Virus record (IMG/VR): IMGVR_UViG_3300028588_000019
Coordinates: 1 to 64,000 of that record
Strand: one strand, 5' to 3'
DNA from: a virus
Lineage: Duplodnaviria; Caudoviricetes
Length of the DNA: 64,000 bases
In this document: positions 1 through 64,000 of the stretch, one piece after another
Position numbering within the stretch: the stretch's first letter is position 1
How the letters are laid out: the number at the start of each line of letters is the position of its first letter
Notes under the pieces: generated by a model
Database searches by the model: none
Seen by the model: only the letters and a program-made list of their open reading frames with translations
What the model was told of the DNA's origin: nothing
Program-made: the position numbers and the translations under genes

Positions 1-87
1 CTTGACCATCCGCTGCCGTATGCTGTTCTTTGATAAATTGGCGACCGTCAACCTGAACCTCGCCATACGTGAGGGTCGAGGTCAGAT

Positions 88-582
88 TCAATTGGAATCC
101 CCTTCAACACGCAAGACGAATGGGTCGCTCGACAGTGCAGCAGTTTCAGCGCCAACGGTGCGTTCGAACCAGATGAAGCGCGAGCCACCCGGTGGGATGT
201 CGCCCAGCGAAATACCGGTAGATTTGGTGGATGGAGCAGTGAAAGTGACGCCAGTTGGCTTCGTCGTTTCGTTGGCAACCGTTTGTTCTTGTGCGCCCTG
301 AACCGAAGTACCCAGGCCAATTTTTACGTCGGTGGTTGCACTTGGCGTATTGGAAGTGAGCCACGCTTTCGCGTCGTACAGCGTCAGGGTGGCATGGCTG
401 TTGACCACATACACGCCGCGATATTCGGTACGGCCCACCAAGGCCTCCGCGGAACTCACGTCATCATAGACGTTCAAGCCTGCGGTTGTGCCCGACTTTG
501 CCCCGCCCAACGATGCGTTTGGGTTGGAGTTTGCGGCGCCACCGGACAGGCGGTATTCGAGGTCTGACGAGGCGATAGGCAT
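88..582 (-). CDS. Virion structural protein (head-tail region)
   Basis: 164 aa ORF in the structural operon downstream of the capsid gene; MPIASSDLEYRLSGG N-terminus is typical of siphophage structural proteins. Confidence 0.6.
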   Translation of the reverse strand: MPIASSDLEYRLSGGAANSNPNASLGGAKSGTTAGLNVYDDVSSAEALVGRTEYRGVYVVNSHATLTLYDAKAWLTSNTPSATTDVKIGLGTSVQGAQEQTVANETTKPTGVTFTAPSTKSTGISLGDIPPGGSRFIWFERTVGAETAALSSDPFVLRVEGDSN

Positions 583-592
583 AATGGCTCAC

Positions 593-802
593 TTATTCCG
601 CATGGCGCGGCAGGGGTTTGACTAAACGGTTGTGTAGCATTTCTAACATCTCGGAATCGGACTTACCGTCGATGTCTTCTTTAAAAAAGGCTACAAGACC
701 ATTCACTTTAGAGCGAACGGTGTAGCAGTCAATTGGATGGCTGCTACACTCGTCAGCTGCCCAAGCACGCATTTCTGCAATTAAGGCTTGGGCTTTGCTC
801 AT
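593..802 (-). CDS. Small hypothetical protein
   Basis: 69 aa; ATG overlaps the upstream stop (TAATG at 802), indicating translational coupling. Confidence 0.5.
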   Translation of the reverse strand: MSKAQALIAEMRAWAADECSSHPIDCYTVRSKVNGLVAFFKEDIDGKSDSEMLEMLHNRLVKPLPRHAE

Positions 803-996
803 TACGCAGGCTTCCAGGACGGGGTCGTGGCGGTCGCTTCCTGCTTGACCACACTTACAGCGGGTTCGGGCTCCACGCCGTGCAGCTTGTGCACTGCCGG
901 ATCGAAGTCCGACTTATTGATGACGATGAAGCCGTCCGGGATGTGGGCGGTCGGTTCTACAGCGATTCGGACAGTCTCGCATTCATATTGGGACAT
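802..996 (-). CDS. Small capsid-associated protein
   Basis: 64 aa directly after the major capsid gene; FIVINKSDFDPAVHKL motif is common in such genes. Confidence 0.55.
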   Translation of the reverse strand: MSQYECETVRIAVEPTAHIPDGFIVINKSDFDPAVHKLHGVEPEPAVSVVKQEATATTPSWKPA

Positions 997-1020
997 TTTG
1001 GATTCTCCTAGTGTGGTTAG

Positions 1021-1050
1021 AAAAACACCCAGCCGAAGCCGGGTGTTTCC
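1021..1050 (-). terminator. Intrinsic terminator after major capsid gene
   Basis: Minus strand AAACACCCGGC-TTCG-GCTGGGTGTTTTT. Confidence 0.75.
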
Positions 1051-1072
1051 TCGCTCGCAATAACTTGAACGA

Positions 1073-2227
1073 TTAGCCCAGCAGCTGGGCGGCGTGAGCG
1101 GCTTTGATGCCGCCGCAGCCCCAGGCCGCCGAAACTTCGTACTGCATCTGGCGATAGCCAGCGTACAGCGCGACTTCGAAGGTGATACCCGAACGCGGGT
1201 CGGTGACCAGCATGCGATCGACGGCCGAGTCGCCGTTGGTTGGCAGCGCAGGGGCGCGGGTTGCCAGCAGCATCGAGGCTTTGTGGAAAGCGATGGCTGC
1301 GGTTGCCGAGGCGCCGACGGTGACAGTGGTTGCTGCGGCCGGGATGGCTTGGCGCAGACCAGGCTTGGCCAGGGTCAGGACGTTATTGCCATCTTGACCG
1401 AGGTCTTTTGCAACGACGTACTTGTTGGTGTCGCCCGCGAAGGTGACGGTATCGCCTGCCAGGATCGTGCCGGTGCCGGTCGAAACGGTGATCAGACGCG
1501 CGCCGGCCAGATAGCCTGCGGTGTTGGTGACGTAGCCTGCGCCGGTGCCTTTAGCGATTTGACGCGGTGCAGCCGACTCGTGGAACGACAGGCCGTTCAG
1601 GTCCAGCAGTTCGCCTTGACGCAGGGTCAGACTGGTGCCAGCTTCGTTGACTTTGATCAGGTTCGGCACTTTGCGCAAGTTGACGCCCATGCTCGAGTTG
1701 ATGACCAGTGCACGTTCGCCGCCAGGGGCGCCGTTGTCGTCCAGGATTTGGCGGATCAGCGCGGTGTCGCCCGACGAATCGGTCAGCGGGGTCGTGCCTG
1801 GGGTGCCGTATGCGCGCGAAGTTGCCTTGCGTGCAGCCAGCCACATGTCGAGCTCGATCTCGTTCACCAGCGTGCGGATTGCCTGGGTCAGCTGGTCGCC
1901 CTGGATTGCGGCAGGTGCCGTACCCGAGGCGCGCAGGCCCTGTTCTTGTTCGCCGGTCCAGCGGAACGGGACGCGACGGGTTTTGGTAATGCGGAATTCG
2001 TTCGAGTCGATCACTTGCTCACCGTCGTCCGGCGGCAGCATGCCAGGCACGACGTCGGTAGCTTGCGAAGGATTGGTTTCGAACGAATACAGCACTTGGC
2101 CGACAGCCGCGCGTTCAGCGTTGGCGTCGAGGGTGACGCAAGGGATCACACCCACCATTTCGCGGGACACGATGTCCAGCGAACGGTAGAGGGGGCCGAC
2201 GAGATTGTTCAGGGTATTCAGGGCCAT
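1073..2227 (-). CDS. Major capsid protein (P22 coat-like, HK97 fold)
   Basis: 384 aa; follows scaffold; C-terminal DPRSGITFEVALYAGYRQMQYEVSAAWG pattern. Confidence 0.88.
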   Translation of the reverse strand: MALNTLNNLVGPLYRSLDIVSREMVGVIPCVTLDANAERAAVGQVLYSFETNPSQATDVVPGMLPPDDGEQVIDSNEFRITKTRRVPFRWTGEQEQGLRASGTAPAAIQGDQLTQAIRTLVNEIELDMWLAARKATSRAYGTPGTTPLTDSSGDTALIRQILDDNGAPGGERALVINSSMGVNLRKVPNLIKVNEAGTSLTLRQGELLDLNGLSFHESAAPRQIAKGTGAGYVTNTAGYLAGARLITVSTGTGTILAGDTVTFAGDTNKYVVAKDLGQDGNNVLTLAKPGLRQAIPAAATTVTVGASATAAIAFHKASMLLATRAPALPTNGDSAVDRMLVTDPRSGITFEVALYAGYRQMQYEVSAAWGCGGIKAAHAAQLLG

Positions 2228-2242
2228 GATGGTTCCTATTGA

Positions 2243-3064
2243 TTAAACGATTTGGACGCCCGAGGTCGCAACACGAGCCTTCTCCGTTGCGGAGAGAGCG
2301 TCGAAGTTCGCGCGGGTAATGGTATTGCCTTTGCCGCCGCCGCTTTCGCGTGCACCGGACGAGCCGCTGCCGCTGGTGCCTGCTGGGAACCAGTGTGGCT
2401 TCAGTTCGCGTTGCTTGTCGATCCATTCAGCAGGGCTGAAATGGGTCGTGCCGTCTTTGCCCAGCTCCGGACGGCCCTCGGCGTCCAGTTTTACTGCTTT
2501 GCCGCTTTCGTCCAGTTGGAACACATTGCGGCCATGCAACAGCGCGTCCTCGACGGCGCTTGGATGCAGACCAGCGCAAGCTGCGCGGATCTGGTTTTCC
2601 AGGACGGCGCCCTTGTAGACGTCGGCCCGTTTTGCTTCAGCTTGGATGCGCGCTTCCGCGGCTTCCAGGTCAGCTTTGTGCTGGTCACGCATACGCTGGG
2701 TATGCTTGTTGATGACAGCTTCGTGCTTGCCTTCCGCGATCAGTTGCAGGTCTTCGTTGGCGTCGAGTTTGTCCTTCAGCGCTTTCAGCTGGACGGGGTC
2801 CAGACCTTCGAACGACTTCAGCACATCCTTGTTTGCCGCCAGCTTGCCCAGCAGTTCATCGTTTTTGGCTTTGAGGCCAGCAGTCTCCCGGGCAATGCGC
2901 TCGGTCACTGCTGCTTCGATACGTGCATTGATTGCCGCTTCCGCGTCGGCGCCACCCGAACCGCCGCCAGCTGGAGGTGCACCGTCGTCGTTGACCGACA
3001 AAACGTAAGCACGAGCCAGGCTCGAAGCAGTGTAAAAGAATGGGCGGTGTGGATGTTTCGTCAT
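2243..3064 (-). CDS. Capsid scaffolding protein
   Basis: 273 aa, helical/coiled coil, lies between portal and capsid; ends with ITRANFDALS..EK motif. Confidence 0.8.
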   Translation of the reverse strand: MTKHPHRPFFYTASSLARAYVLSVNDDGAPPAGGGSGGADAEAAINARIEAAVTERIARETAGLKAKNDELLGKLAANKDVLKSFEGLDPVQLKALKDKLDANEDLQLIAEGKHEAVINKHTQRMRDQHKADLEAAEARIQAEAKRADVYKGAVLENQIRAACAGLHPSAVEDALLHGRNVFQLDESGKAVKLDAEGRPELGKDGTTHFSPAEWIDKQRELKPHWFPAGTSGSGSSGARESGGGKGNTITRANFDALSATEKARVATSGVQIV

Positions 3065-3139
3065 TTTATTCCCCTTGGGAGTTGATTTGTGCTGCCTAGC
3101 AGCGGAAGCGAAAACGAGTCTTTGACTCGATCAGTGCTA

Positions 3140-3168
3140 ATTATATGCGTTCTAAAAATAGAATGCAA
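3140..3168 (-). promoter_or_regulatory. Sigma70-like promoter for scaffold/capsid
   Basis: TTGCAT-17 nt-TATAAT on the minus strand. Confidence 0.75.
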
Positions 3169-3179
3169 CGACTATTTGT

Positions 3180-3211
3180 AAAAAAGGGGCCTTATTTCTA
3201 AGACCCCTTGT
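3180..3211 (-). terminator. Intrinsic terminator after portal
   Basis: AAGGGGTCTTA-GAAA-TAAGGCCCCTT followed by a T run on the minus strand. Confidence 0.75.
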
Positions 3212-3215
3212 TCCG

Positions 3216-4790
3216 TTACTTCCCGGCGTTCTGGAGTTGCGTCTGAGTTGGGTTGTTACTGGTGGCGCCTTTCTTGGTAACCACACCCTTCGACGCACCT
3301 TGGTTCGGTCCGTTACCTGCGCGGTCACCTGGAGTGGTCGGGACGTCTTGCGCTGGCGGCGGGTTTTCCTTGATGCGCTTCTGCTCTTCTTCAGCGTCAC
3401 CGTCCATTGGAATGATTTCACCGCGCTTCAGGTTTTCGAACATCGTTTCGTAGCTGATGGCACCGTTCTGCCATGCGGCAATTACAGCGGTCATCGTAAG
3501 CGAGTCCATCGGGATTGGGAAGAAGTCGCGGTTCAGCTCAACCAGTACGTCCTTGCTGTCCTCTTCAGCGTATTCGCAGAACTCCACCATTGCAGCTGTC
3601 ACACCGATGGACACCGACTGTGCAACACTGGCAAGCATGGACTGTTCCCCGCCCCGGTGTATGGCGGCAGTGTTAGCGCTCTCCACACCACTCGGTTGCG
3701 CCTCCAGCATACGCGCACCCATCACAGCCATTTTGTTCTCTTTACCCTCGAGGTTTTCCTTGAGGACGTTCAAACCTTGACCGGTGAACTCCAGGTAGTG
3801 CGCCGTAGCTTCGTGCCGCCGGAAGGTCCAGGCGGTCGTGCTGCCGATGTTGAAAGCCCCGTCGGCTAGATCTTCGTCCGTGACCCCGCTGATGACAGGT
3901 GTGGGTAAGCCCGTGAAGTGGCAACCGTGCTCGTAGTCAGCCGTTACGCGATAGTGCGCGAGGTTGGTGTCGACCAAGTCGATCAGCGGCGGTTCCGAGA
4001 TATCCCAGCTTGTGTTGTCGACACCGATGAAGTGGAATGGGAGCTTCTCGATGTGCTTGCCCCGGATCTTTGGGTACGATGTTGAAATAACCTTGTCAAC
4101 ATCCTTACCCTTGTCGTCCTGCTCAACGACCATGACGCGCACACGATACATGAGTTTGCCTGGGTGTAGCAGGTTGCCCACACTATCGACCTCGTTATTT
4201 GGCACCAGATCCAGCACGCGGAACTGCACCTGATCTTCGTCGGTGAACTCATCTTTTGGAACGGAGACGATTTCTTCCAGAACAACCATAGACAGGATTG
4301 TCGCGCTTTTGTAGACGGACGTTTTCCAGTTGCGGATCGACAGCGCGCCATACATCTTAAGCATGGGGCGCCAGTTCTTGTCCGCACCATCCGCCTGCGT
4401 TGCGTCAGCAGGTACGTCCGGATAGTCCACGAACAGACCCACACGCCCCAGCTTGAGCGCTTCTTCGACAAGCTTCAGGCACAGCATGTGCAGCGAGGTG
4501 CCGCTCATGTCGATGTCTTTCTTCATGTCCTCCACCGTACCCGGCAGCACCACAGTTGGCGGTTTGCGGAAGATCATGCCTTGCAAGCCGACGATTGTGC
4601 GCCAGGTTGCATTGTAGAACAGCGCGCGCTTTTTGTACTTCTCGTAGTCGGCGCTCTCTTGATTGCTCAATTTGGGCAGGAAGAGCTCACCGGCAGCGTG
4701 CACAGCGTCTTGACCCTTGGCCACCGCAATGCAGCGCTCCCAAAGGTTCACCATGTTTCTGTGTTGCGGATGCTGATTATTAACAGGCAT
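3216..4790 (-). CDS. Portal protein (DUF4055-like)
   Basis: About 524 aa directly after TerL; YKKRALFYNATWRT and HYRVTADYEHGCHFTGLP motifs; start chosen just after the TerL stop. Confidence 0.88.
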   Translation of the reverse strand: MPVNNQHPQHRNMVNLWERCIAVAKGQDAVHAAGELFLPKLSNQESADYEKYKKRALFYNATWRTIVGLQGMIFRKPPTVVLPGTVEDMKKDIDMSGTSLHMLCLKLVEEALKLGRVGLFVDYPDVPADATQADGADKNWRPMLKMYGALSIRNWKTSVYKSATILSMVVLEEIVSVPKDEFTDEDQVQFRVLDLVPNNEVDSVGNLLHPGKLMYRVRVMVVEQDDKGKDVDKVISTSYPKIRGKHIEKLPFHFIGVDNTSWDISEPPLIDLVDTNLAHYRVTADYEHGCHFTGLPTPVISGVTDEDLADGAFNIGSTTAWTFRRHEATAHYLEFTGQGLNVLKENLEGKENKMAVMGARMLEAQPSGVESANTAAIHRGGEQSMLASVAQSVSIGVTAAMVEFCEYAEEDSKDVLVELNRDFFPIPMDSLTMTAVIAAWQNGAISYETMFENLKRGEIIPMDGDAEEEQKRIKENPPPAQDVPTTPGDRAGNGPNQGASKGVVTKKGATSNNPTQTQLQNAGK

Positions 4791-4791
4791 T

Positions 4792-6222
4792 TTAGACTCC
4801 ACCAATCTTGATTCTTTTAACTACGGTATCGAGAGCAAGGACGCGGTAACGAGTATCATCAGCAGAGTGGTCTTCTGCGTCGGTATCTACGTCGTCCATG
4901 TCTTTTTGGTCTCGGGGAATAGGCGGCACTGTTCGAATCCAGTCTCGGCAGGTGTCGAATATGTACATGCCAGGCTTGTCATTACGTTCTTTGTCGGTAA
5001 CTGCGCTCAAGCGATCTCGCATCAGCTCCCAACCGTTCTTCCGACTACCAGCTTTCTTGTCGGCGCGAGTCCAATAAACACCCTCGGACTCCATGTTCTG
5101 CCCGATGGAAGCATCGTCAGTAACGTTGTAGATTGCTGAGTCAGCTGGACCACCAACTACGCGGCCAACAATGCCCATTTGAGCTTCGCGATTTTTGATG
5201 CCGATAGCCACATTACGCGCGGTCATGTACAGACCTTCGTTTGGCTTGCCCGATGAACCGTACCATTCGCCTATACGGAACAGGGTTTTCGGAGGGAATG
5301 AGCGTTTCGTACCGTCCGCCATTTCAGCGTCGGTCCCGTCGCTCTGCGCCCACCAGCCCACACTGAACGGCTTGCTTGAGCCCCAGTCGAACGAGCGATC
5401 AATCTTCCAAGTTTTCGGAATCTTGAATGGTTTGAGGACATGCTGCTGCGCATCCCAAATATCGTCGAACATGCCACCAGACGTAATATCCCAGCTACCT
5501 TCAAGCCAGGCCTTGCGCTTGTTGACGTCCGTAATGGACTCAAGGGTCTGGATGTAGTCTTCGCCGAGGTACGGGTTTTCGCGCACCGAGCCGAAAATGG
5601 CAACGCGCTGATTACCCTTATTGTCGGTGATAATTTTGCCATATGGTGCTGGGTCAATGAAGTATCCCTTCACCCATGTATGCCCGACACCATAAGGGTT
5701 CGTTGACGAGCGGATGATGCGCGGGATTGTGGGCAAACGCGCGGTCCCCTGGAAGGACGAACGGTTCGTCGACTTCATGGACTCGTAGCAGCTAATGGAC
5801 GACCAACTGGTCAACTCCTCCCAGCCAACGAACGGGTATTCGTGGCCGTGGTAGGACCAATAGTCTTCCTCGCTTTCGAACGCACGTAGCAGTAATTCCT
5901 CACCAGTAGGCCACACCCACTTAAGGCTCGAACTTCCCGCAAGAAAGCGGGGCTTCTGCGCTGAACGATTGAACCACCGCTTCGACTTAGCGATAATATC
6001 ATCCAGATGCTTGTAGTTTCGTCGAAATATAACGCCGCGCCAAAAGTCTTCATATCCTCGTCCACAATGCTGTGCGAACGCCATTAGCATAGCATCTGTC
6101 TTACCCGGACCCCGCGTCCCTGCAAAGCAGACCTCACGGACAGGGCTCTGCAAAAACAGGCTCTGACTGCCAGGGAGGGCTGTCCAGATGGGACGTTGAC
6201 GGGGTAGGATAATTTGCGACAT
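4792..6222 (-). CDS. terL: Terminase large subunit
   Basis: Walker A GTRGPGKT, Walker B GWEELT, RSSTNPYG, nuclease DWGSSKP and C-terminal EDHSADD. Confidence 0.95.
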   Translation of the reverse strand: MSQIILPRQRPIWTALPGSQSLFLQSPVREVCFAGTRGPGKTDAMLMAFAQHCGRGYEDFWRGVIFRRNYKHLDDIIAKSKRWFNRSAQKPRFLAGSSSLKWVWPTGEELLLRAFESEEDYWSYHGHEYPFVGWEELTSWSSISCYESMKSTNRSSFQGTARLPTIPRIIRSSTNPYGVGHTWVKGYFIDPAPYGKIITDNKGNQRVAIFGSVRENPYLGEDYIQTLESITDVNKRKAWLEGSWDITSGGMFDDIWDAQQHVLKPFKIPKTWKIDRSFDWGSSKPFSVGWWAQSDGTDAEMADGTKRSFPPKTLFRIGEWYGSSGKPNEGLYMTARNVAIGIKNREAQMGIVGRVVGGPADSAIYNVTDDASIGQNMESEGVYWTRADKKAGSRKNGWELMRDRLSAVTDKERNDKPGMYIFDTCRDWIRTVPPIPRDQKDMDDVDTDAEDHSADDTRYRVLALDTVVKRIKIGGV

Positions 6223-6810
6223 TTAATCCACTTGCGGCGGTGCGATTTGTTTTGCTTGAGCGATGCGCCCTGCTACTAGGTCTGCTTGTTGACGTTCAGC
6301 TTCGATGGCCCACTGCTCAGGGGTCATCAGTCCCGGAATCACAAATGCACCGCCAACCAGCGGTTGACCGTCTGCGCCGGTGAGTTCGTTTGCAATCTTT
6401 TTAACAGGCTCCATGTTGTTCAGGTGTGCCAGTTTTGCAAGTGCAGCAACGCGCGCAGCTTGGGACGAACCCGGACCGCGATAATTCGCCTCGCGAATTA
6501 AACCAGCCATGATGCGCTTCTTGAGAATTGCCTCCTCGTCTTCCGTGCCCGGGGCGGCTTCCTTCTTTGCGATTTCACGCAGCACATACGGCTCTTCCAT
6601 GAAGCGCACAGCGTATTCGCGTGCAATCGACTTTGGGTAGCCGACACGGATTGCAGCTTGAACTGCGTCGTAATCGGTCAGATATTCTTTGACGAAGAAG
6701 TCCCGCAAGGATTTTTCGCGGTGCGTATAGCTGCGCTCCTGAGCCTCTTCCATGTCGGGTGGAGGTTGGATGGGCAATGCGTCAAGCGACTCTTTGTCAA
6801 TGGGTTCCAT
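6223..6810 (-). CDS. terS: Terminase small subunit
   Basis: FVKEYLTDYDAVQAAIRVGY Terminase_2-like HTH motif, adjacent to terL; ATG at 6810 has an AGGA RBS. Confidence 0.85.
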   Translation of the reverse strand: MEPIDKESLDALPIQPPPDMEEAQERSYTHREKSLRDFFVKEYLTDYDAVQAAIRVGYPKSIAREYAVRFMEEPYVLREIAKKEAAPGTEDEEAILKKRIMAGLIREANYRGPGSSQAARVAALAKLAHLNNMEPVKKIANELTGADGQPLVGGAFVIPGLMTPEQWAIEAERQQADLVAGRIAQAKQIAPPQVD

Positions 6811-6845
6811 GGTAATCCTGGGCACGATTTACGATCAATGCACAG

Positions 6846-6874
6846 AGTATAGCTAGAATCCGGGAGCCAAGCAA
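6846..6874 (-). promoter_or_regulatory. Sigma70-like promoter for terS
   Basis: TTGCTT-17 nt-TATACT on the minus strand. Confidence 0.7.
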
Positions 6875-6986
6875 GCGCTAAATGCAAAACGGGGGCGGCA
6901 AGGGGGTAAATCCGCACGGCAAACGCGTGCAATCGGTAGGGTAGGGAGTTGGGAGGGTGCGCAGGACGCGCACCCTGTAGCGCGTT

Positions 6987-7535
6987 TTAAACGATTCGCG
7001 CCAAGCGTGCAGCAGCTTTGACAATCTGCTCGCGGATTTGCTCTTCGGTGTGGTAGTGGTCGATACCCAGCATGTCACGCTGACGGAAACCCTTAGGCAT
7101 CATTACTGTCACAGGAATTCCGAGCAAGTAGGCGGCAGTTGCGCCGGCAAGGTCGATTCCAGTTTGACCGCCACAGCGCACGCGCTCAATCTTATGCTCA
7201 TTGACCACAACACGCAGGATGCCGTACATGACTCGGTCGACGTCGCTTTGGTTGAGCTTGTACAGGTTCAGCGTGTACAAGCCGTTACCAGCGATGTTGA
7301 TTACCTTGACGGAACCCGGAGGCCGTGTCTTGATGTGGTCACTAACCGCACGCCCTGGATACAGCATTTCCTTAGTGACAGCAAAATACTTCTCGCCGGC
7401 AGCCTGTTTGGTCATCTTTTCGCCGCCGGTTGTGAAGTCCATTGCGATTGCGACAGTCAGGTCCGCTTCACGGGCGTTGCGGTAGGTTCGTCCCGTATAG
7501 CTGGACGATGGATGTTCGAGGATTTGGAGGCTCAT
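6987..7535 (-). CDS. SLOG-family (YpsA/MoCo-carrier-like) nucleotide-binding protein
   Basis: RT..NAREAD, INIAGN, CGGQTGIDLAG and PKGF motifs. Confidence 0.7.
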   Translation of the reverse strand: MSLQILEHPSSSYTGRTYRNAREADLTVAIAMDFTTGGEKMTKQAAGEKYFAVTKEMLYPGRAVSDHIKTRPPGSVKVINIAGNGLYTLNLYKLNQSDVDRVMYGILRVVVNEHKIERVRCGGQTGIDLAGATAAYLLGIPVTVMMPKGFRQRDMLGIDHYHTEEQIREQIVKAAARLARIV

Positions 7536-7951
7536 TTAGCCACCGTTTGCGTACGATCCATATACCACTCGATGGTTCGACGAGCTTCCTCCCATGTGTA
7601 GCAGACAGCGTAGAGGTAACCTTGTTCGGAAACATGCTGCCCGAATTCGATTTGCTTGTCGGACTCTTTACCGGCGCGCTGTTTCTTTTCCTTGTCGGTA
7701 GGCTTTTTCATTTCAATGAACAGGCCGAAGTTCATACCCCTGGCGCACGGCAGGAAGATGTCAGACACACCCGAGCGCACGCCTTCAGCTTTCAGCCTGG
7801 ACGCAACAGCGATGTTACGCTCGCCGCCGTTCGGGATTGCGAACATCCATTTCAGCTCAGGATGCTTCTCCCGGTTTTGTGCAGCCCAGCAGAAGAGAGC
7901 AACTTGGTGGGCGTGTTCGGTATTTGGTTTTGCGAGGTCTTCTGGTTTCAT
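7532..7951 (-). CDS. VRR-NUC domain nuclease
   Basis: FAIPNGG..R, EGVRSGVSDIFL, FIEMKK, Q..F pattern (PD-(D/E)xK). Confidence 0.85.
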   Translation of the reverse strand: MKPEDLAKPNTEHAHQVALFCWAAQNREKHPELKWMFAIPNGGERNIAVASRLKAEGVRSGVSDIFLPCARGMNFGLFIEMKKPTDKEKKQRAGKESDKQIEFGQHVSEQGYLYAVCYTWEEARRTIEWYMDRTQTVAK

Positions 7952-8232
7952 TTGACTAATGCTTCCGTAATTGGTTGACGCATAATATGCTGGTAATAGT
8001 GCTCCAGGCCGTGTTTTTTCATCCCCTCAACCAGCGCTTCAAACTTCAACGACTGGATGTAGTCTTTGTTTTTACGGTCGAGGGCCTGCTCGCAGACTTC
8101 TTGAAAGCTCACGCCGTATTGAACCCCTTCGTGGACCACGACTTGATACTGCGTCTTCGTATCTTCGAAGTCCCAACGGGCGTATTCCGCAAGACATTTT
8201 TCGATTACTTCGCGTGGCAGCTCGCGCATCAT
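7948..8232 (-). CDS. Hypothetical protein
   Basis: 94 aa with 4-nt overlaps on both sides. Confidence 0.6.
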   Translation of the reverse strand: MMRELPREVIEKCLAEYARWDFEDTKTQYQVVVHEGVQYGVSFQEVCEQALDRKNKDYIQSLKFEALVEGMKKHGLEHYYQHIMRQPITEALVK

Positions 8233-8498
8233 TGTATCGGGTTCCCTTTGTAGGTGAAGGCGTTGTGCTTATCGCTCCAGCCCCAGCCTTCGTTATAGAT
8301 GACCTCGATCGTTCCAACAAGTAACTCTTTGCACGGTGTATTCTTGATACAAAGAACTTCGTTCTTCTTACCCGTCTTAAAACGCTCCAGTTCCCCCGAA
8401 TCCGTATCAATTGCTGTTACGCGGGTAACAACGACACCGTCCAGGAGGATCTTATCTACGGCCGAATGGCAGTAGGGTGTGTCCTTATCGATTTTCAT
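8229..8498 (-). CDS. Hypothetical protein
   Basis: Starts MKIDKDTP; ATGA overlap with the upstream stop. Confidence 0.6.
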   Translation of the reverse strand: MKIDKDTPYCHSAVDKILLDGVVVTRVTAIDTDSGELERFKTGKKNEVLCIKNTPCKELLVGTIEVIYNEGWGWSDKHNAFTYKGNPIQ

Positions 8499-8983
8499 GG
8501 GAATGGGAACGCAGCAGCGTCGTTGACGTCTTTCTTCATTTCCCATTGCGGGTCCATGGTGTCGACGCCGTTGCCGCAGAAGACGTCGAAGTTGCTTGCG
8601 AGGACAACGGCCTCTTTCGAGCTTTGACCACACGCCATTGCCGCCATTGCGAAATCGCGACCGCTACCCATTGCCATATACGGTTCCACGATGAAGTCTG
8701 GCATCGTTTGAGGACCGTCGCAGTACAAATAAAGCTCACGATCGGTAGTTGCGAACAAAGCGTCCGCATGCTGGTCCAGGTCCGTCGAGCCTGGAGGGAA
8801 GTTCGCCAAATCCGCCCCCTTCATGAACCAATCCAGCAAGACCAAAGCGCGCATACGACTACCACTGAATGCCACCACGCCGCCCGGTACTTTGTGGATT
8901 TTAGTCACGGTGCGGGGCATACCATTTGCCACCGCACGTTTATCAGCCGAAAGGGTTTTACCATCCCATGCAATAACTGTCAT
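8495..8983 (-). CDS. HslV/proteasome-like Ntn-hydrolase
   Basis: N-terminal M-T-VIAWDG..SAD, TKIHK, MAMGSG..FAMAAM pattern matches the HslV/proteasome beta fold. Confidence 0.65.
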   Translation of the reverse strand: MTVIAWDGKTLSADKRAVANGMPRTVTKIHKVPGGVVAFSGSRMRALVLLDWFMKGADLANFPPGSTDLDQHADALFATTDRELYLYCDGPQTMPDFIVEPYMAMGSGRDFAMAAMACGQSSKEAVVLASNFDVFCGNGVDTMDPQWEMKKDVNDAAAFPFP

Positions 8984-9402
8984 AATTTTACCTCATTGTA
9001 GTTGAAGAGTGCTGCAAACGGACCCTGCGGCCAACGATTGCACACTTCGTTGATGAATTTGTTGGTACGACGCAGGGAACCGGCACCGGGCTCCCTGCCA
9101 AAAGTTTCGGCGGTGCCAACTTCTGTGTACACCGTTGGTGGAACAAAGTTTGGATCGGTTGGACCGGGTACGTCTGGACCTTCACCATAAGACCAGACTG
9201 CAATGTAGGGCCCGTGACCGTTCTGAGGGCGCACCCAGCCGCTAACGTACAACTTGGACTGCCCGCGAAGTTCCTTCAACCGCGACCGAACGGCTGAACG
9301 ACCCACGCCAAGTTTTGCAGCCAATTCGTTCAGCGTCCCGGGCATGTGGGCAATTACTTGGTCGTGGGTGAGGCGGTTGATGCCTTTGCGAGCGTTAAGC
9401 AT
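8980..9402 (-). CDS. HTH DNA-binding protein
   Basis: TLNELAAKLGVGRSAVRSRL helix-turn-helix followed by a wing. Confidence 0.65.
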   Translation of the reverse strand: MLNARKGINRLTHDQVIAHMPGTLNELAAKLGVGRSAVRSRLKELRGQSKLYVSGWVRPQNGHGPYIAVWSYGEGPDVPGPTDPNFVPPTVYTEVGTAETFGREPGAGSLRRTNKFINEVCNRWPQGPFAALFNYNEVKL

Positions 9403-9626
9403 TAGAAGCTCCAGTCCTTGGTACAGATGTCCAGCGCTTCTGCTGGCGTGAACCCTTGCGCAATAGCTGCATCGTAACGGGCTTTGCAGATGCGCGCCTT
9501 ATACCCAATTACTTCAACTTGCATGTCGAAGCCGTCGTTTAAGCTTTTGAGCGCATGCGCCTGCGTTGCACCAACCTTATTGACGCTGGTCAGCGCGTTG
9601 TTTGGAGTTTTCGGTTCGTTGTTCAT
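9402..9626 (-). CDS. Hypothetical protein
   Basis: 74 aa, coupled; ends GFTPAEALDIC. Confidence 0.6.
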   Translation of the reverse strand: MNNEPKTPNNALTSVNKVGATQAHALKSLNDGFDMQVEVIGYKARICKARYDAAIAQGFTPAEALDICTKDWSF

Positions 9627-9627
9627 T

Positions 9628-9879
9628 TTATTCTTTCGGGAACGACAGTTTGAGGGATTCGAGCAGTAGGGCTGAGACGCCTGCGTCGCCGTAGTGCTTG
9701 AGGAAACGGTCGAGGTCTACGCTGGCAGACGCGACCTTGTTGTAGTAGTCGGCACCTTGAGCCCGAACGTAGCCGAGCATATCCACGTAGCTCTGACGAG
9801 TGGCTGCAAGTTGCGGACCAAGATCCACCAACGGCTCGCGGCCCGTGGTCTTTTGTGCGTGTTCTTCGATCGGGGACAT
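9628..9879 (-). CDS. Hypothetical protein
   Basis: 83 aa in a tightly packed operon. Confidence 0.55.
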   Translation of the reverse strand: MSPIEEHAQKTTGREPLVDLGPQLAATRQSYVDMLGYVRAQGADYYNKVASASVDLDRFLKHYGDAGVSALLLESLKLSFPKE

Positions 9880-10088
9880 TACAAACCCTTTCCGCCGCGA
9901 CGCAGGTGACGCTTGCGCTGCCTGATGTAGATTGGCAGGAACAGCAAAAGGATGAAGGCGTCGAACAGCAGTTCAAGGATGTCCAGGCGCAGTACGTCAA
10001 AGAAGATGTTGAGCAGTGCAAGCACGCAGATGAACAACACGAAATAGCGGTGGCGCACCGCCTTCCAGATGAGTTTAACGCAGTCCAT
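9879..10088 (-). CDS. Small membrane protein
   Basis: Two hydrophobic segments and a basic C-tail. Confidence 0.55.
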   Translation of the reverse strand: MDCVKLIWKAVRHRYFVLFICVLALLNIFFDVLRLDILELLFDAFILLLFLPIYIRQRKRHLRRGGKGL

Positions 10089-10089
10089 T

Positions 10090-10305
10090 TTACTTCCGAT
10101 CGTAAAGGATTTTAACGCAGCGGTCGATGTTTTTGATCTTTACGATCTTGTCGCCGCCGTTCTTTTCGCAGGTCAGCTCGTCCTCGATGAAATTGCCGCG
10201 CTGGGACATGACAAACCAGACCACAAGCGCAAGAACCAACAGCGACAGGAGGATTTCCGCACCCTGCCCCCATTCGGATTCAGGACGTTCTTTTTTAATT
10301 GACAT
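10090..10305 (-). CDS. Small membrane-anchored protein
   Basis: One TM segment (ILLSLLVLALVVWFVM) and a Cys pair. Confidence 0.55.
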   Translation of the reverse strand: MSIKKERPESEWGQGAEILLSLLVLALVVWFVMSQRGNFIEDELTCEKNGGDKIVKIKNIDRCVKILYDRK

Positions 10306-10555
10306 ATTGTTCGATTGGTTGCGTTGAAAAAGACCCGTCGTAGGTGTCGATGTCTACTTCGGGGATATTGCTGTACGGGAGGTACTGCACCGGAGCCGTG
10401 CCCAGCGGGTAAGCCCAGGCTGCAAAATACTCTCCCGGTTGACCACACCAGCGGCCCAGCACGCTCACGCCACAAACCGTCAACAGTTGTAGATCGTATT
10501 GTTGCTGCGCTTCTGTGGGCGCTTCGAAATTCCAGTTTGTGGTGATCGTGTTCAT
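10295..10555 (-). CDS. Hypothetical protein
   Basis: 86 aa; LQLLT..GV..LGRW....YFAAWAY pattern seen in phage accessory proteins. Confidence 0.55.
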   Translation of the reverse strand: MNTITTNWNFEAPTEAQQQYDLQLLTVCGVSVLGRWCGQPGEYFAAWAYPLGTAPVQYLPYSNIPEVDIDTYDGSFSTQPIEQYVN

Positions 10556-10566
10556 GGTTCCGCCAA

Positions 10567-11349
10567 TTATTGCACTTGGTCCCGTACCCAGCCCGGATAT
10601 GGGAGGGGTGTGACTTCTTTACCCAAAGCGCGCTCGACATCCGCGCCAGTGGTGGACGTCGGCACAGCAGCGCACGGACCGTCGTGACCTTCGGTGCGGG
10701 TGCACATCCAGCCCGGTGGCGGCACGTTGCAGGCGGTCGGCATGTGGGTGAAGTCCACCTTTACGCTCGAAGCTTTCGCTGTCTTGTCTTCGTAGATTTC
10801 GCCGACGGCGTCCATACTTGTCATTTTGACGTTGCTGAGATTCAGCGAGCCGTTTTCGCAGATCTGGAAGACACCGAAGTCCAGCGGTAATTGCGTATGG
10901 TCAACGCTTGCGGGCGCCAGCATGTCGCGTACCTTGAACATATCACCTTGCTGGCAGGCGTCTTTCAGCGCCAGCAGCTTGTCGTGGTAACCATCTTGCA
11001 TCGCTTTGCTGATGCGCAGGTCGCATTCCAGGGTACTGATCCGAGCGTAAGCGTGCTTCAGCTCGGTACGCATTTTGTCGATGCGTCCGTGAAGGCTGTT
11101 AATTTCGCCCTGCTTTGCTTCTTCGATCAGTTTAGCAATCGTTTCGTTATCCAGAGTGACCTGGATTGGTACGGACAGGGTTTTGACAGCCTTGTTACCC
11201 GAACCCTCGCCGAGCTTCTTGTTAGCACGTTGCAGCGCGTCGATGCTGTTACGGTGGATGCTAATCACCGAGTTTTTGATGGCGGATACGAAACCGCCGC
11301 CGACGAGTGCGCCACCAACGACGCACAGGGTTGCTTGAATCAGTTCCAT
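10567..11349 (-). CDS. Hypothetical protein (N-terminal TM, coiled coil, Cys/His motif)
   Basis: 260 aa; CTRTEGHDGPC near the C-terminus. Confidence 0.6.
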   Translation of the reverse strand: MELIQATLCVVGGALVGGGFVSAIKNSVISIHRNSIDALQRANKKLGEGSGNKAVKTLSVPIQVTLDNETIAKLIEEAKQGEINSLHGRIDKMRTELKHAYARISTLECDLRISKAMQDGYHDKLLALKDACQQGDMFKVRDMLAPASVDHTQLPLDFGVFQICENGSLNLSNVKMTSMDAVGEIYEDKTAKASSVKVDFTHMPTACNVPPPGWMCTRTEGHDGPCAAVPTSTTGADVERALGKEVTPLPYPGWVRDQVQ

Positions 11350-11352
11350 TTA

Positions 11353-11691
11353 TTAATCCTCGAAGATGTTACAACGAACAGCAGGGGAACCGTCCTTGCC
11401 GGAACGGAACTGGAAGAACTTCAAACCCATTGCGGCAACATGGGTGCGGCAGACGCCGACCAGCGCAGCATCCGCGGCCTGCGTTTGGACGTGGTCAGTG
11501 GCTTTATGCCAGGTGTTTGGAATACCGATGCAGCGTGCGATCAGTTCCAGCGCCAGGCGGGTAGTAGTACCGACACCGCGCGTATCGCTGCACATCGGGT
11601 AGAGACGATTCTTGCGTTGCTTGTCTTTGGGCTTGTCGGCAGCGCGATCGAACGGCTGGCTCCAGTGGGTAAGCTTTTTGTGGTCGGTCAT
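11353..11691 (-). CDS. Hypothetical protein
   Basis: Starts MTDHKK with an ATGA overlap. Confidence 0.55.
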   Translation of the reverse strand: MTDHKKLTHWSQPFDRAADKPKDKQRKNRLYPMCSDTRGVGTTTRLALELIARCIGIPNTWHKATDHVQTQAADAALVGVCRTHVAAMGLKFFQFRSGKDGSPAVRCNIFED

Positions 11692-12086
11692 AATTTCACC
11701 AGATACTCGAAGGTCCATTCGGACGGGTTACCGAGCAAACCAGCCCGGCTTGGATGTGGGTCGAACACGATTTCGCCGTCTTTGCCGACAACGGAGTGGA
11801 ACAAACCTGCACCGCGAGGCGACGGGCCACCGATCAGATGGTAGCCTTCCATGTCGACCGCATAGGTTGGATCGTGACCGTCGGTGCGGAAGATCATACC
11901 AAGGCTGCGTGCGTCCAGGAAATTGAACACAGCATCCCAAAACTCTTCATTCTTGGTGTCCAGCTTTGCAAGGAAGTGCGGCACGTCCGCAATCGGCAGG
12001 TCCAGAACCGAAGCGATGGTTGCACGCATGCAGTCACCGTTTTGCACGCCCGGGATGTTGACGAACTCTTGGTCTTGGGGTGTCAT
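11688..12086 (-). CDS. Conserved phage protein, possible papain/C39-like Cys hydrolase
   Basis: GDCMRATIAS...HSVV...FDPHP gives candidate Cys/His/Asp residues. Confidence 0.5.
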   Translation of the reverse strand: MTPQDQEFVNIPGVQNGDCMRATIASVLDLPIADVPHFLAKLDTKNEEFWDAVFNFLDARSLGMIFRTDGHDPTYAVDMEGYHLIGGPSPRGAGLFHSVVGKDGEIVFDPHPSRAGLLGNPSEWTFEYLVKL

Positions 12087-12292
12087 GGTTCGAACCTGAT
12101 GAAGTGGATCTTGGTTTTGCCGTTTGCACCGACACGGAACTGTGGGCAGCAGATATCGTCCAGGACATCGATAGCCTTGGCCCAGATTGCTTCACCCTTC
12201 GGCGTGCGTTCCGCTTCGCAGTCCTTGCCCGGGTTGCGCAGTGCCGTCGCAATATATTCGAACACTGCTGCGTCGCTTGGTTGGAAGTGCAT
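12083..12292 (-). CDS. Hypothetical protein
   Basis: 69 aa with an ATGA overlap. Confidence 0.55.
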   Translation of the reverse strand: MHFQPSDAAVFEYIATALRNPGKDCEAERTPKGEAIWAKAIDVLDDICCPQFRVGANGKTKIHFIRFEP

Positions 12293-12295
12293 GGC

Positions 12296-12610
12296 TTATT
12301 CCGTGTACAGGTTGAAGCGGAGCCAGAGGTTACCAGCAGCTTCTTGACCACACTCAAAGAACTGCATCTCGGTCTGCGCGATGATCTGCATGATGCGGTC
12401 GCGGAGCATGCGGTTCACGATTGGTGCTTTACCGACACCTTCCATCGTCGCATGGTCGATGATCATCAGCTTCTTGTTGGGTTGCTGCATTGCTTTAGCG
12501 ATCATCATAAACGCTTGGGCTTGCGTCTTGCCGGTGAGGCGGTCGCTCGCAACGTTGCGCATGTCGTAGTTCGCGCCGAGCAGTTGGAACAGTTGGTTCT
12601 GTTTGGTCAT
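12296..12610 (-). CDS. Hypothetical protein (first gene of the leftward arm)
   Basis: Starts MTKQNQ; DRLTGKT resembles a degenerate P-loop, as does the protein at 11353. Confidence 0.55.
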   Translation of the reverse strand: MTKQNQLFQLLGANYDMRNVASDRLTGKTQAQAFMMIAKAMQQPNKKLMIIDHATMEGVGKAPIVNRMLRDRIMQIIAQTEMQFFECGQEAAGNLWLRFNLYTE

Positions 12611-13330
12611 GGGATCATGTATCCAGAGGGTTAAGGGGTGCAACAGGGACAACTGTACAGGGGAAATGCGGTTATGCAAAGGAATATTTTACGGGGTGGA
12701 ATTTGGACTGATCGTGGTGTAACTATCGGGTCCGAGATACGGAATTTTCGGTGGGGTATTTTTTCCGCAAATGGGTAATGTTGAGGTGAAAAAGGGAAGG
12801 GGGTGGGTCTAGTGGAACAGATAGAGGATGGGATTGGAGGGCAGTGATGGTTCTAGATAGGGAACTTTGGATTTTTTACCTAAAATATCACCCCATAGCC
12901 TAATATATAGGCATCCGCCCCGATTTACTTACGGCCACTATGTTCCACGCGTTCCACGCACCCTACAGCGCACGCGCGCACAGCACCCTCCTGCCCCACG
13001 CGCAAATTGTTCCACGCGCGCCTACCCCTGTTCCACGCGGTTTAAACCGCATACCTGCTGCCAGGGTGCGCCAGGGTGCACCAGGCACCCCAGCCGCAGC
13101 CCCATAGGTTTTAGCTATGTGTTCCAGTTTGCCCGATAGTTATATACAATCTGCCAAGGTGCACAACCGTGTATAGTTACACCTATGCGCTGCACACAAC
13201 GCTGCACGCAGTACCCCGCAAGGGGTGCGCTGTACCCTTGCTTTTTAACAACATAGCAGCTTACTACTAAGCAACATTACTATATAGCAATAATGCTGTA
13301 TAGCAACATACTTTACTATAGGTAAACATT
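12611..13330. other. Divergent non-coding control region; candidate origin or genome terminus
   Basis: No convincing ORF; plus strand is G-rich to about 12870, then C-rich; iteron-like repeats and a palindrome. Confidence 0.6.
12941..13050 (+). repeat. TGTTCCACGCG direct repeats and 14-bp palindrome
   Basis: Copies at 12941, 13008 and 13029, a partial copy at 12951; GCGGTTTAAACCGC at 13037-13050. Confidence 0.8.
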
Positions 13331-13900
13331 ATGCAAAACGCTAAATTCGGTAATACCAAAAACGCAATCGCACGTATGCAAGCACGCATTGCAGCTGTAC
13401 AAGCACTGCGCAGCAGCAAGCACGCTGCTCGGGTTGCAGCACGCAACCAACAAGCGTTTACCCTGCAAATGCAGCAGCTAGCAGCACAGTACAACGTTGC
13501 ACCCGAGCAGCTTAAAGCAATGCTTGGTGCTACCGACCGTGCAGCACGCGCTAACAGTGCAACTGCTAACCCTAGCACCGAACTGGTAACGGTTAACGGT
13601 GTTAGTTACAAACCATGCGCAGCAGTGCACGCACTGTGCGATTGGTTGGTTAGCACCGAACCAAACGCAACCCGTAAGCAAATGTTGGAGTTGTGCAAGG
13701 ATAATGGCATTAACGCAAGTACTGCTGCAACGCAGGTCGGTTTGTACCGTGCACGCGCTAAAGCAGCAGCAGACGCAGCACAGTAATGCAGCAGCACCCC
13801 GAACAGGGGTGCGCTTGCTAGTGTACCTTGGCAACAGGGTGCACCACCAAGCAACAACGTAGCAGATACAAGGTACGCAAGGCGCCCTACCCCTCGCTGG
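13151..13900. other. GA/TC-depleted island
   Basis: No GA or TC dinucleotide from 13151 to 13347; about 12 in the 456-bp ORF that follows (manual count). Confidence 0.9.
13331..13786 (+). CDS. Ala/Gln-rich protein with C-terminal wHTH-like domain (paralog family member 1)
   Basis: C-terminal AVHALCD...RKQMLELCKDNGINASTAATQ aligns with the proteins at 18422, 39782 and 40696. Confidence 0.7.
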   Translation: MQNAKFGNTKNAIARMQARIAAVQALRSSKHAARVAARNQQAFTLQMQQLAAQYNVAPEQLKAMLGATDRAARANSATANPSTELVTVNGVSYKPCAAVHALCDWLVSTEPNATRKQMLELCKDNGINASTAATQVGLYRARAKAAADAAQ

Positions 13901-14239
13901 GTAGCATCGCTGACCAGCACACCAATGGGTGTGAACAATTAGTAAGCTCTTTAACAATCTATAAGCTCTGCTCCCACGTTTACACCTTCACGAATAGGGT
14001 GTGGGATGACAGGCAACCCCCATGAGTAACCGCGTGCGTGTATGAGCCCGGGACCAAGGATTAAAAGCCGCATGGGGGAAAATATATTCAGTGGTCCGAC
14101 CTAACCTGAGTAACAGCTAGTACCTTATCACGAGAAGGTTAGTCAGCATGGTCGGGGTGTGCCCGCGTGACAGGCGGCATACTTATGTTCACTACCAAGT
14201 GCACATAAGTTGATAACCACACTAACAGGGGAATTAATC

Positions 14240-14479
14240 ATGGCATACAACGCTAATATCGAGCAACTTGCAGTCGACATCAAAAGCTTGACCGATACCG
14301 ACCTGCAATACCTCGTCAGCTTGCTCAGCAGCGACAGTGACATGGAGGACGACGTCCGCGAGTCAAGCTGCATGGGTGCAATGGCTTACGCATACCGTAC
14401 CAGCCGTGCAGTCATCGCTCAGCGCGACTTCAACCTGCGCGAGCAGGCAGCGATGGATGACGCGAACTACAAATGGTAG
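14240..14479 (+). CDS. Small early protein
   Basis: AGGGG RBS; starts MAYNANIEQL. Confidence 0.6.
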   Translation: MAYNANIEQLAVDIKSLTDTDLQYLVSLLSSDSDMEDDVRESSCMGAMAYAYRTSRAVIAQRDFNLREQAAMDDANYKW

Positions 14480-14527
14480 AGTAATTTACTAGCTTGCCGT
14501 GGCAGGCTAGTGAGTGCACTCTGCACT
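14480..14527 (+). repeat. Two-hairpin intergenic element, copy 1
   Basis: AGTAATTT + ACTAGCTTGC-CGTG-GCAGGCTAGT + G + AGTGC-ACTCT-GCACT. Confidence 0.85.
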
Positions 14528-14550
14528 AAACCAACTAACAGGAGTAATTC

Positions 14551-14700
14551 ATGGCAAAGTATAAGATTTCTTACACCCTCAACGGTGCACCACGGAGCAA
14601 GGCTGTTTCAGCTGAAAGCGACGGAGAAGCTTGGGAGCTAGCTGAAGAAATAGCTGACCAGTTTGACGACTGTGAAATCATAAGCGTTGTCGAACAGTAA
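14551..14700 (+). CDS. Small early protein (49 aa)
   Basis: AGGAG RBS; MAKYKISYTLNG...; below the ORF-track cutoff. Confidence 0.65.
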   Translation: MAKYKISYTLNGAPRSKAVSAESDGEAWELAEEIADQFDDCEIISVVEQ

Positions 14701-14752
14701 GAGTAATTTAGTAGCCTATTCACGAGTAGGTTACTGAGTGCGCTCTTGCACT
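14701..14752 (+). repeat. Two-hairpin intergenic element, copy 2
   Basis: GAGTAATTT + AGTAGCCTATT-CACG-AGTAGGTTACT + G + AGTGC-GCTCTT-GCACT. Confidence 0.85.
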
Positions 14753-14777
14753 AAAACAACAACATAGGGAGTAACTC

Positions 14778-14975
14778 ATGAAAATGATTAAATTCGGTCT
14801 TATCCTCACCTTCACGCTTAACACCGTACTGCTTGGCGCTTTTGACCGCTGGGCTAAGTCCGGTGATGGTTTGGAGTGGTACGGTTTGCTGATGGAAGTT
14901 GCAGTGAGTCTTGCAATGTTGGCAAACTTGCTGTCCGCTTCCATGGTGGCAATTTTGCATGCGGAGGGCAAGTGA
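14778..14975 (+). CDS. Small two-TM membrane protein
   Basis: GGGAG RBS; two hydrophobic helices. Confidence 0.6.
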   Translation: MKMIKFGLILTFTLNTVLLGAFDRWAKSGDGLEWYGLLMEVAVSLAMLANLLSASMVAILHAEGK

Positions 14976-15058
14976 CCCTCTACATCACTCTGCTCGGGTA
15001 CGTTGTACCTGCAATCGCAATCACGTACTTCGTCAAAACCATCATTAACGACCTGTGA
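14972..15058 (+). CDS. 28-aa single-TM peptide
   Basis: GTGA overlap; MTLYITLLGYVVPAIAITYFVKTIINDL. Confidence 0.5.
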   Translation: MTLYITLLGYVVPAIAITYFVKTIINDL

Positions 15059-15110
15059 AAGTAATTTGTAAGCCTGGCGCGCTAGGCTTGCGAGTGCACT
15101 TTCCCGCACT
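15059..15110 (+). repeat. Two-hairpin intergenic element, copy 3
   Basis: AAGTAATTT + GTAAGCCTGG-CGCG-CTAGGCTTGC + G + AGTGC-ACTTTCCC-GCACT. Confidence 0.85.
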
Positions 15111-15132
15111 ATCACAACATAAAGGTAATACT

Positions 15133-15483
15133 ATGAACACCATCACCACCCACGCAGCATACATCGCTCACCTCGTTTCTAACGGTCGTCACGCAGGCCT
15201 TGCCAAAGCAATGGTCACCGAGTTCTTCTGGTCAAGCATTAACGGACCAGAAAACGACCTGTTGTATTCGGGTAGCGACGAGGAAACGCCATGCAGCCTC
15301 GAGCCAGCGCAAGCACTTGCCGAATTCGATGCAATTGTTCATGATTACAACGCTGCTGTAACCGAGGATGGCATCATGTTCGACGGTGAACTTATGTTCG
15401 ACCTCGACGGTGAGTATGCCACAAGCGGCTCAGGCAACGCATCGATCGTTCGTGGCTACGAGAACGGCGGTAACTTCAACTAA
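15133..15483 (+). CDS. Acidic early protein
   Basis: AAGG RBS; D/E-rich, 116 aa. Confidence 0.65.
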   Translation: MNTITTHAAYIAHLVSNGRHAGLAKAMVTEFFWSSINGPENDLLYSGSDEETPCSLEPAQALAEFDAIVHDYNAAVTEDGIMFDGELMFDLDGEYATSGSGNASIVRGYENGGNFN

Positions 15484-15533
15484 GAGCAATTTACTACCTC
15501 AGCGTGCTGGGGTAGTGAGTGCGCTCTTGCACT
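15484..15533 (+). repeat. Two-hairpin intergenic element, copy 4
   Basis: GAGCAATTT + ACTACCTCAG-CGTG-CTGGGGTAGT + G + AGTGC-GCTCTT-GCACT. Confidence 0.85.
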
Positions 15534-15553
15534 ATCACAACATAAGGATTCAC

Positions 15554-15682
15554 ATGTACACAATTATCGCCTTGATTGAAGTTTGCCATGAAGTAGTCTT
15601 CACCCGCGACGGGTTGTACCTCGTCACCACCATCGTGGACCACTTCAACAAGCGCACCATCCAAATTGCAGAGGAGATCTAA
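15554..15682 (+). CDS. Small early protein
   Basis: AAGGA RBS; starts MYTIIALIEV. Confidence 0.55.
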   Translation: MYTIIALIEVCHEVVFTRDGLYLVTTIVDHFNKRTIQIAEEI

Positions 15683-15684
15683 TC

Positions 15685-15903
15685 ATGCGTCATCCAATCG
15701 ACTTTCAAGCTTCGCATGCTCAGATTAAAGAAGACCCTGAGTACGCAATCGAAGTGCTTGTTCACTATGTGCCGTTCAACCTGCACATGATGATTAACGA
15801 ATTCATGGACGAGTTCGTACAAAAGCATTCATTCCAGGTGTACACGGCCAGCCCACTCGTTGGTCAGTTCTTCATGTGGTTGAAGGACACCCACAAAGAT
15901 TAA
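15685..15903 (+). CDS. Small early protein
   Basis: GAGGAG RBS; 72 aa. Confidence 0.65.
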   Translation: MRHPIDFQASHAQIKEDPEYAIEVLVHYVPFNLHMMINEFMDEFVQKHSFQVYTASPLVGQFFMWLKDTHKD

Positions 15904-15952
15904 AGCTCTAGCTAAGTGGTCTTCACGGGCCACTTGACGAGCGCTTTGCTCG
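15904..15952 (+). repeat. Two-hairpin intergenic element, copy 5 (variant B)
   Basis: AGCTCTAGCT + AAGTGGTC-TTCACG-GGCCACTT + GA + CGAGC-GCTTT-GCTCG. Confidence 0.75.
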
Positions 15953-15969
15953 CTAACAAAGGAACTAAA

Positions 15970-16260
15970 ATGACTAAGATTGAATTAACGCAGTTCAAAC
16001 AGACCAACCTGCGCGATGTTCTTGAACGTGCACAGGAACTCTTGGTGAGTCTTGCAACCATCTGCAACGACAACAAGAGCCGAATCCAAATCGCTGAAAA
16101 GATGCTGAAGCAAGTTGACCCAGGCGATGACTGGGAGCGGGTTGCTTGGTCGCTGGTCAACATCGAGTTGGTTGAGCGGATTATTCGTGAAGAGGACGCA
16201 AGCCTTCTGAAGTATCCTGAAGACTGGGATGGCGGCATCAACGTTGGGACGAAGGAGTAA
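15970..16260 (+). CDS. Small early protein
   Basis: AAAGGA RBS; starts MTKIELTQF. Confidence 0.65.
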   Translation: MTKIELTQFKQTNLRDVLERAQELLVSLATICNDNKSRIQIAEKMLKQVDPGDDWERVAWSLVNIELVERIIREEDASLLKYPEDWDGGINVGTKE

Positions 16261-16263
16261 TTC

Positions 16264-16452
16264 ATGATTAAGCTGATCCCGCTCCCAAAGACGCCGAAGG
16301 TTCGCGTCAACCTGCACCTCGAGGAAGGTGTGGTCGCCCACTTCAAGCATGTCGCTGAGCTTGAAGAACGCCCATACCAGCCACTCATTAACAAGGTGCT
16401 TCGCGAGTATATCGAGTCGCTGCCGCCTGAGCAACGTTATCACAATCGCTGA
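16264..16452 (+). CDS. BrnA-antitoxin/CopG-like ribbon-helix-helix protein
   Basis: KVRVNLHLEEGVVAHFK...PYQPLINKVLREYI matches the BrnA pattern VtiRld.dV..wFk...gYQtriN..LR. Confidence 0.7.
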   Translation: MIKLIPLPKTPKVRVNLHLEEGVVAHFKHVAELEERPYQPLINKVLREYIESLPPEQRYHNR

Positions 16453-16570
16453 GGTGCTGATGTGTTTTGGGACTACGTTCTAGCAGTCATTGCACTGTGT
16501 TTGATCCCACCCGCCGTCGTATTCCTGATTCTTTGGTGGTTTGGCGACGACTTTTAATTAGGAGAGCGAA

Positions 16571-16789
16571 ATGAGTAAACCCCTCACGATTGAACAAGAA
16601 ATCCACGCTCGCATCAAACGGACCGAGCTTTTCGCAGCAATGAGGTCTTCAGGTAATTACGAAGACGATCTTGCAATTATCGACATCATTCTCGAAATGC
16701 GCGAGCGTGCCCGCAACGGGGGTGACCCCGAAGAACTCTTATACGAAGAGGGCTTTGAACCCGACTACGTATTTGACCTTATTGACTAA
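16571..16789 (+). CDS. Small early protein
   Basis: AGGAG RBS; DPEELLYEEGFEPDYVFDL acidic C-terminus. Confidence 0.7.
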   Translation: MSKPLTIEQEIHARIKRTELFAAMRSSGNYEDDLAIIDIILEMRERARNGGDPEELLYEEGFEPDYVFDLID

Positions 16790-16845
16790 AGCTCTAGCTC
16801 ATGACCACACTACCACGGTGCGGTCATGGTCGAGCGCTTTGCTCG
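16790..16845 (+). repeat. Two-hairpin intergenic element, copy 6 (variant B)
   Basis: AGCTCTAGCT + CATGACC..CACG..GGTCATG + GT + CGAGC-GCTTT-GCTCG. Confidence 0.75.
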
Positions 16846-16863
16846 TAATAGAAAGGACATTGT

Positions 16864-17028
16864 ATGCTGCAATACAGAAAGGCGCTGATTGATTTCAGCC
16901 ACGAGTACTTCCATCAGTACATCGATGAATTCCTTGCGGGATACAGCATCCCAGCAGGTATGACCTATCCTCAACTTGTCCACCAGTTCGCTGAGTGGTG
17001 CGAGTCTTGCGGCTTTTGGGAGGTTTAA
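16864..17028 (+). CDS. Small early protein (54 aa)
   Basis: AAAGGA RBS; starts MLQYRKALIDF. Confidence 0.55.
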   Translation: MLQYRKALIDFSHEYFHQYIDEFLAGYSIPAGMTYPQLVHQFAEWCESCGFWEV

Positions 17029-17030
17029 CC

Positions 17031-17237
17031 ATGAAGTTCGAATTCAAAAGCTCGAACGGCCAACTCATGATGAGTATTGAGTCCCCGAACACTAAGTTCG
17101 CCAAGCTGGTCAAGCAAATGTTCATTAACGAAATGAAAGACATTCACGGACCAGGCTTCAACATGTCCGTCTCCACTCCTATCGAGGGTGGGACGTTCGA
17201 GCAATACAGCCACGGTATCGAGTGCCGGGTATCATAA
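17031..17237 (+). CDS. Small early protein
   Basis: GGAGG RBS; starts MKFEFKSSNG. Confidence 0.6.
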   Translation: MKFEFKSSNGQLMMSIESPNTKFAKLVKQMFINEMKDIHGPGFNMSVSTPIEGGTFEQYSHGIECRVS

Positions 17238-17291
17238 AGTAATCTCCTAGCTCGTTCTGCGGGCTAGTGGATGCACTTTAAATATGTGTAT
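17238..17291 (+). repeat. Two-hairpin intergenic element, copy 7 (degenerate)
   Basis: AGTAATCT + CTAGCTCG-TTCTG-CGGGCTAG + altered second hairpin ATGCAC..GTGTAT. Confidence 0.5.
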
Positions 17292-17353
17292 GCACTTTTG
17301 CTTTTGCCATGGTATAATAACCGTGTTGTTCAATTTCACGACAAGGATAAACC

Positions 17354-17821
17354 ATGAGCAAGCGTCACGACATAAGCGGTCAAAAGTTTAATCAACTCAC
17401 TGTAACGAGTTTCTCGCACACAAGCCCAACAAGGCGTGCGATGTGGAATTGTGTCTGTGATTGTGGAGGCACAACAGTTGTGTCACTGCAAAACCTGCGC
17501 AATGAAAAGGTCAAAACTTGCGGGTGCATATTCACGTACCTCTGCCAAGATGAGATCTATGGTGTTTGGAGGGGTATGATTCAACGCTGTACCAATCCAA
17601 ACTCTGAAGGTTGGAAGCATTATGGTGGTCGAGGGATTACTGTCTGCGAACGATGGAAGTTGTTTAAGAACTTTCATGAAGATATGAGCCCGCGCCCTAG
17701 TCCCGAGTACCAGTTGGACCGCAAGAACAATGACGAAGGGTACTCAAAAGACAATTGTCATTGGATTACAGGCCTTGAGAACATTCAAAAGGCACACGCA
17801 ATTAAACGAAGTAAATCTTAA
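17354..17821 (+). CDS. HNH homing endonuclease
   Basis: WNCVCDCG, WRGMIQRCTNP, YGGRGITVCERW, LDRKNNDEGYSKDNCHW motifs; own extended -10 (TGGTATAAT) at about 17311. Confidence 0.9.
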   Translation: MSKRHDISGQKFNQLTVTSFSHTSPTRRAMWNCVCDCGGTTVVSLQNLRNEKVKTCGCIFTYLCQDEIYGVWRGMIQRCTNPNSEGWKHYGGRGITVCERWKLFKNFHEDMSPRPSPEYQLDRKNNDEGYSKDNCHWITGLENIQKAHAIKRSKS

Positions 17822-17843
17822 CAACGTAAAGGACAGACTAATC

Positions 17844-18122
17844 ATGAATAATCAGAACGCCCCGCAAACCGGTCAAGTATTCACCGGCGCAGGCATCGAC
17901 TACTACCGCTTGACCACACTCAAGCATGCTCTGAAACTGGAGTCCAAAGGCTTGAAGTCACGCGGAGGAGCACTTCGTCCGCAGTGGCATGCGCAACTTG
18001 GCCTTCGTTCACGTGACTCTTACCTCGTTTTCGTGAACAGGATCATTGACTTGCAGAACGAGTATCTCAAAGCTAATGGAACACCAGCTGAAAAGCTCAT
18101 TCCACATCTGGAGTCATTATAA
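17844..18122 (+). CDS. Hypothetical protein
   Basis: AAAGGA RBS; LKHALKLESKGLK motif. Confidence 0.65.
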   Translation: MNNQNAPQTGQVFTGAGIDYYRLTTLKHALKLESKGLKSRGGALRPQWHAQLGLRSRDSYLVFVNRIIDLQNEYLKANGTPAEKLIPHLESL

Positions 18123-18421
18123 GACGCAGAGTCGACGCCAAAATAAATTGTAACAGTTCCGTCCAATTGCGCGCAAACAAGCCCACAGCACCGAAAATCG
18201 GTTAAACTGGGCGTGTTGGTGCAGTAATTAGCGGGGTTTTGGGGGGTTTTTGGGTGCGGGTGCGCCCTACCCCCTAACCTAGTGCGCAAAACAGCGCCTA
18301 GGGTGCTTGCCGTGCGCGGCAGCTACCTTGCGGGTTACATGGTAAGTCCCCACGTTGCAGCTGCAAGGGGGTTTACCGGGTAATCTTGCCCAAGTTCTTT
18401 CACAATCTAAGGAGAAACACC

Positions 18422-19198
18422 ATGGCACAAGCTCAAACCTCCGCAGCTCCTGGCAAAACCAAAGCTGCGCCACGCGCATCCCGCGCAAAGAAACCGCAAG
18501 CTGAGCAAGTCGTGCAGACGACTGGCAATGCAACGGGCCCTGGCGGCAAGAACATGCCAGAAGTCACCGCGCAGAACCAGAACCCGCCTGAAATCACGCA
18601 AGAGCAGCGTCAAGGTGAACGTCGTCAGCAACAGCAGAGCGCAATCGCGCGCTTTGCCAACCAGTCGATGGACACCCCGGCAGCTCACAACGTGCCTGAA
18701 GTCACGGACGAACAGCGTAAGCTGATCGCCTTCCAGGAGCAGATGCGCATCACCGCTGAGCAGTTCGGTGTGCAGCTTCCGCCAAACCTCGAAGACGTGC
18801 TCAACGGCAAGGTTGAACAGCCGCAAGCTCAAGGCGCGCAGGGTGCACAACGTGCTCCGCGCAACGCTGACAGCCAGAACGGTGTCACGCGCCCTGCCAA
18901 GGGTACGAAGACCGGTCAGGTGTGGGACGCAGCCGACGCAATCTCGACCAGCAAGAACGGCCAACCGGCCACGATTGCTGAAGTCAAAGAGAAGTTGGCT
19001 GGTAGCGTCAACGACGCCACGACCCGCACGCAGTATTCGCGGTGGCGTAACTACCACGGCATCAAAGGCCGGCTCGATGCTCAACCTCAGCAGCAACAAG
19101 CTGCCAGTCCTGAAGGACGTGACGAGGGTATCGAGAAAGCCTTCGGTCGTCGCAAGGACGATGTCGACCGTCGCCAAGCTGAACCAGCTGCACAGTAA
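18422..19198 (+). CDS. Gln/Ala-rich protein with C-terminal wHTH-like domain (paralog family member 2)
   Basis: AAGGAG RBS; NGVTRPAKGTKTGQVWDAAD...VNDATTRTQYSRWR. Confidence 0.8.
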   Translation: MAQAQTSAAPGKTKAAPRASRAKKPQAEQVVQTTGNATGPGGKNMPEVTAQNQNPPEITQEQRQGERRQQQQSAIARFANQSMDTPAAHNVPEVTDEQRKLIAFQEQMRITAEQFGVQLPPNLEDVLNGKVEQPQAQGAQGAQRAPRNADSQNGVTRPAKGTKTGQVWDAADAISTSKNGQPATIAEVKEKLAGSVNDATTRTQYSRWRNYHGIKGRLDAQPQQQQAASPEGRDEGIEKAFGRRKDDVDRRQAEPAAQ

Positions 19199-19207
19199 TA
19201 CAATTTC

Positions 19208-19238
19208 AACCCCGCCCTGAACCAGCGGGGTTTTTTAT
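19208..19238 (+). terminator. Intrinsic terminator
   Basis: AACCCCGC-loop-GCGGGGTT followed by a T run. Confidence 0.7.
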
Positions 19239-19261
19239 TGGCAAAACTTTAGGAGTTAATC

Positions 19262-19435
19262 ATGATGAGTGGTGAAAAGCTTTACGCACTCTACGAAGAG
19301 GGGAACTCCACGTTGAACAATTGTATCGTCGACACTTGGGAGCAGTTATCAACTGACGACAAAGCTGTTTGGGAGCGCATGGCAGAAGATATCAACGACC
19401 ATACGCAACGTGCCATTACCGACGTATTCACCTAA
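19262..19435 (+). CDS. Small protein (57 aa)
   Basis: AGGAG RBS; its stop TAA abuts hammerhead 1. Confidence 0.6.
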   Translation: MMSGEKLYALYEEGNSTLNNCIVDTWEQLSTDDKAVWERMAEDINDHTQRAITDVFT

Positions 19436-19484
19436 CCACACTGACGAGACCTCAATGGTCGAAACCGCTTCGGCGGTCTGTGGT
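19435..19484 (+). ncRNA. Type I hammerhead ribozyme 1
   Basis: ACCACA CTGACGA GAC-CTCAATG-GTC GAAA CCGC-TTCG-GCGG TC TGTGGT: intact core, three stems, predicted cleavage after C19478. Confidence 0.92.
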
Positions 19485-19514
19485 ATGTGCCACGAGTAAC
19501 AGAAAGGAAGTAAG

Positions 19515-19796
19515 ATGGCAAAGATGTTTATGACAATCAAAACGGTCTATCATATTCGAGGTAAGTCTCCGAAAGTTAACCGTTCATACAACGCAAACAG
19601 AGCAGTCATGCAATGCGTCGCTCACATGCAAATCAACCACTACGGAGCACACGTTGCTGAAGTGTACGATGATGGCACAGGTGAACTGCATGCACAGGTC
19701 AAGCGCAAAGCAGACGGTTCGTTGCACATTCACTTCCAACGTGACCCGCAGAACTTCGAAACCAAGTACGCCATGTCCCATCTTTTAGGCCTTTAA
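19515..19796 (+). CDS. Hypothetical protein
   Basis: AAAGGA RBS just downstream of hammerhead 1. Confidence 0.65.
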   Translation: MAKMFMTIKTVYHIRGKSPKVNRSYNANRAVMQCVAHMQINHYGAHVAEVYDDGTGELHAQVKRKADGSLHIHFQRDPQNFETKYAMSHLLGL

Positions 19797-19806
19797 GGAG
19801 TTAGCC

Positions 19807-20046
19807 ATGAATAGTCAGATCCCGAGCAACTATACCTGCATGATTGACGAGTACCAGCGCAAGCTGATGCACGACGTGTTCCAGGCTGTGCTCCTGCGCG
19901 ACGATATGCGTGCACACTTAACCACACTAGAAGGATCCTTCGCGGACAACGCTCTGGAGGAACTGGAGATACTGCGTGACATGCTTAAGGATCTTCCCGA
20001 GCAAGAACAAAAGAGCCCAGGCGTAACTCACGGGCTGTGCCTGTAG
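19807..20046 (+). CDS. Hypothetical protein
   Basis: AAGGAG RBS; 79 aa. Confidence 0.65.
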   Translation: MNSQIPSNYTCMIDEYQRKLMHDVFQAVLLRDDMRAHLTTLEGSFADNALEELEILRDMLKDLPEQEQKSPGVTHGLCL

Positions 20047-20054
20047 TAATCACG

Positions 20055-20081
20055 AAGGGCTGAGTAGAGCCCTTTTATTTT
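20055..20081 (+). terminator. Intrinsic terminator
   Basis: AAGGGCT-GAGTAG-AGCCCTT followed by TTATTTT. Confidence 0.6.
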
Positions 20082-20096
20082 AATGAGGAGGTAATC

Positions 20097-20270
20097 GTGA
20101 ATAGTCTTGATCGGAGAATCGTACGTAGTCGTAATAAGCGAGAGGGTTGCTACTACGACCGACCTATTTGGTGGAAATACAAAAATGGTCCAAACCGTAA
20201 GAAACGGAACGAGTTAAAGCTGGTGCAACGCGGGAAGAAGTTTAGTACCACTCGGACCAAGAAAGTTTAA
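20097..20270 (+). CDS. Small basic protein (57 aa)
   Basis: GAGGAGG RBS, GTG start, K/R-rich; its stop abuts hammerhead 2. Confidence 0.6.
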   Translation: MNSLDRRIVRSRNKREGCYYDRPIWWKYKNGPNRKKRNELKLVQRGKKFSTTRTKKV

Positions 20271-20331
20271 CCACACTGACGAGCGCTAGTGCGCGAAACC
20301 GTGGCACGGAATATTGTGCGCGGTCTGTGGT
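20270..20331 (+). ncRNA. Type I hammerhead ribozyme 2
   Basis: ACCACA CTGACGA GCGC-TAGT-GCGC GAAA CCG..GCAC-loop-GTGC..CGG TC TGTGGT; predicted cleavage after C20325. Confidence 0.9.
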
Positions 20332-20650
20332 AGAAGTGAACAGTTTGCTGTTATTTGGGTTAGTATATGACAAATAATGGGTGCTTACCCTATGTAAACG
20401 TACTATAAATTAAGTAAAAAAGAAGATTATATATAGTATAGGTAGGAACACCCACCCTCCCGGGATGGTTTCGCAGCCCCAACACCACCCACAAATAACG
20501 CTAAAGCATAACTTGCTCGTTATTATGGCAATTAACTGTATATACTACCCTACCCCCGGCTGTTGTTTATTGCGTTAGCCCTGTTTCAGCACTATACAGG
20601 GGAGGGGTAGGGTGTTATATTAGTGGTTTCCCCACCACGCAAGGATCACC

Positions 20651-21316
20651 ATGCCCCCGATTCAACTACTTAACCATGTCAATCTTGAAACAGCTTACCT
20701 GCTGCCTGATTTCCCATACAGCTTCGGGACCAAAACGAAAGCTCGCTATTGGATTGAAACCCGCCAAGCATACGGGCAGCGGCTGTACACACAGTTCTGC
20801 GCACCTCGTTCGGAAAGCTGGTACAAGCCGAAGCCAAGCCTGTACAGCGACATCATTGTGATGACGGTGGACACCAATGGCTATGACGCTGGCTTAGTTG
20901 TCCCGCACTTTATCGACGTGCAATCATTAAACGCAGAGCAGCTCAAGCAGTTTGCGGAATATTTCGTCCTAACCCCTTTCCAAAAGGATCGTGTGATGAA
21001 GGGTCTTGCCCGGAACAATGTCCACTATGCCCCAAAGTGGCGCAACAGTGAGGGGCTTAACCTGCGCTTGCATATGATGGCTGAAACTAAACCAACTGCG
21101 TTGGAGCAAGTCACTAGAGGGGTAAACAGTGTGGGTATCACAACACAGTCTGCGGAGGATGCGCTCAAGGAACAACGTCGCCGCGAACGGGAAGCTAAGA
21201 CCATTATCAACACGCCCACCCCGGTCGCAAGGATGCCTAATGCAGACGCTGACGATACGACGGGCATGACCCCAGAGCAAATCGCTGTTTACAACGACCT
21301 GATGGGGAAGAGCTGA
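20651..21316 (+). CDS. Conserved phage hypothetical protein
   Basis: 221 aa; FPYSFG...RYWIE...WYKPKPSLY motif. Confidence 0.7.
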   Translation: MPPIQLLNHVNLETAYLLPDFPYSFGTKTKARYWIETRQAYGQRLYTQFCAPRSESWYKPKPSLYSDIIVMTVDTNGYDAGLVVPHFIDVQSLNAEQLKQFAEYFVLTPFQKDRVMKGLARNNVHYAPKWRNSEGLNLRLHMMAETKPTALEQVTRGVNSVGITTQSAEDALKEQRRREREAKTIINTPTPVARMPNADADDTTGMTPEQIAVYNDLMGKS

Positions 21317-21732
21317 TGACCTTCGACTTTATGAGCCTACCGCGCTCCGTCCAATCGGACGTCAAACCAATTGCTGAGCTCCAAGTGTACCATGTGGATG
21401 CACAGCTGGACGATGACCACACTTGGCCGGTTCTGTACCGCGCTCACTCACGCGTGGAATTCGCAGACTACTACGTCAGCGCTTCAGTCTGGTTTGCAGC
21501 TTACCGCATCCTGGACTACACGCCGTGTGGCGTTTGGATTTCGCAAGGTGTGCAGAAGCGCAAGTTCGTCAATCTCAAAGCTGTTAAGCAATGGGCTTAC
21601 CTTACTAAGGAAGAAGCCCTGCACAGCCTGAACCGGCGTAAGCAAATGCACGTTCGCCATCTTACACACGAACTTGCAGCGGCCGAGGCCCTTGCAGACT
21701 ACGTTCAGCGCACGATGGAGCATAACAAATGA
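21316..21732 (+). CDS. Hypothetical protein
   Basis: TGATG coupling; TPCGVWI...KQWAYLTKEEAL motif. Confidence 0.7.
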   Translation: MTFDFMSLPRSVQSDVKPIAELQVYHVDAQLDDDHTWPVLYRAHSRVEFADYYVSASVWFAAYRILDYTPCGVWISQGVQKRKFVNLKAVKQWAYLTKEEALHSLNRRKQMHVRHLTHELAAAEALADYVQRTMEHNK

Positions 21733-21840
21733 CACAGCAATACGATAAGCCCGTCACCCGGCATTTGTCGGTAACGGGTATTTCGAAGAAGATGTATTCA
21801 ACCAGATGTACGAAGATTTAGCTCCCGAGAAAGGAAGATA

Positions 21841-22116
21841 ATGGACTATAAATACCTCACATTCAAAACCGAGCGTTCTAGGATCCGCATAGCTAGGATT
21901 CTGAAGCTACTGGAAACTCCCATGACCCGCGACAAGCTGGAGGAATGTGGTTATATGAGCAAGACAACAGCGATTTACTGTCTACGTCATTTGCGAGAAT
22001 GTACGCCGCCGAAAATCTTCATCAGTGGCTACGAAGAACGTTTTCAAAACAGGCCTGCGCCGGTCTATTCATTAGGTGCGGGTCCGGACGTTCAACCGCC
22101 ACGGAAGGTTGCATGA
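21841..22116 (+). CDS. Winged-HTH protein
   Basis: MTRDKLEECGYMSKTTAIYCLRHL...PVYSLG. Confidence 0.6.
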   Translation: MDYKYLTFKTERSRIRIARILKLLETPMTRDKLEECGYMSKTTAIYCLRHLRECTPPKIFISGYEERFQNRPAPVYSLGAGPDVQPPRKVA

Positions 22117-22191
22117 ACAAATGGCGCTGCCGCTATTGCGGTGTATGGAACCGACCAACCGCTGTCATTTGCTGGTGCAGGAGGAAAATTA

Positions 22192-22416
22192 ATGAGCGAA
22201 CCTAAAGCGTACGACTACGTGATTGCCGCTGCTAAACTGGCTGCTCGCGATATGAAGCGTCTGAAAGCAAAGCCGCACATTGTCCAGATTCGTGATTTGG
22301 GTGGTACAGTTTTTTATGCGGTTTATAGGAACCGAAATGCTGTTCGTTTGATAGGTTACGTCAACAGCTTGGACCAGCTAACGCAAAATTGGGCCTACAT
22401 AACGCGGATGCCCTAA
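22192..22416 (+). CDS. Hypothetical protein
   Basis: GGAGG RBS; starts MSEPKAY. Confidence 0.6.
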   Translation: MSEPKAYDYVIAAAKLAARDMKRLKAKPHIVQIRDLGGTVFYAVYRNRNAVRLIGYVNSLDQLTQNWAYITRMP

Positions 22417-22507
22417 TAGCTGGAAATAAATTAAATTTCAGCCAATGCACTGTGGTATAATACTTACAGTGCATTTACGGAAGTTTATCAAAATACTAGA
22501 GGGTTAC

Positions 22508-22693
22508 ATGTTCAACAGTCCAGAACGACTCAAGCGTCTCGATGAGACTTGCATGCTCTGCGCCCAAAGGTTCGGAGATCATAGCGTCCACAACGAGTGC
22601 CCTACGATGAAGGAACGTAAGATCGTTCGGCACCATTTTGAAACCACCTTGTTCCGCGGAACGGGTCATTACAGGGAGCGACTGAAAGAATGA
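22508..22693 (+). CDS. Small Cys/His protein
   Basis: CMLCAQRFGDHSVHNEC; preceded by TGGTATAAT. Confidence 0.55.
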   Translation: MFNSPERLKRLDETCMLCAQRFGDHSVHNECPTMKERKIVRHHFETTLFRGTGHYRERLKE

Positions 22694-23016
22694 CGTACAA
22701 GACAGTAATCTGTGAAAACTTAGACTGCCGAAAGCAGTTTAAAGCACGCCTTGCGGACATTGCGCGGGGCTGGGGTCGTTTCTGCTGCAAAAGCTGTAAA
22801 GCTGCTGTACAGTCCCGTAACGGGGGTAAGCTACCAGCACTGCCCAAGCGGGGTAAACGCGCAGCACAACCCCGTAGGTTGCAACCAAAGGACCGTCCGC
22901 GCTACGCTACAACGCAACCTAAGCGCCCCGTAAACCATTGGGAAGTTGAGCATCAGCGGGCAAAAGACAATTTTGATGAGTACGATCGTATTTGCGCTGA
23001 GGAGGACCAGCAATGA
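22690..23016 (+). CDS. Zn-finger-like basic protein
   Basis: CENLDC...GRFCCKSC. Confidence 0.65.
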   Translation: MTYKTVICENLDCRKQFKARLADIARGWGRFCCKSCKAAVQSRNGGKLPALPKRGKRAAQPRRLQPKDRPRYATTQPKRPVNHWEVEHQRAKDNFDEYDRICAEEDQQ

Positions 23017-23186
23017 AGCCTTCCGGTGCACTTATCTTCGTCCGTACGACAAAGACCTACAACGTTGAAATGCCCTTGTACAGGCTGTACACCAAGTCTG
23101 GTTCAGCTGCTGGCGTTTACGCAAGTCACAGCGACGCTGCACGCTTCGCAGCTAAAAGCAATCTCGTGCATGTAGGTCCACAATGA
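23013..23186 (+). CDS. Small hypothetical protein
   Basis: GAGGAGG RBS; ATGA overlap. Confidence 0.5.
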   Translation: MKPSGALIFVRTTKTYNVEMPLYRLYTKSGSAAGVYASHSDAARFAAKSNLVHVGPQ

Positions 23187-23308
23187 ACCGTATCTGCAAA
23201 GTTTGCGGTCAACCCAAGGGCCTACCCATTCACACCGCTTGCAGTAGACAACTCAAAGCGGTCAAACGCTTAGCAGCTATTGCTAAGAAACAATCAGGTC
23301 TTAAATAG
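23183..23308 (+). CDS. Small Cys-containing peptide
   Basis: MNRICKVCGQPKG..H..C; ATGA overlap. Confidence 0.45.
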   Translation: MNRICKVCGQPKGLPIHTACSRQLKAVKRLAAIAKKQSGLK

Positions 23309-23316
23309 GAGGTATA

Positions 23317-23508
23317 ATGAAGTACAAAGCATTTTACAAATGTCGCTGGTGTCAGGGGGTTTTTAGCTATAGTGTGCCTGAAAACCACCGTAACAATCCG
23401 GTCGGTCTCACCATGCAACATTCGATGGTGACAACGCATAAGTGCGACGACATCCGAACAGGAATCGCTGACCTCATAGGCGTTAAGACGGAGAACTTAA
23501 ATGATTAA
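23317..23508 (+). CDS. Small Zn-ribbon protein
   Basis: GGAGG RBS; YKCRWC...HKC...GIADLIG. Confidence 0.65.
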   Translation: MKYKAFYKCRWCQGVFSYSVPENHRNNPVGLTMQHSMVTTHKCDDIRTGIADLIGVKTENLND

Positions 23509-23788
23509 CGCAACCAACTTCAAAACCCTCGACCTCAAGAAAGTAATTGAGCGCGCCAACGAAATCCTGTGCTGTCTGCCACTGCTTGATCCGCATGTGG
23601 CCTACGGTCTTGAGATTGCTGAAGGTCGTTTGACCGGGCAAGACATTGTATCTCGTCACGAACCGCTGGACCTGTGGGAGAAGCTGGCGTGGCAAATGGT
23701 TTACGCAGAGCTTCGAGAGCAATGCATTCGTGACGGTGACCCGAGCGTTGAAAAGCGCCCAGTCAATTGGAATGGTGGTTTGACCTAA
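23501..23788 (+). CDS. Hypothetical protein
   Basis: GGAG RBS; 95 aa. Confidence 0.6.
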   Translation: MINATNFKTLDLKKVIERANEILCCLPLLDPHVAYGLEIAEGRLTGQDIVSRHEPLDLWEKLAWQMVYAELREQCIRDGDPSVEKRPVNWNGGLT

Positions 23789-23837
23789 GTACCAGCCACA
23801 GCGTCGTGACAGGGCGCTGTAACGGGTGCTTTACCCG
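23789..23837 (+). repeat. Two-hairpin intergenic element, copy 8 (variant C)
   Basis: After TAA: ACAGCGTC-GTGACAG-GGCGCTGT + AA + CGGGT-GCTTT-ACCCG + ACAAC-AGAGGAG. Confidence 0.65.
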
Positions 23838-23855
23838 ACAACAGAGGAGAATGAG

Positions 23856-24059
23856 ATGGTAAACGTTTTAATCACCACGACGATGATGGATGTTTTTGAC
23901 GGTGTAAGCTGTTCGGTCCACACCGTCGTGGTCCCTTGCAATTCGATGGAGGAGGCGCGCAGGGTTGCAGAGAAGGTCAATGACGCGCAGAACACACGAG
24001 GTGAATTGAAATTGGGTGGTGCCGCAAAATACCTCCAAACTGCAATGGTGCTCGCATGA
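23856..24059 (+). CDS. Hypothetical protein
   Basis: GAGGAG RBS; starts MVNVLITT. Confidence 0.6.
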   Translation: MVNVLITTTMMDVFDGVSCSVHTVVVPCNSMEEARRVAEKVNDAQNTRGELKLGGAAKYLQTAMVLA

Positions 24060-24259
24060 ACATCGACCAACTTCGCGCCTGGCACATGGCTCGTGCTGCA
24101 ACATACCGCCAGTCGGCGGACAACACTGCCAAGTTACCCCACGCAAACGAACCACGCCAGCGCAGTGTAATCAAACGCGCCCACGAGAACGCTAACTTTC
24201 ACGTTAAATGTGTGGCGGCAATCGACGAGGTTCTTGAAGAACTGGAACCTGTGGCATGA
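24056..24259 (+). CDS. Hypothetical protein
   Basis: ATGA overlap; 67 aa. Confidence 0.6.
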   Translation: MNIDQLRAWHMARAATYRQSADNTAKLPHANEPRQRSVIKRAHENANFHVKCVAAIDEVLEELEPVA

Positions 24260-24525
24260 ACCGCCGTTTTGAAACCATCGAAGCAGCTGTCTTACACATG
24301 CAGGCCGCTTATGCAAAGTTGAGTCCAAGTGTGGTCACCTGGCACGTGCTTGAGCCCGAAGATAAACCTCAAGCACTATTGTTCATCTCTCAGCATTTCG
24401 TAAAGCTTGCAGATTGTGAAGAGATCTACACCGCATGGGTGACTTATGCCTTCGCACTCGGGGACATGGAGGTTGTATTCGAGCAAACACCCTACCACAC
24501 CGGATCCCCGGATCGACCCCACTAG
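24256..24525 (+). CDS. Hypothetical protein
   Basis: ATGA overlap; 89 aa. Confidence 0.6.
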   Translation: MNRRFETIEAAVLHMQAAYAKLSPSVVTWHVLEPEDKPQALLFISQHFVKLADCEEIYTAWVTYAFALGDMEVVFEQTPYHTGSPDRPH

Positions 24526-24592
24526 ACGCCTTAACGGGTGTATAATGGGGGTTGCAGTACACCCCGTTACCTTAACAATTTAGGAGTAGTAA

Positions 24593-24799
24593 ATGGATAT
24601 GCGAGTGCGCGAAAAGACGGACACCGATCGCCAAAACGACATCAACCGTCTTTCGCACCAAGAAATGGCGGAAATCATGCATTTCACGCCGAATAACCAC
24701 ACTTACCGCACTGGCCCATACCGCGCCATGTTCGACGCACGATTCAAGCGGCTGGGTGGTATGACCAAAGAACTGAAAAAAGAACTTGCAGCCTACTGA
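24593..24799 (+). CDS. Hypothetical protein
   Basis: AGGAG RBS; its TGA stop lies inside the core of hammerhead 3. Confidence 0.65.
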   Translation: MDMRVREKTDTDRQNDINRLSHQEMAEIMHFTPNNHTYRTGPYRAMFDARFKRLGGMTKELKKELAAY

Positions 24800-24840
24800 T
24801 GAGCTCGTAAGAGCGAAACCGCCGAGAGGCGGTCTAGGCT
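24790..24840 (+). ncRNA. Type I hammerhead ribozyme 3
   Basis: AGCCTA CTGATGA GCTC-GTAA-GAGC GAAA CCGCC-GAGA-GGCGG TC TAGGCT; predicted cleavage after C24834. Confidence 0.93.
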
Positions 24841-24872
24841 TAATAACAAGTCTAACTAAACCGGAGGTTATT

Positions 24873-25142
24873 ATGTTTGGAGGAGCCAATAAGTCGGACA
24901 ACATGCGCCTGGAAATGGCAATTGCTGCGGCTTTAAAGAAAGAAGCACAGGAAAAGATTGCAGCAGGTATTGAACCTGAAGTCCCACGTGAGAAGATCAT
25001 TTGGAGTGCAACCTTTCCGGCATTACCGAAAATGAAGCCAATCCAGAGCGACGATCCTGTTCTGTTCAAACAGACCATTGATAAACTGCGTGCGCAACTT
25101 CCTGGAACGACGATTAACATCTACGAAATCCGCGGGCTGTAA
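24873..25142 (+). CDS. Hypothetical protein
   Basis: GGAGG RBS just downstream of hammerhead 3. Confidence 0.65.
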   Translation: MFGGANKSDNMRLEMAIAAALKKEAQEKIAAGIEPEVPREKIIWSATFPALPKMKPIQSDDPVLFKQTIDKLRAQLPGTTINIYEIRGL

Positions 25143-25143
25143 T

Positions 25144-25674
25144 ATGTCAAAAGTTATTGCAAGAGAGGTGCAGCAACGCCTCCATAAATTTGAACGTTGG
25201 TTGAAGTCACGTGGTGCCGAAATTCTTATAAACACCAACCAATACGAGTTAATCCGTTTTCGCGGAACCAAAGGTACGTCCATTGTTTACCGCAAGGACA
25301 ACCTTGATGCGGCTGCAAGCTTTTTCAACGAAGCTGAAGATGCTTGGTGCAACTATTTGGTGAACGGTCCGTGGCGTGCTATTTTGCCCACACCAAGGCA
25401 AGCCGGTCACCGCAATGGCGTCGAAATGCGCACCATCCGCGCACGCGACGGTAACGATTGCTTCTTTTGCTGTGAATACGTTACTGAGCACTCTGCAACA
25501 ATCGAGCATCTTGTTGCTCTTGGTCAGGGTGGACCGCAGCACATCAGCAACAAGTTCCTAGCCCACGGCGAGTGCAACATGCGCGCAGGTAACATTAGCG
25601 CACCGGAAAAGATTAAGATACACACTGACGCGCTTTTGCGCAAGAACGGAAGGAAGGTTTATGAACCAAGCTGA
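25144..25674 (+). CDS. HNH endonuclease with N-terminal extension
   Basis: RDGNDCFFC...TIEHLV...GG....N...AHGECN. Confidence 0.85.
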   Translation: MSKVIAREVQQRLHKFERWLKSRGAEILINTNQYELIRFRGTKGTSIVYRKDNLDAAASFFNEAEDAWCNYLVNGPWRAILPTPRQAGHRNGVEMRTIRARDGNDCFFCCEYVTEHSATIEHLVALGQGGPQHISNKFLAHGECNMRAGNISAPEKIKIHTDALLRKNGRKVYEPS

Positions 25675-26143
25675 AGGTATCGAGAAGCTCGAAGATGCCA
25701 CTATTAACCGAGCTCTCGAAATTTTGCACGGACGTATGAAGAAGCGCGGTCCGCTCATGTGCAGTCCGGAGCTTATGTATGACTTCATTAAACTTAAGAC
25801 CGGAAACCTGGAACACGAGGTGTTCGGTGCAATTTTGATGGACACTAGTGGGTGTTATATCACGCACGAAATCCTGTTCCGTGGTACGTTGCGCGAGACA
25901 CCTATCCCGGCGCGTGAAGTTATCAAGTTTGCGCTACATCACAACGCGTGCATGATGGTGGTGTTTCACAATCATCCTAGCGGAAGTACCAGCCCAAGCC
26001 CCGCCGACATTAAGTTCACAGCGGTGCTGGCAAAAATTCTCAAGTACGTAGACGTACAATTGGTTGACCACATTATCGTTGCAGGCGACCAGTACGTGTC
26101 GTTTGCAGAAACCGGCATTATGCCACAACCGGAGGCAGGTTAA
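25661..26143 (+). CDS. radC: RadC-like JAB/MPN protein
   Basis: EHEVFG, LFRGTL, FHNHPSG..PS.ADI, LVDHII motifs. Confidence 0.9.
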   Translation: MNQAEGIEKLEDATINRALEILHGRMKKRGPLMCSPELMYDFIKLKTGNLEHEVFGAILMDTSGCYITHEILFRGTLRETPIPAREVIKFALHHNACMMVVFHNHPSGSTSPSPADIKFTAVLAKILKYVDVQLVDHIIVAGDQYVSFAETGIMPQPEAG

Positions 26144-26146
26144 ATA

Positions 26147-26395
26147 ATGCGAGTTATCACCCTGTTACCGCTCAGCAAACGCGCTAAACAGCTTATTAAG
26201 CAACACGGTGAACGTTGGGAAGTCGTGCGCAAGCAGAACCAAGTGCTCTTTAATCTTGCACCCGGACCGTGGCTGTTAGTTCAGCCGCTCAGCGAAGAAC
26301 GTGCACCTGCGAACGACATGCGTGCGGCTCGAGTAGAAACCGCTTCGCGTTGGGTGCATGAGTTTAATGACACTGAATTTAAAGTAGCGCCTTAA
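26147..26395 (+). CDS. Hypothetical protein
   Basis: GGAGG RBS; 82 aa. Confidence 0.6.
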   Translation: MRVITLLPLSKRAKQLIKQHGERWEVVRKQNQVLFNLAPGPWLLVQPLSEERAPANDMRAARVETASRWVHEFNDTEFKVAP

Positions 26396-26404
26396 CCAGA
26401 AAGG

Positions 26405-27490
26405 ATGAGTATGAACAACGACAAATGCGCCCACTGTGGCGCCAAGGCTGGCGAACCAGCATGCGACTGGATTGAATGCAACGGTCATTCCCCGCAGATA
26501 GCGGAGAAGGTGGAGCTGCCGAGCATCGACACGCCTGAATTCCAAGCGCTGGTCGAGGGCTGGCGCAAATACCCATACGGCACACGAGAATTCTTGATCG
26601 CATGGGCCGCGATCATCGCTCATGTAGACCACGCTATCGCCGCATCCCGCCGTGCCGAGCTAACTTACACCGTCGATGGTGTCGTCATGTCGCCGTTGGA
26701 ATATATTGACTACCTGCATGACAAGATCGACACCCCTGCACCTGCCAGCGCAGGGCAAGCCGCCCCGGCCCTGCCCGAGCAGGACGCCAGGGCTGCATTC
26801 AAATCGGCGTTCTTGTCATGGAACGGGCTCCATACCGACGCAGAGCTAGAAAAGGAATGGGCGCGCGGGACGTTGGCTGGTGAAATGTTCCGTGCTGGTC
26901 TCGCCGCCCAGCCTGCCGAGGTCAGCGCAGGGCAAACCGGTCAGGTGGCGATTCCGCGCATTCCAACTGAAGCGATGTTGGACGCAGCCCGCGATTGGTC
27001 GGTGAATAAGTACAGCCAAGGTATCGGCAACGACGCCGCCATCGGCTGCTGGCAAGCGATGTACGACGCCACCGAGCGCGCAGCGGCACAGGGCGAGAAA
27101 GCACCCGCCACCAGCGCAGGCAATCAGGGCCATACGCCTGGGCCATGGGCGGTCGGCGATAAGGCCATGGACGAGTACCCGATATTCCGCAAGCATGACG
27201 GCAAAATGCACTGCGTGGCCGTCGCCTTCACCGAAGCCGATGCTAGGCTGATCGCCTCCGCACCGTCTCTTTCGACCGACAGAGCAGCGGCACCGGCAGA
27301 TGCACGCGACGCGGCGCGGTATCGCGTTCTGCGCATGCACGTTGCGCCGCGCGATGTGTCGATCAGCATGCAGGTCCCTCCCGAGGACATTCCGCCGGAT
27401 CAGGCTGTTGAGGAACGCATCGACATGCTGTGCGATCAGGTGGTGGACCGCGCCACCCATCAGCCCAGCGCACAGAAAGACAACAAATGA
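26405..27490 (+). CDS. Mosaic Ead/Ea22-like accessory protein
   Basis: Short modules (C..C Zn motif, PTEAML, HTPGPW, DAARYR) separated by PA/SAG linkers. Confidence 0.6.
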   Translation: MSMNNDKCAHCGAKAGEPACDWIECNGHSPQIAEKVELPSIDTPEFQALVEGWRKYPYGTREFLIAWAAIIAHVDHAIAASRRAELTYTVDGVVMSPLEYIDYLHDKIDTPAPASAGQAAPALPEQDARAAFKSAFLSWNGLHTDAELEKEWARGTLAGEMFRAGLAAQPAEVSAGQTGQVAIPRIPTEAMLDAARDWSVNKYSQGIGNDAAIGCWQAMYDATERAAAQGEKAPATSAGNQGHTPGPWAVGDKAMDEYPIFRKHDGKMHCVAVAFTEADARLIASAPSLSTDRAAAPADARDAARYRVLRMHVAPRDVSISMQVPPEDIPPDQAVEERIDMLCDQVVDRATHQPSAQKDNK

Positions 27491-27714
27491 CCACACAACG
27501 CCTTAACGGTTGCCATTCACTCCCGCGAGCAAATGAAACAAAGCTGCTCATTGTCCAAGATGGCTTCATGCCTATTGTTCACGACGGTTTTGGAAATCCG
27601 CAAGTAATTCCGAAGTACAAATACATCCAACACTTCACAAACAATGCTAAATGCATGTATGACCTCAAGAGCTCGGACGAAGGTTGTAAAGGATGCCCGT
27701 CGCAGATGACATAA
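27487..27714 (+). CDS. Small Cys-rich protein
   Basis: ATGA overlap; starts MTTQRLNGCH, ends GCKGCP. Confidence 0.6.
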   Translation: MTTQRLNGCHSLPRANETKLLIVQDGFMPIVHDGFGNPQVIPKYKYIQHFTNNAKCMYDLKSSDEGCKGCPSQMT

Positions 27715-27768
27715 ATTATTTAACGCAAGCGTTAAATATTCCACTTAACGCTTGCGTTATGCGCTATA

Positions 27769-28038
27769 ATGCACACCCCGAACACAACATTGCACGCTAT
27801 GGAAACTGTCACACAAGCGCAAGAGTGTTTCGATAAGAAATACATTGCAGCATCAGAAATCATGGAGCAACTTGGTGTAACCCGCGCCGCGTTGCTGTAC
27901 GCACGCCGAACTAACCGTCTGCCACAGGGTATTGTGGTTAGTAAAGGTCTGCTCTTTATTTGGGAACGCGAACAGGTTGAAGCGCAAATTCGCGAATGGA
28001 AAGCTGAACTAGAAATGCGCCGCAAGGGACAGGTATGA
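27769..28038 (+). CDS. Excisionase/AlpA-like HTH protein
   Basis: YIAASEIMEQLGVTRAAL...LP...LFIWERE; true start may be 27799. Confidence 0.65.
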   Translation: MHTPNTTLHAMETVTQAQECFDKKYIAASEIMEQLGVTRAALLYARRTNRLPQGIVVSKGLLFIWEREQVEAQIREWKAELEMRRKGQV

Positions 28039-30635
28039 GCATCACCAACTACGACAATATCCCAGAACAGATGCGCTGGTCCCGTTCTTGGCTCTTAGCT
28101 GGTCCGGATGAAAATGGGATCATGAAGGCCCCGCACAGTTTTAACTCACGCGGCATCTTTAAGGTTGACCCACGTGATACATCTAAATACATGGACCTGG
28201 AAACGGTCATTGAAGCCTCCGCACATTACGGCTGCGGCATCGGCTTCGCTTTGTCCGACTTAGACACATTCTCATGTGTTGACCTGGACATTAAAAACAT
28301 CCACAATTACCCGAACAAAATTGATCACAAAGGTAAGGCCGTTGAATGGACCTCGGAAGAGGACATTGCGCGTTACCACAAGATCATTAACAAGCTCGAC
28401 AGCTATACCGAGCGCAGCACCAGCGCACAGGGCTTCCACACATGGGTCCAAGGCGATATTGGCGCAGGCTGCAAGCGTGACGGTGTTGAGGTGTATTCGC
28501 GTGAACGCTTTATCGTGTGCACAGGCAACGTCTATCTTAATAAGGATATTGAGGACCGACAGGAACTTCTGAATATCCTTGTTGGTGAAATTCGTGCAGC
28601 AGCCGAAGCCGACGCACCCAAGGTGGCACTGACGGACTTGGAAGAAACCGAGACTGACGAGGTCATCCTCGAACGTGCACGCACCGCTGAAAACTCGGGG
28701 AAGTTTGCCGCCCTGTTTGGCGGTGATTGGAACGGTTACCCTTCGCAATCTGAAGCAGACCTTGCGCTGATGTCCATGTTTACGTTCTACAGCAAGTCGA
28801 ACGTACAATGTCGTCGCTTGTTCCGCATGTCTGGGCTCGGTCAACGCGACAAAGCTCAGAAGAACGACCGCCATCTGAACCTTATGTTGAGCATGATTCG
28901 TGGCCGCGAAGCTAAAGAAGAAGAACGCGATAACTTGGCTGTCGAAGCTGGTAAGCGATTGGTTGCGCAGCTTTTAGGGAGCGTTAGCAACCCCGCACCA
29001 GTGCAAGCGCAGCAGTACGCTCCAGCACCGTACCAGTACACCCCGCCACCAGCGCTACCACCCCTGCCGCCTGTGCAGATGTATAATCCTGTAATCCCAC
29101 CAAGTGACCAGACTGTGATTGCAGCCGGTCAGGAATGGAGCATGGCTGTAGCTGAGCCAGAAGACGACTTCGAATACCTGCCGCCTGGCGTGGGTCCACA
29201 AATTAAGTTCGACTTTGACCCTGTGTTGGCCGGTCTTGAGCCACGTAAGGACGAGGTTGAGCTTCCGGGTATCAGCTGGCCTCCAGGCGTGGCGGGTGCA
29301 CTCGCACAGTACATCTTTGACGGTGCACCACGTCCAGTTAAAGAGGTCGCAATTGTGGCAGCGATTGGCTTGCTGGCGGGTGTATGTGGTAAATCGTTCA
29401 CCATTCCACAATCGGGCTTGAACGTGTACATGGTTCTGGTTGCTAAGTCAGCTGTTGGTAAAGAAGCAATGCACAGTGGTATTGCCAACATGATGAGTTA
29501 CATCCGTGATAGCGTACCAAATGTCACCAATTTTGTCGACTTTACCGACTATGCTTCGGGGCCTGCGCTATCTAAGGCTGTTGCAACTAATCCAAGCTTT
29601 GTAAACGTGTCCGGTGAGTGGGGTCGTAAGCTGCGCCGCTTGGGCATGGAAGATGGCAGGGACGGTCCTATGCAACAGCTTCGCACCGTAATGACGAACC
29701 TCTACCAGAAGTCCGGTCCTAAATCGGTTGTTGGTGGTATTGGCTATTCAGATAAAGAAAAGAACATTGCGTCTGTGTCGGGTGTTGCGTACAGCATGAT
29801 TGGTGAAACGACTCCAAGCACATTCTACGATTCGCTTACCGAAACAATGATGGAAGACGGGTTCTTGTCGCGTTTTACCGTGCTGGAATATACGGGCAAT
29901 CGTCCCAAGTACAACGTGGACGCAGTCAAAGCGCCAAACACGATGCTACTTGAGACCATGTGTTCGCTGGTACAGCGCGCAATTGATCTTAACGACCGCT
30001 TTACGACACAAGAAGTGCTCTCTGATCCTGAGGCGCACAAGATTTTGTCCAACTTTAACTTTGAGTGCGACGACCACATTAACAGCAGCGAGGATGAAGG
30101 TTTCCGTCAGATGTGGAACCGTGCACACTTGAAGGCGTATCGTATGGCAGCACTGCTTGCAGTAGCGGATAACCACACATTCCCGGTAATCCAAAAAGAG
30201 CACGCTGAATGGGCGCTGCTGCTGATTCGCAAGGACATTGGTGTGATGAGTCGTCGTATTAACTCGGGTGACGTTGGCGTTGGCGACAGTCCGCGTGAAC
30301 GCAAAGTGTTGTCGCTCATTGAAAAGTTCCTCAAAGAAGGTGCACCGCCTAGCTATGGTGTCCCTGAAAAGATGCGCGAAGCTGCCGTTATTCCTCGAAA
30401 GTACCTGCAAATCTGCACGCAGAAATCCGGGTCGTTTACTTCGCATCGTTTGGGGCAAAGCGCTGCCCTGGACCTCACCTTGAAGTCTCTTGCAGATAGC
30501 GGCTATATTAGTCTGCTCGATAAAGCAAAAGCTGCCACGGATTTCCAATTCCACGGCATATGCTACCGCGTCATTACTCTTCCTCGCAGCTCGCAGGAAG
30601 AGCGCGATGCCAAGATTGCGAAGCAGCACCAATAA
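28035..30635 (+). CDS. Primase-polymerase fused to DUF3987-like helicase-type domain
   Basis: DLDIK/YTERSTS.QGFH AEP motifs, SQSEADLAL primase C-terminal domain, Pro-rich linker, AKSAVGKE P-loop-like region. Confidence 0.8.
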   Translation: MSITNYDNIPEQMRWSRSWLLAGPDENGIMKAPHSFNSRGIFKVDPRDTSKYMDLETVIEASAHYGCGIGFALSDLDTFSCVDLDIKNIHNYPNKIDHKGKAVEWTSEEDIARYHKIINKLDSYTERSTSAQGFHTWVQGDIGAGCKRDGVEVYSRERFIVCTGNVYLNKDIEDRQELLNILVGEIRAAAEADAPKVALTDLEETETDEVILERARTAENSGKFAALFGGDWNGYPSQSEADLALMSMFTFYSKSNVQCRRLFRMSGLGQRDKAQKNDRHLNLMLSMIRGREAKEEERDNLAVEAGKRLVAQLLGSVSNPAPVQAQQYAPAPYQYTPPPALPPLPPVQMYNPVIPPSDQTVIAAGQEWSMAVAEPEDDFEYLPPGVGPQIKFDFDPVLAGLEPRKDEVELPGISWPPGVAGALAQYIFDGAPRPVKEVAIVAAIGLLAGVCGKSFTIPQSGLNVYMVLVAKSAVGKEAMHSGIANMMSYIRDSVPNVTNFVDFTDYASGPALSKAVATNPSFVNVSGEWGRKLRRLGMEDGRDGPMQQLRTVMTNLYQKSGPKSVVGGIGYSDKEKNIASVSGVAYSMIGETTPSTFYDSLTETMMEDGFLSRFTVLEYTGNRPKYNVDAVKAPNTMLLETMCSLVQRAIDLNDRFTTQEVLSDPEAHKILSNFNFECDDHINSSEDEGFRQMWNRAHLKAYRMAALLAVADNHTFPVIQKEHAEWALLLIRKDIGVMSRRINSGDVGVGDSPRERKVLSLIEKFLKEGAPPSYGVPEKMREAAVIPRKYLQICTQKSGSFTSHRLGQSAALDLTLKSLADSGYISLLDKAKAATDFQFHGICYRVITLPRSSQEERDAKIAKQHQ

Positions 30636-30649
30636 TCACGTCCACTAAA

Positions 30650-30680
30650 ACAGCTTTACCCCTTCGGGGGTAGGCTGTAA
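30650..30680 (+). terminator. UUCG hairpin / possible terminator
   Basis: ACAGC-TTT-ACCCC-TTCG-GGGGT-AG-GCTGT. Confidence 0.5.
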
Positions 30681-30721
30681 AATGGTTACGCTGTACTAAT
30701 AAACCCTAACTGGAGTAATAC

Positions 30722-31321
30722 ATGAAACTGACCGTTGCTGAAACCAAAGCGCTGCCGCGCGCCATGCAGTACGAAGAAATGATCCGCGACCTGTTCACCA
30801 AAGACCTGGGCGGCATCGACGGGCAGCGCATGCACGCTGCAATCGGCATCAGTGGCGAAAGCGCTGAGCTGATGAAAGCATTTATGCTGCGCGATGAACG
30901 GAACCTCGTCGAAGAAGGCGGCGATGCGTACTTCTACGTCCAGGCGCTGCTGAACCAGAATAACTGGACCGTCGAAGATGTGCTGAACGCACGTACCGAC
31001 TGCGAGCAAGACCTCGTGGGCATGGAGGGTGCGCAGACCATCATCTACGCCGGTGACATCCTGGACATCGCAAAGAAGTCGTGGGTGTACGGCAAGACCA
31101 TTGACCTCGCTGCGCTCAAGACCGCAGTTGGCAACTGGCTGCACGCGTTCATGTCACTCATGGACGCCGAAGGTGGCGACTTCTTCGAAGCCCTAACCCT
31201 GGAAGACCTGAAAGCGCACAACCAGTACAAACTCGTTACCGGCCCGAACGCCCGCTTCGCAACGGGCAAGTACACCGACGCAGCCGCAATCGCACGCGCA
31301 GACAAACCAGCCGGCGAATAA
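30722..31321 (+). CDS. MazG-like NTP pyrophosphohydrolase with tandem domains
   Basis: HAAIGISGESAEL...EEGGD..FY plus a second, degenerate GDILDIAKKSWVYGK unit. Confidence 0.7.
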   Translation: MKLTVAETKALPRAMQYEEMIRDLFTKDLGGIDGQRMHAAIGISGESAELMKAFMLRDERNLVEEGGDAYFYVQALLNQNNWTVEDVLNARTDCEQDLVGMEGAQTIIYAGDILDIAKKSWVYGKTIDLAALKTAVGNWLHAFMSLMDAEGGDFFEALTLEDLKAHNQYKLVTGPNARFATGKYTDAAAIARADKPAGE

Positions 31322-31364
31322 CCACACAACACGCCCGGTTCGCCGGGCCTCCTGAAAGGCACAA

Positions 31365-31802
31365 GTGGAACAAGTGAACCAAAACGTCGCAGCCGACGAC
31401 ATGGACCAACCGGCAACTCAAGACACCCTCAATGAGTGGTTCCTTGCACAGGAAGAACTGGCTAAGATCAAGGACCGTGAAATGGCGCTGCGCAAGCGCA
31501 TTGCACGCACGTACTTCCCGAACCCGGTCGAAGGTACTAACACGGCGCCACTGTCCGAAGGCTGGGTAATGAAGTTGACGCACAAGATCGACCGCAAGCT
31601 GGACATTCCAGTCCTTACCAACCTTGCCGACGAATTCCTCAAGGCAGAGCTGCCGCTGGGTATGCTCGTCAAAAACAAACCCGAGCTGGACCTGAAGGCC
31701 TACCGTGCACTACCGGACGAAAAGCGCGCTATGTTCGAGCGTGCAATGACCATCAAGCCCGGTTCGCCCTCCCTCGAAATCGTCAAACCGAAGCGAGCAT
31801 AA
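31365..31802 (+). CDS. Conserved phage protein (replication module)
   Basis: 145 aa; LAKIKDREMALRKRI...EGTNT...I.PGSPSLEI. Confidence 0.7.
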   Translation: MEQVNQNVAADDMDQPATQDTLNEWFLAQEELAKIKDREMALRKRIARTYFPNPVEGTNTAPLSEGWVMKLTHKIDRKLDIPVLTNLADEFLKAELPLGMLVKNKPELDLKAYRALPDEKRAMFERAMTIKPGSPSLEIVKPKRA

Positions 31803-31803
31803 A

Positions 31804-31983
31804 ATGCAAGTTGTCAAAAATTACGACAAGGTCACCTTGACCCCACAGGACATTCAAGAAGCGATCCGTGAATTTGTCCTGCAAAAGACCGGCCGCGTCA
31901 TGCGGGGTGAGGCCAGCGTGAACGGTAATGGTCAGGTCAACGGCGGCTACTGCCTGATTGAAGATCAAGTAAAGGCGAACTAA
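31804..31983 (+). CDS. Small hypothetical protein (59 aa)
   Basis: Fills the gap exactly; starts [13 protein letters not shown]. Confidence 0.55.
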
Positions 31984-31984
31984 C

Positions 31985-32818
31985 ATGAAACAATACCACG
32001 ACCTTCTGATTCACGTGCTGGAAAACGGCACGCTGAAAACCGACCGTACTGGTACGGGCACCCTGTCCGTGTTCGGCTATCAGATGCGCTTCAACCTCCA
32101 GGAAAGCTTCCCGCTGGTAACGACCAAGGCCCTGCACCTGAAGTCCATCGTTCACGAACTGCTGTGGTTCCTCGCCGGCGACACGAACGTCAAGTACCTG
32201 CAAGAAAATGGCGTCAAGATCTGGGATGACTGGGCGCGCGAAGACGGTAGCCTTGGTCCGGTGTACGGCGCACAGTGGCGCAGCTGGCCGAACCCGACGA
32301 TCGAACCTCACCCATCTGACGCCGCGTTGTCGTTCGTTAAGCGCGAAACTATCGACCAGATCAGTGAAGCGCTGGAGCAGCTGAAGCACAGCCCGGACTC
32401 CCGTCGCATTATCGTGTCGGCCTGGAACGTTGCGGACATTCCGAACATGAAGCTGCCACCGTGCCACTGCCTGTTCCAGTTCTACGTGGCCGACGGCAAG
32501 TTGTCCTGCCAGCTCTACCAGCGCAGCGCCGACATCTTCCTGGGCGTACCGTTCAACATCGCTTCCTATGCCTTGCTTACCCACATGGTGGCGCAGCAAG
32601 TCGGCCTGGAAGTCGGCGAGTTCATTTGGACTGGTGGCGATACGCACCTGTACCTGAACCATCGAGACCAAGCGCGCCTGCAACTCGAGCGCGGATTCCG
32701 CCCGGCGCCGCAACTGGTACTGAACAAGGCGCCGTCGCTGTTCGACTACAAGTTCGACGACGTGCAAATCGTGGGCTACGACCCGCACCCATCCATCAAA
32801 GCGAAAGTGGCGGTGTAA
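31985..32818 (+). CDS. thyA: Thymidylate synthase
   Basis: [30 protein letters not shown] motifs. Confidence 0.98.
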
Positions 32819-32819
32819 C

Positions 32820-33125
32820 GTGACGCAAGGTCAACCATTACCAATCGAGCAGGCGCAGTTCATCACTGACCTGGACGAGCAACTTGCAGAAATGCGTGCG
32901 CTGTTGATCAGCAAGAACCGCAAGTACGGTGACGCTGCGCTCAACCCGAAGCAAGTGTTCAGCACCTGCGATGCGGAAGAGCTTATCGACGTCCGCATCG
33001 ACGACAAGCTGTCGCGCATCCGCAATCGTCAGAACGACGAGGACGAGGATGTCGTAGGTGACCTGCTGGGTTACCTACTGCTCAAGAAGATCGCGCGTGC
33101 GCGTAAAATGCGGTCGCCGAAATGA
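32820..33125 (+). CDS. DUF1599 / nucleotide-modification-associated domain protein
   Basis: KNRKYGD...VRIDDKLSRI...DL.GY motif. Confidence 0.7.
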   Translation: MTQGQPLPIEQAQFITDLDEQLAEMRALLISKNRKYGDAALNPKQVFSTCDAEELIDVRIDDKLSRIRNRQNDEDEDVVGDLLGYLLLKKIARARKMRSPK

Positions 33126-33655
33126 AGAACCTACTCTGGAAGCTGGTGGCGAAAGCCGTGTCGCATCCTAGTGTGGTTAAATGGCTCATTGCTCGCGCCA
33201 AGAAGACGCCGTATTCCCACATCTACAAGGACGGCGACGTCTATATGGAACGGTACTGGCTGTTCAACCCGTACCCGGTCAACGAGGTGGAGCGTGAGCG
33301 CTGGCGCAGCAAGTGGCCGTCGGTCCGCCTGCACAAGATCATGCGCCCGGACCGCGACCGTCACATGCACGATCATCCGTGGGACGCACGCACGATCATC
33401 CTGCAAGGCTGGTATCGTGAAGAACGTCTGGAACGTCGTTACCATTTCTTAGGATACCAATCCAAGATCGTCAGGGCGTATCGCTACGCTGGTGAAACTG
33501 CTACCCTGAAGTTCGGTGAGTACCATAAAATCACCGACGTTCCGGACGAAGGTGTTTGGACGATGTTCATCACCTGGAAGTATATGGGGACGTGGGGCTT
33601 CATGGTCGATGGTCAGAAAGTACAATGGAGGAAGTATCTTGGTCTCGACAAGTAA
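33122..33655 (+). CDS. Cupin-fold phage protein
   Basis: RLHKI..PD..RHMHDHPW...IIL.G.Y.EE...YHKI. Confidence 0.65.
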   Translation: MKNLLWKLVAKAVSHPSVVKWLIARAKKTPYSHIYKDGDVYMERYWLFNPYPVNEVERERWRSKWPSVRLHKIMRPDRDRHMHDHPWDARTIILQGWYREERLERRYHFLGYQSKIVRAYRYAGETATLKFGEYHKITDVPDEGVWTMFITWKYMGTWGFMVDGQKVQWRKYLGLDK

Positions 33656-34613
33656 TCCAATCATTAAGCCCATGAGGGCGGAAAACGCTGACCTGAAAAA
33701 GATCAAACGTTGGCCTGTATGGGTGTTCCCGAAGGTGGATGGCGTGCGGGGTTATAACCCGCAAGGCACGCTCCTGTCCCGGCCGTTGAAGCGTCACCGC
33801 AATGCGTACACGACGAATTACTTCAGTCGTGAGGAATACGCAGGCTTTGACGGTGAGCTTGCGGCGGAGCACGAATGCCACCCGCGTCTGTGCCACCTGA
33901 CCCAAAGCGCTGTCAGCACCGCAGAAGGCACGCCGTTTGTGCTGTGGCATCTGTTCGACTATGTAACGCCGGAGTCCCGCACGCTACCATACAGCGAGCG
34001 CTATAAAATGCTCACAAAGCAGGTGTATGACCTCAAGCTGATGGGTCTTGCTGATCGTTTGCGCGTGTTAAGCTATGTAATCTGTGATAACGTCGAGCAA
34101 GTGCTCGCAGCGCACACCAAGAACATGGAGCTCGGCTACGAGGGTTCGTGCTACTACGATCCAACCGTGACGCACAAGGAGGGCAAGAGCTCCCCGACCC
34201 ATGGTGGCGTACTGCGCATTAAGGACTTCATCGACTTCGAGGCTGAAGTGCTGGAGGTGCAAGAAGGTCGCACCAACCTGAACGAAGCACAGGTCAATGA
34301 GTTGGGTCGTCAGTTCCGCTCTTCGCACCAAGAAAATATGGTTCCCAACGGCATGGTTGGCACGCTGGTCTGTAAAGCGCTCAAAGATGTCGTCGACCCG
34401 TATGACAAGAAGAAGATTCTGATTGCAAAGGACCAGATCTTTAATTGCTCGCCTGGTAAAATGACGGACGATGAAGCGGTGATGTTCCTGAAACACCCGG
34501 AGTTGATTGTGGGCAAGCCCAGTACCGTCAAATTCTTCCCGAAGGGGATGAAAGACGCACCGCGCTTTCCACAATGGCAGTGTATCCGCGCAACAGGCGA
34601 TCACGAAGGTTAA
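33639..34613 (+). CDS. ATP-dependent DNA ligase
   Basis: KPM, PKVDG (adenylated Lys), FDGEL, LFDYV, GYEG, RIKDF..EA, PRFP; TTG start after GGAGG. Confidence 0.9.
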   Translation: MVSTSNPIIKPMRAENADLKKIKRWPVWVFPKVDGVRGYNPQGTLLSRPLKRHRNAYTTNYFSREEYAGFDGELAAEHECHPRLCHLTQSAVSTAEGTPFVLWHLFDYVTPESRTLPYSERYKMLTKQVYDLKLMGLADRLRVLSYVICDNVEQVLAAHTKNMELGYEGSCYYDPTVTHKEGKSSPTHGGVLRIKDFIDFEAEVLEVQEGRTNLNEAQVNELGRQFRSSHQENMVPNGMVGTLVCKALKDVVDPYDKKKILIAKDQIFNCSPGKMTDDEAVMFLKHPELIVGKPSTVKFFPKGMKDAPRFPQWQCIRATGDHEG

Positions 34614-34635
34614 TGCGGATCACGTAAAATTCTGC

Positions 34636-34664
34636 TTGCATATACGTAACAACGCGCGCATAAT
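34636..34664 (+). promoter_or_regulatory. Sigma70-like promoter
   Basis: TTGCAT-17 nt-CATAAT. Confidence 0.65.
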
Positions 34665-34730
34665 AGCGGTTCCTGTTCAAGCAGGTAAGTCCCCGGTTCA
34701 CGCCGGGGAATTCTAACAAACGGAGAGTAA

Positions 34731-35573
34731 ATGTCCATCCTCGGAGCAGTTACCCACACTTCCCAAGGCATCCAGCCCGGTATCCGCGCAGTCATCGCGG
34801 GTGTCGAAAAAATGGGTAAGACCACCCTGACGACCAATGCACCGCGTGCGCTGCTGGTCCCACTCGAAATCGGTTACAGCGGCGTGCAGGTCAATATGAC
34901 CCCGATGCTGACCGAGTTCCAGCATGTGTTGATGCTGCTGGACGAACTTATCGCTTCGCGCATGGCTGGTACGCTGCCGTATCTGAGTGTTGTGATCGAC
35001 AGCGCTACCGCACTCGAGCGTCTGATCCATAACGACGTGCTCAAGCGTGACCCGCAATATGCGCCGGGTAACAAGAAAACCGTCACCATGGACTCGGCGC
35101 TCGGCGGTTACGGTAAGGCCTACGCCTTCTCGAACGAGCTATTCGAGAACTTCCTGAAAAAGTGCGACCAACTGTCGCAGATGGGGATTAATATCATCCT
35201 CACCTGCCACGTTTTCGCAGCGGAAGTCGTTGACCCGACCGCAGGCACGTTCAATACGTGGGATCTGCTGCTGCATTCGCCGAAAAACCAGAAGACCTAC
35301 GGCAAGCGTGAAATGATGACGCAGTGGGCTGACCTTATCGGTTTCCTGCACGAACCCATCTTCGTCACCGAAGGTAAAACGATGAACCAAGCTGTGAGCC
35401 AAAACAAAGGCCGCGTCCTGGGCATCGCTCGTCAACCCGGTTATGTGGCGGGTAACCGTTACAACATGACCGACGAAATCCAGATTCCGTCGCAAAACGG
35501 CTGGAACAGCCTCGCTGCACAGATCTGGCAGTGCAGTGGTAAGAACTACTACAATCAGGACGTTGCACAATGA
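34731..35573 (+). CDS. Sak4-like AAA ATPase (AAA_24)
   Basis: GVEKMGKT Walker A, VIDS Walker B, GYGK.Y, EWADL-like, AGNRY. Confidence 0.85.
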   Translation: MSILGAVTHTSQGIQPGIRAVIAGVEKMGKTTLTTNAPRALLVPLEIGYSGVQVNMTPMLTEFQHVLMLLDELIASRMAGTLPYLSVVIDSATALERLIHNDVLKRDPQYAPGNKKTVTMDSALGGYGKAYAFSNELFENFLKKCDQLSQMGINIILTCHVFAAEVVDPTAGTFNTWDLLLHSPKNQKTYGKREMMTQWADLIGFLHEPIFVTEGKTMNQAVSQNKGRVLGIARQPGYVAGNRYNMTDEIQIPSQNGWNSLAAQIWQCSGKNYYNQDVAQ

Positions 35574-35743
35574 CCACACATCTGCATCCAGCGCTGCGCG
35601 GCGCTGCAAACATCCAAAAGCGCATCCACTTCAGCCGTCTGCGTGCACACGCGCACGCCAATGGCAATCTGCGCCCAACGCGCATTGCTGAAGCTGTGAA
35701 CGTGATGTTCCAGGGCGGCGTGCCTTTCAGCTGGGGTAAGTAA
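35570..35743 (+). CDS. Small basic protein
   Basis: ATGA overlap; 57 aa. Confidence 0.5.
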   Translation: MTTHLHPALRGAANIQKRIHFSRLRAHAHANGNLRPTRIAEAVNVMFQGGVPFSWGK

Positions 35744-35744
35744 C

Positions 35745-35993
35745 GTGAACCACCAGCGCATCAAACCCGCAGAGTCACCTATCGACGAGTTGTTGAACCG
35801 CGTGCAGGAAATTCTGAATATCCGCACCCGGACAGCTACGATCAAAAAGATTGGTTCAACTCCGGCAACTGTTAGCCGCATCCGCAAAGGTGAGCTAACC
35901 CCGTCTGCGGATTTGGTGTTGCGGGTGCACGACTTAACCGGCTTGTCTGTTGCTGAAATTCGTAAGCTCGGCGACATTGCTATAACGATTTAA
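35745..35993 (+). CDS. XRE/Cro-type HTH protein
   Basis: IGSTPATVSRIRKGE..PS...VLRVHDLTG. Confidence 0.8.
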   Translation: MNHQRIKPAESPIDELLNRVQEILNIRTRTATIKKIGSTPATVSRIRKGELTPSADLVLRVHDLTGLSVAEIRKLGDIAITI

Positions 35994-36044
35994 CCCGCAA
36001 GCTGTCTGGCGTTTAACAGACAGCATTCTTCCTAGGAAAAAGAA

Positions 36045-36950
36045 ATGACCGCTTTTAATTTTAACGCAAATTCCGTCGCACCTGACTCCGGACGTGTTGG
36101 CGCGCTGCCTGCCGGCTGGTATGCTTCGATGCTGACCAAGACCGAAATCAAGCCCACCAACGGTGGCGGCGGCGCATATATCGCCGTGCAGGGTCAGGTT
36201 TCGGAAGGTCCGCACAAGGGCGCCAGCTGGTTCACCAACTTCAACATCCAGAACGCCAACGAAAAGGCTGTCGAAATTGGCATGGCGCAACTGTCGTCGC
36301 TGTGCCACGCAACCGGCGTCATGCAGTTCAGCGATACCGACCAGCTGAAAAACAAACCGTTTTACGTCCGCCTCAAGCTGGTGCCTGCCGAACTGAACGA
36401 ACCGGGCAACCCGGCCTCCGGCGTGAAATACGAAGAAAAGAACGAAGTGATGGCTTACCGCGCGATCACCGACCAGGCCGCAATGGAAGCAGCGAAGAAC
36501 CAAGCTGTCGCCAAGACGCCAGCCGGCGCGCAGGTTCCGCCGCAACAACCGCCGGCATTCGTTCCGCCGCAACAGCAGATGCAGCAGCAAGCGGCACCCG
36601 TCCAGCAACAGCAGCAGTGGAACCAACAGCCGCAACAACAGCAGGCACCACAGCAACAGCAATGGAGCCAGCAACCACAGCCGCAAGCCCCGCAACAGCA
36701 AGCTCCGCAACAGCAGCCGCCAGCATCGTGGCAGGGTCAGCAACAGCAGCAACAGCAGCAACAGGCGCCAGTTCAACAACAGCAAGCTCCTGCCGCTGAA
36801 GCACAACCAGCCTGGGCACAAGCTGGCGCCGCTCAACCGTGGGCACAGCAGCAAGCCCCGCAACAGCAGCAACAGCAGCAAGCTCCAGCCGGCCCGGCGG
36901 TAGATCCCGCAATGCCGGCCTGGATGCAGGGTCAGCCGCAACCACAGTAA
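36045..36950 (+). CDS. DUF669-type ssDNA-binding protein with long Q/P-rich tail
   Basis: LPAGWY..N-terminal OB-like domain, KNEV, then about 130 aa of Q/P/A; lies between Sak4 and the exonuclease. Confidence 0.8.
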   Translation: MTAFNFNANSVAPDSGRVGALPAGWYASMLTKTEIKPTNGGGGAYIAVQGQVSEGPHKGASWFTNFNIQNANEKAVEIGMAQLSSLCHATGVMQFSDTDQLKNKPFYVRLKLVPAELNEPGNPASGVKYEEKNEVMAYRAITDQAAMEAAKNQAVAKTPAGAQVPPQQPPAFVPPQQQMQQQAAPVQQQQQWNQQPQQQQAPQQQQWSQQPQPQAPQQQAPQQQPPASWQGQQQQQQQQQAPVQQQQAPAAEAQPAWAQAGAAQPWAQQQAPQQQQQQQAPAGPAVDPAMPAWMQGQPQPQ

Positions 36951-36953
36951 TGC

Positions 36954-36982
36954 GAAATGCCTTCCTTCGGGAGGGCATTTTT
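36954..36982 (+). terminator. Intrinsic terminator
   Basis: AAATGCCTTCC-TTCG-GGAGGGCATTTTT. Confidence 0.85.
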
Positions 36983-37060
36983 AGATGGTGAGACACATAC
37001 GTGTGGGCTTTATCTGCTGGCAAAGAACAGCTACCATCTAAAAATTCACAGAGGAGCATT

Positions 37061-37957
37061 ATGGCTGTCAGACTTGCAACAAAAACGCTCGCAGCAATTG
37101 ACCACACTATGATGGAAGATCAGGGTGCGGCTTTCCGCGTTTGGTCGGGTAAAGTGCTGCCTGCAATGAAGGACGCGTATCGGGGTGAAGAGGACGGTTT
37201 CCGTTCGCACCTTGGCGCATCAATGATTGGTCGCGCATGCGCTCGCGAAATTTGGTACGGCTTCCGCTGGAGCAAGAAGCCTAGGCACCAGGCGCGGACA
37301 CTTCGTCTTTTCAATAGGGGGCATCTTGAAGAAGCTCGATTTATCGCAGCCTTGCTGTCGATCGGTGTGCAGGTTGTGCAGCAAGATGCTAACGGCAATC
37401 AGTTCCGCATTAGTGACGCTGGTGGCCATTTTGGGGGCAGTGGTGACGGTGTTGCTTTGGGCATCCCTGACGTTCCTGCTGGGACTTGGTGTCTCTTAGA
37501 ATTCAAAACGCACGGTGACAAGTCCTTCCAGAAGCTGAAAAAAGAAGGCGTCAAGATTGCCAAGCCCGAGCATTATACGCAGATGCAAGTCTACATGCGC
37601 AAGATGCAATTGACCGTTGCGCTGTACGGTGCTGTCAATAAGAACGACGACGAGTACCACTTCGAAATTATCGTCATTGACCCGTTGCACGCCGACCAGT
37701 TCCTGGACCGCGGGCGACAAATCGTGCGTCTGCACAAAGCACCAGAGCGCATTAACGAGTCGCCAGGCTGGTACGAATGCAAGTTCTGCGACTACAAGCC
37801 GATCTGCCACGGTGGTGAACCGCCTGAGCGCAACTGCCGTACTTGCCACCATGTGCGCTGTGACGACACGAACGGCTCGTGGGTGTGTGGTCAAACAGGT
37901 GAAGTCCGCGATAAGGAAGCTCAACTCGCTGGCTGCGACGACTATTTGGTGAACTAA
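37061..37957 (+). CDS. Cas4-like PD-(D/E)xK exonuclease
   Basis: HLGASMIG..C.R, GSGDG, LEFKT, QMQVYM, C-terminal CKFC..C..C cluster. Confidence 0.88.
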   Translation: MAVRLATKTLAAIDHTMMEDQGAAFRVWSGKVLPAMKDAYRGEEDGFRSHLGASMIGRACAREIWYGFRWSKKPRHQARTLRLFNRGHLEEARFIAALLSIGVQVVQQDANGNQFRISDAGGHFGGSGDGVALGIPDVPAGTWCLLEFKTHGDKSFQKLKKEGVKIAKPEHYTQMQVYMRKMQLTVALYGAVNKNDDEYHFEIIVIDPLHADQFLDRGRQIVRLHKAPERINESPGWYECKFCDYKPICHGGEPPERNCRTCHHVRCDDTNGSWVCGQTGEVRDKEAQLAGCDDYLVN

Positions 37958-39702
37958 TGTCTGTTCGCCTCATACCCCGCGACTATCAGCTGGAAACAGT
38001 TAATAGCATCTTTCGTTACTTTCAGGCAAACCGCACTGGCAATCCGGTTGCGGGGTTGCCCACGGGTACGGGCAAGGCTTTCTGCATTGCCTACTTCCTG
38101 TTCAAAGCTCTGGAGATGTATTCCAAGCAAAAGATTCTCGTTGCGACACACGTTAAAGAGCTTGTTGACCAGAACTATAAAGAGTTCATTGAAATCTGGC
38201 CGCAAGCTCCGGCAGGTGTCTACAGTGCCGGTTTGAAGCGCAAAGATACGCATCAGTCTGTTATCTTCTGCGGTATTGCGTCGATTGCTAAGAATATCGA
38301 AGCTTTCGGTCGGGTGGACTTAGTGATTGTGGACGAGTGCCACCTCATCAGCCTCAAAGAAGACTCGATGTACCGTGCGGTATTTGACGCGCTCAAGGTT
38401 ATTAATCCGAACCTTCGCATCATTGGTTTCACCGCCACCCCATGGCGCGCTGGTCAAGGTCGTCTTACCGAAGGCGATGGTATCTTTACCGATATGTGTA
38501 TCGACCTTACCGACATGGCGTCCTTTAACCGCTTTGTGCGGGAGGGGTACTTAGTCCCACTGGTGTCCAAGCCTACAAAGCTCTTGCTTGACGTTACAGG
38601 GGTTAAAATCACAGCAGGTGAGTATAACGAGAAATCGCTGGACTTGGCTGTAAATAAAGACCATATCACTTTTGCTGCACTTCAGGAGGCGCAGCAGTAT
38701 GCGTACGAAACAGGGCGCCGTAGTTGGATCATTTTTGCAACAAGCCTAGCGCATGCCGACAAGATTAAAGAAATGCTGGAATATCTCGGTGTGACTTGTC
38801 GTGTCGTGCACAGTAAAATGTCTTCGACCGAGCGTGACAACAACGTTGCTGACTGGAAAGCAATGAAGTTTACCGCCATCATTAACATGGGCGTCCTAAC
38901 AACTGGTGTGAACCATCCTGCGCTAGACTTAATTGTCATGCTGCGTCCAACAATGTCGTCTGTCCTTTGGGTACAGATGCTCGGTCGCGGGACTCGTCCG
39001 TTATTTGTTCGTGAAGGTTACGACTTAACAACCATCCAAGGGCGACTCGATTCTATTGCTGCTAGTGCAAAACAGTATTGTCTAGTAATGGACTTTGCGG
39101 GTAACATCAAGCGCTTGGGACCCGTCAACGACCCGGTCATCCCCCGCAAGAAGGGTGCATCAAAAGGCGAAGTCCCGATTAAAGAATGCGACGCTTGCGG
39201 GATGTATAACCACATCAGTGCGAAGTGGTGCGGTGGCACCCCATTCAAAACGAATGAAGGTTGCGGCGCGGAGTTTGTATTCCGTGTACAGCTGAAGCAG
39301 GAAGCAAGCACCGAGGCTGTCGTTCGTGAGGACGACTTACCTGTTATTGAAACCTTCCCTGTGATGCAAACGACCGCCTCAGTGCATCGAAAAGAGGGTA
39401 AGCCTGACAGCTTGAAGGTGACGTACTATTGCTTCACCAAAAAGTTCACAAAGTACATTCTAATTGAGCATCCCGGATTTGGCCGTCGCAAAGCTGAAAT
39501 GTGGTGGAGTGAGCGAACGAACTTGACTTTACCCATCACAACGGCTGAGGCAATGGAAATATTCACGGAGCTTAGCGTACCGACTCACATCCAAGTGTGG
39601 ACAAACGCTCCGTATCCTGAAATTATGAAGGAGTGCTTCATGGGCGAATTTGCAAATAGCGTCCCCGGTAACGAACTTGCAAAGAATGATATTCCGTTCT
39701 AA
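37957..39702 (+). CDS. SF2 helicase (RadD/YejH-like) with Zn finger
   Basis: PTGTGKA, DECH, TATP, LTTG, QMLGRG.R, KECDAC. Confidence 0.92.
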   Translation: MSVRLIPRDYQLETVNSIFRYFQANRTGNPVAGLPTGTGKAFCIAYFLFKALEMYSKQKILVATHVKELVDQNYKEFIEIWPQAPAGVYSAGLKRKDTHQSVIFCGIASIAKNIEAFGRVDLVIVDECHLISLKEDSMYRAVFDALKVINPNLRIIGFTATPWRAGQGRLTEGDGIFTDMCIDLTDMASFNRFVREGYLVPLVSKPTKLLLDVTGVKITAGEYNEKSLDLAVNKDHITFAALQEAQQYAYETGRRSWIIFATSLAHADKIKEMLEYLGVTCRVVHSKMSSTERDNNVADWKAMKFTAIINMGVLTTGVNHPALDLIVMLRPTMSSVLWVQMLGRGTRPLFVREGYDLTTIQGRLDSIAASAKQYCLVMDFAGNIKRLGPVNDPVIPRKKGASKGEVPIKECDACGMYNHISAKWCGGTPFKTNEGCGAEFVFRVQLKQEASTEAVVREDDLPVIETFPVMQTTASVHRKEGKPDSLKVTYYCFTKKFTKYILIEHPGFGRRKAEMWWSERTNLTLPITTAEAMEIFTELSVPTHIQVWTNAPYPEIMKECFMGEFANSVPGNELAKNDIPF

Positions 39703-39781
39703 AAATAAATGTGTTTGCGCTGCCGCATGTGCTGTACAATGTGTGCTTGTGGTAGCGCAAACCTTAAAGGAGATGTGACTT

Positions 39782-40534
39782 ATGTATGTTGTCATAGACC
39801 GCGAATACTTGTGTGTCAAGTACAAGCACCCAAACCAATCCGCCATTAACAATCTGGCGTGCATTGAAATCCCGTACCAGCCAATCGTCGTTGTTAGCGC
39901 GACTGATAAAGATAGCTTCGAGTCTTTTACGGACTACGAACTGAAGGTTATGTACGAAAACCTGTGCGGACTGCTGTACTCGGGCTTTCGTCGTCCGGAC
40001 CTCGTCACAAGCGTAATCCGTTTGATTGGTATGTTGTCTGAAACCGACTTGGTCCCTCGTGAAGTTGACCAACAACTGGACACCATCAAGGACCCGGACG
40101 ATGGCCCGTTCCAATACGTGCGCGGTTCAGCTGTACCGAAAAAGCAGAACGAGCTCTGGCTACCACCTACGATGGTCACTCGCGACGGCGTCATCCCAAA
40201 CGGAAAAAAGTACCATGTACCAGACCCCGTTAAACGCGTGCAACCTCTGTACAGCCCCGTATATACCAACCCCGCACTGTTTGCAGCGCCTAGCACCCCT
40301 GCCGCGCGTGCAAACAGCACCGGGGAACCCAGCGCACCAGCGGCACCGCCCAAAGCGGGTAGCACAACAGGTCGGGTATGGGCAATTGCGGACGACTGCT
40401 ACCAGAAGCACTCGGTTCTCGACAAGACCCTGCGCAAGATGGTTGCTGACGAATGCGAAGCGCAGGGTATCAATTCCTCCACCATGAGCGTGCAGTTCAG
40501 CAAATGGAAGGGACACAAATTGGCACAGTCCTAA
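39782..40534 (+). CDS. Protein with C-terminal wHTH-like domain (paralog family member 3)
   Basis: PKAGSTTGRVWAIAD...ECEAQGINSSTMSVQFSKWK. Confidence 0.75.
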   Translation: MYVVIDREYLCVKYKHPNQSAINNLACIEIPYQPIVVVSATDKDSFESFTDYELKVMYENLCGLLYSGFRRPDLVTSVIRLIGMLSETDLVPREVDQQLDTIKDPDDGPFQYVRGSAVPKKQNELWLPPTMVTRDGVIPNGKKYHVPDPVKRVQPLYSPVYTNPALFAAPSTPAARANSTGEPSAPAAPPKAGSTTGRVWAIADDCYQKHSVLDKTLRKMVADECEAQGINSSTMSVQFSKWKGHKLAQS

Positions 40535-40594
40535 GTGTCAAGGCAAGCACTTTTTCGTGATCCAAAAATATTTGCTTGTATCCGAAAAAAGTGC

Positions 40595-40623
40595 TTGCAG
40601 TTAGTAAATAAGCCGGTTATAGT
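40595..40623 (+). promoter_or_regulatory. Sigma70-like promoter overlapping an inverted repeat
   Basis: TTGCAG-17 nt-TATAGT; IR GCAAGCACTTTTTCG...CGAAAAAAGTGCTTGC. Confidence 0.7.
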
Positions 40624-40695
40624 TAAGCCTCACTCGCCGCAAACAGTGTAACGTAGTTAATCCAGTTTACATCAAATCATTATTAGGAGTTTCAA

Positions 40696-41292
40696 ATGTC
40701 CGAGCAAAAATCCCAAGAGCAAATCGCAGCAGAAGCTGCTGAAACCAAAGCCAAAGCCGACGCCGCCAAAGCGGAAGCGAAAGCTGCCAAAGACAAGGCC
40801 GCCGCTGAAGCCAAGGAAAAGAAACAAGCCGCCGCTGCCGAAGCCAAGCGCCTGAAGGACGAAGCCAAGGCCGCCGAGAAAGCCGAAAAAGAAGCCAAAG
40901 CTGCCGCTGCTGCCAAAGAAAAAGCCGACAAAGCCGCTGCCGCTGCTGCCGAAAAAGCCGCTACTGCCGCTGCCAAGGTCAAGGTCGTCATGCCATCGCA
41001 AAACGGTATCACCCGTCCGAAGACCGGCACCAAGACCGGCGACGTCTGGGCCCTGGCCGACAAGCTGTCCACCGAAAAGAATGCGCCGATCGCTATCGCT
41101 GAACTGCTGCCAGCCGGCGCCGCCGCAGGCCTGAACGACGCGACCATCCGCACGCAATACGCACGCTGGAAAACCTTCAACGGCATCTTCGGTTCGGTCA
41201 AAGCTGCACCGAAAGCCCCTGAAACCCCGGCACCGACCGCGCAGACCGAACAGACCGCCGGCGCCGAAGCAACCGAACCGGCCGCCGCCTAA
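40696..41292 (+). CDS. Histone H1-like (Ala/Lys/Glu) protein with wHTH-like domain (paralog family member 4)
   Basis: About 95 aa of AKE repeats, then NGITRPKTGTKTGDVWALAD...LNDATIRTQYARWK. Confidence 0.85.
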   Translation: MSEQKSQEQIAAEAAETKAKADAAKAEAKAAKDKAAAEAKEKKQAAAAEAKRLKDEAKAAEKAEKEAKAAAAAKEKADKAAAAAAEKAATAAAKVKVVMPSQNGITRPKTGTKTGDVWALADKLSTEKNAPIAIAELLPAGAAAGLNDATIRTQYARWKTFNGIFGSVKAAPKAPETPAPTAQTEQTAGAEATEPAAA

Positions 41293-41314
41293 TTCGGCCT
41301 GGTCGAGCAGTTAA

Positions 41315-41394
41315 GAGGTGCTAATCGCGGGTACGGGTTTCCAAAATCACGTATCGCAGGATTACGGTCCCGTTTAAGCCGGGCCACCTCACCA
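41315..41394 (+). ncRNA. tRNA-like RNA (D-armless, CCA/Trp-type loop, 3' ACCA)
   Basis: GAGGTG/CACCTC stem + ACCA; long hairpin capped by TTCCAAA; T-arm-like CCCG-TTTAAGC-CGGG. Confidence 0.5.
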
Positions 41395-41584
41395 AATCGC
41401 GCCACTTACCAGATAGGTCTGGGCGCAACCGAGCGGACCCTGTCGTGTAGTTAAGCCCAAGGCGCGAAAGCGTTGACTTGGTGACTCAGGGGTGAGAAAA
41501 ACACGATGACAGCTGGCAAAGACCGCCCCGAAAGGGTTCCCATTTACCCGTACACAGACAAGGTCTGTTCCTCTGAGGTGTCAA

Positions 41585-42313
41585 TTGCAAGTCATCCCAA
41601 TCAATAAGCAACCGATCGAAAAGCGCAACAACGAGGCGCGTTCGCTCGAAGTCCATTCCATTTTCCTCACCATTCAAGGTGAGGGTCCATTCACCGGATA
41701 CCCAGCAGTATTCATCCGCCTCGCGGGCTGCAACCTGCAATGCCCTTCGTGCGACACCGACTACACCAACGGTCGCAAGGGTATGTCCGTCGAAGCAATT
41801 GTGTCGGAAGTGAAAAGCGTGCACTCGGAATGCAATGCGCGGCCCATTGTGGTCATCACCGGTGGCGAACCCTTCCGTCAAAACATCGAACAACTGGTTG
41901 AACTGCTGTTGCGCCAGGACTTTACCGTCCAGGTCGAGACCAACGGTACGCTTGCACCACTCAACGTCCAAGCACCAGTGTGGTTCAATCGCAAGTTTCA
42001 CATCGTATGCAGCCCGAAGGCTGGCAAGGTACACAACTGGATTGCCAATCGCGCCGACTGCTTCAAGTACGTCCTGAGCGCCGACAGTGTCGACCCGGAA
42101 GACGGCCTGCCAATCCTTGCGCTTAACCACACTGCCTCGCCGCGCGTTGCTCGTCCATTCTTCAGCACGAAGAACAAGCCCATCTATCTGCAACCGATGG
42201 ACGCGAAAGACCAAGCTAAGAACGATGCTAACGTCTGCGCAGTCCTGCAAAGCTGCATCAAACACGGCTATATCTTCCAACTGCAAACGCACAAATACAT
42301 CGGGGTCGAATGA
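41585..42313 (+). CDS. queE: 7-carboxy-7-deazaguanine synthase (radical SAM)
   Basis: IFLTIQGEG, FIRLAGCNLQCPSCDT, VITGGEP, VETNG, CSPK, LQTHK. Confidence 0.95.
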   Translation: MQVIPINKQPIEKRNNEARSLEVHSIFLTIQGEGPFTGYPAVFIRLAGCNLQCPSCDTDYTNGRKGMSVEAIVSEVKSVHSECNARPIVVITGGEPFRQNIEQLVELLLRQDFTVQVETNGTLAPLNVQAPVWFNRKFHIVCSPKAGKVHNWIANRADCFKYVLSADSVDPEDGLPILALNHTASPRVARPFFSTKNKPIYLQPMDAKDQAKNDANVCAVLQSCIKHGYIFQLQTHKYIGVE

Positions 42314-42513
42314 TGGCAATTAACGTTAAACGCATTGTCGAGGTTTCGGTTGACATGACCCTCGACGAGCAACAGGCTGGCGAGCTTCTGGATTTTTTGC
42401 GGACCGCTGTCACTGTCACTGCACCGCGCCCCATGACTCCAGGTTCCCGACCAACTAACATCGTGCGCGAGCTGGCAGACGCACTCATCGCTCAAGGGGT
42501 TGTTTCAAAATGA
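42313..42513 (+). CDS. Small hypothetical protein in que cluster
   Basis: Overlaps the queE stop. Confidence 0.55.
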   Translation: MAINVKRIVEVSVDMTLDEQQAGELLDFLRTAVTVTAPRPMTPGSRPTNIVRELADALIAQGVVSK

Positions 42514-42797
42514 GGCTCGAAGACTGGAGTGTGGTCGCTTCACCATTGTCAGGTTACCGTGACCCGGAGCAATGGTCCCCTAAGCTGTACGGCACGGTGT
42601 ACGGTAATCCAAAGTTCGCGGACGGTTCGCTTATTTTTACGAGCCGCATTGTTACGGTGGACAAAAAGGCTGGCACTGCAACCACCAAGTCCGGCAGCGT
42701 CTATGTGCTGGGTGAAGTGTCCGCAGAATACGAAAACATTCATCCAAACGCGCGTGAGCGCTTCTTCAATCAAGGGGTTAGCAATGTTCAAAATTAA
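42510..42797 (+). CDS. Conserved small phage protein in que cluster
   Basis: LEDWSVV...LYG.VYG.PKF.DG..I.TS.IV...T.SGS.Y.LG. Confidence 0.7.
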   Translation: MRLEDWSVVASPLSGYRDPEQWSPKLYGTVYGNPKFADGSLIFTSRIVTVDKKAGTATTKSGSVYVLGEVSAEYENIHPNARERFFNQGVSNVQN

Positions 42798-43581
42798 AGC
42801 ACTGGTCGTCCTGTCCGGCGGCCAAGATTCGACCACCTGCGCATTCTGGGCCAAGCAGCAGGGTTACGAGATCCACGCGGTGACTTTCGATTACGGTCAG
42901 AAGCACGTCATCGAAATCGAAGCGGCCAAGAAGATCGCGGAACTCGTCGGCGCCGTGTCGCACGAGATCATCAAGCTGGGCGACGGCGTCCTGGCCGGTA
43001 CGTCCCCGCTCACCAACAAAGCGGAAGTCCTGGAACAATACGCCGACCACCAATCGCTGCCAGGCGGTCTGGAAAAGACCTTCGTACCGCTGCGCAATCA
43101 GCTGTTCTTGACCGTTGCTGCGAACCGCGCCTACGTCATGGGCTGTACCGTGCTGGTCACCGGCGTCTGTCAAGAAGACAGCGGAGGCTATCCGGACTGC
43201 CGCGCCACCTTCATCAGCGCCGTACAGGACGCAACCAACTATGGTACGTTTACCGGCGAACCCGGTACGCTGCCACCCCTGCGCATCCTGACCCCGCTGA
43301 TGTACCTGACCAAGGCCGACAGCGTGCGCCTGGCGCGTGCCATCCCGGGCTGCTACGATGCGCTGGCGTATTCCCACACCAGCTACGACGGCGCTTACCC
43401 GCCCGTAGGTAAAGACCATGCAACCCTCCTGCGCGCAAAAGGCTTCGAAGAAGCAGGCTTGCCTGACCCGCTGGTCGTGCGTGCATGGAAAGAGGGTCTG
43501 ATGGACCTTCCAGATACGAAGGTTTACAACGACTTCGAAGACCAAATGGACGCTGCTCGCGAAGCTGCTGAGGGCGACTAA
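42784..43581 (+). CDS. queC: 7-cyano-7-deazaguanine (preQ0) synthase
   Basis: VLSGGQDSTT, FDYGQ.H..E, TFVPLRN, GYPDCR, TPLMYLTKA. Confidence 0.95.
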   Translation: MFKIKALVVLSGGQDSTTCAFWAKQQGYEIHAVTFDYGQKHVIEIEAAKKIAELVGAVSHEIIKLGDGVLAGTSPLTNKAEVLEQYADHQSLPGGLEKTFVPLRNQLFLTVAANRAYVMGCTVLVTGVCQEDSGGYPDCRATFISAVQDATNYGTFTGEPGTLPPLRILTPLMYLTKADSVRLARAIPGCYDALAYSHTSYDGAYPPVGKDHATLLRAKGFEEAGLPDPLVVRAWKEGLMDLPDTKVYNDFEDQMDAAREAAEGD

Positions 43582-43582
43582 C

Positions 43583-43777
43583 ATGGCAATCGGCGGCGGT
43601 ATTCGTAAAGGCAATGGCTGCGTTACCGCCGCCAAGCCCGAGTCCATTTACGAGGCGCATCGTAAGCTCGAGAAGAAGTACACTGAAAAGTGCCAGCAAC
43701 TTGAGCGTGCAGAGAAGAAAATCTTAATTCTGAACGAGCGCATTAAAAAACTTTCTGCAAAGAAGAATCCAAAATGA
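43583..43777 (+). CDS. Small coiled-coil protein
   Basis: 64 aa filling the gap between queC and queD. Confidence 0.55.
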   Translation: MAIGGGIRKGNGCVTAAKPESIYEAHRKLEKKYTEKCQQLERAEKKILILNERIKKLSAKKNPK

Positions 43778-44298
43778 GCAAATATCGCAGTACCAAGACC
43801 TACGGTCACGAGCTCGGACTGTCGGCGTGCTTCCGCCAGCATCGTGCAACGCATTCGCACTGCTCGATGCTGCACGGTTACGCGCTCGCGTTCACTTTCA
43901 CGTTCGAAGCAGACACGCTGGACGACCGCAATTGGGTCCAGGACTTCGGAGGCCTGAAAGAACTGAAGCAAAAGCTTCAACGGACGTTCGACCACAAGCT
44001 GGTCGTCGCGGAAGACGATCCGAAGGTGCACGAGATTTGCCGTTTGGACGGCTACGTCGCGGACGTACTTGTGCTGCCTGCGGTCGGCTGCGAAGCGTTC
44101 GCGAAACAGGCTTACGACATGGCCTGTGAAGTTATTCGTGACGCAAACAAGGCTGAGGTTGCTCGTCTCCAGTCTGAGCACAAGCCTGGCACCCAATGGC
44201 CAACCGCTGGTCGTCAGCGCGTCCGCGTCGTGTCGGTCGAGTGCCGCGAGCACGGCGCCAACAGCGCAATTTACATCGGTGGCGAGGATGAAGCATAA
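43774..44298 (+). CDS. queD: 6-carboxytetrahydropterin synthase
   Basis: HCSMLHGY, WVQDFG.LK, FDHK, ECREHGANSA. Confidence 0.93.
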   Translation: MSKYRSTKTYGHELGLSACFRQHRATHSHCSMLHGYALAFTFTFEADTLDDRNWVQDFGGLKELKQKLQRTFDHKLVVAEDDPKVHEICRLDGYVADVLVLPAVGCEAFAKQAYDMACEVIRDANKAEVARLQSEHKPGTQWPTAGRQRVRVVSVECREHGANSAIYIGGEDEA

Positions 44299-44527
44299 AC
44301 TCATCTATGACAGGCGAGCAGGCGGTTACTCAGCAATCTGTTCGCTTTATAACCAACTCGGGGTGGCGGAATTCGTCATCACTATGGACCATAACGAAGG
44401 ATTTACGCATAGCGTGCTTCGTGTTCCAGACGAGAAGGTTATTGTCACCTGGCGCAAACTTGGCAAGGACATGCACAACTGTCCTGTCGAACCTAATAAA
44501 TTTATTGTTACGAAATCACTAGCATGA
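44288..44527 (+). CDS. Small hypothetical protein
   Basis: GAGG RBS; starts MKHKLIY; overlaps both neighbours. Confidence 0.55.
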   Translation: MKHKLIYDRRAGGYSAICSLYNQLGVAEFVITMDHNEGFTHSVLRVPDEKVIVTWRKLGKDMHNCPVEPNKFIVTKSLA

Positions 44528-45147
44528 ACATTAAAGAAAACGAGCAAGGTCAAAAGCACTACATCCGCGTGAAAGCTGTCGAACAACTGCTACGCACGAT
44601 CCCGGGCACACTAGCACCTGCACCAGCAGAATTCGGACAGCTGACCGGCGCACTGCGCGAAGGCGTCCAGGACACGCCGAATCGCGTTGCCAAGGCTTGG
44701 GCGGAATGGACCAGCGGTTATAGCATTGACATCGCAGAACTGCTGAAGGTGTTCGAAGACGGCGCCGAGGGCTACGATGAGATGGTTGTGGTCAAAGACA
44801 TCCCCATCTACAGCAAGTGCGAGCATCACCTCGCAGACATCTTCGGCACGGCAACCATCGCGTATATCCCGGACGGCAAGGTTGTCGGCCTGTCCAAGCT
44901 GTCCCGCCTGGCAGATGCGTTCGCAAAGCGTCTGCAAGTGCAGGAGCGCCTGACGGTGCAGATCGCTGACGCGCTGATGGAACATCTGCAACCGAAAGGC
45001 TGTGGCGTTATCGTCCGTGCCAGACATATGTGCATGGAATCGCGGGGCATCTGCCAGCAAGGTCACCACACTGTGACTTCCGCATTGCGCGGTGTGTTCA
45101 AGGATCAACCTGAAACCCGCGCCGAATTCCTGGCGCACGGAAAATAA
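44524..45147 (+). CDS. folE: GTP cyclohydrolase I
   Basis: DTPNRVAKA, CEHHL, VVGLSKL.R, RLQVQERLT, HMCM..RG. Confidence 0.97.
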   Translation: MNIKENEQGQKHYIRVKAVEQLLRTIPGTLAPAPAEFGQLTGALREGVQDTPNRVAKAWAEWTSGYSIDIAELLKVFEDGAEGYDEMVVVKDIPIYSKCEHHLADIFGTATIAYIPDGKVVGLSKLSRLADAFAKRLQVQERLTVQIADALMEHLQPKGCGVIVRARHMCMESRGICQQGHHTVTSALRGVFKDQPETRAEFLAHGK

Positions 45148-45156
45148 GGAGTCACC

Positions 45157-45522
45157 ATGTTGTTCCGTAAAAAGCCAGTCGTTATCGATGCGACGCAGTG
45201 GTTTAAGAATGGGGACCATCCGCAGGACTACGCCAAAGACGTAGAGGGATTCAAAAACGGCCAACACCATGTCTATGACAAATGTGTTGCGTCCACGAAC
45301 GGTTGGGAAGGTCAGGTTGTCCGCCACTACCGCCACCCGGAAGTGGCGGGTGACACCCCGTGCAAGCATTGCGGTCAAACCATGCACGACCACGGTTTGG
45401 TCGAAACGTTGGAAGGCGGTCACATCGTCTGTCCTGGAGACTGGATTATTACGGGTGTGAAGGGTGAACACTATCCGTGCAAACCTGACATTTTTGATGT
45501 AACGTACGAACAAGTTAAATAA
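45157..45522 (+). CDS. Conserved phage protein (PGDWII family)
   Basis: FRKKPVVI.A.QW...TLEG.H...PGDWII.GVKGE.YPCKPDIF..TYE. Confidence 0.8.
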   Translation: MLFRKKPVVIDATQWFKNGDHPQDYAKDVEGFKNGQHHVYDKCVASTNGWEGQVVRHYRHPEVAGDTPCKHCGQTMHDHGLVETLEGGHIVCPGDWIITGVKGEHYPCKPDIFDVTYEQVK

Positions 45523-45667
45523 GTCTGCCAGGGTGACCCAGAGCCACTGCAATGGTTAGGTGACACCTTTTTGACTGAAGCTGGTAGGTGGCAGCATCTA
45601 GCGAACAGCAGACCGGAGCCGAAAGGTAGTCTGATCCGGTCACCTTCTAACCTACTGAGGAAATAAC

Positions 45668-46231
45668 ATGAATCAAAAATATAACTTCTCGCTGTCCAAG
45701 AATGCGCTGTTCGGTATCGGTGCAGTGATCCTGCTGGCACTGGCAATCATGGTTGCCGTCTGGCCATCCAAGCCGACGCAAAGCTACCGTGAAGGTGCGG
45801 GCACCACGCGCGAGGGTACGGGCATCTATCGCGAAGGCATCGGCGGCGCTGCACCAGTTGCCCACAACTACCAACCGGAGCAGTACGCGCATCCCGCACC
45901 AGTACAAGCGCAACCCGCTCCGGTTGTGGTGCAACAAGCTGCATCGTCGCGCGGCACGGACATGCTGACCGGTGCCGCTATCGGTGCGCTCGCAACCCAT
46001 GCGCTGACGTCCAAACCGGCTGCACCCGCGCCGGAACGCATCGTCGAACGTCGTACTGTGGTCAAGTACGTGCAGACCCCTCGCCCGAGCGTGCGTCCGC
46101 AGAAACCATACGTGCCTGCATACAAGTCCGATCGCTACGTGTCGACGTATAAAGCACCGACCAGCTACAGGCCAGCGAGCTATTCCAGCGGGTCGTCATA
46201 TCGCTCGACAGCAAGCTTCAGCAAGCGTTAA
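45668..46231 (+). CDS. Membrane-anchored protein with low-complexity S/Y/R-rich tail
   Basis: N-terminal TM, GAAIGALA segment, basic Ser/Tyr tail. Confidence 0.65.
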   Translation: MNQKYNFSLSKNALFGIGAVILLALAIMVAVWPSKPTQSYREGAGTTREGTGIYREGIGGAAPVAHNYQPEQYAHPAPVQAQPAPVVVQQAASSRGTDMLTGAAIGALATHALTSKPAAPAPERIVERRTVVKYVQTPRPSVRPQKPYVPAYKSDRYVSTYKAPTSYRPASYSSGSSYRSTASFSKR

Positions 46232-46346
46232 AACGCGCTACAAGCGCGTGCAATCCGGGGGTGCAGTGTGCTATGCTGTACCCCTTTTTAACGCGCTGCG
46301 CACCCTTGCCGCAAGCGCAAACCGCATTCCAGGGCCAGTACAAGCT

Positions 46347-47273
46347 ATGAAACTTTTCCTCGCTGCTGTCTACACCAATCATTACATGGAGACGCAGAAC
46401 CGCTACGAGAAGCTGAACGAAGCTGAGCAGCACATTATGTCGGATGTCCCGAACATCCTTGAATCATATCACTACGTTAAGAACCAGTCCTTTGTAGATA
46501 CAATGAGGTCGCGCGGTGCAAAGGTCTTTCTTGACTCGGGCGCATTCTCCGCGCACTCGCTGAACGCCCATATTGATATCAACCAGTATTGCGACTACAT
46601 CATCCGCAACAGGGATATCCTGCGCGTCGAAGATGGCGCAGTAATGGCTTCGGTGCTTGACGGTATCGGTGACCCGCTCAAGACCTACCAGCACCAGCTT
46701 CACATGGAAAAGATGGGTGCAAAGCCTCTCCCCTGCTTCCACTACGGCGAAGACATCCGTTACCTCGAGTTCTACGTCAAGAACTATGACTACATTACGA
46801 TCGGTGGTCTGGTGCGGCGCACGTCCGAAGCACAGAAGGTGTGGTTAGACCGCATTTGGCCGTACATGCTGGACGGTAGCGGTCGTCCAAAGTTGAAAGT
46901 CCATGCCTTCGGTATGACGGCACCGTGGCTGATGGAACGATATCCATGGTACAGTGTCGACTCCTCGTCTTGGATTCAGGCAGCGGCGTTCGGTTCCATC
47001 TTTACCAGCGAGCACGGACCAATTGCAGTGTCCAGCACTTCGCCTTCCCGGCACGACTACGGCAGGCACATAACCACACTACCCGACGTCGAGCGTCAAT
47101 ACATGGAGCAAATGCTCGCTAAAAAAGGTTTTGAAACTGAGCGTCTAGGCACAGTTTACGAATCCCGGGCAGTGTATAATATGCTGGGGTACATGGAATT
47201 AAACGACCTGATCCTCGAGCGGATCAAAGGCAAGCAGACATTCGATTGCAGTAAAATTCAGGAGCTATTCTAA
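46347..47273 (+). CDS. dpdA: DNA guanine transglycosylase DpdA
   Basis: TGT-barrel motifs FLDSGAFS, LD.IGD, FHYGE, VHAFG, YSVDSSSW; adjacent to que genes. Confidence 0.88.
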   Translation: MKLFLAAVYTNHYMETQNRYEKLNEAEQHIMSDVPNILESYHYVKNQSFVDTMRSRGAKVFLDSGAFSAHSLNAHIDINQYCDYIIRNRDILRVEDGAVMASVLDGIGDPLKTYQHQLHMEKMGAKPLPCFHYGEDIRYLEFYVKNYDYITIGGLVRRTSEAQKVWLDRIWPYMLDGSGRPKLKVHAFGMTAPWLMERYPWYSVDSSSWIQAAAFGSIFTSEHGPIAVSSTSPSRHDYGRHITTLPDVERQYMEQMLAKKGFETERLGTVYESRAVYNMLGYMELNDLILERIKGKQTFDCSKIQELF

Positions 47274-47692
47274 TGTGTGTAATTGACAGCTTTAACGGGG
47301 AGTTCCGCTTCCTGTCCAACTTTGCTTATTCTGAATTCACTTTGTACGGTACGCGCTACCCGACCGTTGAGCACGCCTACCAAGCATTGAAGTGTGTCAG
47401 CCAGCGCGACCACGACGGGATTGCGACTGCGCGAACTCCAGGCGTTGCCAAGAAGCTCGGTCGTGTAGTTCAGCTGCGCGAAGATTGGGAACAGTCAAAA
47501 GATGCGGTTATGATAGCATGTGTGTACGCCAAGTTCAAACAGAACCCGCATCTAGCCGAGCAACTGCGCAACACTCGCGGATGCACGCTAATCGAAGGGA
47601 ATACGTGGGGTGACCATTATTGGGGCGTCTGTAAGGGGACCGGGCAGAACATGCTTGGACAAATTCTAATGCGAGTAAGGGACATGGTTTAA
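47273..47692 (+). CDS. NADAR (YbiA-like) ADP-ribose hydrolase
   Basis: FLSNF, YPTVEHAYQA.K, AKKLG, LREDWE, KFKQN..L..L, EGNTWGD.YWG, GQNMLG.ILM..R. Confidence 0.93.
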   Translation: MCVIDSFNGEFRFLSNFAYSEFTLYGTRYPTVEHAYQALKCVSQRDHDGIATARTPGVAKKLGRVVQLREDWEQSKDAVMIACVYAKFKQNPHLAEQLRNTRGCTLIEGNTWGDHYWGVCKGTGQNMLGQILMRVRDMV

Positions 47693-47904
47693 TGAATAAC
47701 ATCAAGTTCAAATGGTTGCTGTTGCGTAAAGCAATCTTCACCAAGTGGTTGGAGTTCCGCTACCGCAACCAAGATGGTGAAACCTGTTGCTGTGGATCGC
47801 AGATAGGTAAAGGTGGTGACATTTGCTATCACGGCGGGTGCCGCAGTATGAAGGACTATGTCATTGAACGCGAAGTCGAAAGGAAGTTTCCAAATGCCAC
47901 GTAA
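47692..47904 (+). CDS. Small Cys-rich protein
   Basis: TAATG coupling; CCCG...C.HGGC. Confidence 0.55.
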   Translation: MNNIKFKWLLLRKAIFTKWLEFRYRNQDGETCCCGSQIGKGGDICYHGGCRSMKDYVIEREVERKFPNAT

Positions 47905-48124
47905 CGAGCCCCCGAGCCACAGCCCGAAGGACTTCCCCGAAATGGAAGTATGGGTCGATGGAAAGCCGCAGCGTCGCCCTGTCGAGAGTGTACAGATGCC
48001 TAGTGCAATGGGTATGCTGATCGGCTTTGTGCCAACACCCCGTCTTGAACCTATCCTGTTTGAAAACGAACGTGCAGAACACTTGCTCGACGGTCGCGTT
48101 ATTATTATCAAGGTGAAGCAATGA
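47894..48124 (+). CDS. Hypothetical protein
   Basis: AAGGA RBS; starts MPRNEPP. Confidence 0.5.
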   Translation: MPRNEPPSHSPKDFPEMEVWVDGKPQRRPVESVQMPSAMGMLIGFVPTPRLEPILFENERAEHLLDGRVIIIKVKQ

Positions 48125-49095
48125 CTACAATGCTCGAAGCGTTGAAGTTTGTACAAGGAAGTATCGCTAAAAAAGAACTGGTCGATGAGCTCACGCACTT
48201 CCAAATTAAGAACGGTCGGGTTAGCGGTTACAACGGCGTGATTGCGCTTAGCAGCCCTATCCCGTTCGATCTCAACTGCAACCCCAAAGCAGCAGAGCTC
48301 ATCAAAGCTATCTCAAACTGCGACGAAAATGACACCATCCAGTTGTCGTTGACCCCAGGCGGCAAGCTGACCGTCAAGAGCGCAGGGTTCCGCGTCAACA
48401 TCCAGTCTTTCAATGAGCCTGTGCACAGTTACGAGCCTGAAGGTGAAGTTGTAGAGTTCGACGGCGAAGCGTTCTTGCAGGGTGTGAAGGCTGTGTCCCC
48501 ATTCATTGGACAGGATGCTTCGCGTAAATGGTCGCAGGGTGTGCTAATTAAAGACAGCTCGTTCTTTGCGACCAATAATGTCACGTTGGTCCAATACTGG
48601 CTGGGCGCAGTATTTCCGTTCGAGATTAACATCCCGATGCCTACGGTTAAAGAAATTCTGCGCATCAAGGAAGCACCCCTCTCGATGCAGGTTGCGGAGA
48701 ACTGCTTTACCCTGCACTACAGCGGGGACCGCTGGCTCCGGTCGCAGTATTACAGTATCAAAGAGTGGCCTGACCTTGGGAAGATCCTGGACCGCCCGTT
48801 TAACCCCGGACCACTTGATCCAGCAGTCTTTGTTGGTCTTGAAAAGATGAAAAGCTTCGTCGACCCGCTGGGGAGCATTTACTTCCAGGGCGGTCTGATG
48901 ACCACACATCCTGACGTTGCTGAAGCTAACGCCACGTTCGCGGTCCCGAGCATCCAAACCGAAGGCCTGTTTAACAATCAAATGCTTGCGCTGCTCGAAG
49001 GTGTTGCGACGCATATCGACTGGACAACCTACCCTGCACCGTGCCTGTTCTCAGGCGATCGGCTGCGCGGTGCAATTGTGGGGATGCGCAAATGA
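48121..49095 (+). CDS. Sliding clamp (DNA Pol III beta-like)
   Basis: 324 aa upstream of the polymerase; beta-rich repeats ending LRGAIVGMR. Confidence 0.65.
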   Translation: MTTMLEALKFVQGSIAKKELVDELTHFQIKNGRVSGYNGVIALSSPIPFDLNCNPKAAELIKAISNCDENDTIQLSLTPGGKLTVKSAGFRVNIQSFNEPVHSYEPEGEVVEFDGEAFLQGVKAVSPFIGQDASRKWSQGVLIKDSSFFATNNVTLVQYWLGAVFPFEINIPMPTVKEILRIKEAPLSMQVAENCFTLHYSGDRWLRSQYYSIKEWPDLGKILDRPFNPGPLDPAVFVGLEKMKSFVDPLGSIYFQGGLMTTHPDVAEANATFAVPSIQTEGLFNNQMLALLEGVATHIDWTTYPAPCLFSGDRLRGAIVGMRK

Positions 49096-49448
49096 ACGAT
49101 ACTACCGCGAAGCGAAGGCCTGTAATTGTGGTCATGGGGGCGCCAATGGGCGGCAAAAGCTGGGTGAACGACGCCCTCCGCAAGTTCGCAGAAGAGGGTC
49201 ATGCCACCGTGCTTATCGTACCTGAGCTCGGAACCGTTCAAGGTACGCGGTTTGTTGCGTTGGACGAGTACGCTGACCTAACTTGCTCGAACACCATGAC
49301 CCCACACACGGCGTTCCCGGAATTCATCGAACCTACCGACACCCGCAAGGAGAAGTTCGCACAGCTGACAGCTGAACTGTACCGTGCAAAAGCGATGCGC
49401 AATAAGCATCTTGTTAAAGAACTTGAAAAGCGCATTAAGCGACTCTAA
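49092..49448 (+). CDS. Hypothetical protein
   Basis: ATGA overlap; GAPMGGKS P-loop-like motif. Confidence 0.55.
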   Translation: MNDTTAKRRPVIVVMGAPMGGKSWVNDALRKFAEEGHATVLIVPELGTVQGTRFVALDEYADLTCSNTMTPHTAFPEFIEPTDTRKEKFAQLTAELYRAKAMRNKHLVKELEKRIKRL

Positions 49449-49450
49449 TC

Positions 49451-51517
49451 ATGCGGGCAGATAGCGTAGGATTATTCTGGGAGGACGTTGCTAAAGTCAA
49501 GCCTCCCAAGAAAGAAAAAGTAAAGCGCACTCCACCCGAGAAGTTTTGGACGGTGGAAGGTTACATTCCGCCTGGTGCACTGGAGGAAGCGCAGTCGTAC
49601 GAGTACAAGTTCTTCAACGATATGGAACTGTACCAGGCAATGTTGCGCGGTGAACGCTTGGTGTATGACTTGGAGGTCTACCCGAATTATTTCCTAGCAG
49701 GCTTTAAAGGCATTGATAGCGGAAAGTATGTGTTCCTCGAAGAGATTCACCACGATCTTGGCGACCTCCCTGAACGCACTTACAACCGCGAAAAGCTCAA
49801 GTGGATCCTTGAAAAGTTTACGCTGATTAGCTTCAACGGCAAGAAGTACGACGATATCATTTCTGCGCTTGCAGTGCACCCGCAATTCGGCTGCATTGAC
49901 TTCTGGAACGCAACCTGCATGCTGATCCAGGAGGGTTTGCGCGACCGTGATATTTATTCGCACTACTCTGTCAAGAAACTTGAAATTGACAGTATCGACA
50001 TTAAAGAGCTTACAGCGCAAGGGCCTAGTTTGAAGAAATGCGCAGCACGCTTGCATGCCCCACGATTGCAAGACCTGCCGTTCATCCCCGGTACATACCT
50101 CACGGACAGGCAAATTGTTGTGTTGCGCCGATACAACATCAACGACTTGGACAACACGCAGATTGTTTACGAGTCCAAGCTCGACATTATTGCGATTCGT
50201 GAGCAGAAGGGTAAAGAATACGGCGTAGACCTGCGGTCTAGTTCCGATGCGCAAATGGCTGAAGCGATTGTTGGCGCTGAGATTCGGCGTATGACCGGAC
50301 GCAAGTATATCCAGCGCACCAAGATTGACCCCGGTACAGCTTACAAATACCGCGCGCCAACGTGGGTGAACTTTAAGACTCCGATGATGCAAGACTTCTT
50401 GCGTCGATTGCAGAAGCTGGACTTTGTGGTCAACCATTGGGACGGCGGTTTGCTCATGCCGCCTGAGCTCGATAAGTACACTATTAAGATTGCAGAGGGT
50501 AGCTATGCTGTCGGTATCGGTGGGCTGCACAGCCAGGAGAAGTCGGTTGCATGGTACGCAGACGACGAATACGAACTGGTTGACACCGACGCGACGTCCT
50601 ACTATCCCACACTGATCCTTAACGCGGGTCTGAAACCGCAATCGCTCGGTGACGCGTTCATTCAGATTTATCGTCGCATCGTTCAAGAGCGTGTTGCAGC
50701 AAAGCACGCAGGCGACGACATCACCGCGCAGTGCTTGAAGATTGTCATTAACGGCACGTTCGGTAAACTTGGCAATATGTACTCAATCATGTACGCGCCC
50801 CACCTCATGTTGCAGGTTACGATTACGGGTCAGCTGTCGCTGCTGATGCTCATTGAGCGCTTTGAGCTTGCAGGTATTCGCGTCATTAATGCTAACACCG
50901 ACGGTGTGGTTGCTCGTCCGCACAAGTCCCAGCGCGAAACCTTTAACGCTATCGTCAAGCAGTGGGAACGCGAAACGGGCTTCGGTACGGAAGAAACGCT
51001 CTACAAAGCGTACATGGCTAAAGACGTGAATAACTACCTTGCACAGTACGTTAAGCCTGAAAAGGGTCAGCACTTTAAGACAAAGGGTCTGTACGCTAAA
51101 ACCTCGTCGGCGAAGAATGCCGTCAATGAGGTCTGTATCCTTGCGCTGAAGGAATATCTCATCAACAAGACCTCCGTCGAAGAAACAATTCGCAACTGCA
51201 CAAAGCCATCCATGTTTACCACAATGCGCGAGACGCACATGGGCGGTGGAGCGGTCAAAGGGGACCAGTACCTCGGCAAAGTGGTTCGTTGGTATTACGC
51301 GAAAGGTGAGACCGGAGAGATTCAGGTCGTTAAGACGGGTAACAAGGTTGCACGCTCGGACGGTGCAATTCCACTGATGGATTTACCAGACGAGCTACCG
51401 GAGGATTTAGACTACGACTGGTACATCGCTGAGGCGAATAAGATCCTTGGTAAGATCGGTACAGTGGCGGAAGAGGGGGAGTCTGACGAAGAAGACGAAG
51501 AAACTGAAACCGCTTAA
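49451..51517 (+). CDS. Family B DNA polymerase
   Basis: Exo DLE and FNG..YD; motif A DATSYYP, motif B KIVINGTFGK, motif C NTDG. Confidence 0.9.
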   Translation: MRADSVGLFWEDVAKVKPPKKEKVKRTPPEKFWTVEGYIPPGALEEAQSYEYKFFNDMELYQAMLRGERLVYDLEVYPNYFLAGFKGIDSGKYVFLEEIHHDLGDLPERTYNREKLKWILEKFTLISFNGKKYDDIISALAVHPQFGCIDFWNATCMLIQEGLRDRDIYSHYSVKKLEIDSIDIKELTAQGPSLKKCAARLHAPRLQDLPFIPGTYLTDRQIVVLRRYNINDLDNTQIVYESKLDIIAIREQKGKEYGVDLRSSSDAQMAEAIVGAEIRRMTGRKYIQRTKIDPGTAYKYRAPTWVNFKTPMMQDFLRRLQKLDFVVNHWDGGLLMPPELDKYTIKIAEGSYAVGIGGLHSQEKSVAWYADDEYELVDTDATSYYPTLILNAGLKPQSLGDAFIQIYRRIVQERVAAKHAGDDITAQCLKIVINGTFGKLGNMYSIMYAPHLMLQVTITGQLSLLMLIERFELAGIRVINANTDGVVARPHKSQRETFNAIVKQWERETGFGTEETLYKAYMAKDVNNYLAQYVKPEKGQHFKTKGLYAKTSSAKNAVNEVCILALKEYLINKTSVEETIRNCTKPSMFTTMRETHMGGGAVKGDQYLGKVVRWYYAKGETGEIQVVKTGNKVARSDGAIPLMDLPDELPEDLDYDWYIAEANKILGKIGTVAEEGESDEEDEETETA

Positions 51518-51598
51518 AACGCGTTTGCCGCGTTTTGTTTGCGCGGTAGGGGGTAAGTGTAGGGGGTACGGGCTTTGCAGCGTGTACCCCCTTTGCCG

Positions 51599-52111
51599 TT
51601 ACTGCGCTGGTGCGTTGCAGGTGTCCCGCGCAGCGTTGTACAGGTCGATCAGGAGGTTGCGTTCTCGCACAAGTCTTGCACTGTCTGCTGCGGCGCGGAG
51701 AACGTCTTCAGAAGCTTCTGGCACCAGATCGGTTCCTCCTTCTTCGACACCGAATCCGGCAGTGGTGGGATTTGAGGGCGCTTGGTTTCCAGGAGCCGGA
51801 CTTGCGGGGCAGCGCAACCCGCTAGTGCCAGCACGAGCCCGAGCAATAGCTTTTTCAATTGCATCTTCATGTTTAGCTTTCAGGATGGATTCGTTGGTGG
51901 TGAGGGTTTGGACTTGAGCTTTCAACGCTGCTTCGCGCTGTTCGGCAAGCTTGTTCAGTTTGACTTGAGCGTCTTTCGCGATCTTGTCGTCGGATGCAAT
52001 TTGAGCAAGCAATTCTTGCGCACCGTCGTGACGCCCGTACTGGAATAGACCATAACCCAGCAGCGCAGCAAGCAGAAGGCCCACGAACCAGTCCAACAGG
52101 TCGGACTTCAT
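51599..52111 (-). CDS. Rz: Inner-membrane spanin (Rz-like)
   Basis: N-terminal TM and coiled coil, directly after the endolysin. Confidence 0.85.
   Translation of the reverse strand: MKSDLLDWFVGLLLAALLGYGLFQYGRHDGAQELLAQIASDDKIAKDAQVKLNKLAEQREAALKAQVQTLTTNESILKAKHEDAIEKAIARARAGTSGLRCPASPAPGNQAPSNPTTAGFGVEEGGTDLVPEASEDVLRAAADSARLVRERNLLIDLYNAARDTCNAPAQ
51649..51870 (-). CDS. Rz1: Outer-membrane lipoprotein spanin (Rz1-like), embedded in Rz
   Basis: Lipobox LALAGC and Pro-rich mature part, in an alternate frame within Rz. Confidence 0.8.
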   Translation of the reverse strand: MKMQLKKLLLGLVLALAGCAAPQVRLLETKRPQIPPLPDSVSKKEEPIWCQKLLKTFSAPQQTVQDLCENATS

Positions 52112-52596
52112 GCCAGCACCCCGCCAGCTTTTACGTAGGCGTTACGCAGAACGACGATATTGTTCATGTGCTGGTTTGCGTAGTTAGCACCAGGCAAGGA
52201 CGCCCAGCGGCTCTTGCACTTTTCGACAGCAACGTCGAAACGACCCGCTTCAACATCTTGCAAAGCTTTGCATTCACGGATCATTTGCACCGCGATTGCA
52301 TCTTGCGCAGCTGGGGAGAAGTCTTTCAGCTTCAACGACGCCTTGTAGAAGTCGAAGTAGCGCTTGAGCAGCTGGTAACGGCCAGCAGCGGTGGATGGGA
52401 TGACCACACCAGACTTCTGCTTCACCTGCACCAGCTTGCGCGGGTGGTCTTTGTAGCCTGTGAACAGATCGGGTTTGCTTGGCGTACTGCCAACGATCAC
52501 ATTGTAACCGTTGTCGGACTTTTGCAGCAAGACAGCGCCAAGCTCGCTGAATGCAATCATGTCCAGGAAGGCTTTAAGGTTGCGACTGATTTCCAT
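52108..52596 (-). CDS. Endolysin (lambda R-like lytic transglycosylase/lysozyme)
   Basis: KAFLDMIAFSE, STAAGRYQ, FSP..QD, WASLPG; ATG at 52596 has a GGAG RBS. Confidence 0.93.
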   Translation of the reverse strand: MEISRNLKAFLDMIAFSELGAVLLQKSDNGYNVIVGSTPSKPDLFTGYKDHPRKLVQVKQKSGVVIPSTAAGRYQLLKRYFDFYKASLKLKDFSPAAQDAIAVQMIRECKALQDVEAGRFDVAVEKCKSRWASLPGANYANQHMNNIVVLRNAYVKAGGVLA

Positions 52597-52978
52597 TACG
52601 TACTCCACGGATGTCGCCAATCACGTCGGTGATGGTCGAGTTTTGGTTGCGGATGATATAGTTGAACACCCAGCGAACGAATGCCCAACCCGGAAGCCCG
52701 CAGGTGAACACCAGCGCGAGCATGGCAATCAAACCGAACGGGGTGTTGACCCAGGATTGCAGGTCGTAATACTGGATGACTGCTGCTCCGCCACCAATGG
52801 ACGAGACGACTGTGCTGATGATGCCCACGGCCCATTCTTTCGGGCTGCGTGGTGTGGTAATACACATGACCACAATCGCCGCAAGTGTGGCCATTGCAAG
52901 AGCACCCAACCCTGCGGCGCTGTAAAGGGAAATGAATGCCACGGAAGTGTCCAGCGATTTAGGGTTGATGTCGTTCAT
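52574..52978 (-). CDS. Holin
   Basis: Three TM segments; first gene of the lysis cassette. Confidence 0.75.
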   Translation of the reverse strand: MNDINPKSLDTSVAFISLYSAAGLGALAMATLAAIVVMCITTPRSPKEWAVGIISTVVSSIGGGAAVIQYYDLQSWVNTPFGLIAMLALVFTCGLPGWAFVRWVFNYIIRNQNSTITDVIGDIRGVRNGNQSQP

Positions 52979-53028
52979 GTTGCGCCTTAGTAATTTGAGG
53001 TAGGTGATGGACTACAGATACACGGCCA

Positions 53029-53057
53029 ATTGTAGCCATCAACTACCTACAACGCAA
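53029..53057 (-). promoter_or_regulatory. Sigma70-like promoter of lysis cassette
   Basis: TTGCGT-17 nt-TACAAT on the minus strand. Confidence 0.7.
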
Positions 53058-53086
53058 ATGATATTTGTATCTAGTTGCTCGTCTCT

Positions 53087-54508
53087 TTAGACCTCTTCAA
53101 TTGTTAACTCGGTGGAGTAAGCTTCTGCAAACTCCAGTTCGATGTCCGAATCTTCTGCGCGGCGACCAAAAATAGTCAGGTCGCGTGCTAGTTCAGAATC
53201 AGAGTGTCCAGGAAATACCGAAACATAAATTGGATTGATTCTAGATTGCCGCACCATGCGAACAAACTGTTTACGGTCCTGGGCCGGCATCATTGACAAT
53301 TTAATCGGTAAGACCTTATGGATTGTCCCTGCGCGTCCAGTCTGCGTTCCAGCGTTCGTTCGTTTGATCTCACTGCTGTCAGCAATGCGCGGGGTTACGT
53401 CTGAAGGCTGGTATTTAGTCTCCCAATATTTGCCAACAACAGCTTGCGCAATATTGATGGCACCAATTGGGTTTGCTGGGTCGTCAATCTCAATTATAAG
53501 ATAGGCACAGAGCATTTCTGGAATCCACATCTCCGCGCAAGTTCCGCCGCCATAAGTGTACGCGCAGGAGCTCTGTGCCACGGTCCAACCATCCAGCACA
53601 ATTTGCTCGGCTGGTGCAGCGACCTTCCAACCGCTGTCGAATGAGCTAGTCTGTTGCCAGTTGTCGCTGTAGCCTAGAGGACGAGTTGAAGTTCCACCTG
53701 TATTGTTCGGGTAATACGAAGAGATTGTACCGTATTCGAATTGGGCACCCCACACGTAGAAGCCGTATCCAGCAATGCCTGTGTATAGCAGTACGGGCTG
53801 TCCGCTGCCGTTGAGCGAACCAGCCACTAGTCGTGGAACGATGTTCCCTGCGGCGGTGGTGGTTCGGGTTGCCCAGACCCTCCACCAGCCGTTACCAATG
53901 TTCTGCATGCCATGCGTCCAGCCACCATCCACGTCCATCGTGACAGTGCCGGCAGCCAGGTCAAAAAATGCTCGCGAGCCGAACGGTGCAGCCGTGTTCG
54001 CAGTGTTGTCGAATTTGATTGCGACAAGGGTTCGTTCTGCGGCCCTCACAAAGAATGAAACGGTAACCTGTTGTCCGGCAGGAACAGCCCAGACTTGGCT
54101 GATATACTTCTCGCTTCCTGTTTGCTCCTTGAATTTTTCGACGCCACCGGCGCCAGATGGTGCCTTCACCCCAGCGGCATCAGCTTCGGTGGTCCCGATA
54201 GTGGAACTCCATTTGGACCAAGCAGCGTTGCTGAAGCTCTCACTGTATTTGGCGTAATTGGTCTTTGTCCCCTCGCCGTTTGCGCGCACCCGCCACAAAG
54301 CGCTAGGCGAAAGGCCACAAATTGGCAGAACAACTGCCGAGATCCTTTCTGCAGTGTTCCACCCAGCTTCGATGCGCGCGGTAGTCCCGACCGACTGGTA
54401 AACTTCAGTCTTGTCGGTGCTAAGAATATTACCCACACTAAGAACGCCTGCTGTGGTCAAAGCGCTTAGTGTGGCACGTTTGAGGACGTTGTCCGAGATC
54501 ACTCGCAT
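53087..54508 (-). CDS. Minor tail protein with inserted carbohydrate-binding-like domain
   Basis: Central TNYAKYSESFSNAAW...GNGWWRVW...WGAQFE.G module inside a distal-tail-like protein. Confidence 0.65.
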   Translation of the reverse strand: MRVISDNVLKRATLSALTTAGVLSVGNILSTDKTEVYQSVGTTARIEAGWNTAERISAVVLPICGLSPSALWRVRANGEGTKTNYAKYSESFSNAAWSKWSSTIGTTEADAAGVKAPSGAGGVEKFKEQTGSEKYISQVWAVPAGQQVTVSFFVRAAERTLVAIKFDNTANTAAPFGSRAFFDLAAGTVTMDVDGGWTHGMQNIGNGWWRVWATRTTTAAGNIVPRLVAGSLNGSGQPVLLYTGIAGYGFYVWGAQFEYGTISSYYPNNTGGTSTRPLGYSDNWQQTSSFDSGWKVAAPAEQIVLDGWTVAQSSCAYTYGGGTCAEMWIPEMLCAYLIIEIDDPANPIGAINIAQAVVGKYWETKYQPSDVTPRIADSSEIKRTNAGTQTGRAGTIHKVLPIKLSMMPAQDRKQFVRMVRQSRINPIYVSVFPGHSDSELARDLTIFGRRAEDSDIELEFAEAYSTELTIEEV

Positions 54509-54509
54509 T

Positions 54510-54776
54510 TTATTTCCGTTCGGATGGTGGAGGCGACTGGTAGCGTGCCAGTTCTTTAATATTGGCGTTCACGCAGTGGTTCGGTCCTTGGAAGGGGTGG
54601 AAGATAAAGTCGATGATTACTTTCCAGAACTTGTATGGGTAACGGTGACCCAGGCGGCCGCAACGAGCCGACAACGTTTCGTCGGGCCAGCCGAAAAGGA
54701 TCGTGTTCACTAACTGGTCAACGCCAATGAGAACATTGCTGATGTATTTCAGAATAGCTAAAGCAGTCTTCTTCAT
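54510..54776 (-). CDS. Small tail-region hypothetical protein
   Basis: DQLVNTILFGWPDETLSAR..R...IDFIF...HC motif. Confidence 0.7.
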   Translation of the reverse strand: MKKTALAILKYISNVLIGVDQLVNTILFGWPDETLSARCGRLGHRYPYKFWKVIIDFIFHPFQGPNHCVNANIKELARYQSPPPSERK

Positions 54777-54788
54777 GTTACCCCCTAG

Positions 54789-55403
54789 TTATAGGCCGAG
54801 TATCTCACGCAGCCACTTAATGAAATTGTCCCACGAAGCAACTGCTGCGTCAAGCATCTCCAGCGAAGTTGCTGCACGCATCTCAGCCTGGTGAAGAAAG
54901 CGAACGTTGCGCATCTGAAGCTCAGCCCAGCGAAACGCGTCAGCACGCTCAATGATTTGTTGTGCTGCCCACACTTCACTTTGCACTTGCCCGGTCGGGT
55001 TGTTTAGCGCGTGCCCTGTGATGTACCCGGAAGCAGGGGAGGGTTTCGGGTCAGCTGCAATGTACGCACGCGCTGCGCTCTCGGCGTTAGCGTACTCCGT
55101 TGCACGCAGACCTATTGCGTCTTGATAAACCGAGTCTACATCAGGGTAGGTTTTAGTGACTGCTGCGACCTTCTCGTCCTCCAGCACCGCACGGTCTTCC
55201 CATTCGACGGCACCGTTGCGCAGATAGGCTACTTCGGTATCGCGGCGCCCTTCACGCGTGAACTCGCCGTCAAAGGCCACGATTGTTTCGCCAGGGCAGG
55301 AGGAGAAAACAGGCGTTGTTGGGCCATTGTTCGGATTGTCGATCCAGCCTGACGCAGAGATAACACCGTCTTCGCGCACAAATAAAATATGTTGTTGGCT
55401 CAT
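54789..55403 (-). CDS. Tail fiber assembly-like protein
   Basis: Follows the fiber gene; EY..AE.AA..Y pattern. Confidence 0.55.
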   Translation of the reverse strand: MSQQHILFVREDGVISASGWIDNPNNGPTTPVFSSCPGETIVAFDGEFTREGRRDTEVAYLRNGAVEWEDRAVLEDEKVAAVTKTYPDVDSVYQDAIGLRATEYANAESAARAYIAADPKPSPASGYITGHALNNPTGQVQSEVWAAQQIIERADAFRWAELQMRNVRFLHQAEMRAATSLEMLDAAVASWDNFIKWLREILGL

Positions 55404-55415
55404 TTCGTACCTCGC

Positions 55416-58046
55416 TTAAGCGCCGTTACCATAGCCGACAAGGCACCGAATAGACCGGCTGACCACTGCGCCGCTACCCTCATCAATAAGTACCAAGCCG
55501 ATGTTTACCGATACCGTGATGTTCTGCCCACGACAGCGGAATGAGCAGCTAGTGGCCGATGGATCGCTGGTCATCATCGCGTCGCCTTCGACTACGGTCA
55601 GTGACCATTGGTAACGCAGATTGCCGACTGCACCAGACACCGTGGCGAATGCCGTAAAGTTCTCGTAGTTGAACGTGTTTGCCCGATTGCGCTGATTGGT
55701 AAAAGACAACGTGGCACTGAGCGATACTTGAATACGCGCGTTGTACAGAATCGTGTTGTCCAGCGTTAGTTGCCTATTCACCAAAGAGAAGCCGGGGGCT
55801 AAAATAGTCCCGTCAGCTCTAGCTTCAAGAAACGCGCCCTGCCCGTCAATGTTGTTCCCTAGCAGGATGCCTTCAGGTCCGAAGTAAGAGCCTCTTCCAC
55901 CCGGCGCGGGCCATGCCCATCCATTGAAATCACCTGTAGCGATATAGCCCCTTGCTCGCAGAGAATTACAAAAGATGTCGCCATTACGCTGTAGTAGCCA
56001 GCCGGACCCGCCCGTACTAGTCTGACCGTTCCAAGCGTTGCTATAAATGTCACCACCGATTTGTGTGTTACCGATTGACCCCGGCGCAACATAATTGTTG
56101 ATCGTGCGCCAGTCGAGAACGTTATCGCTCCACGCAGTTCTTACTTTGCCGCGTTCCAGCTTGACATCGTAAATCAACAACTGCGATGCGTTCTTACCTG
56201 TGAAGATACGAACCTGACAGTTTTCTAGGCTCGCCTGAGTCCCGGTGCGCCAGTGAAGTTCGTAAGACCCCATGCCAACCTGAACTGCTACTACTCCTTC
56301 CGGTAGATCGTCTGGGAACAGGTCGCAGATAACCTCACGAACGCCTCCAGCACCATCGTTAGTAGCTTTGAAACTAAGTGTGTAGTCTGTGTTTTGGTTG
56401 AGCGAGAAAGTGCGCGAGCGGAACAAAGCAAAATCCGAATTCGGAAAAACCTTGTGAATGCCGTTACGGGCATAATCTGCCGTAACGTTTGTATCAATGT
56501 AGGTCCAAGCTGCCCCTTCGTTAATCCACAGGTCGATTCGCTCAAGAATGTTCGGGTTAAGCTGCGTTTGTTCTGCCAAGGTCGCCCCGGATCGTAGAAC
56601 CACGCCTCCCTTTCCGTCGTAGAGCGTGGCAGTGCCACCGTCTACCACAAACAACGGCTGGCCGTTAGGAGCTTCCGTACGGAACGACCTAGACACTACG
56701 TACCCATCTTTGCTGACCCTGAAGGGGGCGTTGGCCCACGAATCAGAACCAGACCACATATCACCAACTGGTGACACATGCCAGCTGTTGCTTCCAGAAC
56801 CAATGTGGATCTCGCCACCAGTAATGACGCCCAGATTGGAAATAATGGCTGAGAGCGTACCAACCTTAAGTGACGACCAGTAAGGGATTGACCACACTAC
56901 GGTGTTCGTCGCTGGGTTGTAGATACCGTCGGACTGGTACAGGAACTGGCCTGCCGACAGTGTGGGAACAGTCTTGGTCCAGGCGCCAACAATCCCGCCA
57001 CCGTTCGGGCTCGGGACGCTGCTGCGGCCAGACGTGTTTGCCGGTACAGTGGTTGTCGCAGGCGTGACGGACGCGCAGTAGGCGGTGACATAGCTTGCGC
57101 CTTCCGTACCCGTCCCGTTATTACCCGAATAACCCACAGCGCGAATTGATGCGTTTTGCCAGTTGAAATCTGTCTGTGCGTTCGCAGCGGAGTCGGTAAT
57201 GAAAACGCGCGCCGCCCATAACGTCATCCCTGGAGACGGAGCGTCACCCGGAGTTAAACCCCAGCCTGTAGGCGCTGCACCGAACGTTCCGTTAGACCAT
57301 GTCAGCTGCGCTGGGCCAGTTGGACCCGATGGGATGGTAGCAGCCCATTTAAAGACAACAGCTTCACCCGAATTGACCCCGCTTGTGCCGTTGTTCCCGT
57401 TATTGCCGTTCTGGGCCCATGCGACTACGGTCGACGAAGCGTAGGAAACAGTTGTGCTGACAGCACTAGCTGCCACGCTTAAGCCGACAGCGACGCTAAA
57501 CAGCTGAGTCCCGGGCGTGCCAGGGTTAGTTGGTACAGCTACGCTCCAGCCGTCGCTCCCAGCATACGCGGTGTTTACGCCCGCCGCCCAGGTGAACGTT
57601 GACGAATTGTTTGGGCGTGCAGGGGGTGAACCTGCCGGGGCCCACTTCCACAGATAGGCTGTGCCGGTCTTATTTGGGCTGACACCCGCATCACCTTTGA
57701 CACCGTCTGCGATTTTGCTGACGGTTGTAGACTTAGTATAGGTCGTACCGTCATAAGCGATTGTGGCAGTAATGACGGCAGTATCGGTCGTCATATTTGC
57801 AAACGTCAACGTTGCGCTGTTACCGTTGACCGTAAGCGTTGCGCCGGCTGTAGCTGACCAGTTTACAGTTCCCGGGATGTTCAACAGCGTTGCTTCGAAG
57901 GTGTACGATCCGGGAGTGCTGTCCCCTGATACCACCTTGAAAACGGCGGATGACGGATAAAGGAACATGCCTCTGTCCGTCGGCGGGGTGAACCGTGGGT
58001 TCACCAAACGCATCATTACATCACGGTCGTTCAGGATGGTGGCCAT
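55416..58046 (-). CDS. Central tail fiber / host-specificity protein
   Basis: 876 aa; three W..P..G repeats with Gly-X-Y linkers, CBM-like domain, C-terminal Ig-like domain. Confidence 0.75.
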   Translation of the reverse strand: MATILNDRDVMMRLVNPRFTPPTDRGMFLYPSSAVFKVVSGDSTPGSYTFEATLLNIPGTVNWSATAGATLTVNGNSATLTFANMTTDTAVITATIAYDGTTYTKSTTVSKIADGVKGDAGVSPNKTGTAYLWKWAPAGSPPARPNNSSTFTWAAGVNTAYAGSDGWSVAVPTNPGTPGTQLFSVAVGLSVAASAVSTTVSYASSTVVAWAQNGNNGNNGTSGVNSGEAVVFKWAATIPSGPTGPAQLTWSNGTFGAAPTGWGLTPGDAPSPGMTLWAARVFITDSAANAQTDFNWQNASIRAVGYSGNNGTGTEGASYVTAYCASVTPATTTVPANTSGRSSVPSPNGGGIVGAWTKTVPTLSAGQFLYQSDGIYNPATNTVVWSIPYWSSLKVGTLSAIISNLGVITGGEIHIGSGSNSWHVSPVGDMWSGSDSWANAPFRVSKDGYVVSRSFRTEAPNGQPLFVVDGGTATLYDGKGGVVLRSGATLAEQTQLNPNILERIDLWINEGAAWTYIDTNVTADYARNGIHKVFPNSDFALFRSRTFSLNQNTDYTLSFKATNDGAGGVREVICDLFPDDLPEGVVAVQVGMGSYELHWRTGTQASLENCQVRIFTGKNASQLLIYDVKLERGKVRTAWSDNVLDWRTINNYVAPGSIGNTQIGGDIYSNAWNGQTSTGGSGWLLQRNGDIFCNSLRARGYIATGDFNGWAWPAPGGRGSYFGPEGILLGNNIDGQGAFLEARADGTILAPGFSLVNRQLTLDNTILYNARIQVSLSATLSFTNQRNRANTFNYENFTAFATVSGAVGNLRYQWSLTVVEGDAMMTSDPSATSCSFRCRGQNITVSVNIGLVLIDEGSGAVVSRSIRCLVGYGNGA

Positions 58047-59500
58047 TAGATCATCACTTCCACATTTACTTCAAAACTATTAATGTCAGGGGTTACACCA
58101 GTTACAACAGCGAAAGCGCCGTTCTCCAAATCGTACCAATCCGCGAACACTTGTACAGCTTGACCGAGCGTTAGCATCAGGTGGTTTGCGGTGAGCCGAG
58201 CAGTGTATGTCCCGCGTGCAACCTGCTCAACTACGAGTTGACGATTGGCTTCAGTCTGAGCGCTGGTGCCCACAATTATACAGGTGTCGCGCTGCGCCGG
58301 CTCCTGATTTAACTTATACAGGTCCGCAACAGTTTGATTCTTTGCAACAACCTCCAGCCATTCTTTCTTATAGAGGTCTTTATGTTCCTCGGGAAGTGTG
58401 GTCAGCAGATTGTCCTGCACCGTGTAGTTCTTGCAGTAACCTAACTTGATTGCTGCAACCGGCTCTGTCAGATCCACCAATGTGAGCGGCGCATCGTCAA
58501 ACTGATGCGCACGCTTGATAACCGTTGTAGCGCTGGTCGGGAAGTTAATCTGAATCAGCTGCAACAAACCCTCGCGTGACACAACCATCTGCGCACGGAC
58601 GCTGGAGGCAAGCTGACGGCATACTTCAATAACGTTCGTACGGTCTTTGATGTAGATGCCAACAGGGTGCGGATTGGCAGTCTCGAACGAGTCCAGGTTT
58701 GCGGTATCGAGATCTGTATTTGAAAAACGATCCGAGAGCTTACCGAACCCGGTGGCAATGCGGCGAATGATGTTCGTAATCGTGTTCCGGTAAACACCCC
58801 CAAACTTGTCACCCTGTACGCTGCAAGTAATGACACCTGCCGCCTTTTGGTTGAGGGTGAACGTGCCAGTTTCATGGTCAGCTGTAAACAAGACAGGCTT
58901 GCCGTTGTCTCGTACCTCAAAGATGTTTTCGACAGGGCCGTCGTGAATCTGGTATTTGTTGGGCCCCACCATGAGCGGGGTCACGTTGTGGCATTCCCCG
59001 AAGCAGAGCGGAATAAGGCTATTCTTATTTGTGGTGGTCCCGCCCAGCAGTTTTTCACTGATAGGTGTGTTCAATTGCTGGAGCTTGTCCACCATGCTGA
59101 GCGCAAGCGTATAACGGTCCTTTGGGGCGCACTTGCCCACAATACCCGTCCAGTAGAGTTTAAAGTCCGCACGGTCCCAGCGGGTGTCGCCGATGTACAT
59201 TCGGATCTTACGGTTCTTCCAAACGTCCTTGAACCAGCTTTGTCGCCCTGCGGTAAGATCGATCTCAAGCGCACCAATAGATACGCTGGCTTCTGCACTC
59301 AGGGAAATCTTAGCAGACACCGCGATGCTACCTGACACAATCGCCGAATACGGCGTTGCAACAGGTGCGTTGATGTACTGCTTATCGCTCAAATAACGAG
59401 TGATGGGGTTACCGCCACTCGTCACTTCAATCTCGTAAAGCACGACCCGCTGGGCCGTGCTGTCCAAGAGCCATGCTTCAAATTGCGCTTGAGTAATCAT
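58046..59500 (-). CDS. Tail tip / hub protein
   Basis: 484 aa after the tape measure gene; PLCFGECHNVTP motif. Confidence 0.7.
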   Translation of the reverse strand: MITQAQFEAWLLDSTAQRVVLYEIEVTSGGNPITRYLSDKQYINAPVATPYSAIVSGSIAVSAKISLSAEASVSIGALEIDLTAGRQSWFKDVWKNRKIRMYIGDTRWDRADFKLYWTGIVGKCAPKDRYTLALSMVDKLQQLNTPISEKLLGGTTTNKNSLIPLCFGECHNVTPLMVGPNKYQIHDGPVENIFEVRDNGKPVLFTADHETGTFTLNQKAAGVITCSVQGDKFGGVYRNTITNIIRRIATGFGKLSDRFSNTDLDTANLDSFETANPHPVGIYIKDRTNVIEVCRQLASSVRAQMVVSREGLLQLIQINFPTSATTVIKRAHQFDDAPLTLVDLTEPVAAIKLGYCKNYTVQDNLLTTLPEEHKDLYKKEWLEVVAKNQTVADLYKLNQEPAQRDTCIIVGTSAQTEANRQLVVEQVARGTYTARLTANHLMLTLGQAVQVFADWYDLENGAFAVVTGVTPDINSFEVNVEVMI

Positions 59501-62500
59501 TCCATTGCCATCGAAAGGACGTTGTTTTTATACGACGAGTTAGCTGCCGAGGACATTATACCACTAACAGTAGTTTGAGCGGCCCCGGCAGTCACCTTAG
59601 CATTCGAAGTAATAACGTTTGCAGTGTTGGTGTTCGCCTCAGCACGCATGCCCGAAACTTCTTCGCGCAGTGCTTTCAGCTCAGCTGCCATCATCGCCTT
59701 TTCCGACGCGGTGGTCGGGTTGCCGCTCAAGCTTGGCATTGCTGCCGCCGGACGAGGATCACGGATTGCCCACAACACATCGTTCAGGGTGTTGTTCAGG
59801 TTGGTGATGCCTGCAACCTGAGCATTCAGTGCATCCAGCGACAGCTGCTCGACGCTTGCCTTCGCAGTAGCCCACTGCTCCATCTCTTCCGTAATGCGCA
59901 GCACCTTGGCAAAGTCCGAGCTGTACTTCGGATCCGAGGCATTGACCACACGAGACGCTTGCAGGAATGCGTTGGCGGCTGCACTGATCTGCGACTGCGC
60001 TTCCTCGTCCCCGGTCTTAGCTTTCGCCACCGTGTTGTCAAATTGACGCAGAGCTTCAAGGTACTGTTGCTCAGGGGTCAGTGTGGTTAGATCGCTTAAC
60101 AGCAAGCCGTCGCGCATTTCACGCATGGACTGCGCAAACGTCTTCAACTTCTCGATCGTCTGCGACAAGCTCTCTTTGTTTGTGTCCTGCGCCTCTTTTT
60201 GCTTCTTGAGCAATTGGAGGTAGTCGAACAGCGAGCGGTTGCTTTCATCAAGCTCCTCGCGCTGCTTTGCAATCAGCTGCGCAGGGGTCATCACCAGTTC
60301 GTCGATCTCGTCCTGGATGCTTTGGCGTTCTTCTGCAATCGCCTTCGTTACATCCAAGATTTCCTTGAACGCTGGCACCAGCCCCATCAGTGCAGCATAT
60401 GCCTCTGCACCGTACTGCGTGGTGGTATCCAAGCCTTCGATAAACTTACGGAACATCTCTTCGGAGTTAGGCTGACTGGTAGTCAAACCGTACTTAGCGA
60501 AGGTCGGGTCCAGCTGTCCTTTTAGGAATTTGGCTTTTTCTTTATCCGTGTAGAACGTATCCAAGAAGGTGCTCGCTTGGCTTACGAACTCTTCCAGGCC
60601 ACCGGACAATTCGATCAGACGCGAACGTGCCGCAACAGACGAAAGACCAATCTGACCAAACGTCTTATTGAACGATTGGAACACGGTGTCGATAGTTTGG
60701 TATTCTGCGGCAATGCGAACCAGCGTTTCAAGCTGACCCTCACCAAGCTTGGCGTAATCGTTCAGACCTGCAACCATTAGGCTGGCCATGTCGTCGCCAA
60801 GCTTAGAAACGACAGCTTCGATTTCTTTTTGGATCTCTTCTGCGCTAAGATCCTTAAAACTAATCTTACCGAAGTCGATAATAATAGATTTCAAGCGTTC
60901 ATTGAACGCAGCACCACCGATGCCCAGTGCTTCACCAGCAGCATTAATGGTTGTAGACAAACCCTTGAAGATGAGCGCAAATTGGTCGTTTACATCTTTG
61001 TCCAAGGCGGTCAGTTGCGTCTTGTACTTATCGCTATGGAAGATGCCGCCGTCTTTCTTTGTATCAAGGTACTGGCTCATCACAAGCCCGCCGTTTACAA
61101 TATTGCCAACGGAGGTTTTGTTAGCGGTCAAGCCTGTATCTAAATTCGTGGTCTTACCGCCAAAGATCGAATTAGTCAAACTTGCGTACTGTTTTCCAAG
61201 CCACTCACCGCCAGGCATGGATTTCAAAGGGGAGCCAATGAGCGAGCCCAACGAGCTCATACCGCCATACGTGTTGGCAGGCATATCTCCGGTTACGCCA
61301 TTGTTCAGCAGAATACCACTCAAGCCACCGATACCTGCTTGAATGGCGCGTAGAGCTTGCAGCATCCCGCTACCGATGACAAGATTCTGGTAGGTGTTGT
61401 CTTCAATCAGCTCAAGAGACTTAGAAATGGATTCCGACTTAGCGTCTACATTGCCAAACACGGTCCCGGTCCCTTGAGCTTCTTGACGATCCTTGGCCAC
61501 ATTAACGTCACTGAACTTACCGCTGATGGCCACACCAAGCCCAGCAACGATCGCAGCCATTGCTGCCATACGTGCGAATGCGGAATACGAATCGCCTTGA
61601 CCTTGAGTCAAAATTGCAGAGATGCCTTTCGGTACGAGCTCAGCGATGGTCAGAGCAAGCTCTGCCGCGTGGAACACCTGCGACATCACCATCAATGCTT
61701 TATAGCCCTTCGACTGTTCGTCAAAGAAGCCGGCAGCAGCACCAGCCATGTTCCCGTATTCGTTCATACGGTTACGGGCAGAAGCTTGGTTGTATTCGTT
61801 CTGCGCTTTAGCATTACGCGCTTCTTCGTCTTGCAAGCCTTCGTTTTCTTTTTTGGACTTGCGCAGCTTGTTGTCCAGTTGCAACTGTTCTGCCGTACCA
61901 CGCGAGAATACTTTGAACAGTTCACCGGCAGCTTTGCCACCTTTGCCGAATGCCTGCTCCAGCGCTTTAGCGATATCGTTGCCGGCCTCTTTCCAGGACT
62001 TTGCGAGGTCGTCTGCTTTCTTGAAGTCTGCTTGCTCAGCATCCAGTTTAGCACCAATATCCTTCAAGCGATTGATGTCGGCTTGTGCTGCGATAAGCTT
62101 TTGGAGCGCAGCCAAACGCGCACCGTATGCAGCAATGGCAGCTTTATTTTGCTCGTCCTCAGGCTTAGCTTTTTCGGTGTCAAGCAGCGCTTCAAGATAC
62201 AGCGCGTCACGCTTACGCTGCTGGTCAGCTTCGTCAGCCAAAGCGATAGCCACCAGCTGACGCTGAGCAGCGGTCTTACCGATCTCCTCGTTGTACTTTT
62301 TCTGCGCCTCGATCTTCTTATTCAACTCTTCCAACTCACGAGCACCGTCTGTGGTGATATTGCCCACAGTGGTCTTGAGAGCTTTCTTGTTTGCGCCGAC
62401 TTCATCACGATCAAGGTTTTCGCCTGCGGCGCCGTTGCTGTCGATTGCTTTATCCAAGGCGGCGCGGATGTCTTGCATCTGTTTCGCCACCTTAGCGCGC

Positions 62501-64000
62501 TCCACCTCAGTCTTGGCGCTGAAGCCTTTAAGCGCCGCCACCTTCTTATCGTAGACTGCTTGCGCCGCGGAAAGCTCCTGCGCTTCAATTGCACGCAGTT
62601 TGTTGTAGTGTTCAGCGACACTCGACTCACCGTCGCGGAACGCGTCTTTCTCTTCCGCAACTTGTGCGTCAATGGCACGCTTGGCTTTATCGCCTTCGTC
62701 CTCAAATTTGGAAAGCTGGGTTTGCAGTTCGATCCAGCGCGGATCGTCTTTGTTGGTGTTACCACCGCCGCCACGGTTGTACTTCGCCCGGATGTCCGCA
62801 ACGGTTTTCTCAACACGCTCAGCGTTAATGATCTTCAGCTCACCGCTTGCGATAGCTGCTTCAACAGCAGCTTGATTATTGGCCGCGTCAATGTTGTGCG
62901 TTTTTTCCCATTGGTGGATGATGTCACGGTTTGCCATCGTCACACCTTGCAGGTAACGCTGGATGTACGTTTCTCCGATCTGGTTGCGCGAACGTGCGTG
63001 GGTCTCAATGTAATCAACCTCGCGCTGACCGAACACACCCTGTTGCTCAATCTGTTTGTCTTCCGACTTCTTCTGCGCAGCGAGTTGCTCGTCGTCGAAC
63101 TTTTTCTGCAGCTGTGCAACGACACCAGCTTGCTTGGCGTACTGAGCAGCGACGGCCATAAAACGGCCTTCGTAGATATTCTTGGTTTTTGGATTCGCCA
63201 TACCGGCAGCGAAACCCTCCGACGCTTGCTCCAAAGCTTTCAGTTGCTGCTTGGCAGCGTCCAGGAGTTGACCTGTACTGTCTTCCTTACCCCACTCCTT
63301 CATCGCATGACCGATCTCTTGGATGATCTGCTTGAAGCCGAGGTACGAAGCCATCAGGTAGCCAACATTCTTATCCTGCTTTTGCAGACTTTCGCTCATG
63401 CGGTCGGCAATTTCAATCATCGCCTCTTGGTTGCGACCTTCCAGCGCAAGCAGACGGATACGCTCATACGACTGCGCATTCAGGAAGTGATACGTCTCGT
63501 TTTGCTTCGCAGCCCACTCGGCAATCTTGTTCTGCATTTCGTTGAAGACTTTGCCGTGCACTGCACCAAGCTGCTGGAACATGCCCACAACTTGCTCCGT
63601 GGACTGTCCGCTCAAACGTTGGAAGTTCAGTGCTGCACCGCCAATAGCTTGCAGCGTGTCGGCAGTAAACTTACCAGTCGCGTTCAGTGCGAGCAGCATT
63701 TCGGTTGCCGTGCCGATTTGACCGTGCACGTTACCCTTCAGCTCCAGCGCCATTTCGTGCAGCGAGTCTCGGGTTTGACCCGAGAAGCCGCCGGTCAACT
63801 GCATGACGTTATTGAACTTGTAGAGCTCGCTAGCGCCCTTAGCCATTTCCCAAGCGACCGTACCCAGCGTAACAAGCATGGCGAGCGCAGCGACACCAAA
63901 GCCAGTGAACGCCAGCGAGGCCATGTTGGTATACTCAGCCAGCACCATCATGGATGCAGGCATACGGCTAAAGCGACCCTGCACCATTTCATGCAGCAGA
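59497..64000 (-). CDS. Tape measure protein (5' end outside the window)
   Basis: More than 1496 aa, helical A/E/K-rich; frame is open to the window edge. Confidence 0.9.
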   Translation of the reverse strand, partial: LLHEMVQGRFSRMPASMMVLAEYTNMASLAFTGFGVAALAMLVTLGTVAWEMAKGASELYKFNNVMQLTGGFSGQTRDSLHEMALELKGNVHGQIGTATEMLLALNATGKFTADTLQAIGGAALNFQRLSGQSTEQVVGMFQQLGAVHGKVFNEMQNKIAEWAAKQNETYHFLNAQSYERIRLLALEGRNQEAMIEIADRMSESLQKQDKNVGYLMASYLGFKQIIQEIGHAMKEWGKEDSTGQLLDAAKQQLKALEQASEGFAAGMANPKTKNIYEGRFMAVAAQYAKQAGVVAQLQKKFDDEQLAAQKKSEDKQIEQQGVFGQREVDYIETHARSRNQIGETYIQRYLQGVTMANRDIIHQWEKTHNIDAANNQAAVEAAIASGELKIINAERVEKTVADIRAKYNRGGGGNTNKDDPRWIELQTQLSKFEDEGDKAKRAIDAQVAEEKDAFRDGESSVAEHYNKLRAIEAQELSAAQAVYDKKVAALKGFSAKTEVERAKVAKQMQDIRAALDKAIDSNGAAGENLDRDEVGANKKALKTTVGNITTDGARELEELNKKIEAQKKYNEEIGKTAAQRQLVAIALADEADQQRKRDALYLEALLDTEKAKPEDEQNKAAIAAYGARLAALQKLIAAQADINRLKDIGAKLDAEQADFKKADDLAKSWKEAGNDIAKALEQAFGKGGKAAGELFKVFSRGTAEQLQLDNKLRKSKKENEGLQDEEARNAKAQNEYNQASARNRMNEYGNMAGAAAGFFDEQSKGYKALMVMSQVFHAAELALTIAELVPKGISAILTQGQGDSYSAFARMAAMAAIVAGLGVAISGKFSDVNVAKDRQEAQGTGTVFGNVDAKSESISKSLELIEDNTYQNLVIGSGMLQALRAIQAGIGGLSGILLNNGVTGDMPANTYGGMSSLGSLIGSPLKSMPGGEWLGKQYASLTNSIFGGKTTNLDTGLTANKTSVGNIVNGGLVMSQYLDTKKDGGIFHSDKYKTQLTALDKDVNDQFALIFKGLSTTINAAGEALGIGGAAFNERLKSIIIDFGKISFKDLSAEEIQKEIEAVVSKLGDDMASLMVAGLNDYAKLGEGQLETLVRIAAEYQTIDTVFQSFNKTFGQIGLSSVAARSRLIELSGGLEEFVSQASTFLDTFYTDKEKAKFLKGQLDPTFAKYGLTTSQPNSEEMFRKFIEGLDTTTQYGAEAYAALMGLVPAFKEILDVTKAIAEERQSIQDEIDELVMTPAQLIAKQREELDESNRSLFDYLQLLKKQKEAQDTNKESLSQTIEKLKTFAQSMREMRDGLLLSDLTTLTPEQQYLEALRQFDNTVAKAKTGDEEAQSQISAAANAFLQASRVVNASDPKYSSDFAKVLRITEEMEQWATAKASVEQLSLDALNAQVAGITNLNNTLNDVLWAIRDPRPAAAMPSLSGNPTTASEKAMMAAELKALREEVSGMRAEANTNTANVITSNAKVTAGAAQTTVSGIMSSAANSSYKNNVLSMAME

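Follow-up and report, generated by a model that had tools for sequence, protein, structure and literature searches.

The window analysed, 64,000 nucleotides long, is part of the 72-kb genome of an uncultured phage known from a metagenomic record. The dpdA gene (46347-47273, plus strand), encoding a TGT-like DNA guanine transglycosylase (phrog_887, E 9e-79), is accompanied on the same strand by the preQ0 synthesis genes (41585..45147), queE (41585-42313), queC (42784-43581), queD (43774-44298), and folE (44524-45147), all identified by PHROG matches with E values of 1e-38 to 1e-75. Both gene marks of a phage 7-deazaguanine DNA modification system, dpdA and the set of folE, queD, queE, and queC, are present. 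The same complement is found in the dPreQ0 systems of phages iggy and CAjan, with a Queuovirinae-like order beside the clamp and DNA polymerase genes, and the DpdA protein is 57-66% identical to those of CAjan, Seurat, NP1, iggy, and 9g (65% for CAjan, 63% for NP1, and 58% for iggy). The iggy DpdA introduces dPreQ0 at GA only, with 97% of GA sites modified (PMC10484667), and the CAjan DpdA introduces it at GA and GGC (PMC7544227).

Throughout the genome GA/TC is common, with an odds ratio of 0.93 and about 8,400 sites, or approximately one per 8.6 bp, but it is avoided locally, across one entire early gene and in roughly a dozen short regions of probable control function. The islands occupy 2.7% of the genome. 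Compared with 100 first-order Markov genomes, GA/TC-free runs of at least 59 nt were observed 15 times (2.1 expected, about 2 runs near 60 nt being expected by chance), those of at least 69 nt 10 times (0.55 expected), and those of at least 100 nt three times (0 in the simulated genomes, of which the maximum run was 93 nt). After base shuffling inside each island, the probability of zero sites never exceeded 0.0007. Of the ten strand-symmetric dinucleotide classes, GA/TC alone gave outlier runs, and none was detected in this genome for AG/CT, the composition-matched pair. All runs listed in the original prediction were recovered at their positions, and the run lengths exceeded the genome-wide Markov null, indicating that the islands are real. 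As had been described, they are located at promoter-like sites, where the pol and Rz genes converge, ahead of dpdA and terS, and inside ORFs. Stop-codon-anchored hairpins were also found among the island sites, and the islands inside ORFs lie in linker-coding parts.

Several islands are promoter-like, as judged from a TG-extended -10-like hexamer. The 60-nt run at 17270..17330 (plus strand) carries TGG-TATAAT (site 17313) upstream of ORF 17354/17480. At 24525..24584 (plus strand), a 59-nt run within a 67-nt spacer containing a single GA/TC is arranged in the order of TG-TATAAT (site 24541), a GGGGGT...ACCCC hairpin, and the RBS of gene 24593-24799; its TATAATGGGGTGCAGTAC core is also present in the relative G002, 3' of the primase gene, and a run of 116 nt occupies the corresponding place in the relative G003. 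Directly after the primase gene, the 49-nt run at 30664..30713 (plus strand) carries TG-TAAAAT (site 30678), and this junction contains runs of 69 nt in G002 and 63 nt in G003. Between the helicase gene and the gene for a 250-aa paralog, the 72-nt run at 39698..39770 (plus strand; fold z -5.3) forms a 15-bp stem with two G-U pairs, carries TG-TACAAT in the loop (site 39735), and stops at the RBS; the runs at this junction are 55, 72, and 56 nt in G002, G003, and G004, with an identity of 47-69%. Together with a site at 13172, five of the 16 co-directional TG plus -10-like hexamers in the genome are situated inside GA/TC-free runs, each upstream of and co-directional with a gene, against 0.4 expected for runs covering 2.8% of the genome (about 12-fold). 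A generic sigma-70 promoter scan showed no enrichment in islands; the canonical -35 hexamer TTGACA contains GA, and the islands carry TTGC-type hexamers in its stead.

Two larger islands precede genes on the plus strand. The island at 18135..18405 (8 GA/TC against 31.4 expected; 149-nt run at 18198-18347), upstream of the gene for a 258-aa paralog (18422-19198), is GC-rich and highly structured, and alignment with three relatives revealed a conserved block CTTGCCGYGCG...TGGTAAG plus a hairpin. The matching place includes runs of 144 nt in L017, 60 and 59 nt in L018, 120 nt in L019, and 70 nt in G003. The island at 20465..20643 (5 against 20.7 expected; 69-nt run at 20517-20586), upstream of gene 20651-21316, contains a long hairpin with the arms CCCTACCCC and GGGGTAGGG and TATA-rich -10-like hexamers, and runs of 59 nt (G003) and 70 nt (G004) were found upstream of the homologous gene.

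In most islands the sequence folds into hairpins of high stability (z -3.2 to -5.3), and the hairpins anchored at stop codons look like terminators. The island upstream of dpdA (46228..46346, plus strand) contains 2 GA/TC, both TC, against 13.8 expected, with a 74-nt run at 46254-46328. Its first part consists of a stop codon inside TTAAAACGCGCTACA, a small hairpin, and CGCGTGCAA; the second part consists of an intrinsic-terminator-like hairpin, GGGGTGCAG...CTGTACCCC followed by TTTTT, and then CCCTTGCCG. Upstream of dpdA, L014 and L015 have a hairpin of other sequence at the same place, and runs of 71 nt (G002) and 72 nt (G003) were detected. Where the DNA polymerase and Rz genes converge (51495..51644), a 118-nt run (51506-51624; fold z -3.2) includes two hairpins, AAAACGCG..CGCGTTTT and AGGGGGTAC..GTACCCCCT, which could terminate transcription in both directions; the corresponding runs are 110 nt in L003, 89 nt in L015 and G003, and 140 nt in G004. 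A weak island (6864..6990, minus strand) lies between gene 6987-7535 and terS (6223-6810), with 6 GA/TC in 127 nt against 14.7 expected and a 47-nt run at 6864-6911. It begins with TTAAAACGCGCTACA at the upstream stop codon, followed by an AGGGTGCGC/GCGCACCCT hairpin and ACGCGTTTGCCG (fold z -2.0), and homologous runs upstream of terS measure 116 (L020), 71 (G002), 60 (G003), and 74 nt (G004). A hairpin of the terminator type with a T-run was found at 46258-46290 (TTTTT) and at 51516-51536 (A-run, hairpin, T-run), and after the other island hairpins there is only TTGCCG or TTTGCCG. In a generic terminator scan, islands were not enriched and the island hairpins were not listed.

The sharing of sequence words among islands was borne out by comparing occurrences with expectation. 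TTAAAACGCGCTACA was found at 6976 (minus) and 46228 (plus), with 0 expected, and ACGCGTTTGCCG at 6917 (minus) and 51519 (plus), with 0.02 expected. The genome copies within islands were 3 of 3 for TTAAAACGCG, 4 of 6 for CGCGTGCAA, 7 of 11 for GGGTGCGC, 4 of 4 for CCCTACCCC, and 5 of 6 for TACCCCCT. As many of these words are located in hairpins starting at stop codons, they look more like elements of terminators or of RNA than like a single protein site common to the islands.

Inside ORFs, depletion was evaluated against a synonymous-codon null. In the Pro/Ala-rich linker of gene 39782-40534, the island at 40195..40404 (plus strand) contains 7 GA/TC against 18.5 expected (P<0.0005), a 79-nt run (40246-40325), two copies of CGCGTGCAA, and a stable hairpin (fold z -4.0). 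Counterparts of this gene have runs of 81 and 65 nt in G002, 168 nt in G004, 67 nt in L014, 111 nt in NP1 gp41, and 157 nt in iggy. The island at 22731..22947 (plus strand), within gene 22690-23016 for a 108-aa protein with a zinc-ribbon-like N-terminus, contains 7 GA/TC against 16.9 (P=0.0005) and a 78-nt run (22813-22891); it showed no excess RNA structure (z 0.1), and conservation was not seen in relatives, G002 having no matching run. The short run at 29021..29078 (plus strand), located in the primase-polymerase/helicase gene (28035-30635) where it encodes a Pro-rich linker, is weak here (P=0.02, rated not significant), and runs of 93 and 66 nt occur at the matching protein position in G002. 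The Q-rich stretch at 36.6 kb was not significant (P=0.5). These last two runs are compositional or weak.

The most extensive depletion was observed in the early region. The divergent region separating the late (minus) and early (plus) gene blocks (12945..13330) is the non-coding part of a large early island, with 7 GA/TC against 44.7 expected and runs of 197 and 91 nt. It contains CCARGGTGCRC repeats, TG plus a TATAGT -10-like site at 13172, and a long unstructured AT-rich promoter stretch lacking both GA and TC (13240-13330); at the matching place, G002, G003, and L020 have GA/TC-free runs of 362-447 nt. The first early gene (13331..13786, plus strand) encodes a 151-aa protein with a C-terminal three-helix domain common to three paralogs (AF2 model, pLDDT 80), and is purged of GA/TC and GGC/GCC at synonymous sites. 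Against the synonymous-codon null, it contains 12 GA/TC instead of 35.4 (z -6.0), 8 of the 12 being forced by Asp/Glu codons, and one GCC/GGC instead of 19.1; the purge of GA and GGC extends to both strands, and the Asp/Glu content is low. In an unbiased k-mer scan under the same null, the strongest depletion was that of GA/TC among dinucleotides (z about -6) and that of GCC/GGC among trinucleotides (1 vs 19, 0 vs 21, and 8 vs 22), a result common to three lineages. The depleted pair, GA and GGC, corresponds to the two motifs of CAjan DpdA. For homologs of this gene, the GA/TC z was -6.3 in L018, -6.3 in L020, -2.5 in L019, and +0.4 in L017; in L017 the early-gene purge has been lost, although the dispersed islands persist. 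Two strong hairpins follow the gene on its 3' side (13787..13906, plus strand; 3 GA/TC against 13.9 expected, fold z -5.2), one of which bears a further CAGGGTGCACCA repeat (repeat D1). In the early mini-gene array (14.5-17.2 kb), structured spacers are not GA/TC-poor, indicating that RNA structure alone does not impose the rule.

The complete relatives G002, G003, and G004 and several contigs have GA/TC-free runs at the same gene junctions. As the positions are kept while sequence identity between the islands is no more than about 45-55%, what is conserved is the lack of GA and not any specific sequence. In a small survey, outlier runs were detected in 8 of 11 dpdA phages (this phage 4, G002 5, G003 6, G004 5, iggy 5, NP1 4, DoCa3 5, and Vibrio phage ALK 2), and in none of nine phages without dpdA. 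Several long runs of NP1, DoCa3, and ALK are compositional, being Gln/Pro/Ala-rich coding sequence. For AG/CT, no outlier run was found in any genome scored (19 genomes plus Seurat). No outlier runs were found in the dpdA phages CAjan, Seurat, and 9g; as these E. coli Queuovirinae modify GA-containing DNA, the constraint is not universal. No account of GA/TC-free islands was found in the searched literature, and in text searches neither the iggy nor the CAjan paper was found to mention promoters, intergenic regions, or depleted regions. The islands of iggy have apparently been unremarked in published work.

For the island set as a whole, an origin by chance or composition is refuted. Some individual short runs may be such artefacts, given the runs of about 60 nt expected by chance, the amino-acid composition that explains the 36.6-kb and 29.0-kb runs, and the Gln/Pro/Ala-rich runs of NP1, DoCa3, and ALK. 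As a general explanation it is hardly credible against the observed run lengths, the shuffling test, the conserved positions, and the lack of outlier runs for AG/CT or in any of the nine control phages. A constraint on RNA is more conceivable but still quite improbable: transcripts would avoid GA and UC owing to a ribonuclease or to a structural need of hairpins, for which the prevalence of stable hairpins speaks, as do the G-U pairs of some stems, which count only in RNA, and the pairing of stems, by which avoidance of GA on one arm entails avoidance of UC on the other. This explanation does not account for the lack of both GA and TC in unstructured promoter stretches (13240-13330), for the structured spacers of the same genome that are not depleted, for the confinement of the effect to dpdA phages, or for GGC/GCC, the second DpdA motif, being the second word avoided in the early gene.

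The remaining alternatives invoke modification in other ways. If islands were unreachable by DpdA, being occupied by proteins or extruded as hairpins, unprotected restriction sites with GA might be removed by selection; many restriction sites contain GA/TC, the islands are rich in hairpins, and dPreQ0 at GA shields iggy DNA from EcoRV and SalI (PMC10484667). Under such selection, however, only GA within restriction sites need disappear, whereas every GA is missing over 60-400 nt; restriction sites without GA are unprotected genome-wide in any case, and with 97% of GA modified in iggy, refractory regions are unreported (PMC10484667). We regard this possibility as slightly less probable again than a constraint on RNA. 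Finally, islands might be shelters from host defences directed at modified DNA, such as type IV nucleases and 7-deazaguanine-excising glycosylases, since unmarked DNA escapes cutting or abasic sites and the first gene and its signals would stay expressible. The purge of a whole early gene beyond its promoter, on both strands and with few Asp/Glu codons, would fit, as would its loss in L017 among close relatives, as expected of an arms-race trait, and defences against modified phage DNA are described in two reports (PMC12191111; bioRxiv 10.1101/2025.10.29.685425). Scattered islands of 60 to 150 nt, however, could not save from a nuclease a genome with so many GA/TC sites, the dispersed islands lie on transcription signals and not on genes, and the 151-aa protein is without known anti-defence function. 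Sheltering is unlikely, if somewhat less so than the other alternatives.

We favor, with a probability of roughly 60%, the interpretation that the islands are cis-elements from which the DpdA motif is excluded, so that they function on modified and unmodified DNA alike. The dpdA product presumably recognizes the avoided GA step, which is most probably where it replaces guanine with a 7-deazaguanine base (probably dPreQ0); the enzyme's specificity for GA is suggested by homology to the mapped enzymes (58-66% identity) and by the words avoided. The original prediction of unmodified protein-loading or structural sites stands best in its first part. That the islands are unmodified is well supported, albeit indirectly, by the coincidence of the avoided step with the mapped DpdA target of iggy and CAjan (PMC10484667, PMC7544227), by the complete preQ0 pathway and a DpdA that shares 58-66% identity with these enzymes, by the first early gene avoiding exactly GA and GGC, and by the recurrence of islands in dpdA phages and their absence from phages without dpdA. 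Protein loading is plausible for several islands, considering the enriched -10-like hexamers and the island upstream of terS, while a structural role, like the proposed programmed nicks, found no support in the sequence. Several observations count against the favored interpretation: a number of islands are mainly hairpins, which would act at the RNA level, where an effect of DNA modification is not readily expected; the early-gene purge is missing in L017 in spite of its dispersed islands; CAjan, Seurat, and 9g have no islands; the promoters and terminators are putative, being judged from sequence patterns, and the generic scans for them showed no enrichment; and some long runs of other phages are compositional.

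Avoidance of restriction sites and methylation motifs by phages, including palindrome avoidance and GATC scarcity, is genome-wide and aimed at a host enzyme. The islands share with it the selective deletion of a short word on which an enzyme acts, but GA is deleted only locally, and the enzyme concerned is apparently the phage's own. Dam methylation at GATC regulates promoters such as pap, the Mu mom promoter, and IS10. Dam-regulated promoters and, as an analogy only, vertebrate CpG islands share with the islands a promoter mark different from the bulk genome and an influence of the modification state of regulatory regions on protein binding; those systems, however, keep the motif and vary its methylation, whereas here the motif is deleted, so that the sequence itself encodes the unmarked state. 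Compared with the iggy and CAjan systems, the avoided words are again the mapped targets, GA plus GGC in the early gene, but the published work on them concerns the location of the mark and not motif-free stretches, and iggy has islands while CAjan has none.

If the islands are indeed cis-elements freed of the DpdA motif, selection would hold them without GA on either strand. They would comprise TG-extended -10 promoters, terminator-like hairpins anchored at stop codons, the site where convergent transcription units meet, the stretch preceding terS, a few elements lying within DNA that codes for linkers, and the first early gene together with its control region. Lacking GA/TC, these stretches probably stay ordinary DNA, still readable by proteins, inside a densely marked genome. 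As a 7-deazaguanine has no N7 and projects a substituent into the major groove, modification might be harmful at elements read by host RNA polymerase, phage regulators, or terminase, or at those dependent on helix stability. Such elements would then behave alike on the fully modified DNA that is injected and on newly replicated DNA that is not yet modified.

The window covers bases 1-64000 of a 72,474-bp IMG/VR record whose ends share a terminal repeat of 127 bp, indicating a complete, circularly assembled phage genome. Nucleotide search of INPHARED with 16 kb plus 7.8 kb of the window as queries gave no match. The gene map consists of an early/middle block on the plus strand (13331-51517) and a late block on the minus strand, spanning 51599 to 12610 across the ends of the record. 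The blocks point away from each other at 12.6-13.3 kb and towards each other at 51.5 kb. The order of genes resembles that of Queuovirinae: primase-polymerase/helicase, Cas4-like nuclease, helicase, queE, queC, queD, folE, dpdA, NADAR-domain protein, sliding clamp and DNA polymerase. DpdA (46347-47273) shares 65% identity with its CAjan homolog, 63% with that of NP1, 58% with that of iggy and 57% with that of 9g. The NADAR-domain protein gene (47273-47692; Pfam E 3e-28) lies directly 3' of dpdA, and a 187-aa gene (45668-46231) lies directly 5' of the dpdA island. Over the whole window, no Rfam family reached its gathering score and ARAGORN found no tRNA; hammerhead ribozymes (19.4-24.8 kb) and a tRNA mimic (41.3 kb), considered as candidates, were not confirmed by these standard models.

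GA/TC, the dinucleotide GA on either strand, is not rare in this genome overall, since its genome-wide odds ratio is near 1 (GA 0.93, TC 0.92; mean spacing 8.6-8.7 nt). All the GA/TC-free runs of the original prediction were found where it had placed them, and the genome-wide run-length comparison it called for showed an excess of long runs over a first-order Markov null. Against 100 such simulated genomes, 15 runs of at least 59 nt were observed (2.1 expected), 10 of at least 69 nt (0.55 expected) and three of at least 100 nt (0 expected; longest simulated run, 93 nt). Shuffling of bases within islands gave zero GA/TC with P ≤ 0.0007 per island. Outliers like those of GA/TC were not found for the nine other strand-symmetric dinucleotide classes, and AG/CT, of the same base composition, gave no outlier run. 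Many intergenic regions show normal GA/TC counts, ruling out a general depletion of spacers as the source of the islands.

The islands or runs at 22.8k, 29.0k and 40.2k lie inside open reading frames, in the linker-coding DNA of three genes. When the protein was kept and synonymous codons were redrawn from the usage of this genome, GA/TC was markedly depleted in the 40.2k island (7 observed, null mean 18.5, P<0.0005) and the 22.8k island (7, null mean 16.9, P=0.0005), and weakly in the 29.0k run (0, null mean 3.1, P=0.02). A Gln-rich stretch at 36.6k was compositional (8, null mean 8.6, P=0.5).

The largest island (12945-13906, ~960 bp; 22 GA/TC against ~111 expected) comprises the early control region and the first early gene (13331-13786), which encodes a 151-aa protein and holds 12 GA/TC against a synonymous null mean of 35.4 (z -6). 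We then scored every di- and trinucleotide of this gene against the same null, both here and in two relatives, including one with only 41% protein identity. In all three phages the most depleted dinucleotide was GA/TC (z -5.7 to -6.4) and the most depleted trinucleotide was GCC/GGC (observed versus null, 1 vs 19, 0 vs 21 and 8 vs 22); GGT/ACC was enriched. CAjan DpdA inserts preQ0 at two motifs, GA and GGC (PMC7544227), and iggy uses GA alone, with 97% of GA sites modified (PMC10484667). The two words depleted in the first early gene are thus the two motifs of CAjan DpdA. The dispersed islands avoid GA only (GGC/GCC, 35 against 47 expected), and avoidance of GGC/GCC was rejected as a feature of all islands, being limited to the first early gene. 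CCARGGTGCRC(CA) repeats, two copies of which stand in tandem 10 nt apart, flank this gene on both sides (13062-13083, 13155-13166 and 13821-13846) and could be operators or origin iterons. CCAGG(G)CA repeats are also present in a GA/TC-free divergent region of iggy (MN029011 60074-60457).

Metagenomic relatives were recruited by the polymerase, the 151-aa protein and DpdA, and IMG/VR supplied three complete ones. G002 (74 kb, DpdA 78% identical) carries five GA/TC outlier runs of up to 362 nt, G003 (69 kb, 75%) six of up to 395 nt, and G004 (95 kb, 69%) five of up to 168 nt; none of the three has an AG/CT outlier run. Mapping of the proteins of this phage onto the relatives placed their GA/TC-free runs at the same junctions: the early control region with the 151-aa gene, upstream of the 258-aa paralog gene, upstream of the 20651 homolog, at 24.5k, in the primase linker and the spacer directly 3' of the primase gene, after the helicase gene and within the post-helicase gene, upstream of dpdA, at the polymerase convergence, and upstream of terS. 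Location of islands at the polymerase convergence, upstream of dpdA and terS and within ORFs, as originally described, was seen both here and at corresponding places in relatives. No long run was found after the polymerase gene in G002 or upstream of dpdA in G004. Homologous islands are only ~45-55% identical to those of this phage, indicating that the conserved feature is the absence of GA/TC and not a sequence. In the relative contig L017, GA/TC (z +0.4) and GGC occur at normal frequency in the homolog of the first early gene (3646-4122, 62% identical), and dispersed islands are retained, including a 144-nt GA/TC-free one that precedes the gene of the 244-aa paralog. Loss or gain of the whole-gene purge can thus be independent of the dispersed islands.

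Phages with and without dpdA were compared by counting, per whole genome, the gaps longer than the length expected 0.5 times per genome. GA/TC outlier runs numbered four in this phage, five in iggy, four in NP1, five in DoCa3 and two in Vibrio phage ALK, against none in nine phages lacking dpdA (lambda, T1, HK97, P22, N4, T7, YuA, D3 and Xp10), for which the largest gap reached 0.60-0.93 of the threshold. AG/CT outlier runs were absent from every genome scored. At the lineage level, islands occur in 4/6 dpdA lineages and 0/9 controls, a small and phylogenetically clumped sample. Some of the long runs, in NP1 and DoCa3 (144 nt) and ALK (133 nt), are compositional, falling in Gln/Pro/Ala-rich coding sequence; the rest either lie in non-coding DNA or reach significance under the synonymous null. 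The islands of iggy occupy its CCAGG-repeat divergent region, a spacer that bears a terminator, a convergent junction and the gene next after the helicase; the island in this last gene and that in NP1 gp41 are the counterparts of the 40.2k island. In contrast, the E. coli Queuovirinae CAjan (KP064094), Seurat (NC_027378, first 50 kb) and 9g (NC_024146) have no outlier runs, although CAjan modifies GA; the island architecture depends on lineage or host. In iggy, the CDS annotated at MN029011 39259-39663 covers a 157-nt GA/TC-free run and gives an odd, low-complexity-looking product; ORF scoring favours the extent 39299-39883, and the annotated frame may be wrong.

The shared words of the original prediction were confirmed. 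One 15-mer, TTAAAACGCGCTACA, has copies at 6976(-) and 46228(+), and one 12-mer, ACGCGTTTGCCG, has copies at 6917(-) and 51519(+); for both, the expected number is close to zero. Further words are concentrated in the islands, which make up 2.7% of the genome: GGGTGCGC (7 of 11 copies), CCCTACCCC (4 of 4), TACCCCCT (5 of 6), TTAAAACGCG (3 of 3) and CGCGTGCAA (4 of 6); GGG/CCC is enriched 3.2-fold. A single protein-binding motif common to all islands was ruled out, as the enriched words form several classes (hairpin arms GGGGT/ACCCC, GGGTGCGC, stop-codon-anchored AAACGCG hairpins and CYTTGCCR) and homologous islands share little sequence. In the 6.9k, 46.2k and 51.5k islands, TTAAAACGCG contains the TAA stop of the preceding gene and begins a small hairpin. 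Hairpins of a second, GC-rich class are formed by GGGGT...ACCCC or GGGTGCGC...GCGCACCC, and several have CYTTGCCR after them. T-runs follow hairpins at 46258-46290 (plus TTTTT) and at 51516-51536 (A-run, hairpin, T-run). CYTTGCCR is conserved 3' of the hairpin 3' arm at 6896(-), 18303, 46304 and 51590, and is present at homologous islands of the contigs L003, L014, L015 and L017-L019; no -10 element was found after it. Co-directional TG-extended -10-like hexamers fall within GA/TC-free runs in 5 of 16 cases (13172, 17313, 24541, 30678 and 39735), against 0.4 expected. The -35 positions in islands are of TTGC type and not TTGACA, which holds GA. Generic sigma-70 and terminator scans gave no enrichment over shuffles, and a sigma-54-like match in the 18.2k island was dropped, not being conserved in the alignment with relatives. 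The programmed nicks originally suggested find no sequence feature pointing to them.

The first early gene is one of four paralogs (13331-13786, 18422-19198, 39782-40534 and 40696-41292) with a common C-terminal domain of the pattern G-I/L-N..T...Q-Y/F..W/Y-K/R. Three of these four genes come first behind an island, and the fourth is separated from the 40.2k island, to which it lies downstream, by ~300 nt. AF2 (pLDDT 80) models the 151-aa protein with a long helix at its N-terminus, followed by a C-terminal beta-hairpin and three helices. Its Foldseek search against PDB gave no significant match, the weak ones being mostly HTH or homeodomain with E above 1. No Pfam family was found for the four paralogs, and Pfam, PHROGs, PDB sequence search and Foldseek assigned no function to any of them. 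In iggy, the protein corresponding to that of 40696-41292 is annotated "putative transcriptional activator".

The most economical reading is that the islands are kept without the DpdA target so as to stay unmodified, and their link to DpdA is probable. In a 7-deazaguanine, N7, which is often contacted in the major groove, is missing, and a substituent projects into the groove. Elements read by RNA polymerase, regulators or terminase would then behave differently on modified and unmodified DNA, as would elements needing duplex stability for termination. Injected DNA would be modified and newly replicated DNA unmodified, a difference that GA-free elements would escape; we infer that the islands are kept unmodified for some such functional reason. 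The predicted folding of several islands is indeed much stronger than that of shuffles (z -5.3, -5.2, -4.0 and -3.2), yet an RNA-level cause of the avoidance is unlikely, because unstructured promoter DNA is purged too, other RNA structures of the genome are not (the spacers of the early mini-gene array at 14.5-17.2 kb are equally structured, yet not GA/TC-poor), and the effect follows dpdA. For the purge of the whole first early gene, escape from modification-dependent host defences is a live alternative, and its patchiness among relatives fits an arms-race trait; faster transcription is another.

We therefore propose, tentatively and with a probability of about 0.3, that phages with motif-specific 7-deazaguanine have a conserved map of unmarked DNA written into their sequence, in which neither promoters, terminators and packaging or origin sites nor the first-expressed gene contain the DpdA motif, and that the four paralogous small DNA-binding-like proteins may read these pads to set a temporal programme. 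Since cultured iggy and NP1 show the same pattern, the idea is directly testable at the bench.

Avoidance of motifs is itself known; here it is local and apparently aimed at the phage's own modification. Searches of PMC and bioRxiv full text and of the iggy and CAjan papers turned up no account of motif-free islands or promoter avoidance for deazaguanine phages.

Partial, motif-specific hypermodification is known as a shield against restriction enzymes and Cas9; to our knowledge, what it costs the phage in its own DNA transactions has not been studied. On the present reading the islands, conserved and motif-free, would mark this cost in the genome and show which elements cannot tolerate 7-deazaguanine. 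If the tentative proposal above holds, both the specificity of a DpdA (GA, or GA plus GGC) and the regulatory map of a phage could be predicted from run-length scans alone. The DpdA target could be guessed from sequence only (in this phage GA, and GGC after it), and promoters and terminators of uncultured phages could be located by way of their islands, which are also candidate stretches where restriction enzymes, Cas9 and probes may still act on protected phage DNA.

Follow-up and report, generated by a model that had tools for sequence, protein, structure and literature searches.

A kilobase depleted of GA and GGC at the first early gene of a DpdA-encoding phage: a probable modification-free entry cassette

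Introduction

Why would a phage keep one kilobase of its genome almost clear of two very short words, GA and GGC, on both strands? The locus that raises this question lies at the start of the early region of an uncultured phage whose sequence occurs in public runs from leaf-litter and soil metagenomes. The window analysed here is the 64,000-nucleotide stretch formed by bases 1–64000 of the 72,474-bp IMG/VR virus record IMGVR_UViG_3300028588_000019. The assembly of this phage, designated G000, is circular; the 127-bp "terminal repeat" of the record has the length of a k-mer widely used by assemblers, and the same phage was assembled a second time at 72,488 bp. A sequence-only reading of the window had proposed that the phage has removed from this region the target words of its own DNA-modifying enzyme, DpdA.

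Results

Genome layout and modification genes

The leftward arm of the genome, from ~12610, carries small genes and those for VRR-NUC, TerS, TerL and portal; the rightward arm, from 13331, carries many small early genes, primase-helicase, helicase, the preQ0 genes, DpdA and DNA polymerase. The same bidirectional layout has been described for Queuovirinae in the work on phage Iggy (PMC10484667), and the TerL of the window is ~50% identical to Queuovirinae TerL. All four preQ0 synthesis genes (FolE, QueD, QueE and QueC) accompany a gene for DpdA (Table 1), and the phage most likely swaps some of its guanines for a modified base. The Pfam TGT profile had no match to the window DpdA, which was identified through its PHROG family; the enzyme is 64.7% identical to CAjan DpdA and 56.8% identical to the Iggy-lineage enzyme, and is thus closer to CAjan.

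Table 1. Coordinates of the island, its cis-elements and the modification genes in the window
Feature	Position	Strand	Remarks
GA/TC-depleted island: right-hand portion of the divergent spacer, first rightward gene with its terminator region	~12890..13945	both	28 GA+TC vs 122 expected
GTTCCAC(GCG) repeat cluster ending in palindrome GGTTTAAACC	12941..13048	+	copies at 12942, 12951, 13009, 13030
Two tandem CAGGGTGC(G/A)CCA copies	13062..13083	+	candidate operators
Longest GA/TC-free run of the genome; promoter/leader region and ORF start	13150..13347	both	197 nt
13-nt inverted repeat (TGCCAAGGTGCAC) bracketing ORF151	arms 13152..13164 and 13821-13833	+	92% complementary
Stretch without GGC or GCC	13154..13705	both	next GGC at 13706
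Terminator-like hairpin followed by T-run, upstream of ORF151	13221..13249	+	
ORF151, which opens the rightward arm (early/replication genes)	13331..13786	+	151 residues, stop TAA
Second hairpin, just after the ORF151 stop	13795-13815		shares AGGGGTGCGCT motif with the hairpin at 13221-13249
QueE (preQ0 synthesis)	41585-42313	+	Pfam Radical_SAM
QueC (preQ0 synthesis)	42529-43581	+	Pfam QueC
QueD (preQ0 synthesis)	43774-44298	+	Pfam PTPS
FolE (preQ0 synthesis)	44524-45147	+	Pfam GTP_cyclohydroI
DpdA-type DNA guanine transglycosylase, presumed modification writer	46248..47273	+	phrog_887, E 1.9e-79

A single extreme word depletion at the divergent junction

In 500-nt sliding windows the genome averages 57.8 ± 8.9 GA+TC, and the count falls to a minimum of 7–8 in an island at the divergent junction between the two arms (z −5.5 to −5.7). 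This is the sole extreme dinucleotide excursion in the 72-kb genome; none of the other strand-symmetric dinucleotides falls under z −4 anywhere in it. The sequence-only reading, which had suggested such a sliding-window check, had described the depletion as local and had counted no GA or TC over about 196 nt (13151–13347). Both statements held: the run proved to be the longest in the genome, and the depleted zone, scored against an expectation from genome frequency, is wider and stronger than first noted.

The second word is depleted in its own right. Across 13100–13800 we found 3 GGC/GCC, compared with 26.3 ± 4.9 in first-order Markov simulations that used the island's own dinucleotides; neither base nor dinucleotide content accounts for the depletion. 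When three independent islands are pooled, GA/TC stands at 0.25 of expectation. Among trinucleotides lacking GA/TC, GGC/GCC shows the deepest depletion (0.35), with GGT and GGG used freely. GCA/TGC is enriched 1.95-fold in the island, and the palindromes TGCA, GCGC and AGCT are plentiful. GA and TC are both depleted on one strand and CC is not; since both words are rare on the same strand, the constraint acts on duplex DNA rather than on RNA.

Several broader or simpler accounts were rejected. Rho, RNase and other RNA-level causes fail on the joint depletion of GA and TC on the same strand with CC spared, and Dnd phosphorothioation motifs (GAAC/GTTC, GGCC) fail on the avoidance of every GA context and the presence of GTTC in the repeats. 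Pooled early spacers hold 8.4 GA+TC per 100 nt, compared with ~12 in genes, and the notion that all intergenic regions are GA/TC-free was likewise rejected, the effect being modest apart from two significant runs. Overall, the depletion of GA/TC and GGC/GCC is neither chance nor a low-complexity artefact.

A gene shaped by the word ban

The island contains an entire gene, ORF151, for which about 12 GA+TC had been estimated by eye, most of them forced by Asp and Glu codons, along with a single GGC/GCC in a very Ala-rich frame. We counted exactly 12 (8 GA and 4 TC), against 57 at uniform frequency; 8 of 8 GA occupy position 1 of Asp or Glu codons, and the one GGC (at 13706) is joined by no GCC. 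Serine is written with 7 AGY and 0 TCN codons, alanine without GCC and glycine as GGT. Holding the protein fixed and redrawing its codons from the phage's own codon usage gave an expectation of 35.5 GA+TC for the 12 observed (z −5.9) and of 19.4 GGC+GCC for the 1 observed (z −5.5). At 2.6 GA+TC per 100 nt, ORF151 lies far below the 7.3–17.2 of the other 62 genes tested. The protein itself is basic and Ala/Gln-rich, with Asp+Glu making up just 5.3% of residues. Of the 29 GA left in seven homologues that carry an island, 27 fall in Asp/Glu codons, and serine in these homologues is nearly always AGY. The depletion in ORF151 acts on synonymous codons, on codon junctions and on amino-acid choice.

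ORF151 had no Pfam match below E 0.1 and no PHROG family. Its AlphaFold model (pLDDT 83.5) has a 50-residue N-terminal helix, a beta-hairpin and a three-helix, HTH-like C-terminal domain, with pLDDT about 90 over residues 86–150 (the hairpin and three helices). A Foldseek search of the model against the PDB returned nothing under E 1; its best matches, all weak (E > 1), were FapR, the AraR DBD and homeodomains, mostly HTH, winged-helix or homeodomain folds. The C-terminal domain recurs in three window proteins (18422–19198, 39782–40534 and 40696–41292) and across dpdA+ phages often adjoins preQ0 genes. ORF151 is a putative dimeric HTH protein.

Putative cis-elements surround the gene (Table 1). 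The GTTCCAC cluster keeps the number and spacing of its copies in the relative G001 and is inverted in L037; it is a candidate protein-binding site, whether for terminase, at an origin or for a regulator. Beyond the tandem pair, RGGTGCRC recurs at 13157, 13223, 13807 and 13837, so that 6 of the 24 copies in the window lie within the island's 1 kb, all on the + strand. A scan for sigma-70 promoters and terminators returned sites no commoner than in shuffles, an Rfam search of 12500–14500 gave one chance-level match only, and the RNA fold of 13960–14240 was non-significant (z −1.6).

Islands in relatives of ORF151

Neither blastn with the region nor tblastn with ORF151 against 50,697 phage records gave a match, and single-sequence patterns found nothing in IMG/VR, where relatives came from an alignment-based search. 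The family comprises 14 or more homologues, 12 in the protein database and others in IMG/VR, and every one of them opens the rightward arm at the equivalent junction. In G001 and G002, both complete and dpdA+, DpdA is 75–78% and the ORF151 homologue 48–59% identical to the window's; the DNA is 65–78% identical to the window in conserved genes and does not align in the island. Their islands are stronger nonetheless, with 3 GA+TC per 500 nt and free runs of 362 and 395 nt. That the island is kept where the DNA no longer aligns argues for selection rather than inheritance by descent, and judged from these genome comparisons the pattern is under selection.

GGC/GCC follows in these genomes, with 7 observed against 52 expected under the first-order Markov model in G001, 13 against 34 in G002 and 5 against 45 in G010. 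The last of these has 1205 nt without GA/TC or GGC/GCC, spanning two ORFs devoid of Asp and Glu. Further strong islands occur in G007, in G024 (locus L079) and at L034, L035, L036 and L037; at L034 the ORF is depleted and the upstream region is not. Half-strength islands were found in G008, G022 and G023 (all dpdA+), G009 and L031. A narrower avoided sub-word in G008, G022, G023, L031 and L042 was considered and rejected, as all NGA/GAN contexts are about half depleted. G022 and G023 show no depletion of GGC/GCC, and G008 shows it in only one of its two segments (10 against 28); islands of the L028 type lack GA/TC and retain a good part of GGC/GCC. L033, whose protein is 62% identical, has no island and sits on an 8.3-kb Logan contig; a metagenome scan for an L033-like locus yielded short contigs only, none of which carried one.

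Every complete or near-complete genome of the ORF151 family has dpdA (G000, G001, G002, G008 and G022), as does G023 at 57% completeness, and no dpdA-less member was identified among the genomes examined. In seven complete TerL relatives that lack dpdA, and that lack the ORF151 family as well, no window drops under 0.52 of the genome's own mean. This association between dpdA and the island is confounded by phylogeny, as it comprises one clade plus Iggyvirus, and islands are absent from the dpdA+ phages CAjan, 9g, G012 and G021, so dpdA alone does not demand an island. The neighbouring gene at 11688–12086 has relatives (31–60% identical) without an island, but these are different phages; when the small leftward genes were compared by tblastn with G001, G008 and G002, none matched.

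The avoided words match published or inferred DpdA specificity in two lineages

The dPreQ0 sites of CAjan have been mapped by nanopore sequencing to GA and GGC (PMC7544227), as the sequence-only reading had stated. In Iggy, dPreQ0 is confined to GA, and 97% of these sites carry it (PMC10484667). In the cultured Iggy we located the genome minimum of GA/TC (9 per 500 nt) at 59901–60575, with 14 GA+TC against 65.4 expected; GGC+GCC shows no depletion there (46 against 45.8 in the Markov-1 simulation). The Iggy island lies at the same divergent junction, in a non-coding stretch of roughly 1 kb from which the early arm starts, and the Iggy relative HTN2 has an island of the same kind. A GA/TC-only island thus goes with a GA-only enzyme, and a GA+GGC island goes here with a CAjan-like DpdA, which argues that the avoided words are DpdA targets. 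By analogy with the CAjan and Iggy mapping, and given the island word set, the DpdA of this phage is expected to target GA (and GGC).

This agreement, in two lineages, between island type and the published or inferred specificity of the enzyme makes the strongest case for the words being DpdA targets, and we regard the link as likely. The proposal that DpdA target words had been removed thus gains from the DpdA and preQ0 genes, the word specificity, the dpdA+ relatives and Iggy, and is weakened by the several dpdA+ phages without an island. The papers on CAjan (PMC7544227) and Iggy (PMC10484667) make no mention of depleted, devoid or under-represented regions, and in the published literature that we searched there was no description of motif-free zones in deazaguanine phages.

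Alternative explanations

Could the reader of these words be something other than the DpdA of the phage itself? Some nuclease or defence system of the host might recognize GA/GGC sites in incoming DNA, modified or not, so that the leading DNA alone must be clear. The first-step-transfer region of T5 and gene 0.3 in the early region of T7 are precedents for leading-region selection. Selection confined to the leading region is also seen in Murciavirus against Type I RM (PMC12455610). The strand symmetry of the avoidance points to a reader of dsDNA. For Iggy, whose termini have been mapped, both ends of the record fall within the junction region, and in the clade two long linear contigs begin 0.5–0.9 kb upstream of the ORF151-family gene. 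Against this, we know of no restriction system whose site amounts to a bare dinucleotide and a single trinucleotide. Other palindromes abound in the island, the word set equals the published DpdA motifs exactly, a coincidence that would need explaining, and between lineages with different hosts the words shift in step with the specificity of DpdA. We consider a host factor of this kind quite improbable. Also decidedly improbable, in our estimate, is a composition imposed by a cis-acting function of a genome end or junction (a terminal repeat, packaging site or origin) with the gene merely lying inside it. Such a function would fit the GTTCCAC repeats and the GGTTTAAACC palindrome, whose number and spacing G000 and G001 share, and the clustering of six RGGTGCRC sites. 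Iggy has 1091-bp DTRs with mapped termini, the paper giving no DTR coordinates (PMC10484667), and the island, at ~1.05 kb, is near that size; the Iggy island, moreover, is essentially non-coding, and several contigs break close to the island, those of G001 and G008 starting beside it. It fails, however, to explain a two-word ban that extends over 450–650 coding nt and reaches even synonymous codons; at L034 the depletion is limited to the ORF with the upstream region spared, the repeats themselves contain TC, and G022 (71 kb) and the circular G000 and G002 assemble through the island unbroken. Depth differences over the public-run contigs were too weak to place termini.

That the island might be a mere by-product, whether of a low-complexity gene rich in Ala/Gln or of recent transfer from a compositionally different genome, with no selection on words at all, is the explanation to which we attach the least weight, and it is very improbable. 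The enrichment of GCA/TGC and the Ala/Gln-rich protein speak for it, and a different low-complexity Queuovirinae gene is also GA-poor (window 36401–36601, CAjan 38901–39101, PaMx25 39501). Yet the shortfall persists with the protein held fixed, the non-coding flanks are depleted equally, GGC/GCC is depleted relative to the island's own dinucleotide content, and the pattern holds across homologues whose proteins are 41–69% identical, as well as in another, unrelated ORF of G010. This account is largely refuted already.

Discussion

Taken together, we think that the island is probably a selected, modification-free entry cassette. It would be a self-contained unit at the head of the early arm, made up of cis-repeats, a putative promoter and leader, ORF151 and a terminator, which selection would hold nearly clear of GA and GGC on both strands. 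At these words the DpdA of the lineage would replace G with 7-cyano-7-deazaguanine (dPreQ0), and the cassette would remain unmodified inside an otherwise modified genome. Going by its sequence, then, the island probably stays ordinary DNA. The cassette may be the first DNA used after entry, ahead of any phage protein; free of major-groove adducts, it would be open to reading by sequence-specific binders and the host's sigma-70 RNA polymerase, and ORF151 may act on the clustered RGGTGCRC sites. It might also deny a substrate to defences that depend on modification, among them 7-deazaguanine glycosylases and type IV enzymes. Two such glycosylases, Dag1 and Dag2, cut DNA that contains 7-deazaguanine, and loss of dpdA is seen in escape mutants (bioRxiv 10.1101/2025.10.29.685425).

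If the link to DpdA holds, what purpose the cassette serves can be said with far less assurance. Readability by DNA-binding proteins is possible, and we put it forward tentatively; evasion of defences is somewhat doubtful; a purpose other than those named here is unlikely, and a requirement of a genome end, of packaging or of an origin is rather unlikely. The ban spans the whole transcription unit and is absolute in G010, suggesting that in this unit a lone modified site already carries a cost. Other early genes have normal GA density and must likewise be transcribed from parental DNA, so modification is no general block to transcription. As a generalization, which we regard as speculative, guanine-hypermodifying phages may keep a "clean landing strip", a first-used cassette without the words of their own DpdA, even at the price of proteins lacking Asp or Glu, that is both readable and invisible to defences; on that reading the word set of the island would track the DpdA specificity of each lineage, GA+GGC here and GA in Iggy.

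The phage shares with the Queuovirinae DpdA systems of CAjan and Iggy the same set of DpdA, FolE, QueD, QueE and QueC and the bidirectional layout, with TerL ~50% and DpdA 57–65% identical; the words that it avoids are the published modification motifs. Work on CAjan and Iggy mapped modification sites, whereas the feature described here is a zone free of target words, known from sequence alone. Avoidance in the leading region of Murciavirus, T5 and T7 is alike in that a small leading part at the start of the early genes is cleared and the words occur freely elsewhere. Avoidance of the Murciavirus type concerns the site of a host enzyme and a few copies of a 6–8-nt motif; here it is a dinucleotide and a trinucleotide matching the motif expected for the phage's own modification, with ~100 expected occurrences gone and a protein reshaped. 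Genome-wide avoidance of restriction sites also reflects purifying selection on short oligonucleotides, visible at synonymous sites, but it spans the genome and is mostly palindromic, whereas the present avoidance is local (1 kb of 72 kb) and non-palindromic, with other palindromes plentiful. What is new relative to known word avoidance is its probable aim at the phage's own modification motif.

DNA hypermodification is usually seen as a genome-wide shield; the island, if our reading is true, is a conserved and strongly selected hole in that shield at the first gene, stringent enough to govern the choice of codons and amino acids. Modification would then cost the phage itself, through control DNA that becomes unreadable or through exposure to modification-dependent defences. 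The target motifs of DpdA enzymes would be predictable from genome sequence alone, islands of this kind would mark the first-used DNA of uncultured phages, and the feature would offer a natural case of proteins evolving under a ban on nucleotide words. Iggy is cultured, shows the same feature and has nanopore modification maps, which makes the idea testable now.

Coding capacity of GA/TC-free DNA

Two neighbouring ORFs in G010, a relative's genome, contain no Asp, Glu or TCN serine codons and no GA or TC; judged from their sequence, these are proteins encoded under a complete word ban, and no relative of the second was recognised. Within the island of the Iggy lineage, the products of the annotated ORFs ABMZ61_92 and gp90 are odd, being rich in W, C, R, G and P, and both ORFs are probably spurious because neither strand of GA/TC-free DNA contains a TGA or TCA stop.

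Outside the island, two further GA/TC-free runs in the window are statistically unusual; both lie within G-rich intergenic DNA that carries GGGTGCG-type motifs, and another relative's genome, G008, has five GA/TC-free runs of 128-156 nt each. A conserved gene flanked by an AAA/Sak4-like gene and a Cas4-like exonuclease gene also carries a GA/TC-poor, GGC/GCC-rich segment in several lineages; we disfavoured word avoidance for this segment, which looks like an Ala-rich low-complexity linker. Just left of the island, the purine-rich tract has many GA and G-runs (e.g. GGGAAGGGGGTGGG), in sharp contrast with the GA-poor island.

Features of the early region and related loci
Feature	Location	Context
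Purine-rich tract	window 12682-12870 (+)	
Stretch in ORF151-to-next-gene spacer	window 13834-14156	
Conserved element	window 14155-14235	just 5' of second early gene; also L018, L019, L028, L031, L033, L034
GA/TC-free run, 149 nt	window 18198-18347	ahead of wHTH paralogue 18422-19198
GA/TC-free run, 118 nt	window 51506-51624	after DNA polymerase
ORF151 C-terminal domain copies	window 18422-19198, 39782-40534, 40696-41292	
ORF151 C-terminal domain carriers		W06 (RHEph06), W10 (Vibrio 1.207.B), W02, W01/W12
AAA/Sak4-Cas4 interval gene, GA/TC-poor segment	window 36401-36601	CAjan 38901-39101; PaMx25 39501-39800; HTN2 42716; Vid5 38751; G018 44301
NADAR-domain gene	window 47273-47692	immediately 3' of dpdA
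ABMZ61_92	HTN2 59888-60196	
gp90	Iggy 60220-60366	
G010 ORFs	L048:2926-3318; L048:3420-3686	130 and 88 residues

A possible early RNA and the ORF151 domain family

Of the 4 kb compared, contigs from three metatranscriptome runs, under three study codes but from one habitat and year, match a single stretch, which lies in the spacer following ORF151. This stretch may be an abundant early RNA; it had no match in Rfam, and the RNA fold of 13960-14240 was not significant (z -1.6). The conserved element consists, in order, of the hairpin CCGCGTGACAGGCGG, a variable hairpin, TTGATAACCACAC and a ribosome-binding site. It contains conserved GA and is present clade-wide, including at L033, which lacks the island.

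The ORF151 C-terminal domain (pattern QNG..P..G.VW..AD...GIN..T..TQ) defines a multi-copy family among dpdA+ phages, whose genes often sit directly 5' of queE (four copies in RHEph06, three in the Vibrio phage and two in vB_VhaS-tm). The domain may represent a DNA-binding module linked to the modification system.

Follow-up and report, generated by a model that had tools for sequence, protein, structure and literature searches.

Four genes of a tailed phage (Caudoviricetes) encode proteins, referred to here as P1 to P4, that have a C-terminal domain of about 65 residues in common, and their homology is beyond chance. This domain is without a Pfam model and so far undescribed, and it defines a family that is largely phage-borne. 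Predicted structures indicate that it is probably of the helix-turn-helix (HTH) type and DNA-binding. We favor, with moderate confidence, the reading that P1–P4 bind DNA and work on the phage genome in a regulatory or architectural capacity. The analysis covers a window of 64,000 nucleotides, positions 1–64,000 of the record IMGVR_UViG_3300028588_000019, and the whole genome has 72,474 bases.

Four proteins with a common C-terminal domain

P1 (13331..13786, plus strand, 151 residues) occupies an open reading frame (ORF) that is the first gene of the plus-strand early block. A basic N-terminus rich in Ala, Gln and Arg (pI 11.6; 22 Ala and 10 Gln in residues 1–84) precedes a divergent copy of the shared domain. 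P2 (18422..19198, plus strand, 258 residues) has an ATG start behind AAGGAG, in an ORF that opens with TTG at 18386. Its Q/A/P-rich N-terminus (25 Gln and 22 Ala in residues 1–147) is followed by the shared domain (about residues 148–220) and an acidic, Q-rich tail. P3 (39782..40534, plus strand, 250 residues) consists of a globular N-domain, a P/A linker and the C-terminal shared domain. The N-domain (residues 1–150) is modeled confidently, with block-mean pLDDT values mostly above 90 (83 for residues 101–110 and 72 for 141–150), and the linker has values below 50 at residues 157–163 and 170–179. P4 (40696..41292, plus strand, 198 residues), directly upstream of QueE, has an A/K/E-rich N-terminus (43 Ala, 22 Lys and 14 Glu in residues 1–97), the shared domain and an A/P/T-rich tail. 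These compositions and the P3 model agree with the original prediction of unlike N-termini, A/Q-rich in P1, Q-rich in P2, globular with a P/A linker in P3, and AKE in P4. The P4 N-terminus had also been called histone H1-like. Being K/A/E-rich, it resembles the tails of these proteins by composition only, and P4 gives no match to Pfam HC2 (PF07382, histone H1-like) at E ≤ 1; the relative P0145 scores 21.3 bits against HC2, for a cutoff of 40.

The P2 gene is represented in RNA libraries. Contigs from all four metatranscriptome runs, which had been picked using another stretch, cover positions 18400–19195, and carried-over DNA is a possible source of this coverage. A terminator-like hairpin with a T-run (19214..19241, plus strand; a consensus match only) lies directly 3′ of P2, and the count of terminator-like sites in the region is not above that in shuffled sequences.

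The domain copies are located at 13565..13774 in P1 (E = 4.5e-16 with profile A3, built with P1 among its sequences), 18848..19072 in P2 (E = 1.3e-24), 40304..40525 in P3 (E = 6.2e-25) and 40969..41199 in P4 (E = 1.5e-31), all on the plus strand, and the whole genome holds exactly four matches. With BLASTP, P2 and P4 show 49% identity across 86 residues (E = 4e-24), and P3 and P4 33% across 54 residues (E = 2e-7). P1 gives only E = 0.006 with P3, and nothing with P4 (E = 81). An independent hidden Markov model (HMM) was built without P1, from 74 distinct domain sequences of 42 IMG/VR loci plus P2–P4. It recovers the P1 ORF with an E of 5.7e-10, the runner-up among the 835 ORFs of the window standing at 0.67, together with P4 (1.4e-31), P2 (2.7e-25) and P3 (1.5e-24). 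The pairwise matches and the recovery of P1 bear out the claim of one C-terminal domain in four proteins. The literal motif that had been proposed, G.VW..AD...(R)......G(I/L/V)N..T...Q(Y/F)..W, describes P2–P4 and fits P1 only partly, with V-H for V-W, C-D for A-D, and V/Y in place of the Y/F and W of the other three.

The consensus of the domain has a basic arm (R-P-K), an invariant P15 and a nearly invariant helix 3, N-x-x-T-x-x-x-Q-(Y/F)-x-x-W. G52, just before helix 3, is 87% conserved and is followed by N54-x-x-T57-x-x-T-Q61-Y-x-x-W65; the pI values are 8.6–9.9. In sequence, G52, the helix-3 pattern, P15 and the basic pI appear to match the classic HTH pattern. Helix 3 differs among the four classes of the family, typified by P1–P4, at its positions 5–6. 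It is almost identical in P2 and P4, which therefore probably have a common DNA preference, and is different in P1 and P3.

Predicted fold and nearest known structures

The AlphaFold models contain an extended R-P-K arm and three helices. In the P4 model (an 82-residue construct, pLDDT 78.8) the helices are at residues 20–35, 41–50 and 55–68, and in the P3 model (pLDDT 88.1, and 95–98 in the domain) at residues 195–209, 215–227 and 232–249. Both models show a core of three helices, the last of which is preceded by a tight turn. The domain had been described as winged-helix-like, which the models contradict, as neither has a strand after helix 3. P3 ends one residue past this helix, and the short strands in the P4 model are located only in the N-terminal arm. 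Modeling and fold comparison, as proposed with the original prediction, thus give HTH-type models with no wing and with weak fold matches.

Foldseek gives no match at E ≤ 0.001 for the P3 or the P4 model. The top rows for P3 are DNA-bound homeodomains, with TM scores by target of 0.40–0.49 (best E 2.4, the Dlx5 homeodomain), and the best rows for P4 are PefI (E 0.65), sigma region 4, the N-domain of RNA polymerase delta, and Rok. The maximal VIA Z scores for the two models, 6.0 and 6.6, are under the level that the tool deems meaningful for small helical domains. Structural neighbors in the ESM Atlas are the winged helices of PaaX and MCM, and a profile search of PDB sequences returns a single chance-level row (E = 1.2). 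Several of the weak neighbors (Rpa2, the MCM and cullin winged helices, and RecX) bind proteins rather than DNA, an observation that runs against a DNA-binding reading.

The HTH domain of the Hin-recombinase type has an N-terminal minor-groove arm and three helices. The shared domain resembles this type and the homeodomains in its predicted arm and three helices, in the conserved glycine before helix 3, and in a polar or aromatic helix 3 that ends with Trp and a basic residue, in keeping with the homeodomain–DNA complexes at the top of the P3 rows. It differs from them in the absence of a significant sequence or fold match (Foldseek E ≥ 2.4, TM by target < 0.5), in its R-P-K-x-G arm, in its own invariant N/T/Q/W set, and in being phage-borne. 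The nucleoid proteins H-NS, MvaT and Rok combine an oligomerisation domain, a linker and a DNA-binding domain. P1–P4 resemble them in layout, since a variable N-terminus is joined by a flexible linker to a small, basic domain at the C-terminus that is predicted to bind DNA, and the DNA-binding domain of Rok is among the weak P4 rows; these proteins have no sequence relation to P1–P4.

The shared module is a putative binder of double-stranded DNA: helix 3 would enter the major groove, and the arm would follow the minor groove or the backbone. The unlike N-termini may confer class-specific properties, through a basic helical stretch in P1, a Q-rich stretch in P2, the globular domain in P3, and a long A/K/E helix or spacer in P4.

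Family, gene context and fusions

The family comprises at least 4016 clusters at 50% identity. Searches of Pfam, NCBIfam and PADLOC give nothing for P1–P4. In PHROGs, P2 (1.5e-19) and P4 (6.3e-30) match phrog_18634 and both also match phrog_11298, whereas P3 reaches only 0.0024 against phrog_18634 and P1 has no match at 0.01. Residues 1–246 of P3 align with positions 1–240 of the 242 in phrog_7864 (E = 1.8e-38). All three PHROGs are labeled 'unknown function', and the four classes are not joined there, unlike in the shared-domain family. Homologs of P3 in phages R7M, SE1Kor and PBPA162 are uncharacterised.

The sole Pfam family with a near-threshold likeness to the domain is HNH_repeat (PF18780, homing endonuclease associated repeat). 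Only two distant relatives reach its cutoff of 26 bits, P0035 (27.1 bits, across the second domain copy of a MuF-fused protein) and P0053 (29.1 bits). At E ≤ 1, 2 of 71 domain sequences match (best 0.0044), P1–P4 have no match, and none of 127 short family representatives matches at E ≤ 0.01. A literature search turned up PF18780 only as a name, in repeat-modelling work. Two further identities were considered and rejected: an FtrA/AraC activator, a GenBank label, as P1–P4 give no AraC HTH or DJ-1/PfpI match in Pfam and NCBIfam; and a GmrSD or other defence nuclease, as P1–P4 are without a DUF262, DUF1524, Pfam or PADLOC match.

In phages, the domain marks siphophages with 7-deazaguanine DNA (DpdA). 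Counted by genus, the 136 phage records with the domain and the records with DpdA come to nearly the same numbers, respectively 40 and 41 for Escherichia, 31 and 31 for Pseudomonas, 22 and 23 for Vibrio, 8 and 8 for Enterobacteria, and 4 and 4 for Providencia. This co-occurrence may merely reflect the common descent of one phage lineage.

In the window, P3 and P4 are located between a helicase (37957..39702, plus strand) and the 7-deazaguanine DNA-modification cluster (41585..47270, plus strand), which encodes QueE, a Gat-QueC-like protein, QueD, FolE and DpdA/TGT. Of 42 related loci, 34 have their domain genes between the helicase and QueE, 40 show one or both of these flanks, and 37 contain at least two domain ORFs. 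The replication and modification module of 7-deazaguanine (Queuovirinae-like) siphophages includes the P3/P4 pair as a constant component. Four of the five relatives tested have one gene of each of the four classes, and each class is monophyletic (support 0.97, 0.56, 0.97 and 0.96); the classes are old orthologous groups.

Relatives of the domain are also found in other proteins. In head or ejection proteins of 517–1363 residues, two copies directly follow Phage_Mu_F, and after them comes either an ADP-ribosyltransferase or a C-terminus with HExxH. Phage_Mu_F is matched at E ≤ 0.001 in 8 of 11 proteins of such length (6 of them above the Pfam cutoff), and three also match ADPrib_exo_Tox; no cultured phage of the collection has this MuF-fused form. 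These relatives link the domain to the head proteins of the MuF/SPP1 gp7 type and to 'polyvalent' ejected proteins, in which, according to the available text of one report, 'other HTH domains' with a predicted affinity for dsDNA occur rarely (PMC5512222). P1–P4 differ from them in having no MuF domain, and their genes belong to the early and replication modules instead of the head module.

In bacterial defence islands the domain is fused to GmrSD_N and GmrSD_C, or to GmrSD_N (the NsnA model in PADLOC), or stands beside a weak, below-cutoff match to HSDR_N. A fusion to a PDC-S02 N-domain is also present. The bacterial relatives thereby connect the domain to NsnAB and to the GmrSD-family type IV enzymes (GmrSD, BrxU, SspE and GrwAB), of which GrwAB targets 7-deazaguanine phages according to the accessible part of a report (PMC12137116); P1–P4 differ in having no nuclease or DUF262 part and no PADLOC match. 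In yet another setting, the domain is the N-terminal part of a 167-residue protein, the gene of which overlaps that of a PIN-domain protein, as for a toxin partner. The MuF, nuclease and PIN settings are ones in which DNA binding would be expected. Que and DpdA genes are absent within 10 kb at all 15 bacterial domain loci; the domain is therefore not bound to the modification.

GA/TC-free islands and the role of the proteins

The original prediction placed each gene at a GA-poor island. GA is the target of DpdA in related phages: in the available text of the reports, it is strict in Iggy, with 97% of sites modified, and accompanied by GGC in CAjan (PMC10484667, PMC7544227). Of ten dinucleotide classes, GA/TC alone has such extreme longest gaps in all five related genomes. 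For P1 the claim holds. A GA/TC-free gap of 197 nt (13150–13347; 2.5e-7 such gaps expected in the genome) is part of a desert of about 1 kb (12901..13900) that spans the divergent control region together with all of the P1 gene. It is the only desert of this genome at the 400-nt scale, and the matching regions of the relatives G001 and G002 are deserts as well. The P1 gene has 12 GA/TC for 36.2 ± 4.1 expected under synonymous resampling, and its depletion exceeds the effect of amino-acid content in 5 of 5 genomes.

The claim fares less well for the other genes. The gap at 18198–18347 (149 nt; 9e-5 expected), G-rich and intergenic, is 75 nt upstream of the P2 start and has an RNA fold z of −2.9. 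It is specific to this genome: for 34.8 GA/TC expected upstream of P2, G002–G004 have 31, 32 and 30, and G001 has 20, a weak depletion. The gap at 40246–40325 (79 nt, the fifth longest in the window) is within the coding sequence of the P3 linker, and it is borderline since about 0.8 such gaps are expected, by a geometric estimate from dinucleotide frequencies. The linker at 40220–40345, a region picked post hoc, has 3 GA/TC for 10.8 ± 2.4 under synonymous resampling. The P4 gap at 40584–40630 is not significant, being 46 nt long and ranking about 25th. The third strong island of the genome (51506–51624) has no adjoining paralog, nor do most islands of G003, G004 and Iggy. In Iggy a GA-poor desert precedes the early operon, with no P1-like gene detected there, and hence the islands are independent of P1.

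That the paralogs are nucleoid- or chromatin-like and recognize unmodified GA-free islands, or autoregulate from them, draws on the reality of these islands and their link to the DpdA target, on two of the three strongest being directly upstream of P1 and P2, and on the depletion of the P1 gene at the DNA level. We consider this quite improbable, given the unconserved P2 island, the chance-level P4 gap, the P3 gap in a P/A linker, the islands without a paralog and the Iggy control region. The fusions to type IV-like nucleases suit recognition of modified DNA no less than recognition of unmodified islands. If the domain were an epigenetic reader of 7-deazaguanine-modified DNA, the phage paralogs would coat or mark the modified genome and leave GA-free control regions bare, and bacteria would have fused the same reader to GmrSD/NsnA-type nucleases. 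The near one-to-one co-occurrence with DpdA by genus in cultured Gram-negative siphophages, the position beside the Que cluster, the fusions to the GmrSD family, NsnA and the PDC-S02 N-domain, and a helix 3 nearly invariant across hosts, as for one common ligand, are all consistent with it. In addition, the accessible text on GrwAB, a GmrSD-family system, describes restriction of all Queuovirinae tested, escape mutations in DpdA, and a GrwB with 'multiple domains of unknown function' (PMC12137116). This reading is nevertheless unlikely: the MuF head proteins, the PIN-toxin partner and the bacterial loci without Que/DpdA fit a DNA binder of general type, the genus counts listed for the domain do not include DpdA-positive actinophages (53 Mycobacterium records), and no base-flipping or modification pocket is seen in the structure models. 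If it were true, the early control region with P1 and the intergenic islands would be left open in a simple chromatin-like layout, the bacterial fusions would be type IV enzymes that find such phages, and the phage copies could be competitive shields against modification-dependent nucleases.

The domain could instead be a protein–protein adaptor that recruits a conserved replication, transcription or modification factor, for example the helicase, DpdA or the host RNA polymerase. Its weak neighbors include the C-terminal winged helices of Rpa2 and MCM, the cullin WHB domain and RecX, its slot between the helicase and QueE is fixed, and its conserved surface residues could suit a single conserved partner. 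But the Z scores of these neighbors are all ≤ 6.6, nuclease fusions and an antitoxin-like position are typical of DNA-binding modules, and the domain is basic with an R-P-K arm and is present in bacteria without the phage partners; an adaptor is rather unlikely. A stronger candidate, possible although doubtful, is that P1–P4 activate or repress early, middle or late promoters as ordinary transcription factors with sequence specificity. Several GenBank records annotate relatives as 'transcriptional activator' or 'FtrA domain-containing', the early genes begin with P1, helix 3 is class-specific at positions 5–6, and the PIN-partner setting resembles that of operator-binding antitoxins. These names are unverified labels, and Pfam gives no AraC, FtrA or DJ-1 match; there is no enrichment of promoter-like sites, inspection of the P1 upstream region revealed no shared operator motif, and the occurrence of the domain in nucleases and head proteins points to a low sequence specificity. 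We prefer DNA-binding proteins with a regulatory or architectural role on the phage genome. The near-invariance of helix 3, from phages of E. coli to those of cyanobacteria, is unusual for sequence-specific regulators and runs against this preferred reading.

Phages in which 7-deazaguanine derivatives take the place of guanine now serve as a model for the hypermodification of DNA and for the arms race between it and both restriction and CRISPR. The domain described here is a large family without a Pfam model that is as characteristic of these phages as DpdA, and it is one module common to anti-phage nucleases, ejected head proteins and a toxin partner. The phage genomes also contain stretches in which the DpdA motif is missing, and one such stretch encloses an entire gene whose GA-free state is maintained at the DNA level. 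Even if P1–P4 were plain regulators, they would represent a new HTH family, and about 4000 clusters of 'hypothetical' proteins would become annotatable. Together, these observations offer an entry to how proteins read, avoid or exploit major-groove DNA modification.

The shared C-terminal domain

The siphophage genome has 72,474 bases, most of which are covered by the window. The minus strand at both ends of the window carries structural and lysis genes, and the early, replication and modification genes form a plus-strand block from about 12,800 to 51,500. A complete 7-deazaguanine DNA-modification cluster is located inside this block, with QueE (41585), a Gat-QueC-like gene (42529), QueD (43774), FolE (44524) and DpdA/TGT (46248). 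The four open reading frames of the original prediction are all present on the plus strand: P1 (13331–13786), which is the first early gene, P2 (18422–19198), P3 (39782–40534) and P4 (40696–41292). Their N-terminal regions were correctly described as A/Q-rich, Q-rich, globular with a P/A linker, and histone H1-like, respectively, as judged by composition and by the P3 model. No Rfam family is found in the whole window at gathering thresholds, and the 39700–41400 region has no megablast match in the phage records searched, a set from which the phage's own or near records may be absent. Two HNH endonuclease genes in the early block (17354–17821 and 25078–25674), one of them directly upstream of the P2 unit, may be homing elements.

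A domain at the C terminus, probably of the helix-turn-helix type, is common to all four proteins, as predicted. For P2, P3 and P4 it is recognized by pairwise BLAST, with 49% identity between P2 and P4 over 86 residues (E = 4e-24) and homology between P3 and P4 over 54 residues (E = 2e-7). P1 has no detectable pairwise similarity to P4 and a marginal one to P3 (E = 0.006), and therefore a profile free of P1 was built, from 74 distinct domain sequences of 42 IMG/VR loci together with P2–P4. Among all 835 window ORFs of at least 40 residues, this profile matches the P1 ORF at E = 5.7e-10, the next ORF being at 0.67. By this profile match, P1 is a true, divergent member of the family; the single motif proposed for the four proteins does not hold literally, as P1 deviates from it at several positions. 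Four copies of the domain, and no more, are present in the full genome. Longer proteins with a fused P4 domain were sought, and none scored.

The AlphaFold2 model of the P4 domain, based on a 71-row alignment, contains an extended N-terminal arm with short strands, followed by three helices (pLDDT 78.8). The model of full-length P3 (pLDDT 88.1) has a globular N-terminal domain (residues 1–150), a disordered P/A linker and a C-terminal domain with the same three helices as P4 (pLDDT 95–98). No wing follows helix 3 in these models, so the winged form suggested earlier is not borne out. Pro15 is invariant across the 71 domain sequences, and Val24, Trp25, Asn54, Thr57, Gln61 and Trp65 are each conserved in at least 90% of them. 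Gly52, in the turn ahead of helix 3, is conserved in 87%. The domains are basic, with pI values of 8.6–9.9. We infer that these features fit the pattern typical of a helix-turn-helix that is flanked by an arm.

A search with Foldseek finds no match at E ≤ 0.001 for the P4 and P3 models. The weak top rows are PefI, sigma region 4, the RNA polymerase delta N-terminal domain and Rok for P4, and homeodomain-DNA complexes for P3. VIA-align gives weak Z scores (at most 6.0 and 6.6) to RecX, the MCM and Rpa2 winged helices, the BsaWI N-terminal domain, DpnI and the cullin WHB domain, and the structural neighbors outside the family in the ESM Atlas are PaaX and MCM winged helices. The profile finds a single chance row among PDB sequences (E = 1.2). 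The N-terminal domain of P3 (39782–40231) is confidently predicted as an α/β fold, with block-mean pLDDT mostly above 90, and is conserved in Queuovirinae; with the full-length P3 model, neither the fold searches nor the Atlas gave an informative neighbor for it.

P1–P4 have no match in Pfam, NCBIfam or PADLOC. In PHROGs, P2 and P4 are assigned to phrog_18634 and phrog_11298 and P3 to phrog_7864, all labelled 'unknown function'. The sole near-threshold Pfam similarity is that of distant relatives to PF18780 (HNH_repeat). The domain profile matches at least 4016 cluster representatives among 1.84 billion at E ≤ 0.001, and 1932 at E ≤ 1e-10. None of the 127 short representatives from the best 150 reaches a curated Pfam cutoff; isolated rows at E ≤ 0.01 occur for 11 of these, and PF18780 is not among the families matched. 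The literature searched describes neither the domain, nor the four-class family, nor the GA-free zones of such phages. The best-supported reading is that the family would be a new helix-turn-helix DNA-binding domain, one that has no Pfam model.

GA/TC deserts and the early control region

In the cultured relative phage Iggy, DpdA is reported to act on G strictly within GA, with 97% of the sites modified (PMC10484667), and the modification context of CAjan is reported as GA plus GGC (PMC7544227). With a GA context for DpdA, stretches free of GA/TC are therefore plausibly unmodified. Among the ten strand-symmetric dinucleotide classes, GA/TC is the only one with extreme longest gaps in all five related genomes (the window's genome G000 and its relatives G001–G004), with expected numbers of 1e-18 to 1e-4. 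The remaining classes show scattered outliers only, for example AC/GT in G002 (3e-9) and TA in G001 (4e-6). In the A/K/E-rich coding part of P4 (40696–40990; at 32671 in G002 and 37782 in G001) there are long gaps free of AC/GT and of AT; these were rejected as a signal, being a compositional effect of repeated GCN, AAR and GAR codons.

On the 400-nt scale, G000 has one desert (12901–13900), which consists of the divergent control region and the entire P1 gene. The sole deserts of G001 (65701–66800) and G002 (251–1500) are the regions matching it, and G003 and G004 have none at this threshold. The P1 gene was compared with 2000 synonymous resamplings using the codon usage of each genome. It has 12 GA/TC in G000 (36.2 ± 4.1 expected), 3 in G001 (30.1 ± 4.0), 6 in G002 (27.2 ± 3.7), 27 in G003 (35.5 ± 4.0) and 27 in G004 (40.5 ± 4.2). 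These counts lie below those of synonymous resampling, and the avoidance is therefore at the DNA level, going further than the scarcity of Asp and Glu in the protein accounts for. By the same resampling P2, P4, QueE and DpdA are not depleted, and P3 is mildly low, mainly in its linker.

The proposal that each paralog lies at a GA-poor island is retained in part. The island upstream of P2 in G000 (16 GA/TC in 300 nt, 34.8 expected) is absent upstream of the P2 orthologues in G002–G004, and the other islands are mostly intergenic or in low-complexity linkers, with no paralog alongside; the link between paralog and island is thus real and conserved for P1 only. Of the two deserts in Iggy, one is upstream of the early operon (record positions 59901–60600, 16 GA/TC against 65.9 expected) and the other falls within an SSB-like gene. 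Judging from Iggy, even the desert at P1 would be a property of the early control region rather than of the P1 protein. The last 1091 bp of the Iggy record have 41 GA/TC (105.7 expected), and the direct terminal repeat of this phage is reported to be 1091 bp (PMC10484667). As a speculation, the desert of about 1 kb at the head of the early block could be a terminal repeat or the first-entering end.

A third strong GA/TC-free island (51506–51624, 118 nt) lies in the gap where the DNA polymerase and lysis genes converge. It contains hairpins and two exact copies of TAGGGGGTA, and no paralog is nearby. This motif, found in islands 2 and 3, has 11 matches with at most one mismatch (4.5 ± 2.1 in shuffles); it is weak as a signal, as 11 matches were reached in one of 100 shuffles. 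RNA folding z scores of −2.9 for the P2 island and −2.5 for the P1 island are suggestive only.

In the surroundings of the four genes, matches to promoter and terminator consensus sequences are no more numerous than in shuffles. The 12680–14100 region has several short repeat families, including four copies of CAGGGTGCACCA and GTTCCAC-type repeats, and no clear operator or iteron array. GTTCCAC(GCG) occurs several times in the divergent control region (12940–13170), and the fourth CAGGGTGCACCA is at 13835, directly after P1; these could be operator or origin repeats.

Four leaf-litter metatranscriptome runs, selected for words of 12400–14400, provided contigs, which carry neither strand nor level. 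The P2 gene (18400–19195) is covered in all four runs. In three of them contigs cover 13834–14156, just 3′ of the P1 stop codon, a segment that spans a small ORF (13828–14025) and the spacer before 14210 and could represent a 5′ leader or a small RNA of high abundance. No contig of the four runs covers the P1 gene or 14500–17800, an absence that does not equate to silence. The patchy cover fits RNA better than DNA, with DNA carry-over being possible. Of the 14 proteins reported for the virion of phage R7M, 13 are predicted to be structural and the remaining one, ORF28, is hypothetical (PMC8265664).

Distribution in phages and bacteria

A tblastn search with P4 matched 136 records of cultured phages, and one with the window's DpdA matched 219. 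The genus tallies for the domain and DpdA are nearly equal: 40 and 41 for Escherichia, 31 and 31 for Pseudomonas, 22 and 23 for Vibrio, 8 each for Enterobacteria, 4 each for Providencia, 3 each for Klebsiella, Salmonella and Stenotrophomonas, and 13 and 14 for Rhizobium (with P0031, a relative carrying the domain, as query). The genus counts listed for the domain do not include the 53 Mycobacterium records, in which DpdA is distant.

The domain genes are located between the helicase and QueE in 34 of the 42 IMG/VR loci; a contig end cuts one side in 6 others, and 2 have neither flank. Two or three domain ORFs are in tandem in 37 loci. The slot is the same in Iggy, where the orthologues are QEA09772 (P4-like) and QEA09798 (P2-like). 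In Synechococcus phage Ssp-JY38 the cluster and two domain genes are kept, with the latter placed after PolA, and in Shewanella phage S0112 the helicase side is visible at the start of the record. Four relatives of about 70 kb have all four classes, with one gene for each, and a 59-kb relative has two domain genes. A FastTree phylogeny built from 82 domain sequences recovers every class as a monophyletic group across the five genomes (support 0.97 for P1, 0.56 for P2, 0.97 for P3 and 0.96 for P4). The paralogy is therefore old, given this monophyly and the single gene for each class in the relatives. In Iggy, the gene in the P3 slot (record positions 39259–39663) includes 157 nt free of GA/TC and encodes no helix-turn-helix that could be detected, and its relative in PBPA162 has the P3 N-terminal domain (BFVD); the P3 class may have lost the helix-turn-helix in this lineage.

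Phage_Mu_F is found in 8 of the 11 representatives of at least 517 residues, with 6 exceeding the Pfam cutoff, and is followed by two copies of the domain. The C-terminal region of the long MuF representatives is an ADP-ribosyltransferase domain (three proteins) or an HExxH-containing part, and in one MuF-fused protein it matches annotated virion structural proteins. These relatives are head or ejection proteins and belong with those described as 'polyvalent' or MuF-toxin proteins (PMC5512222). A search of genome contigs with one of them (P0035) found no relative.

A search with a three-row alignment (A2) finds 15 domain loci in bacterial genomes and MAGs, none with relatives of Que, DpdA or the helicase within 10 kb. 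Two ORFs (910 and 912 residues) have the domain fused to GmrSD_N and GmrSD_C, are Orf5/SspE/type IV-like in PADLOC, and adjoin an MmeI-type enzyme; such a fusion as query finds only four close relatives. In two loci a PDC-S02 N-terminal domain, the domain and NsnA form one fusion, followed by NsnB, and the domain is also fused to a PDC-S02 N-terminal domain alone. In the NsnA-like fusions of Acidobacteria MAGs (L088, 9320–12822; L089, 8723–12324), a PDC-S02-type N-terminal domain and the helix-turn-helix precede DUF262. The architecture is a variant of a candidate defence system that is not in PADLOC as such. A 699-residue domain ORF has HSDR_N and HSDR_N_2 as its sole Pfam rows (22.6–22.9 bits, cutoff 25), and its ATG-start form has no match at 1e-5; its neighbors are a type IIG enzyme, an SNF2/PLD helicase and an Hhe-like helicase-nuclease. 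The domain is N-terminal in a 167-residue protein, and a 13-nt overlap joins the gene of this protein to the start of a PIN-domain gene (L092, 9962–10839, a Gammaproteobacteria MAG chromosome), the layout of an antitoxin-toxin pair.

Possible functions of the domain

The main reason for regarding the domain as a DNA binder is that its nuclease, defence and toxin-partner contexts would each expect a DNA-targeting module. Low-specificity binding is favored by the invariant residues of helix 3 and by the use of the domain in nucleases and head proteins. Some sequence specificity, as in a regulator, is favored by the antitoxin-like context and by the class-specific positions of helix 3. P2 and P4 have nearly the same helix 3 (N-[DE]-x-T-[IT]-[RK]-T-Q-Y-x-R-W), which is unlike that of P3 (N-x-S-T-[MA]-S-V-Q-[FY]-x-K-W) and that of P1.

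The boldest reading, which is worth testing, is that the domain senses the 7-deazaguanine state of DNA. GrwAB, of the GmrSD family, is reported to restrict every one of the Queuovirinae tested and to be escaped through DpdA mutations, and its GrwB subunit to have unassigned domains (PMC12137116). The GmrSD and NsnA fusions are in line with such sensing. As a general function, however, it is opposed by the loci in which the domain has no Que or DpdA genes anywhere near.

The best-supported reading, from the models and genomic contexts, is that P1–P4 would bind DNA and serve the phage genome as regulatory or architectural factors, P3 and P4 being a constant component of its replication and modification module.
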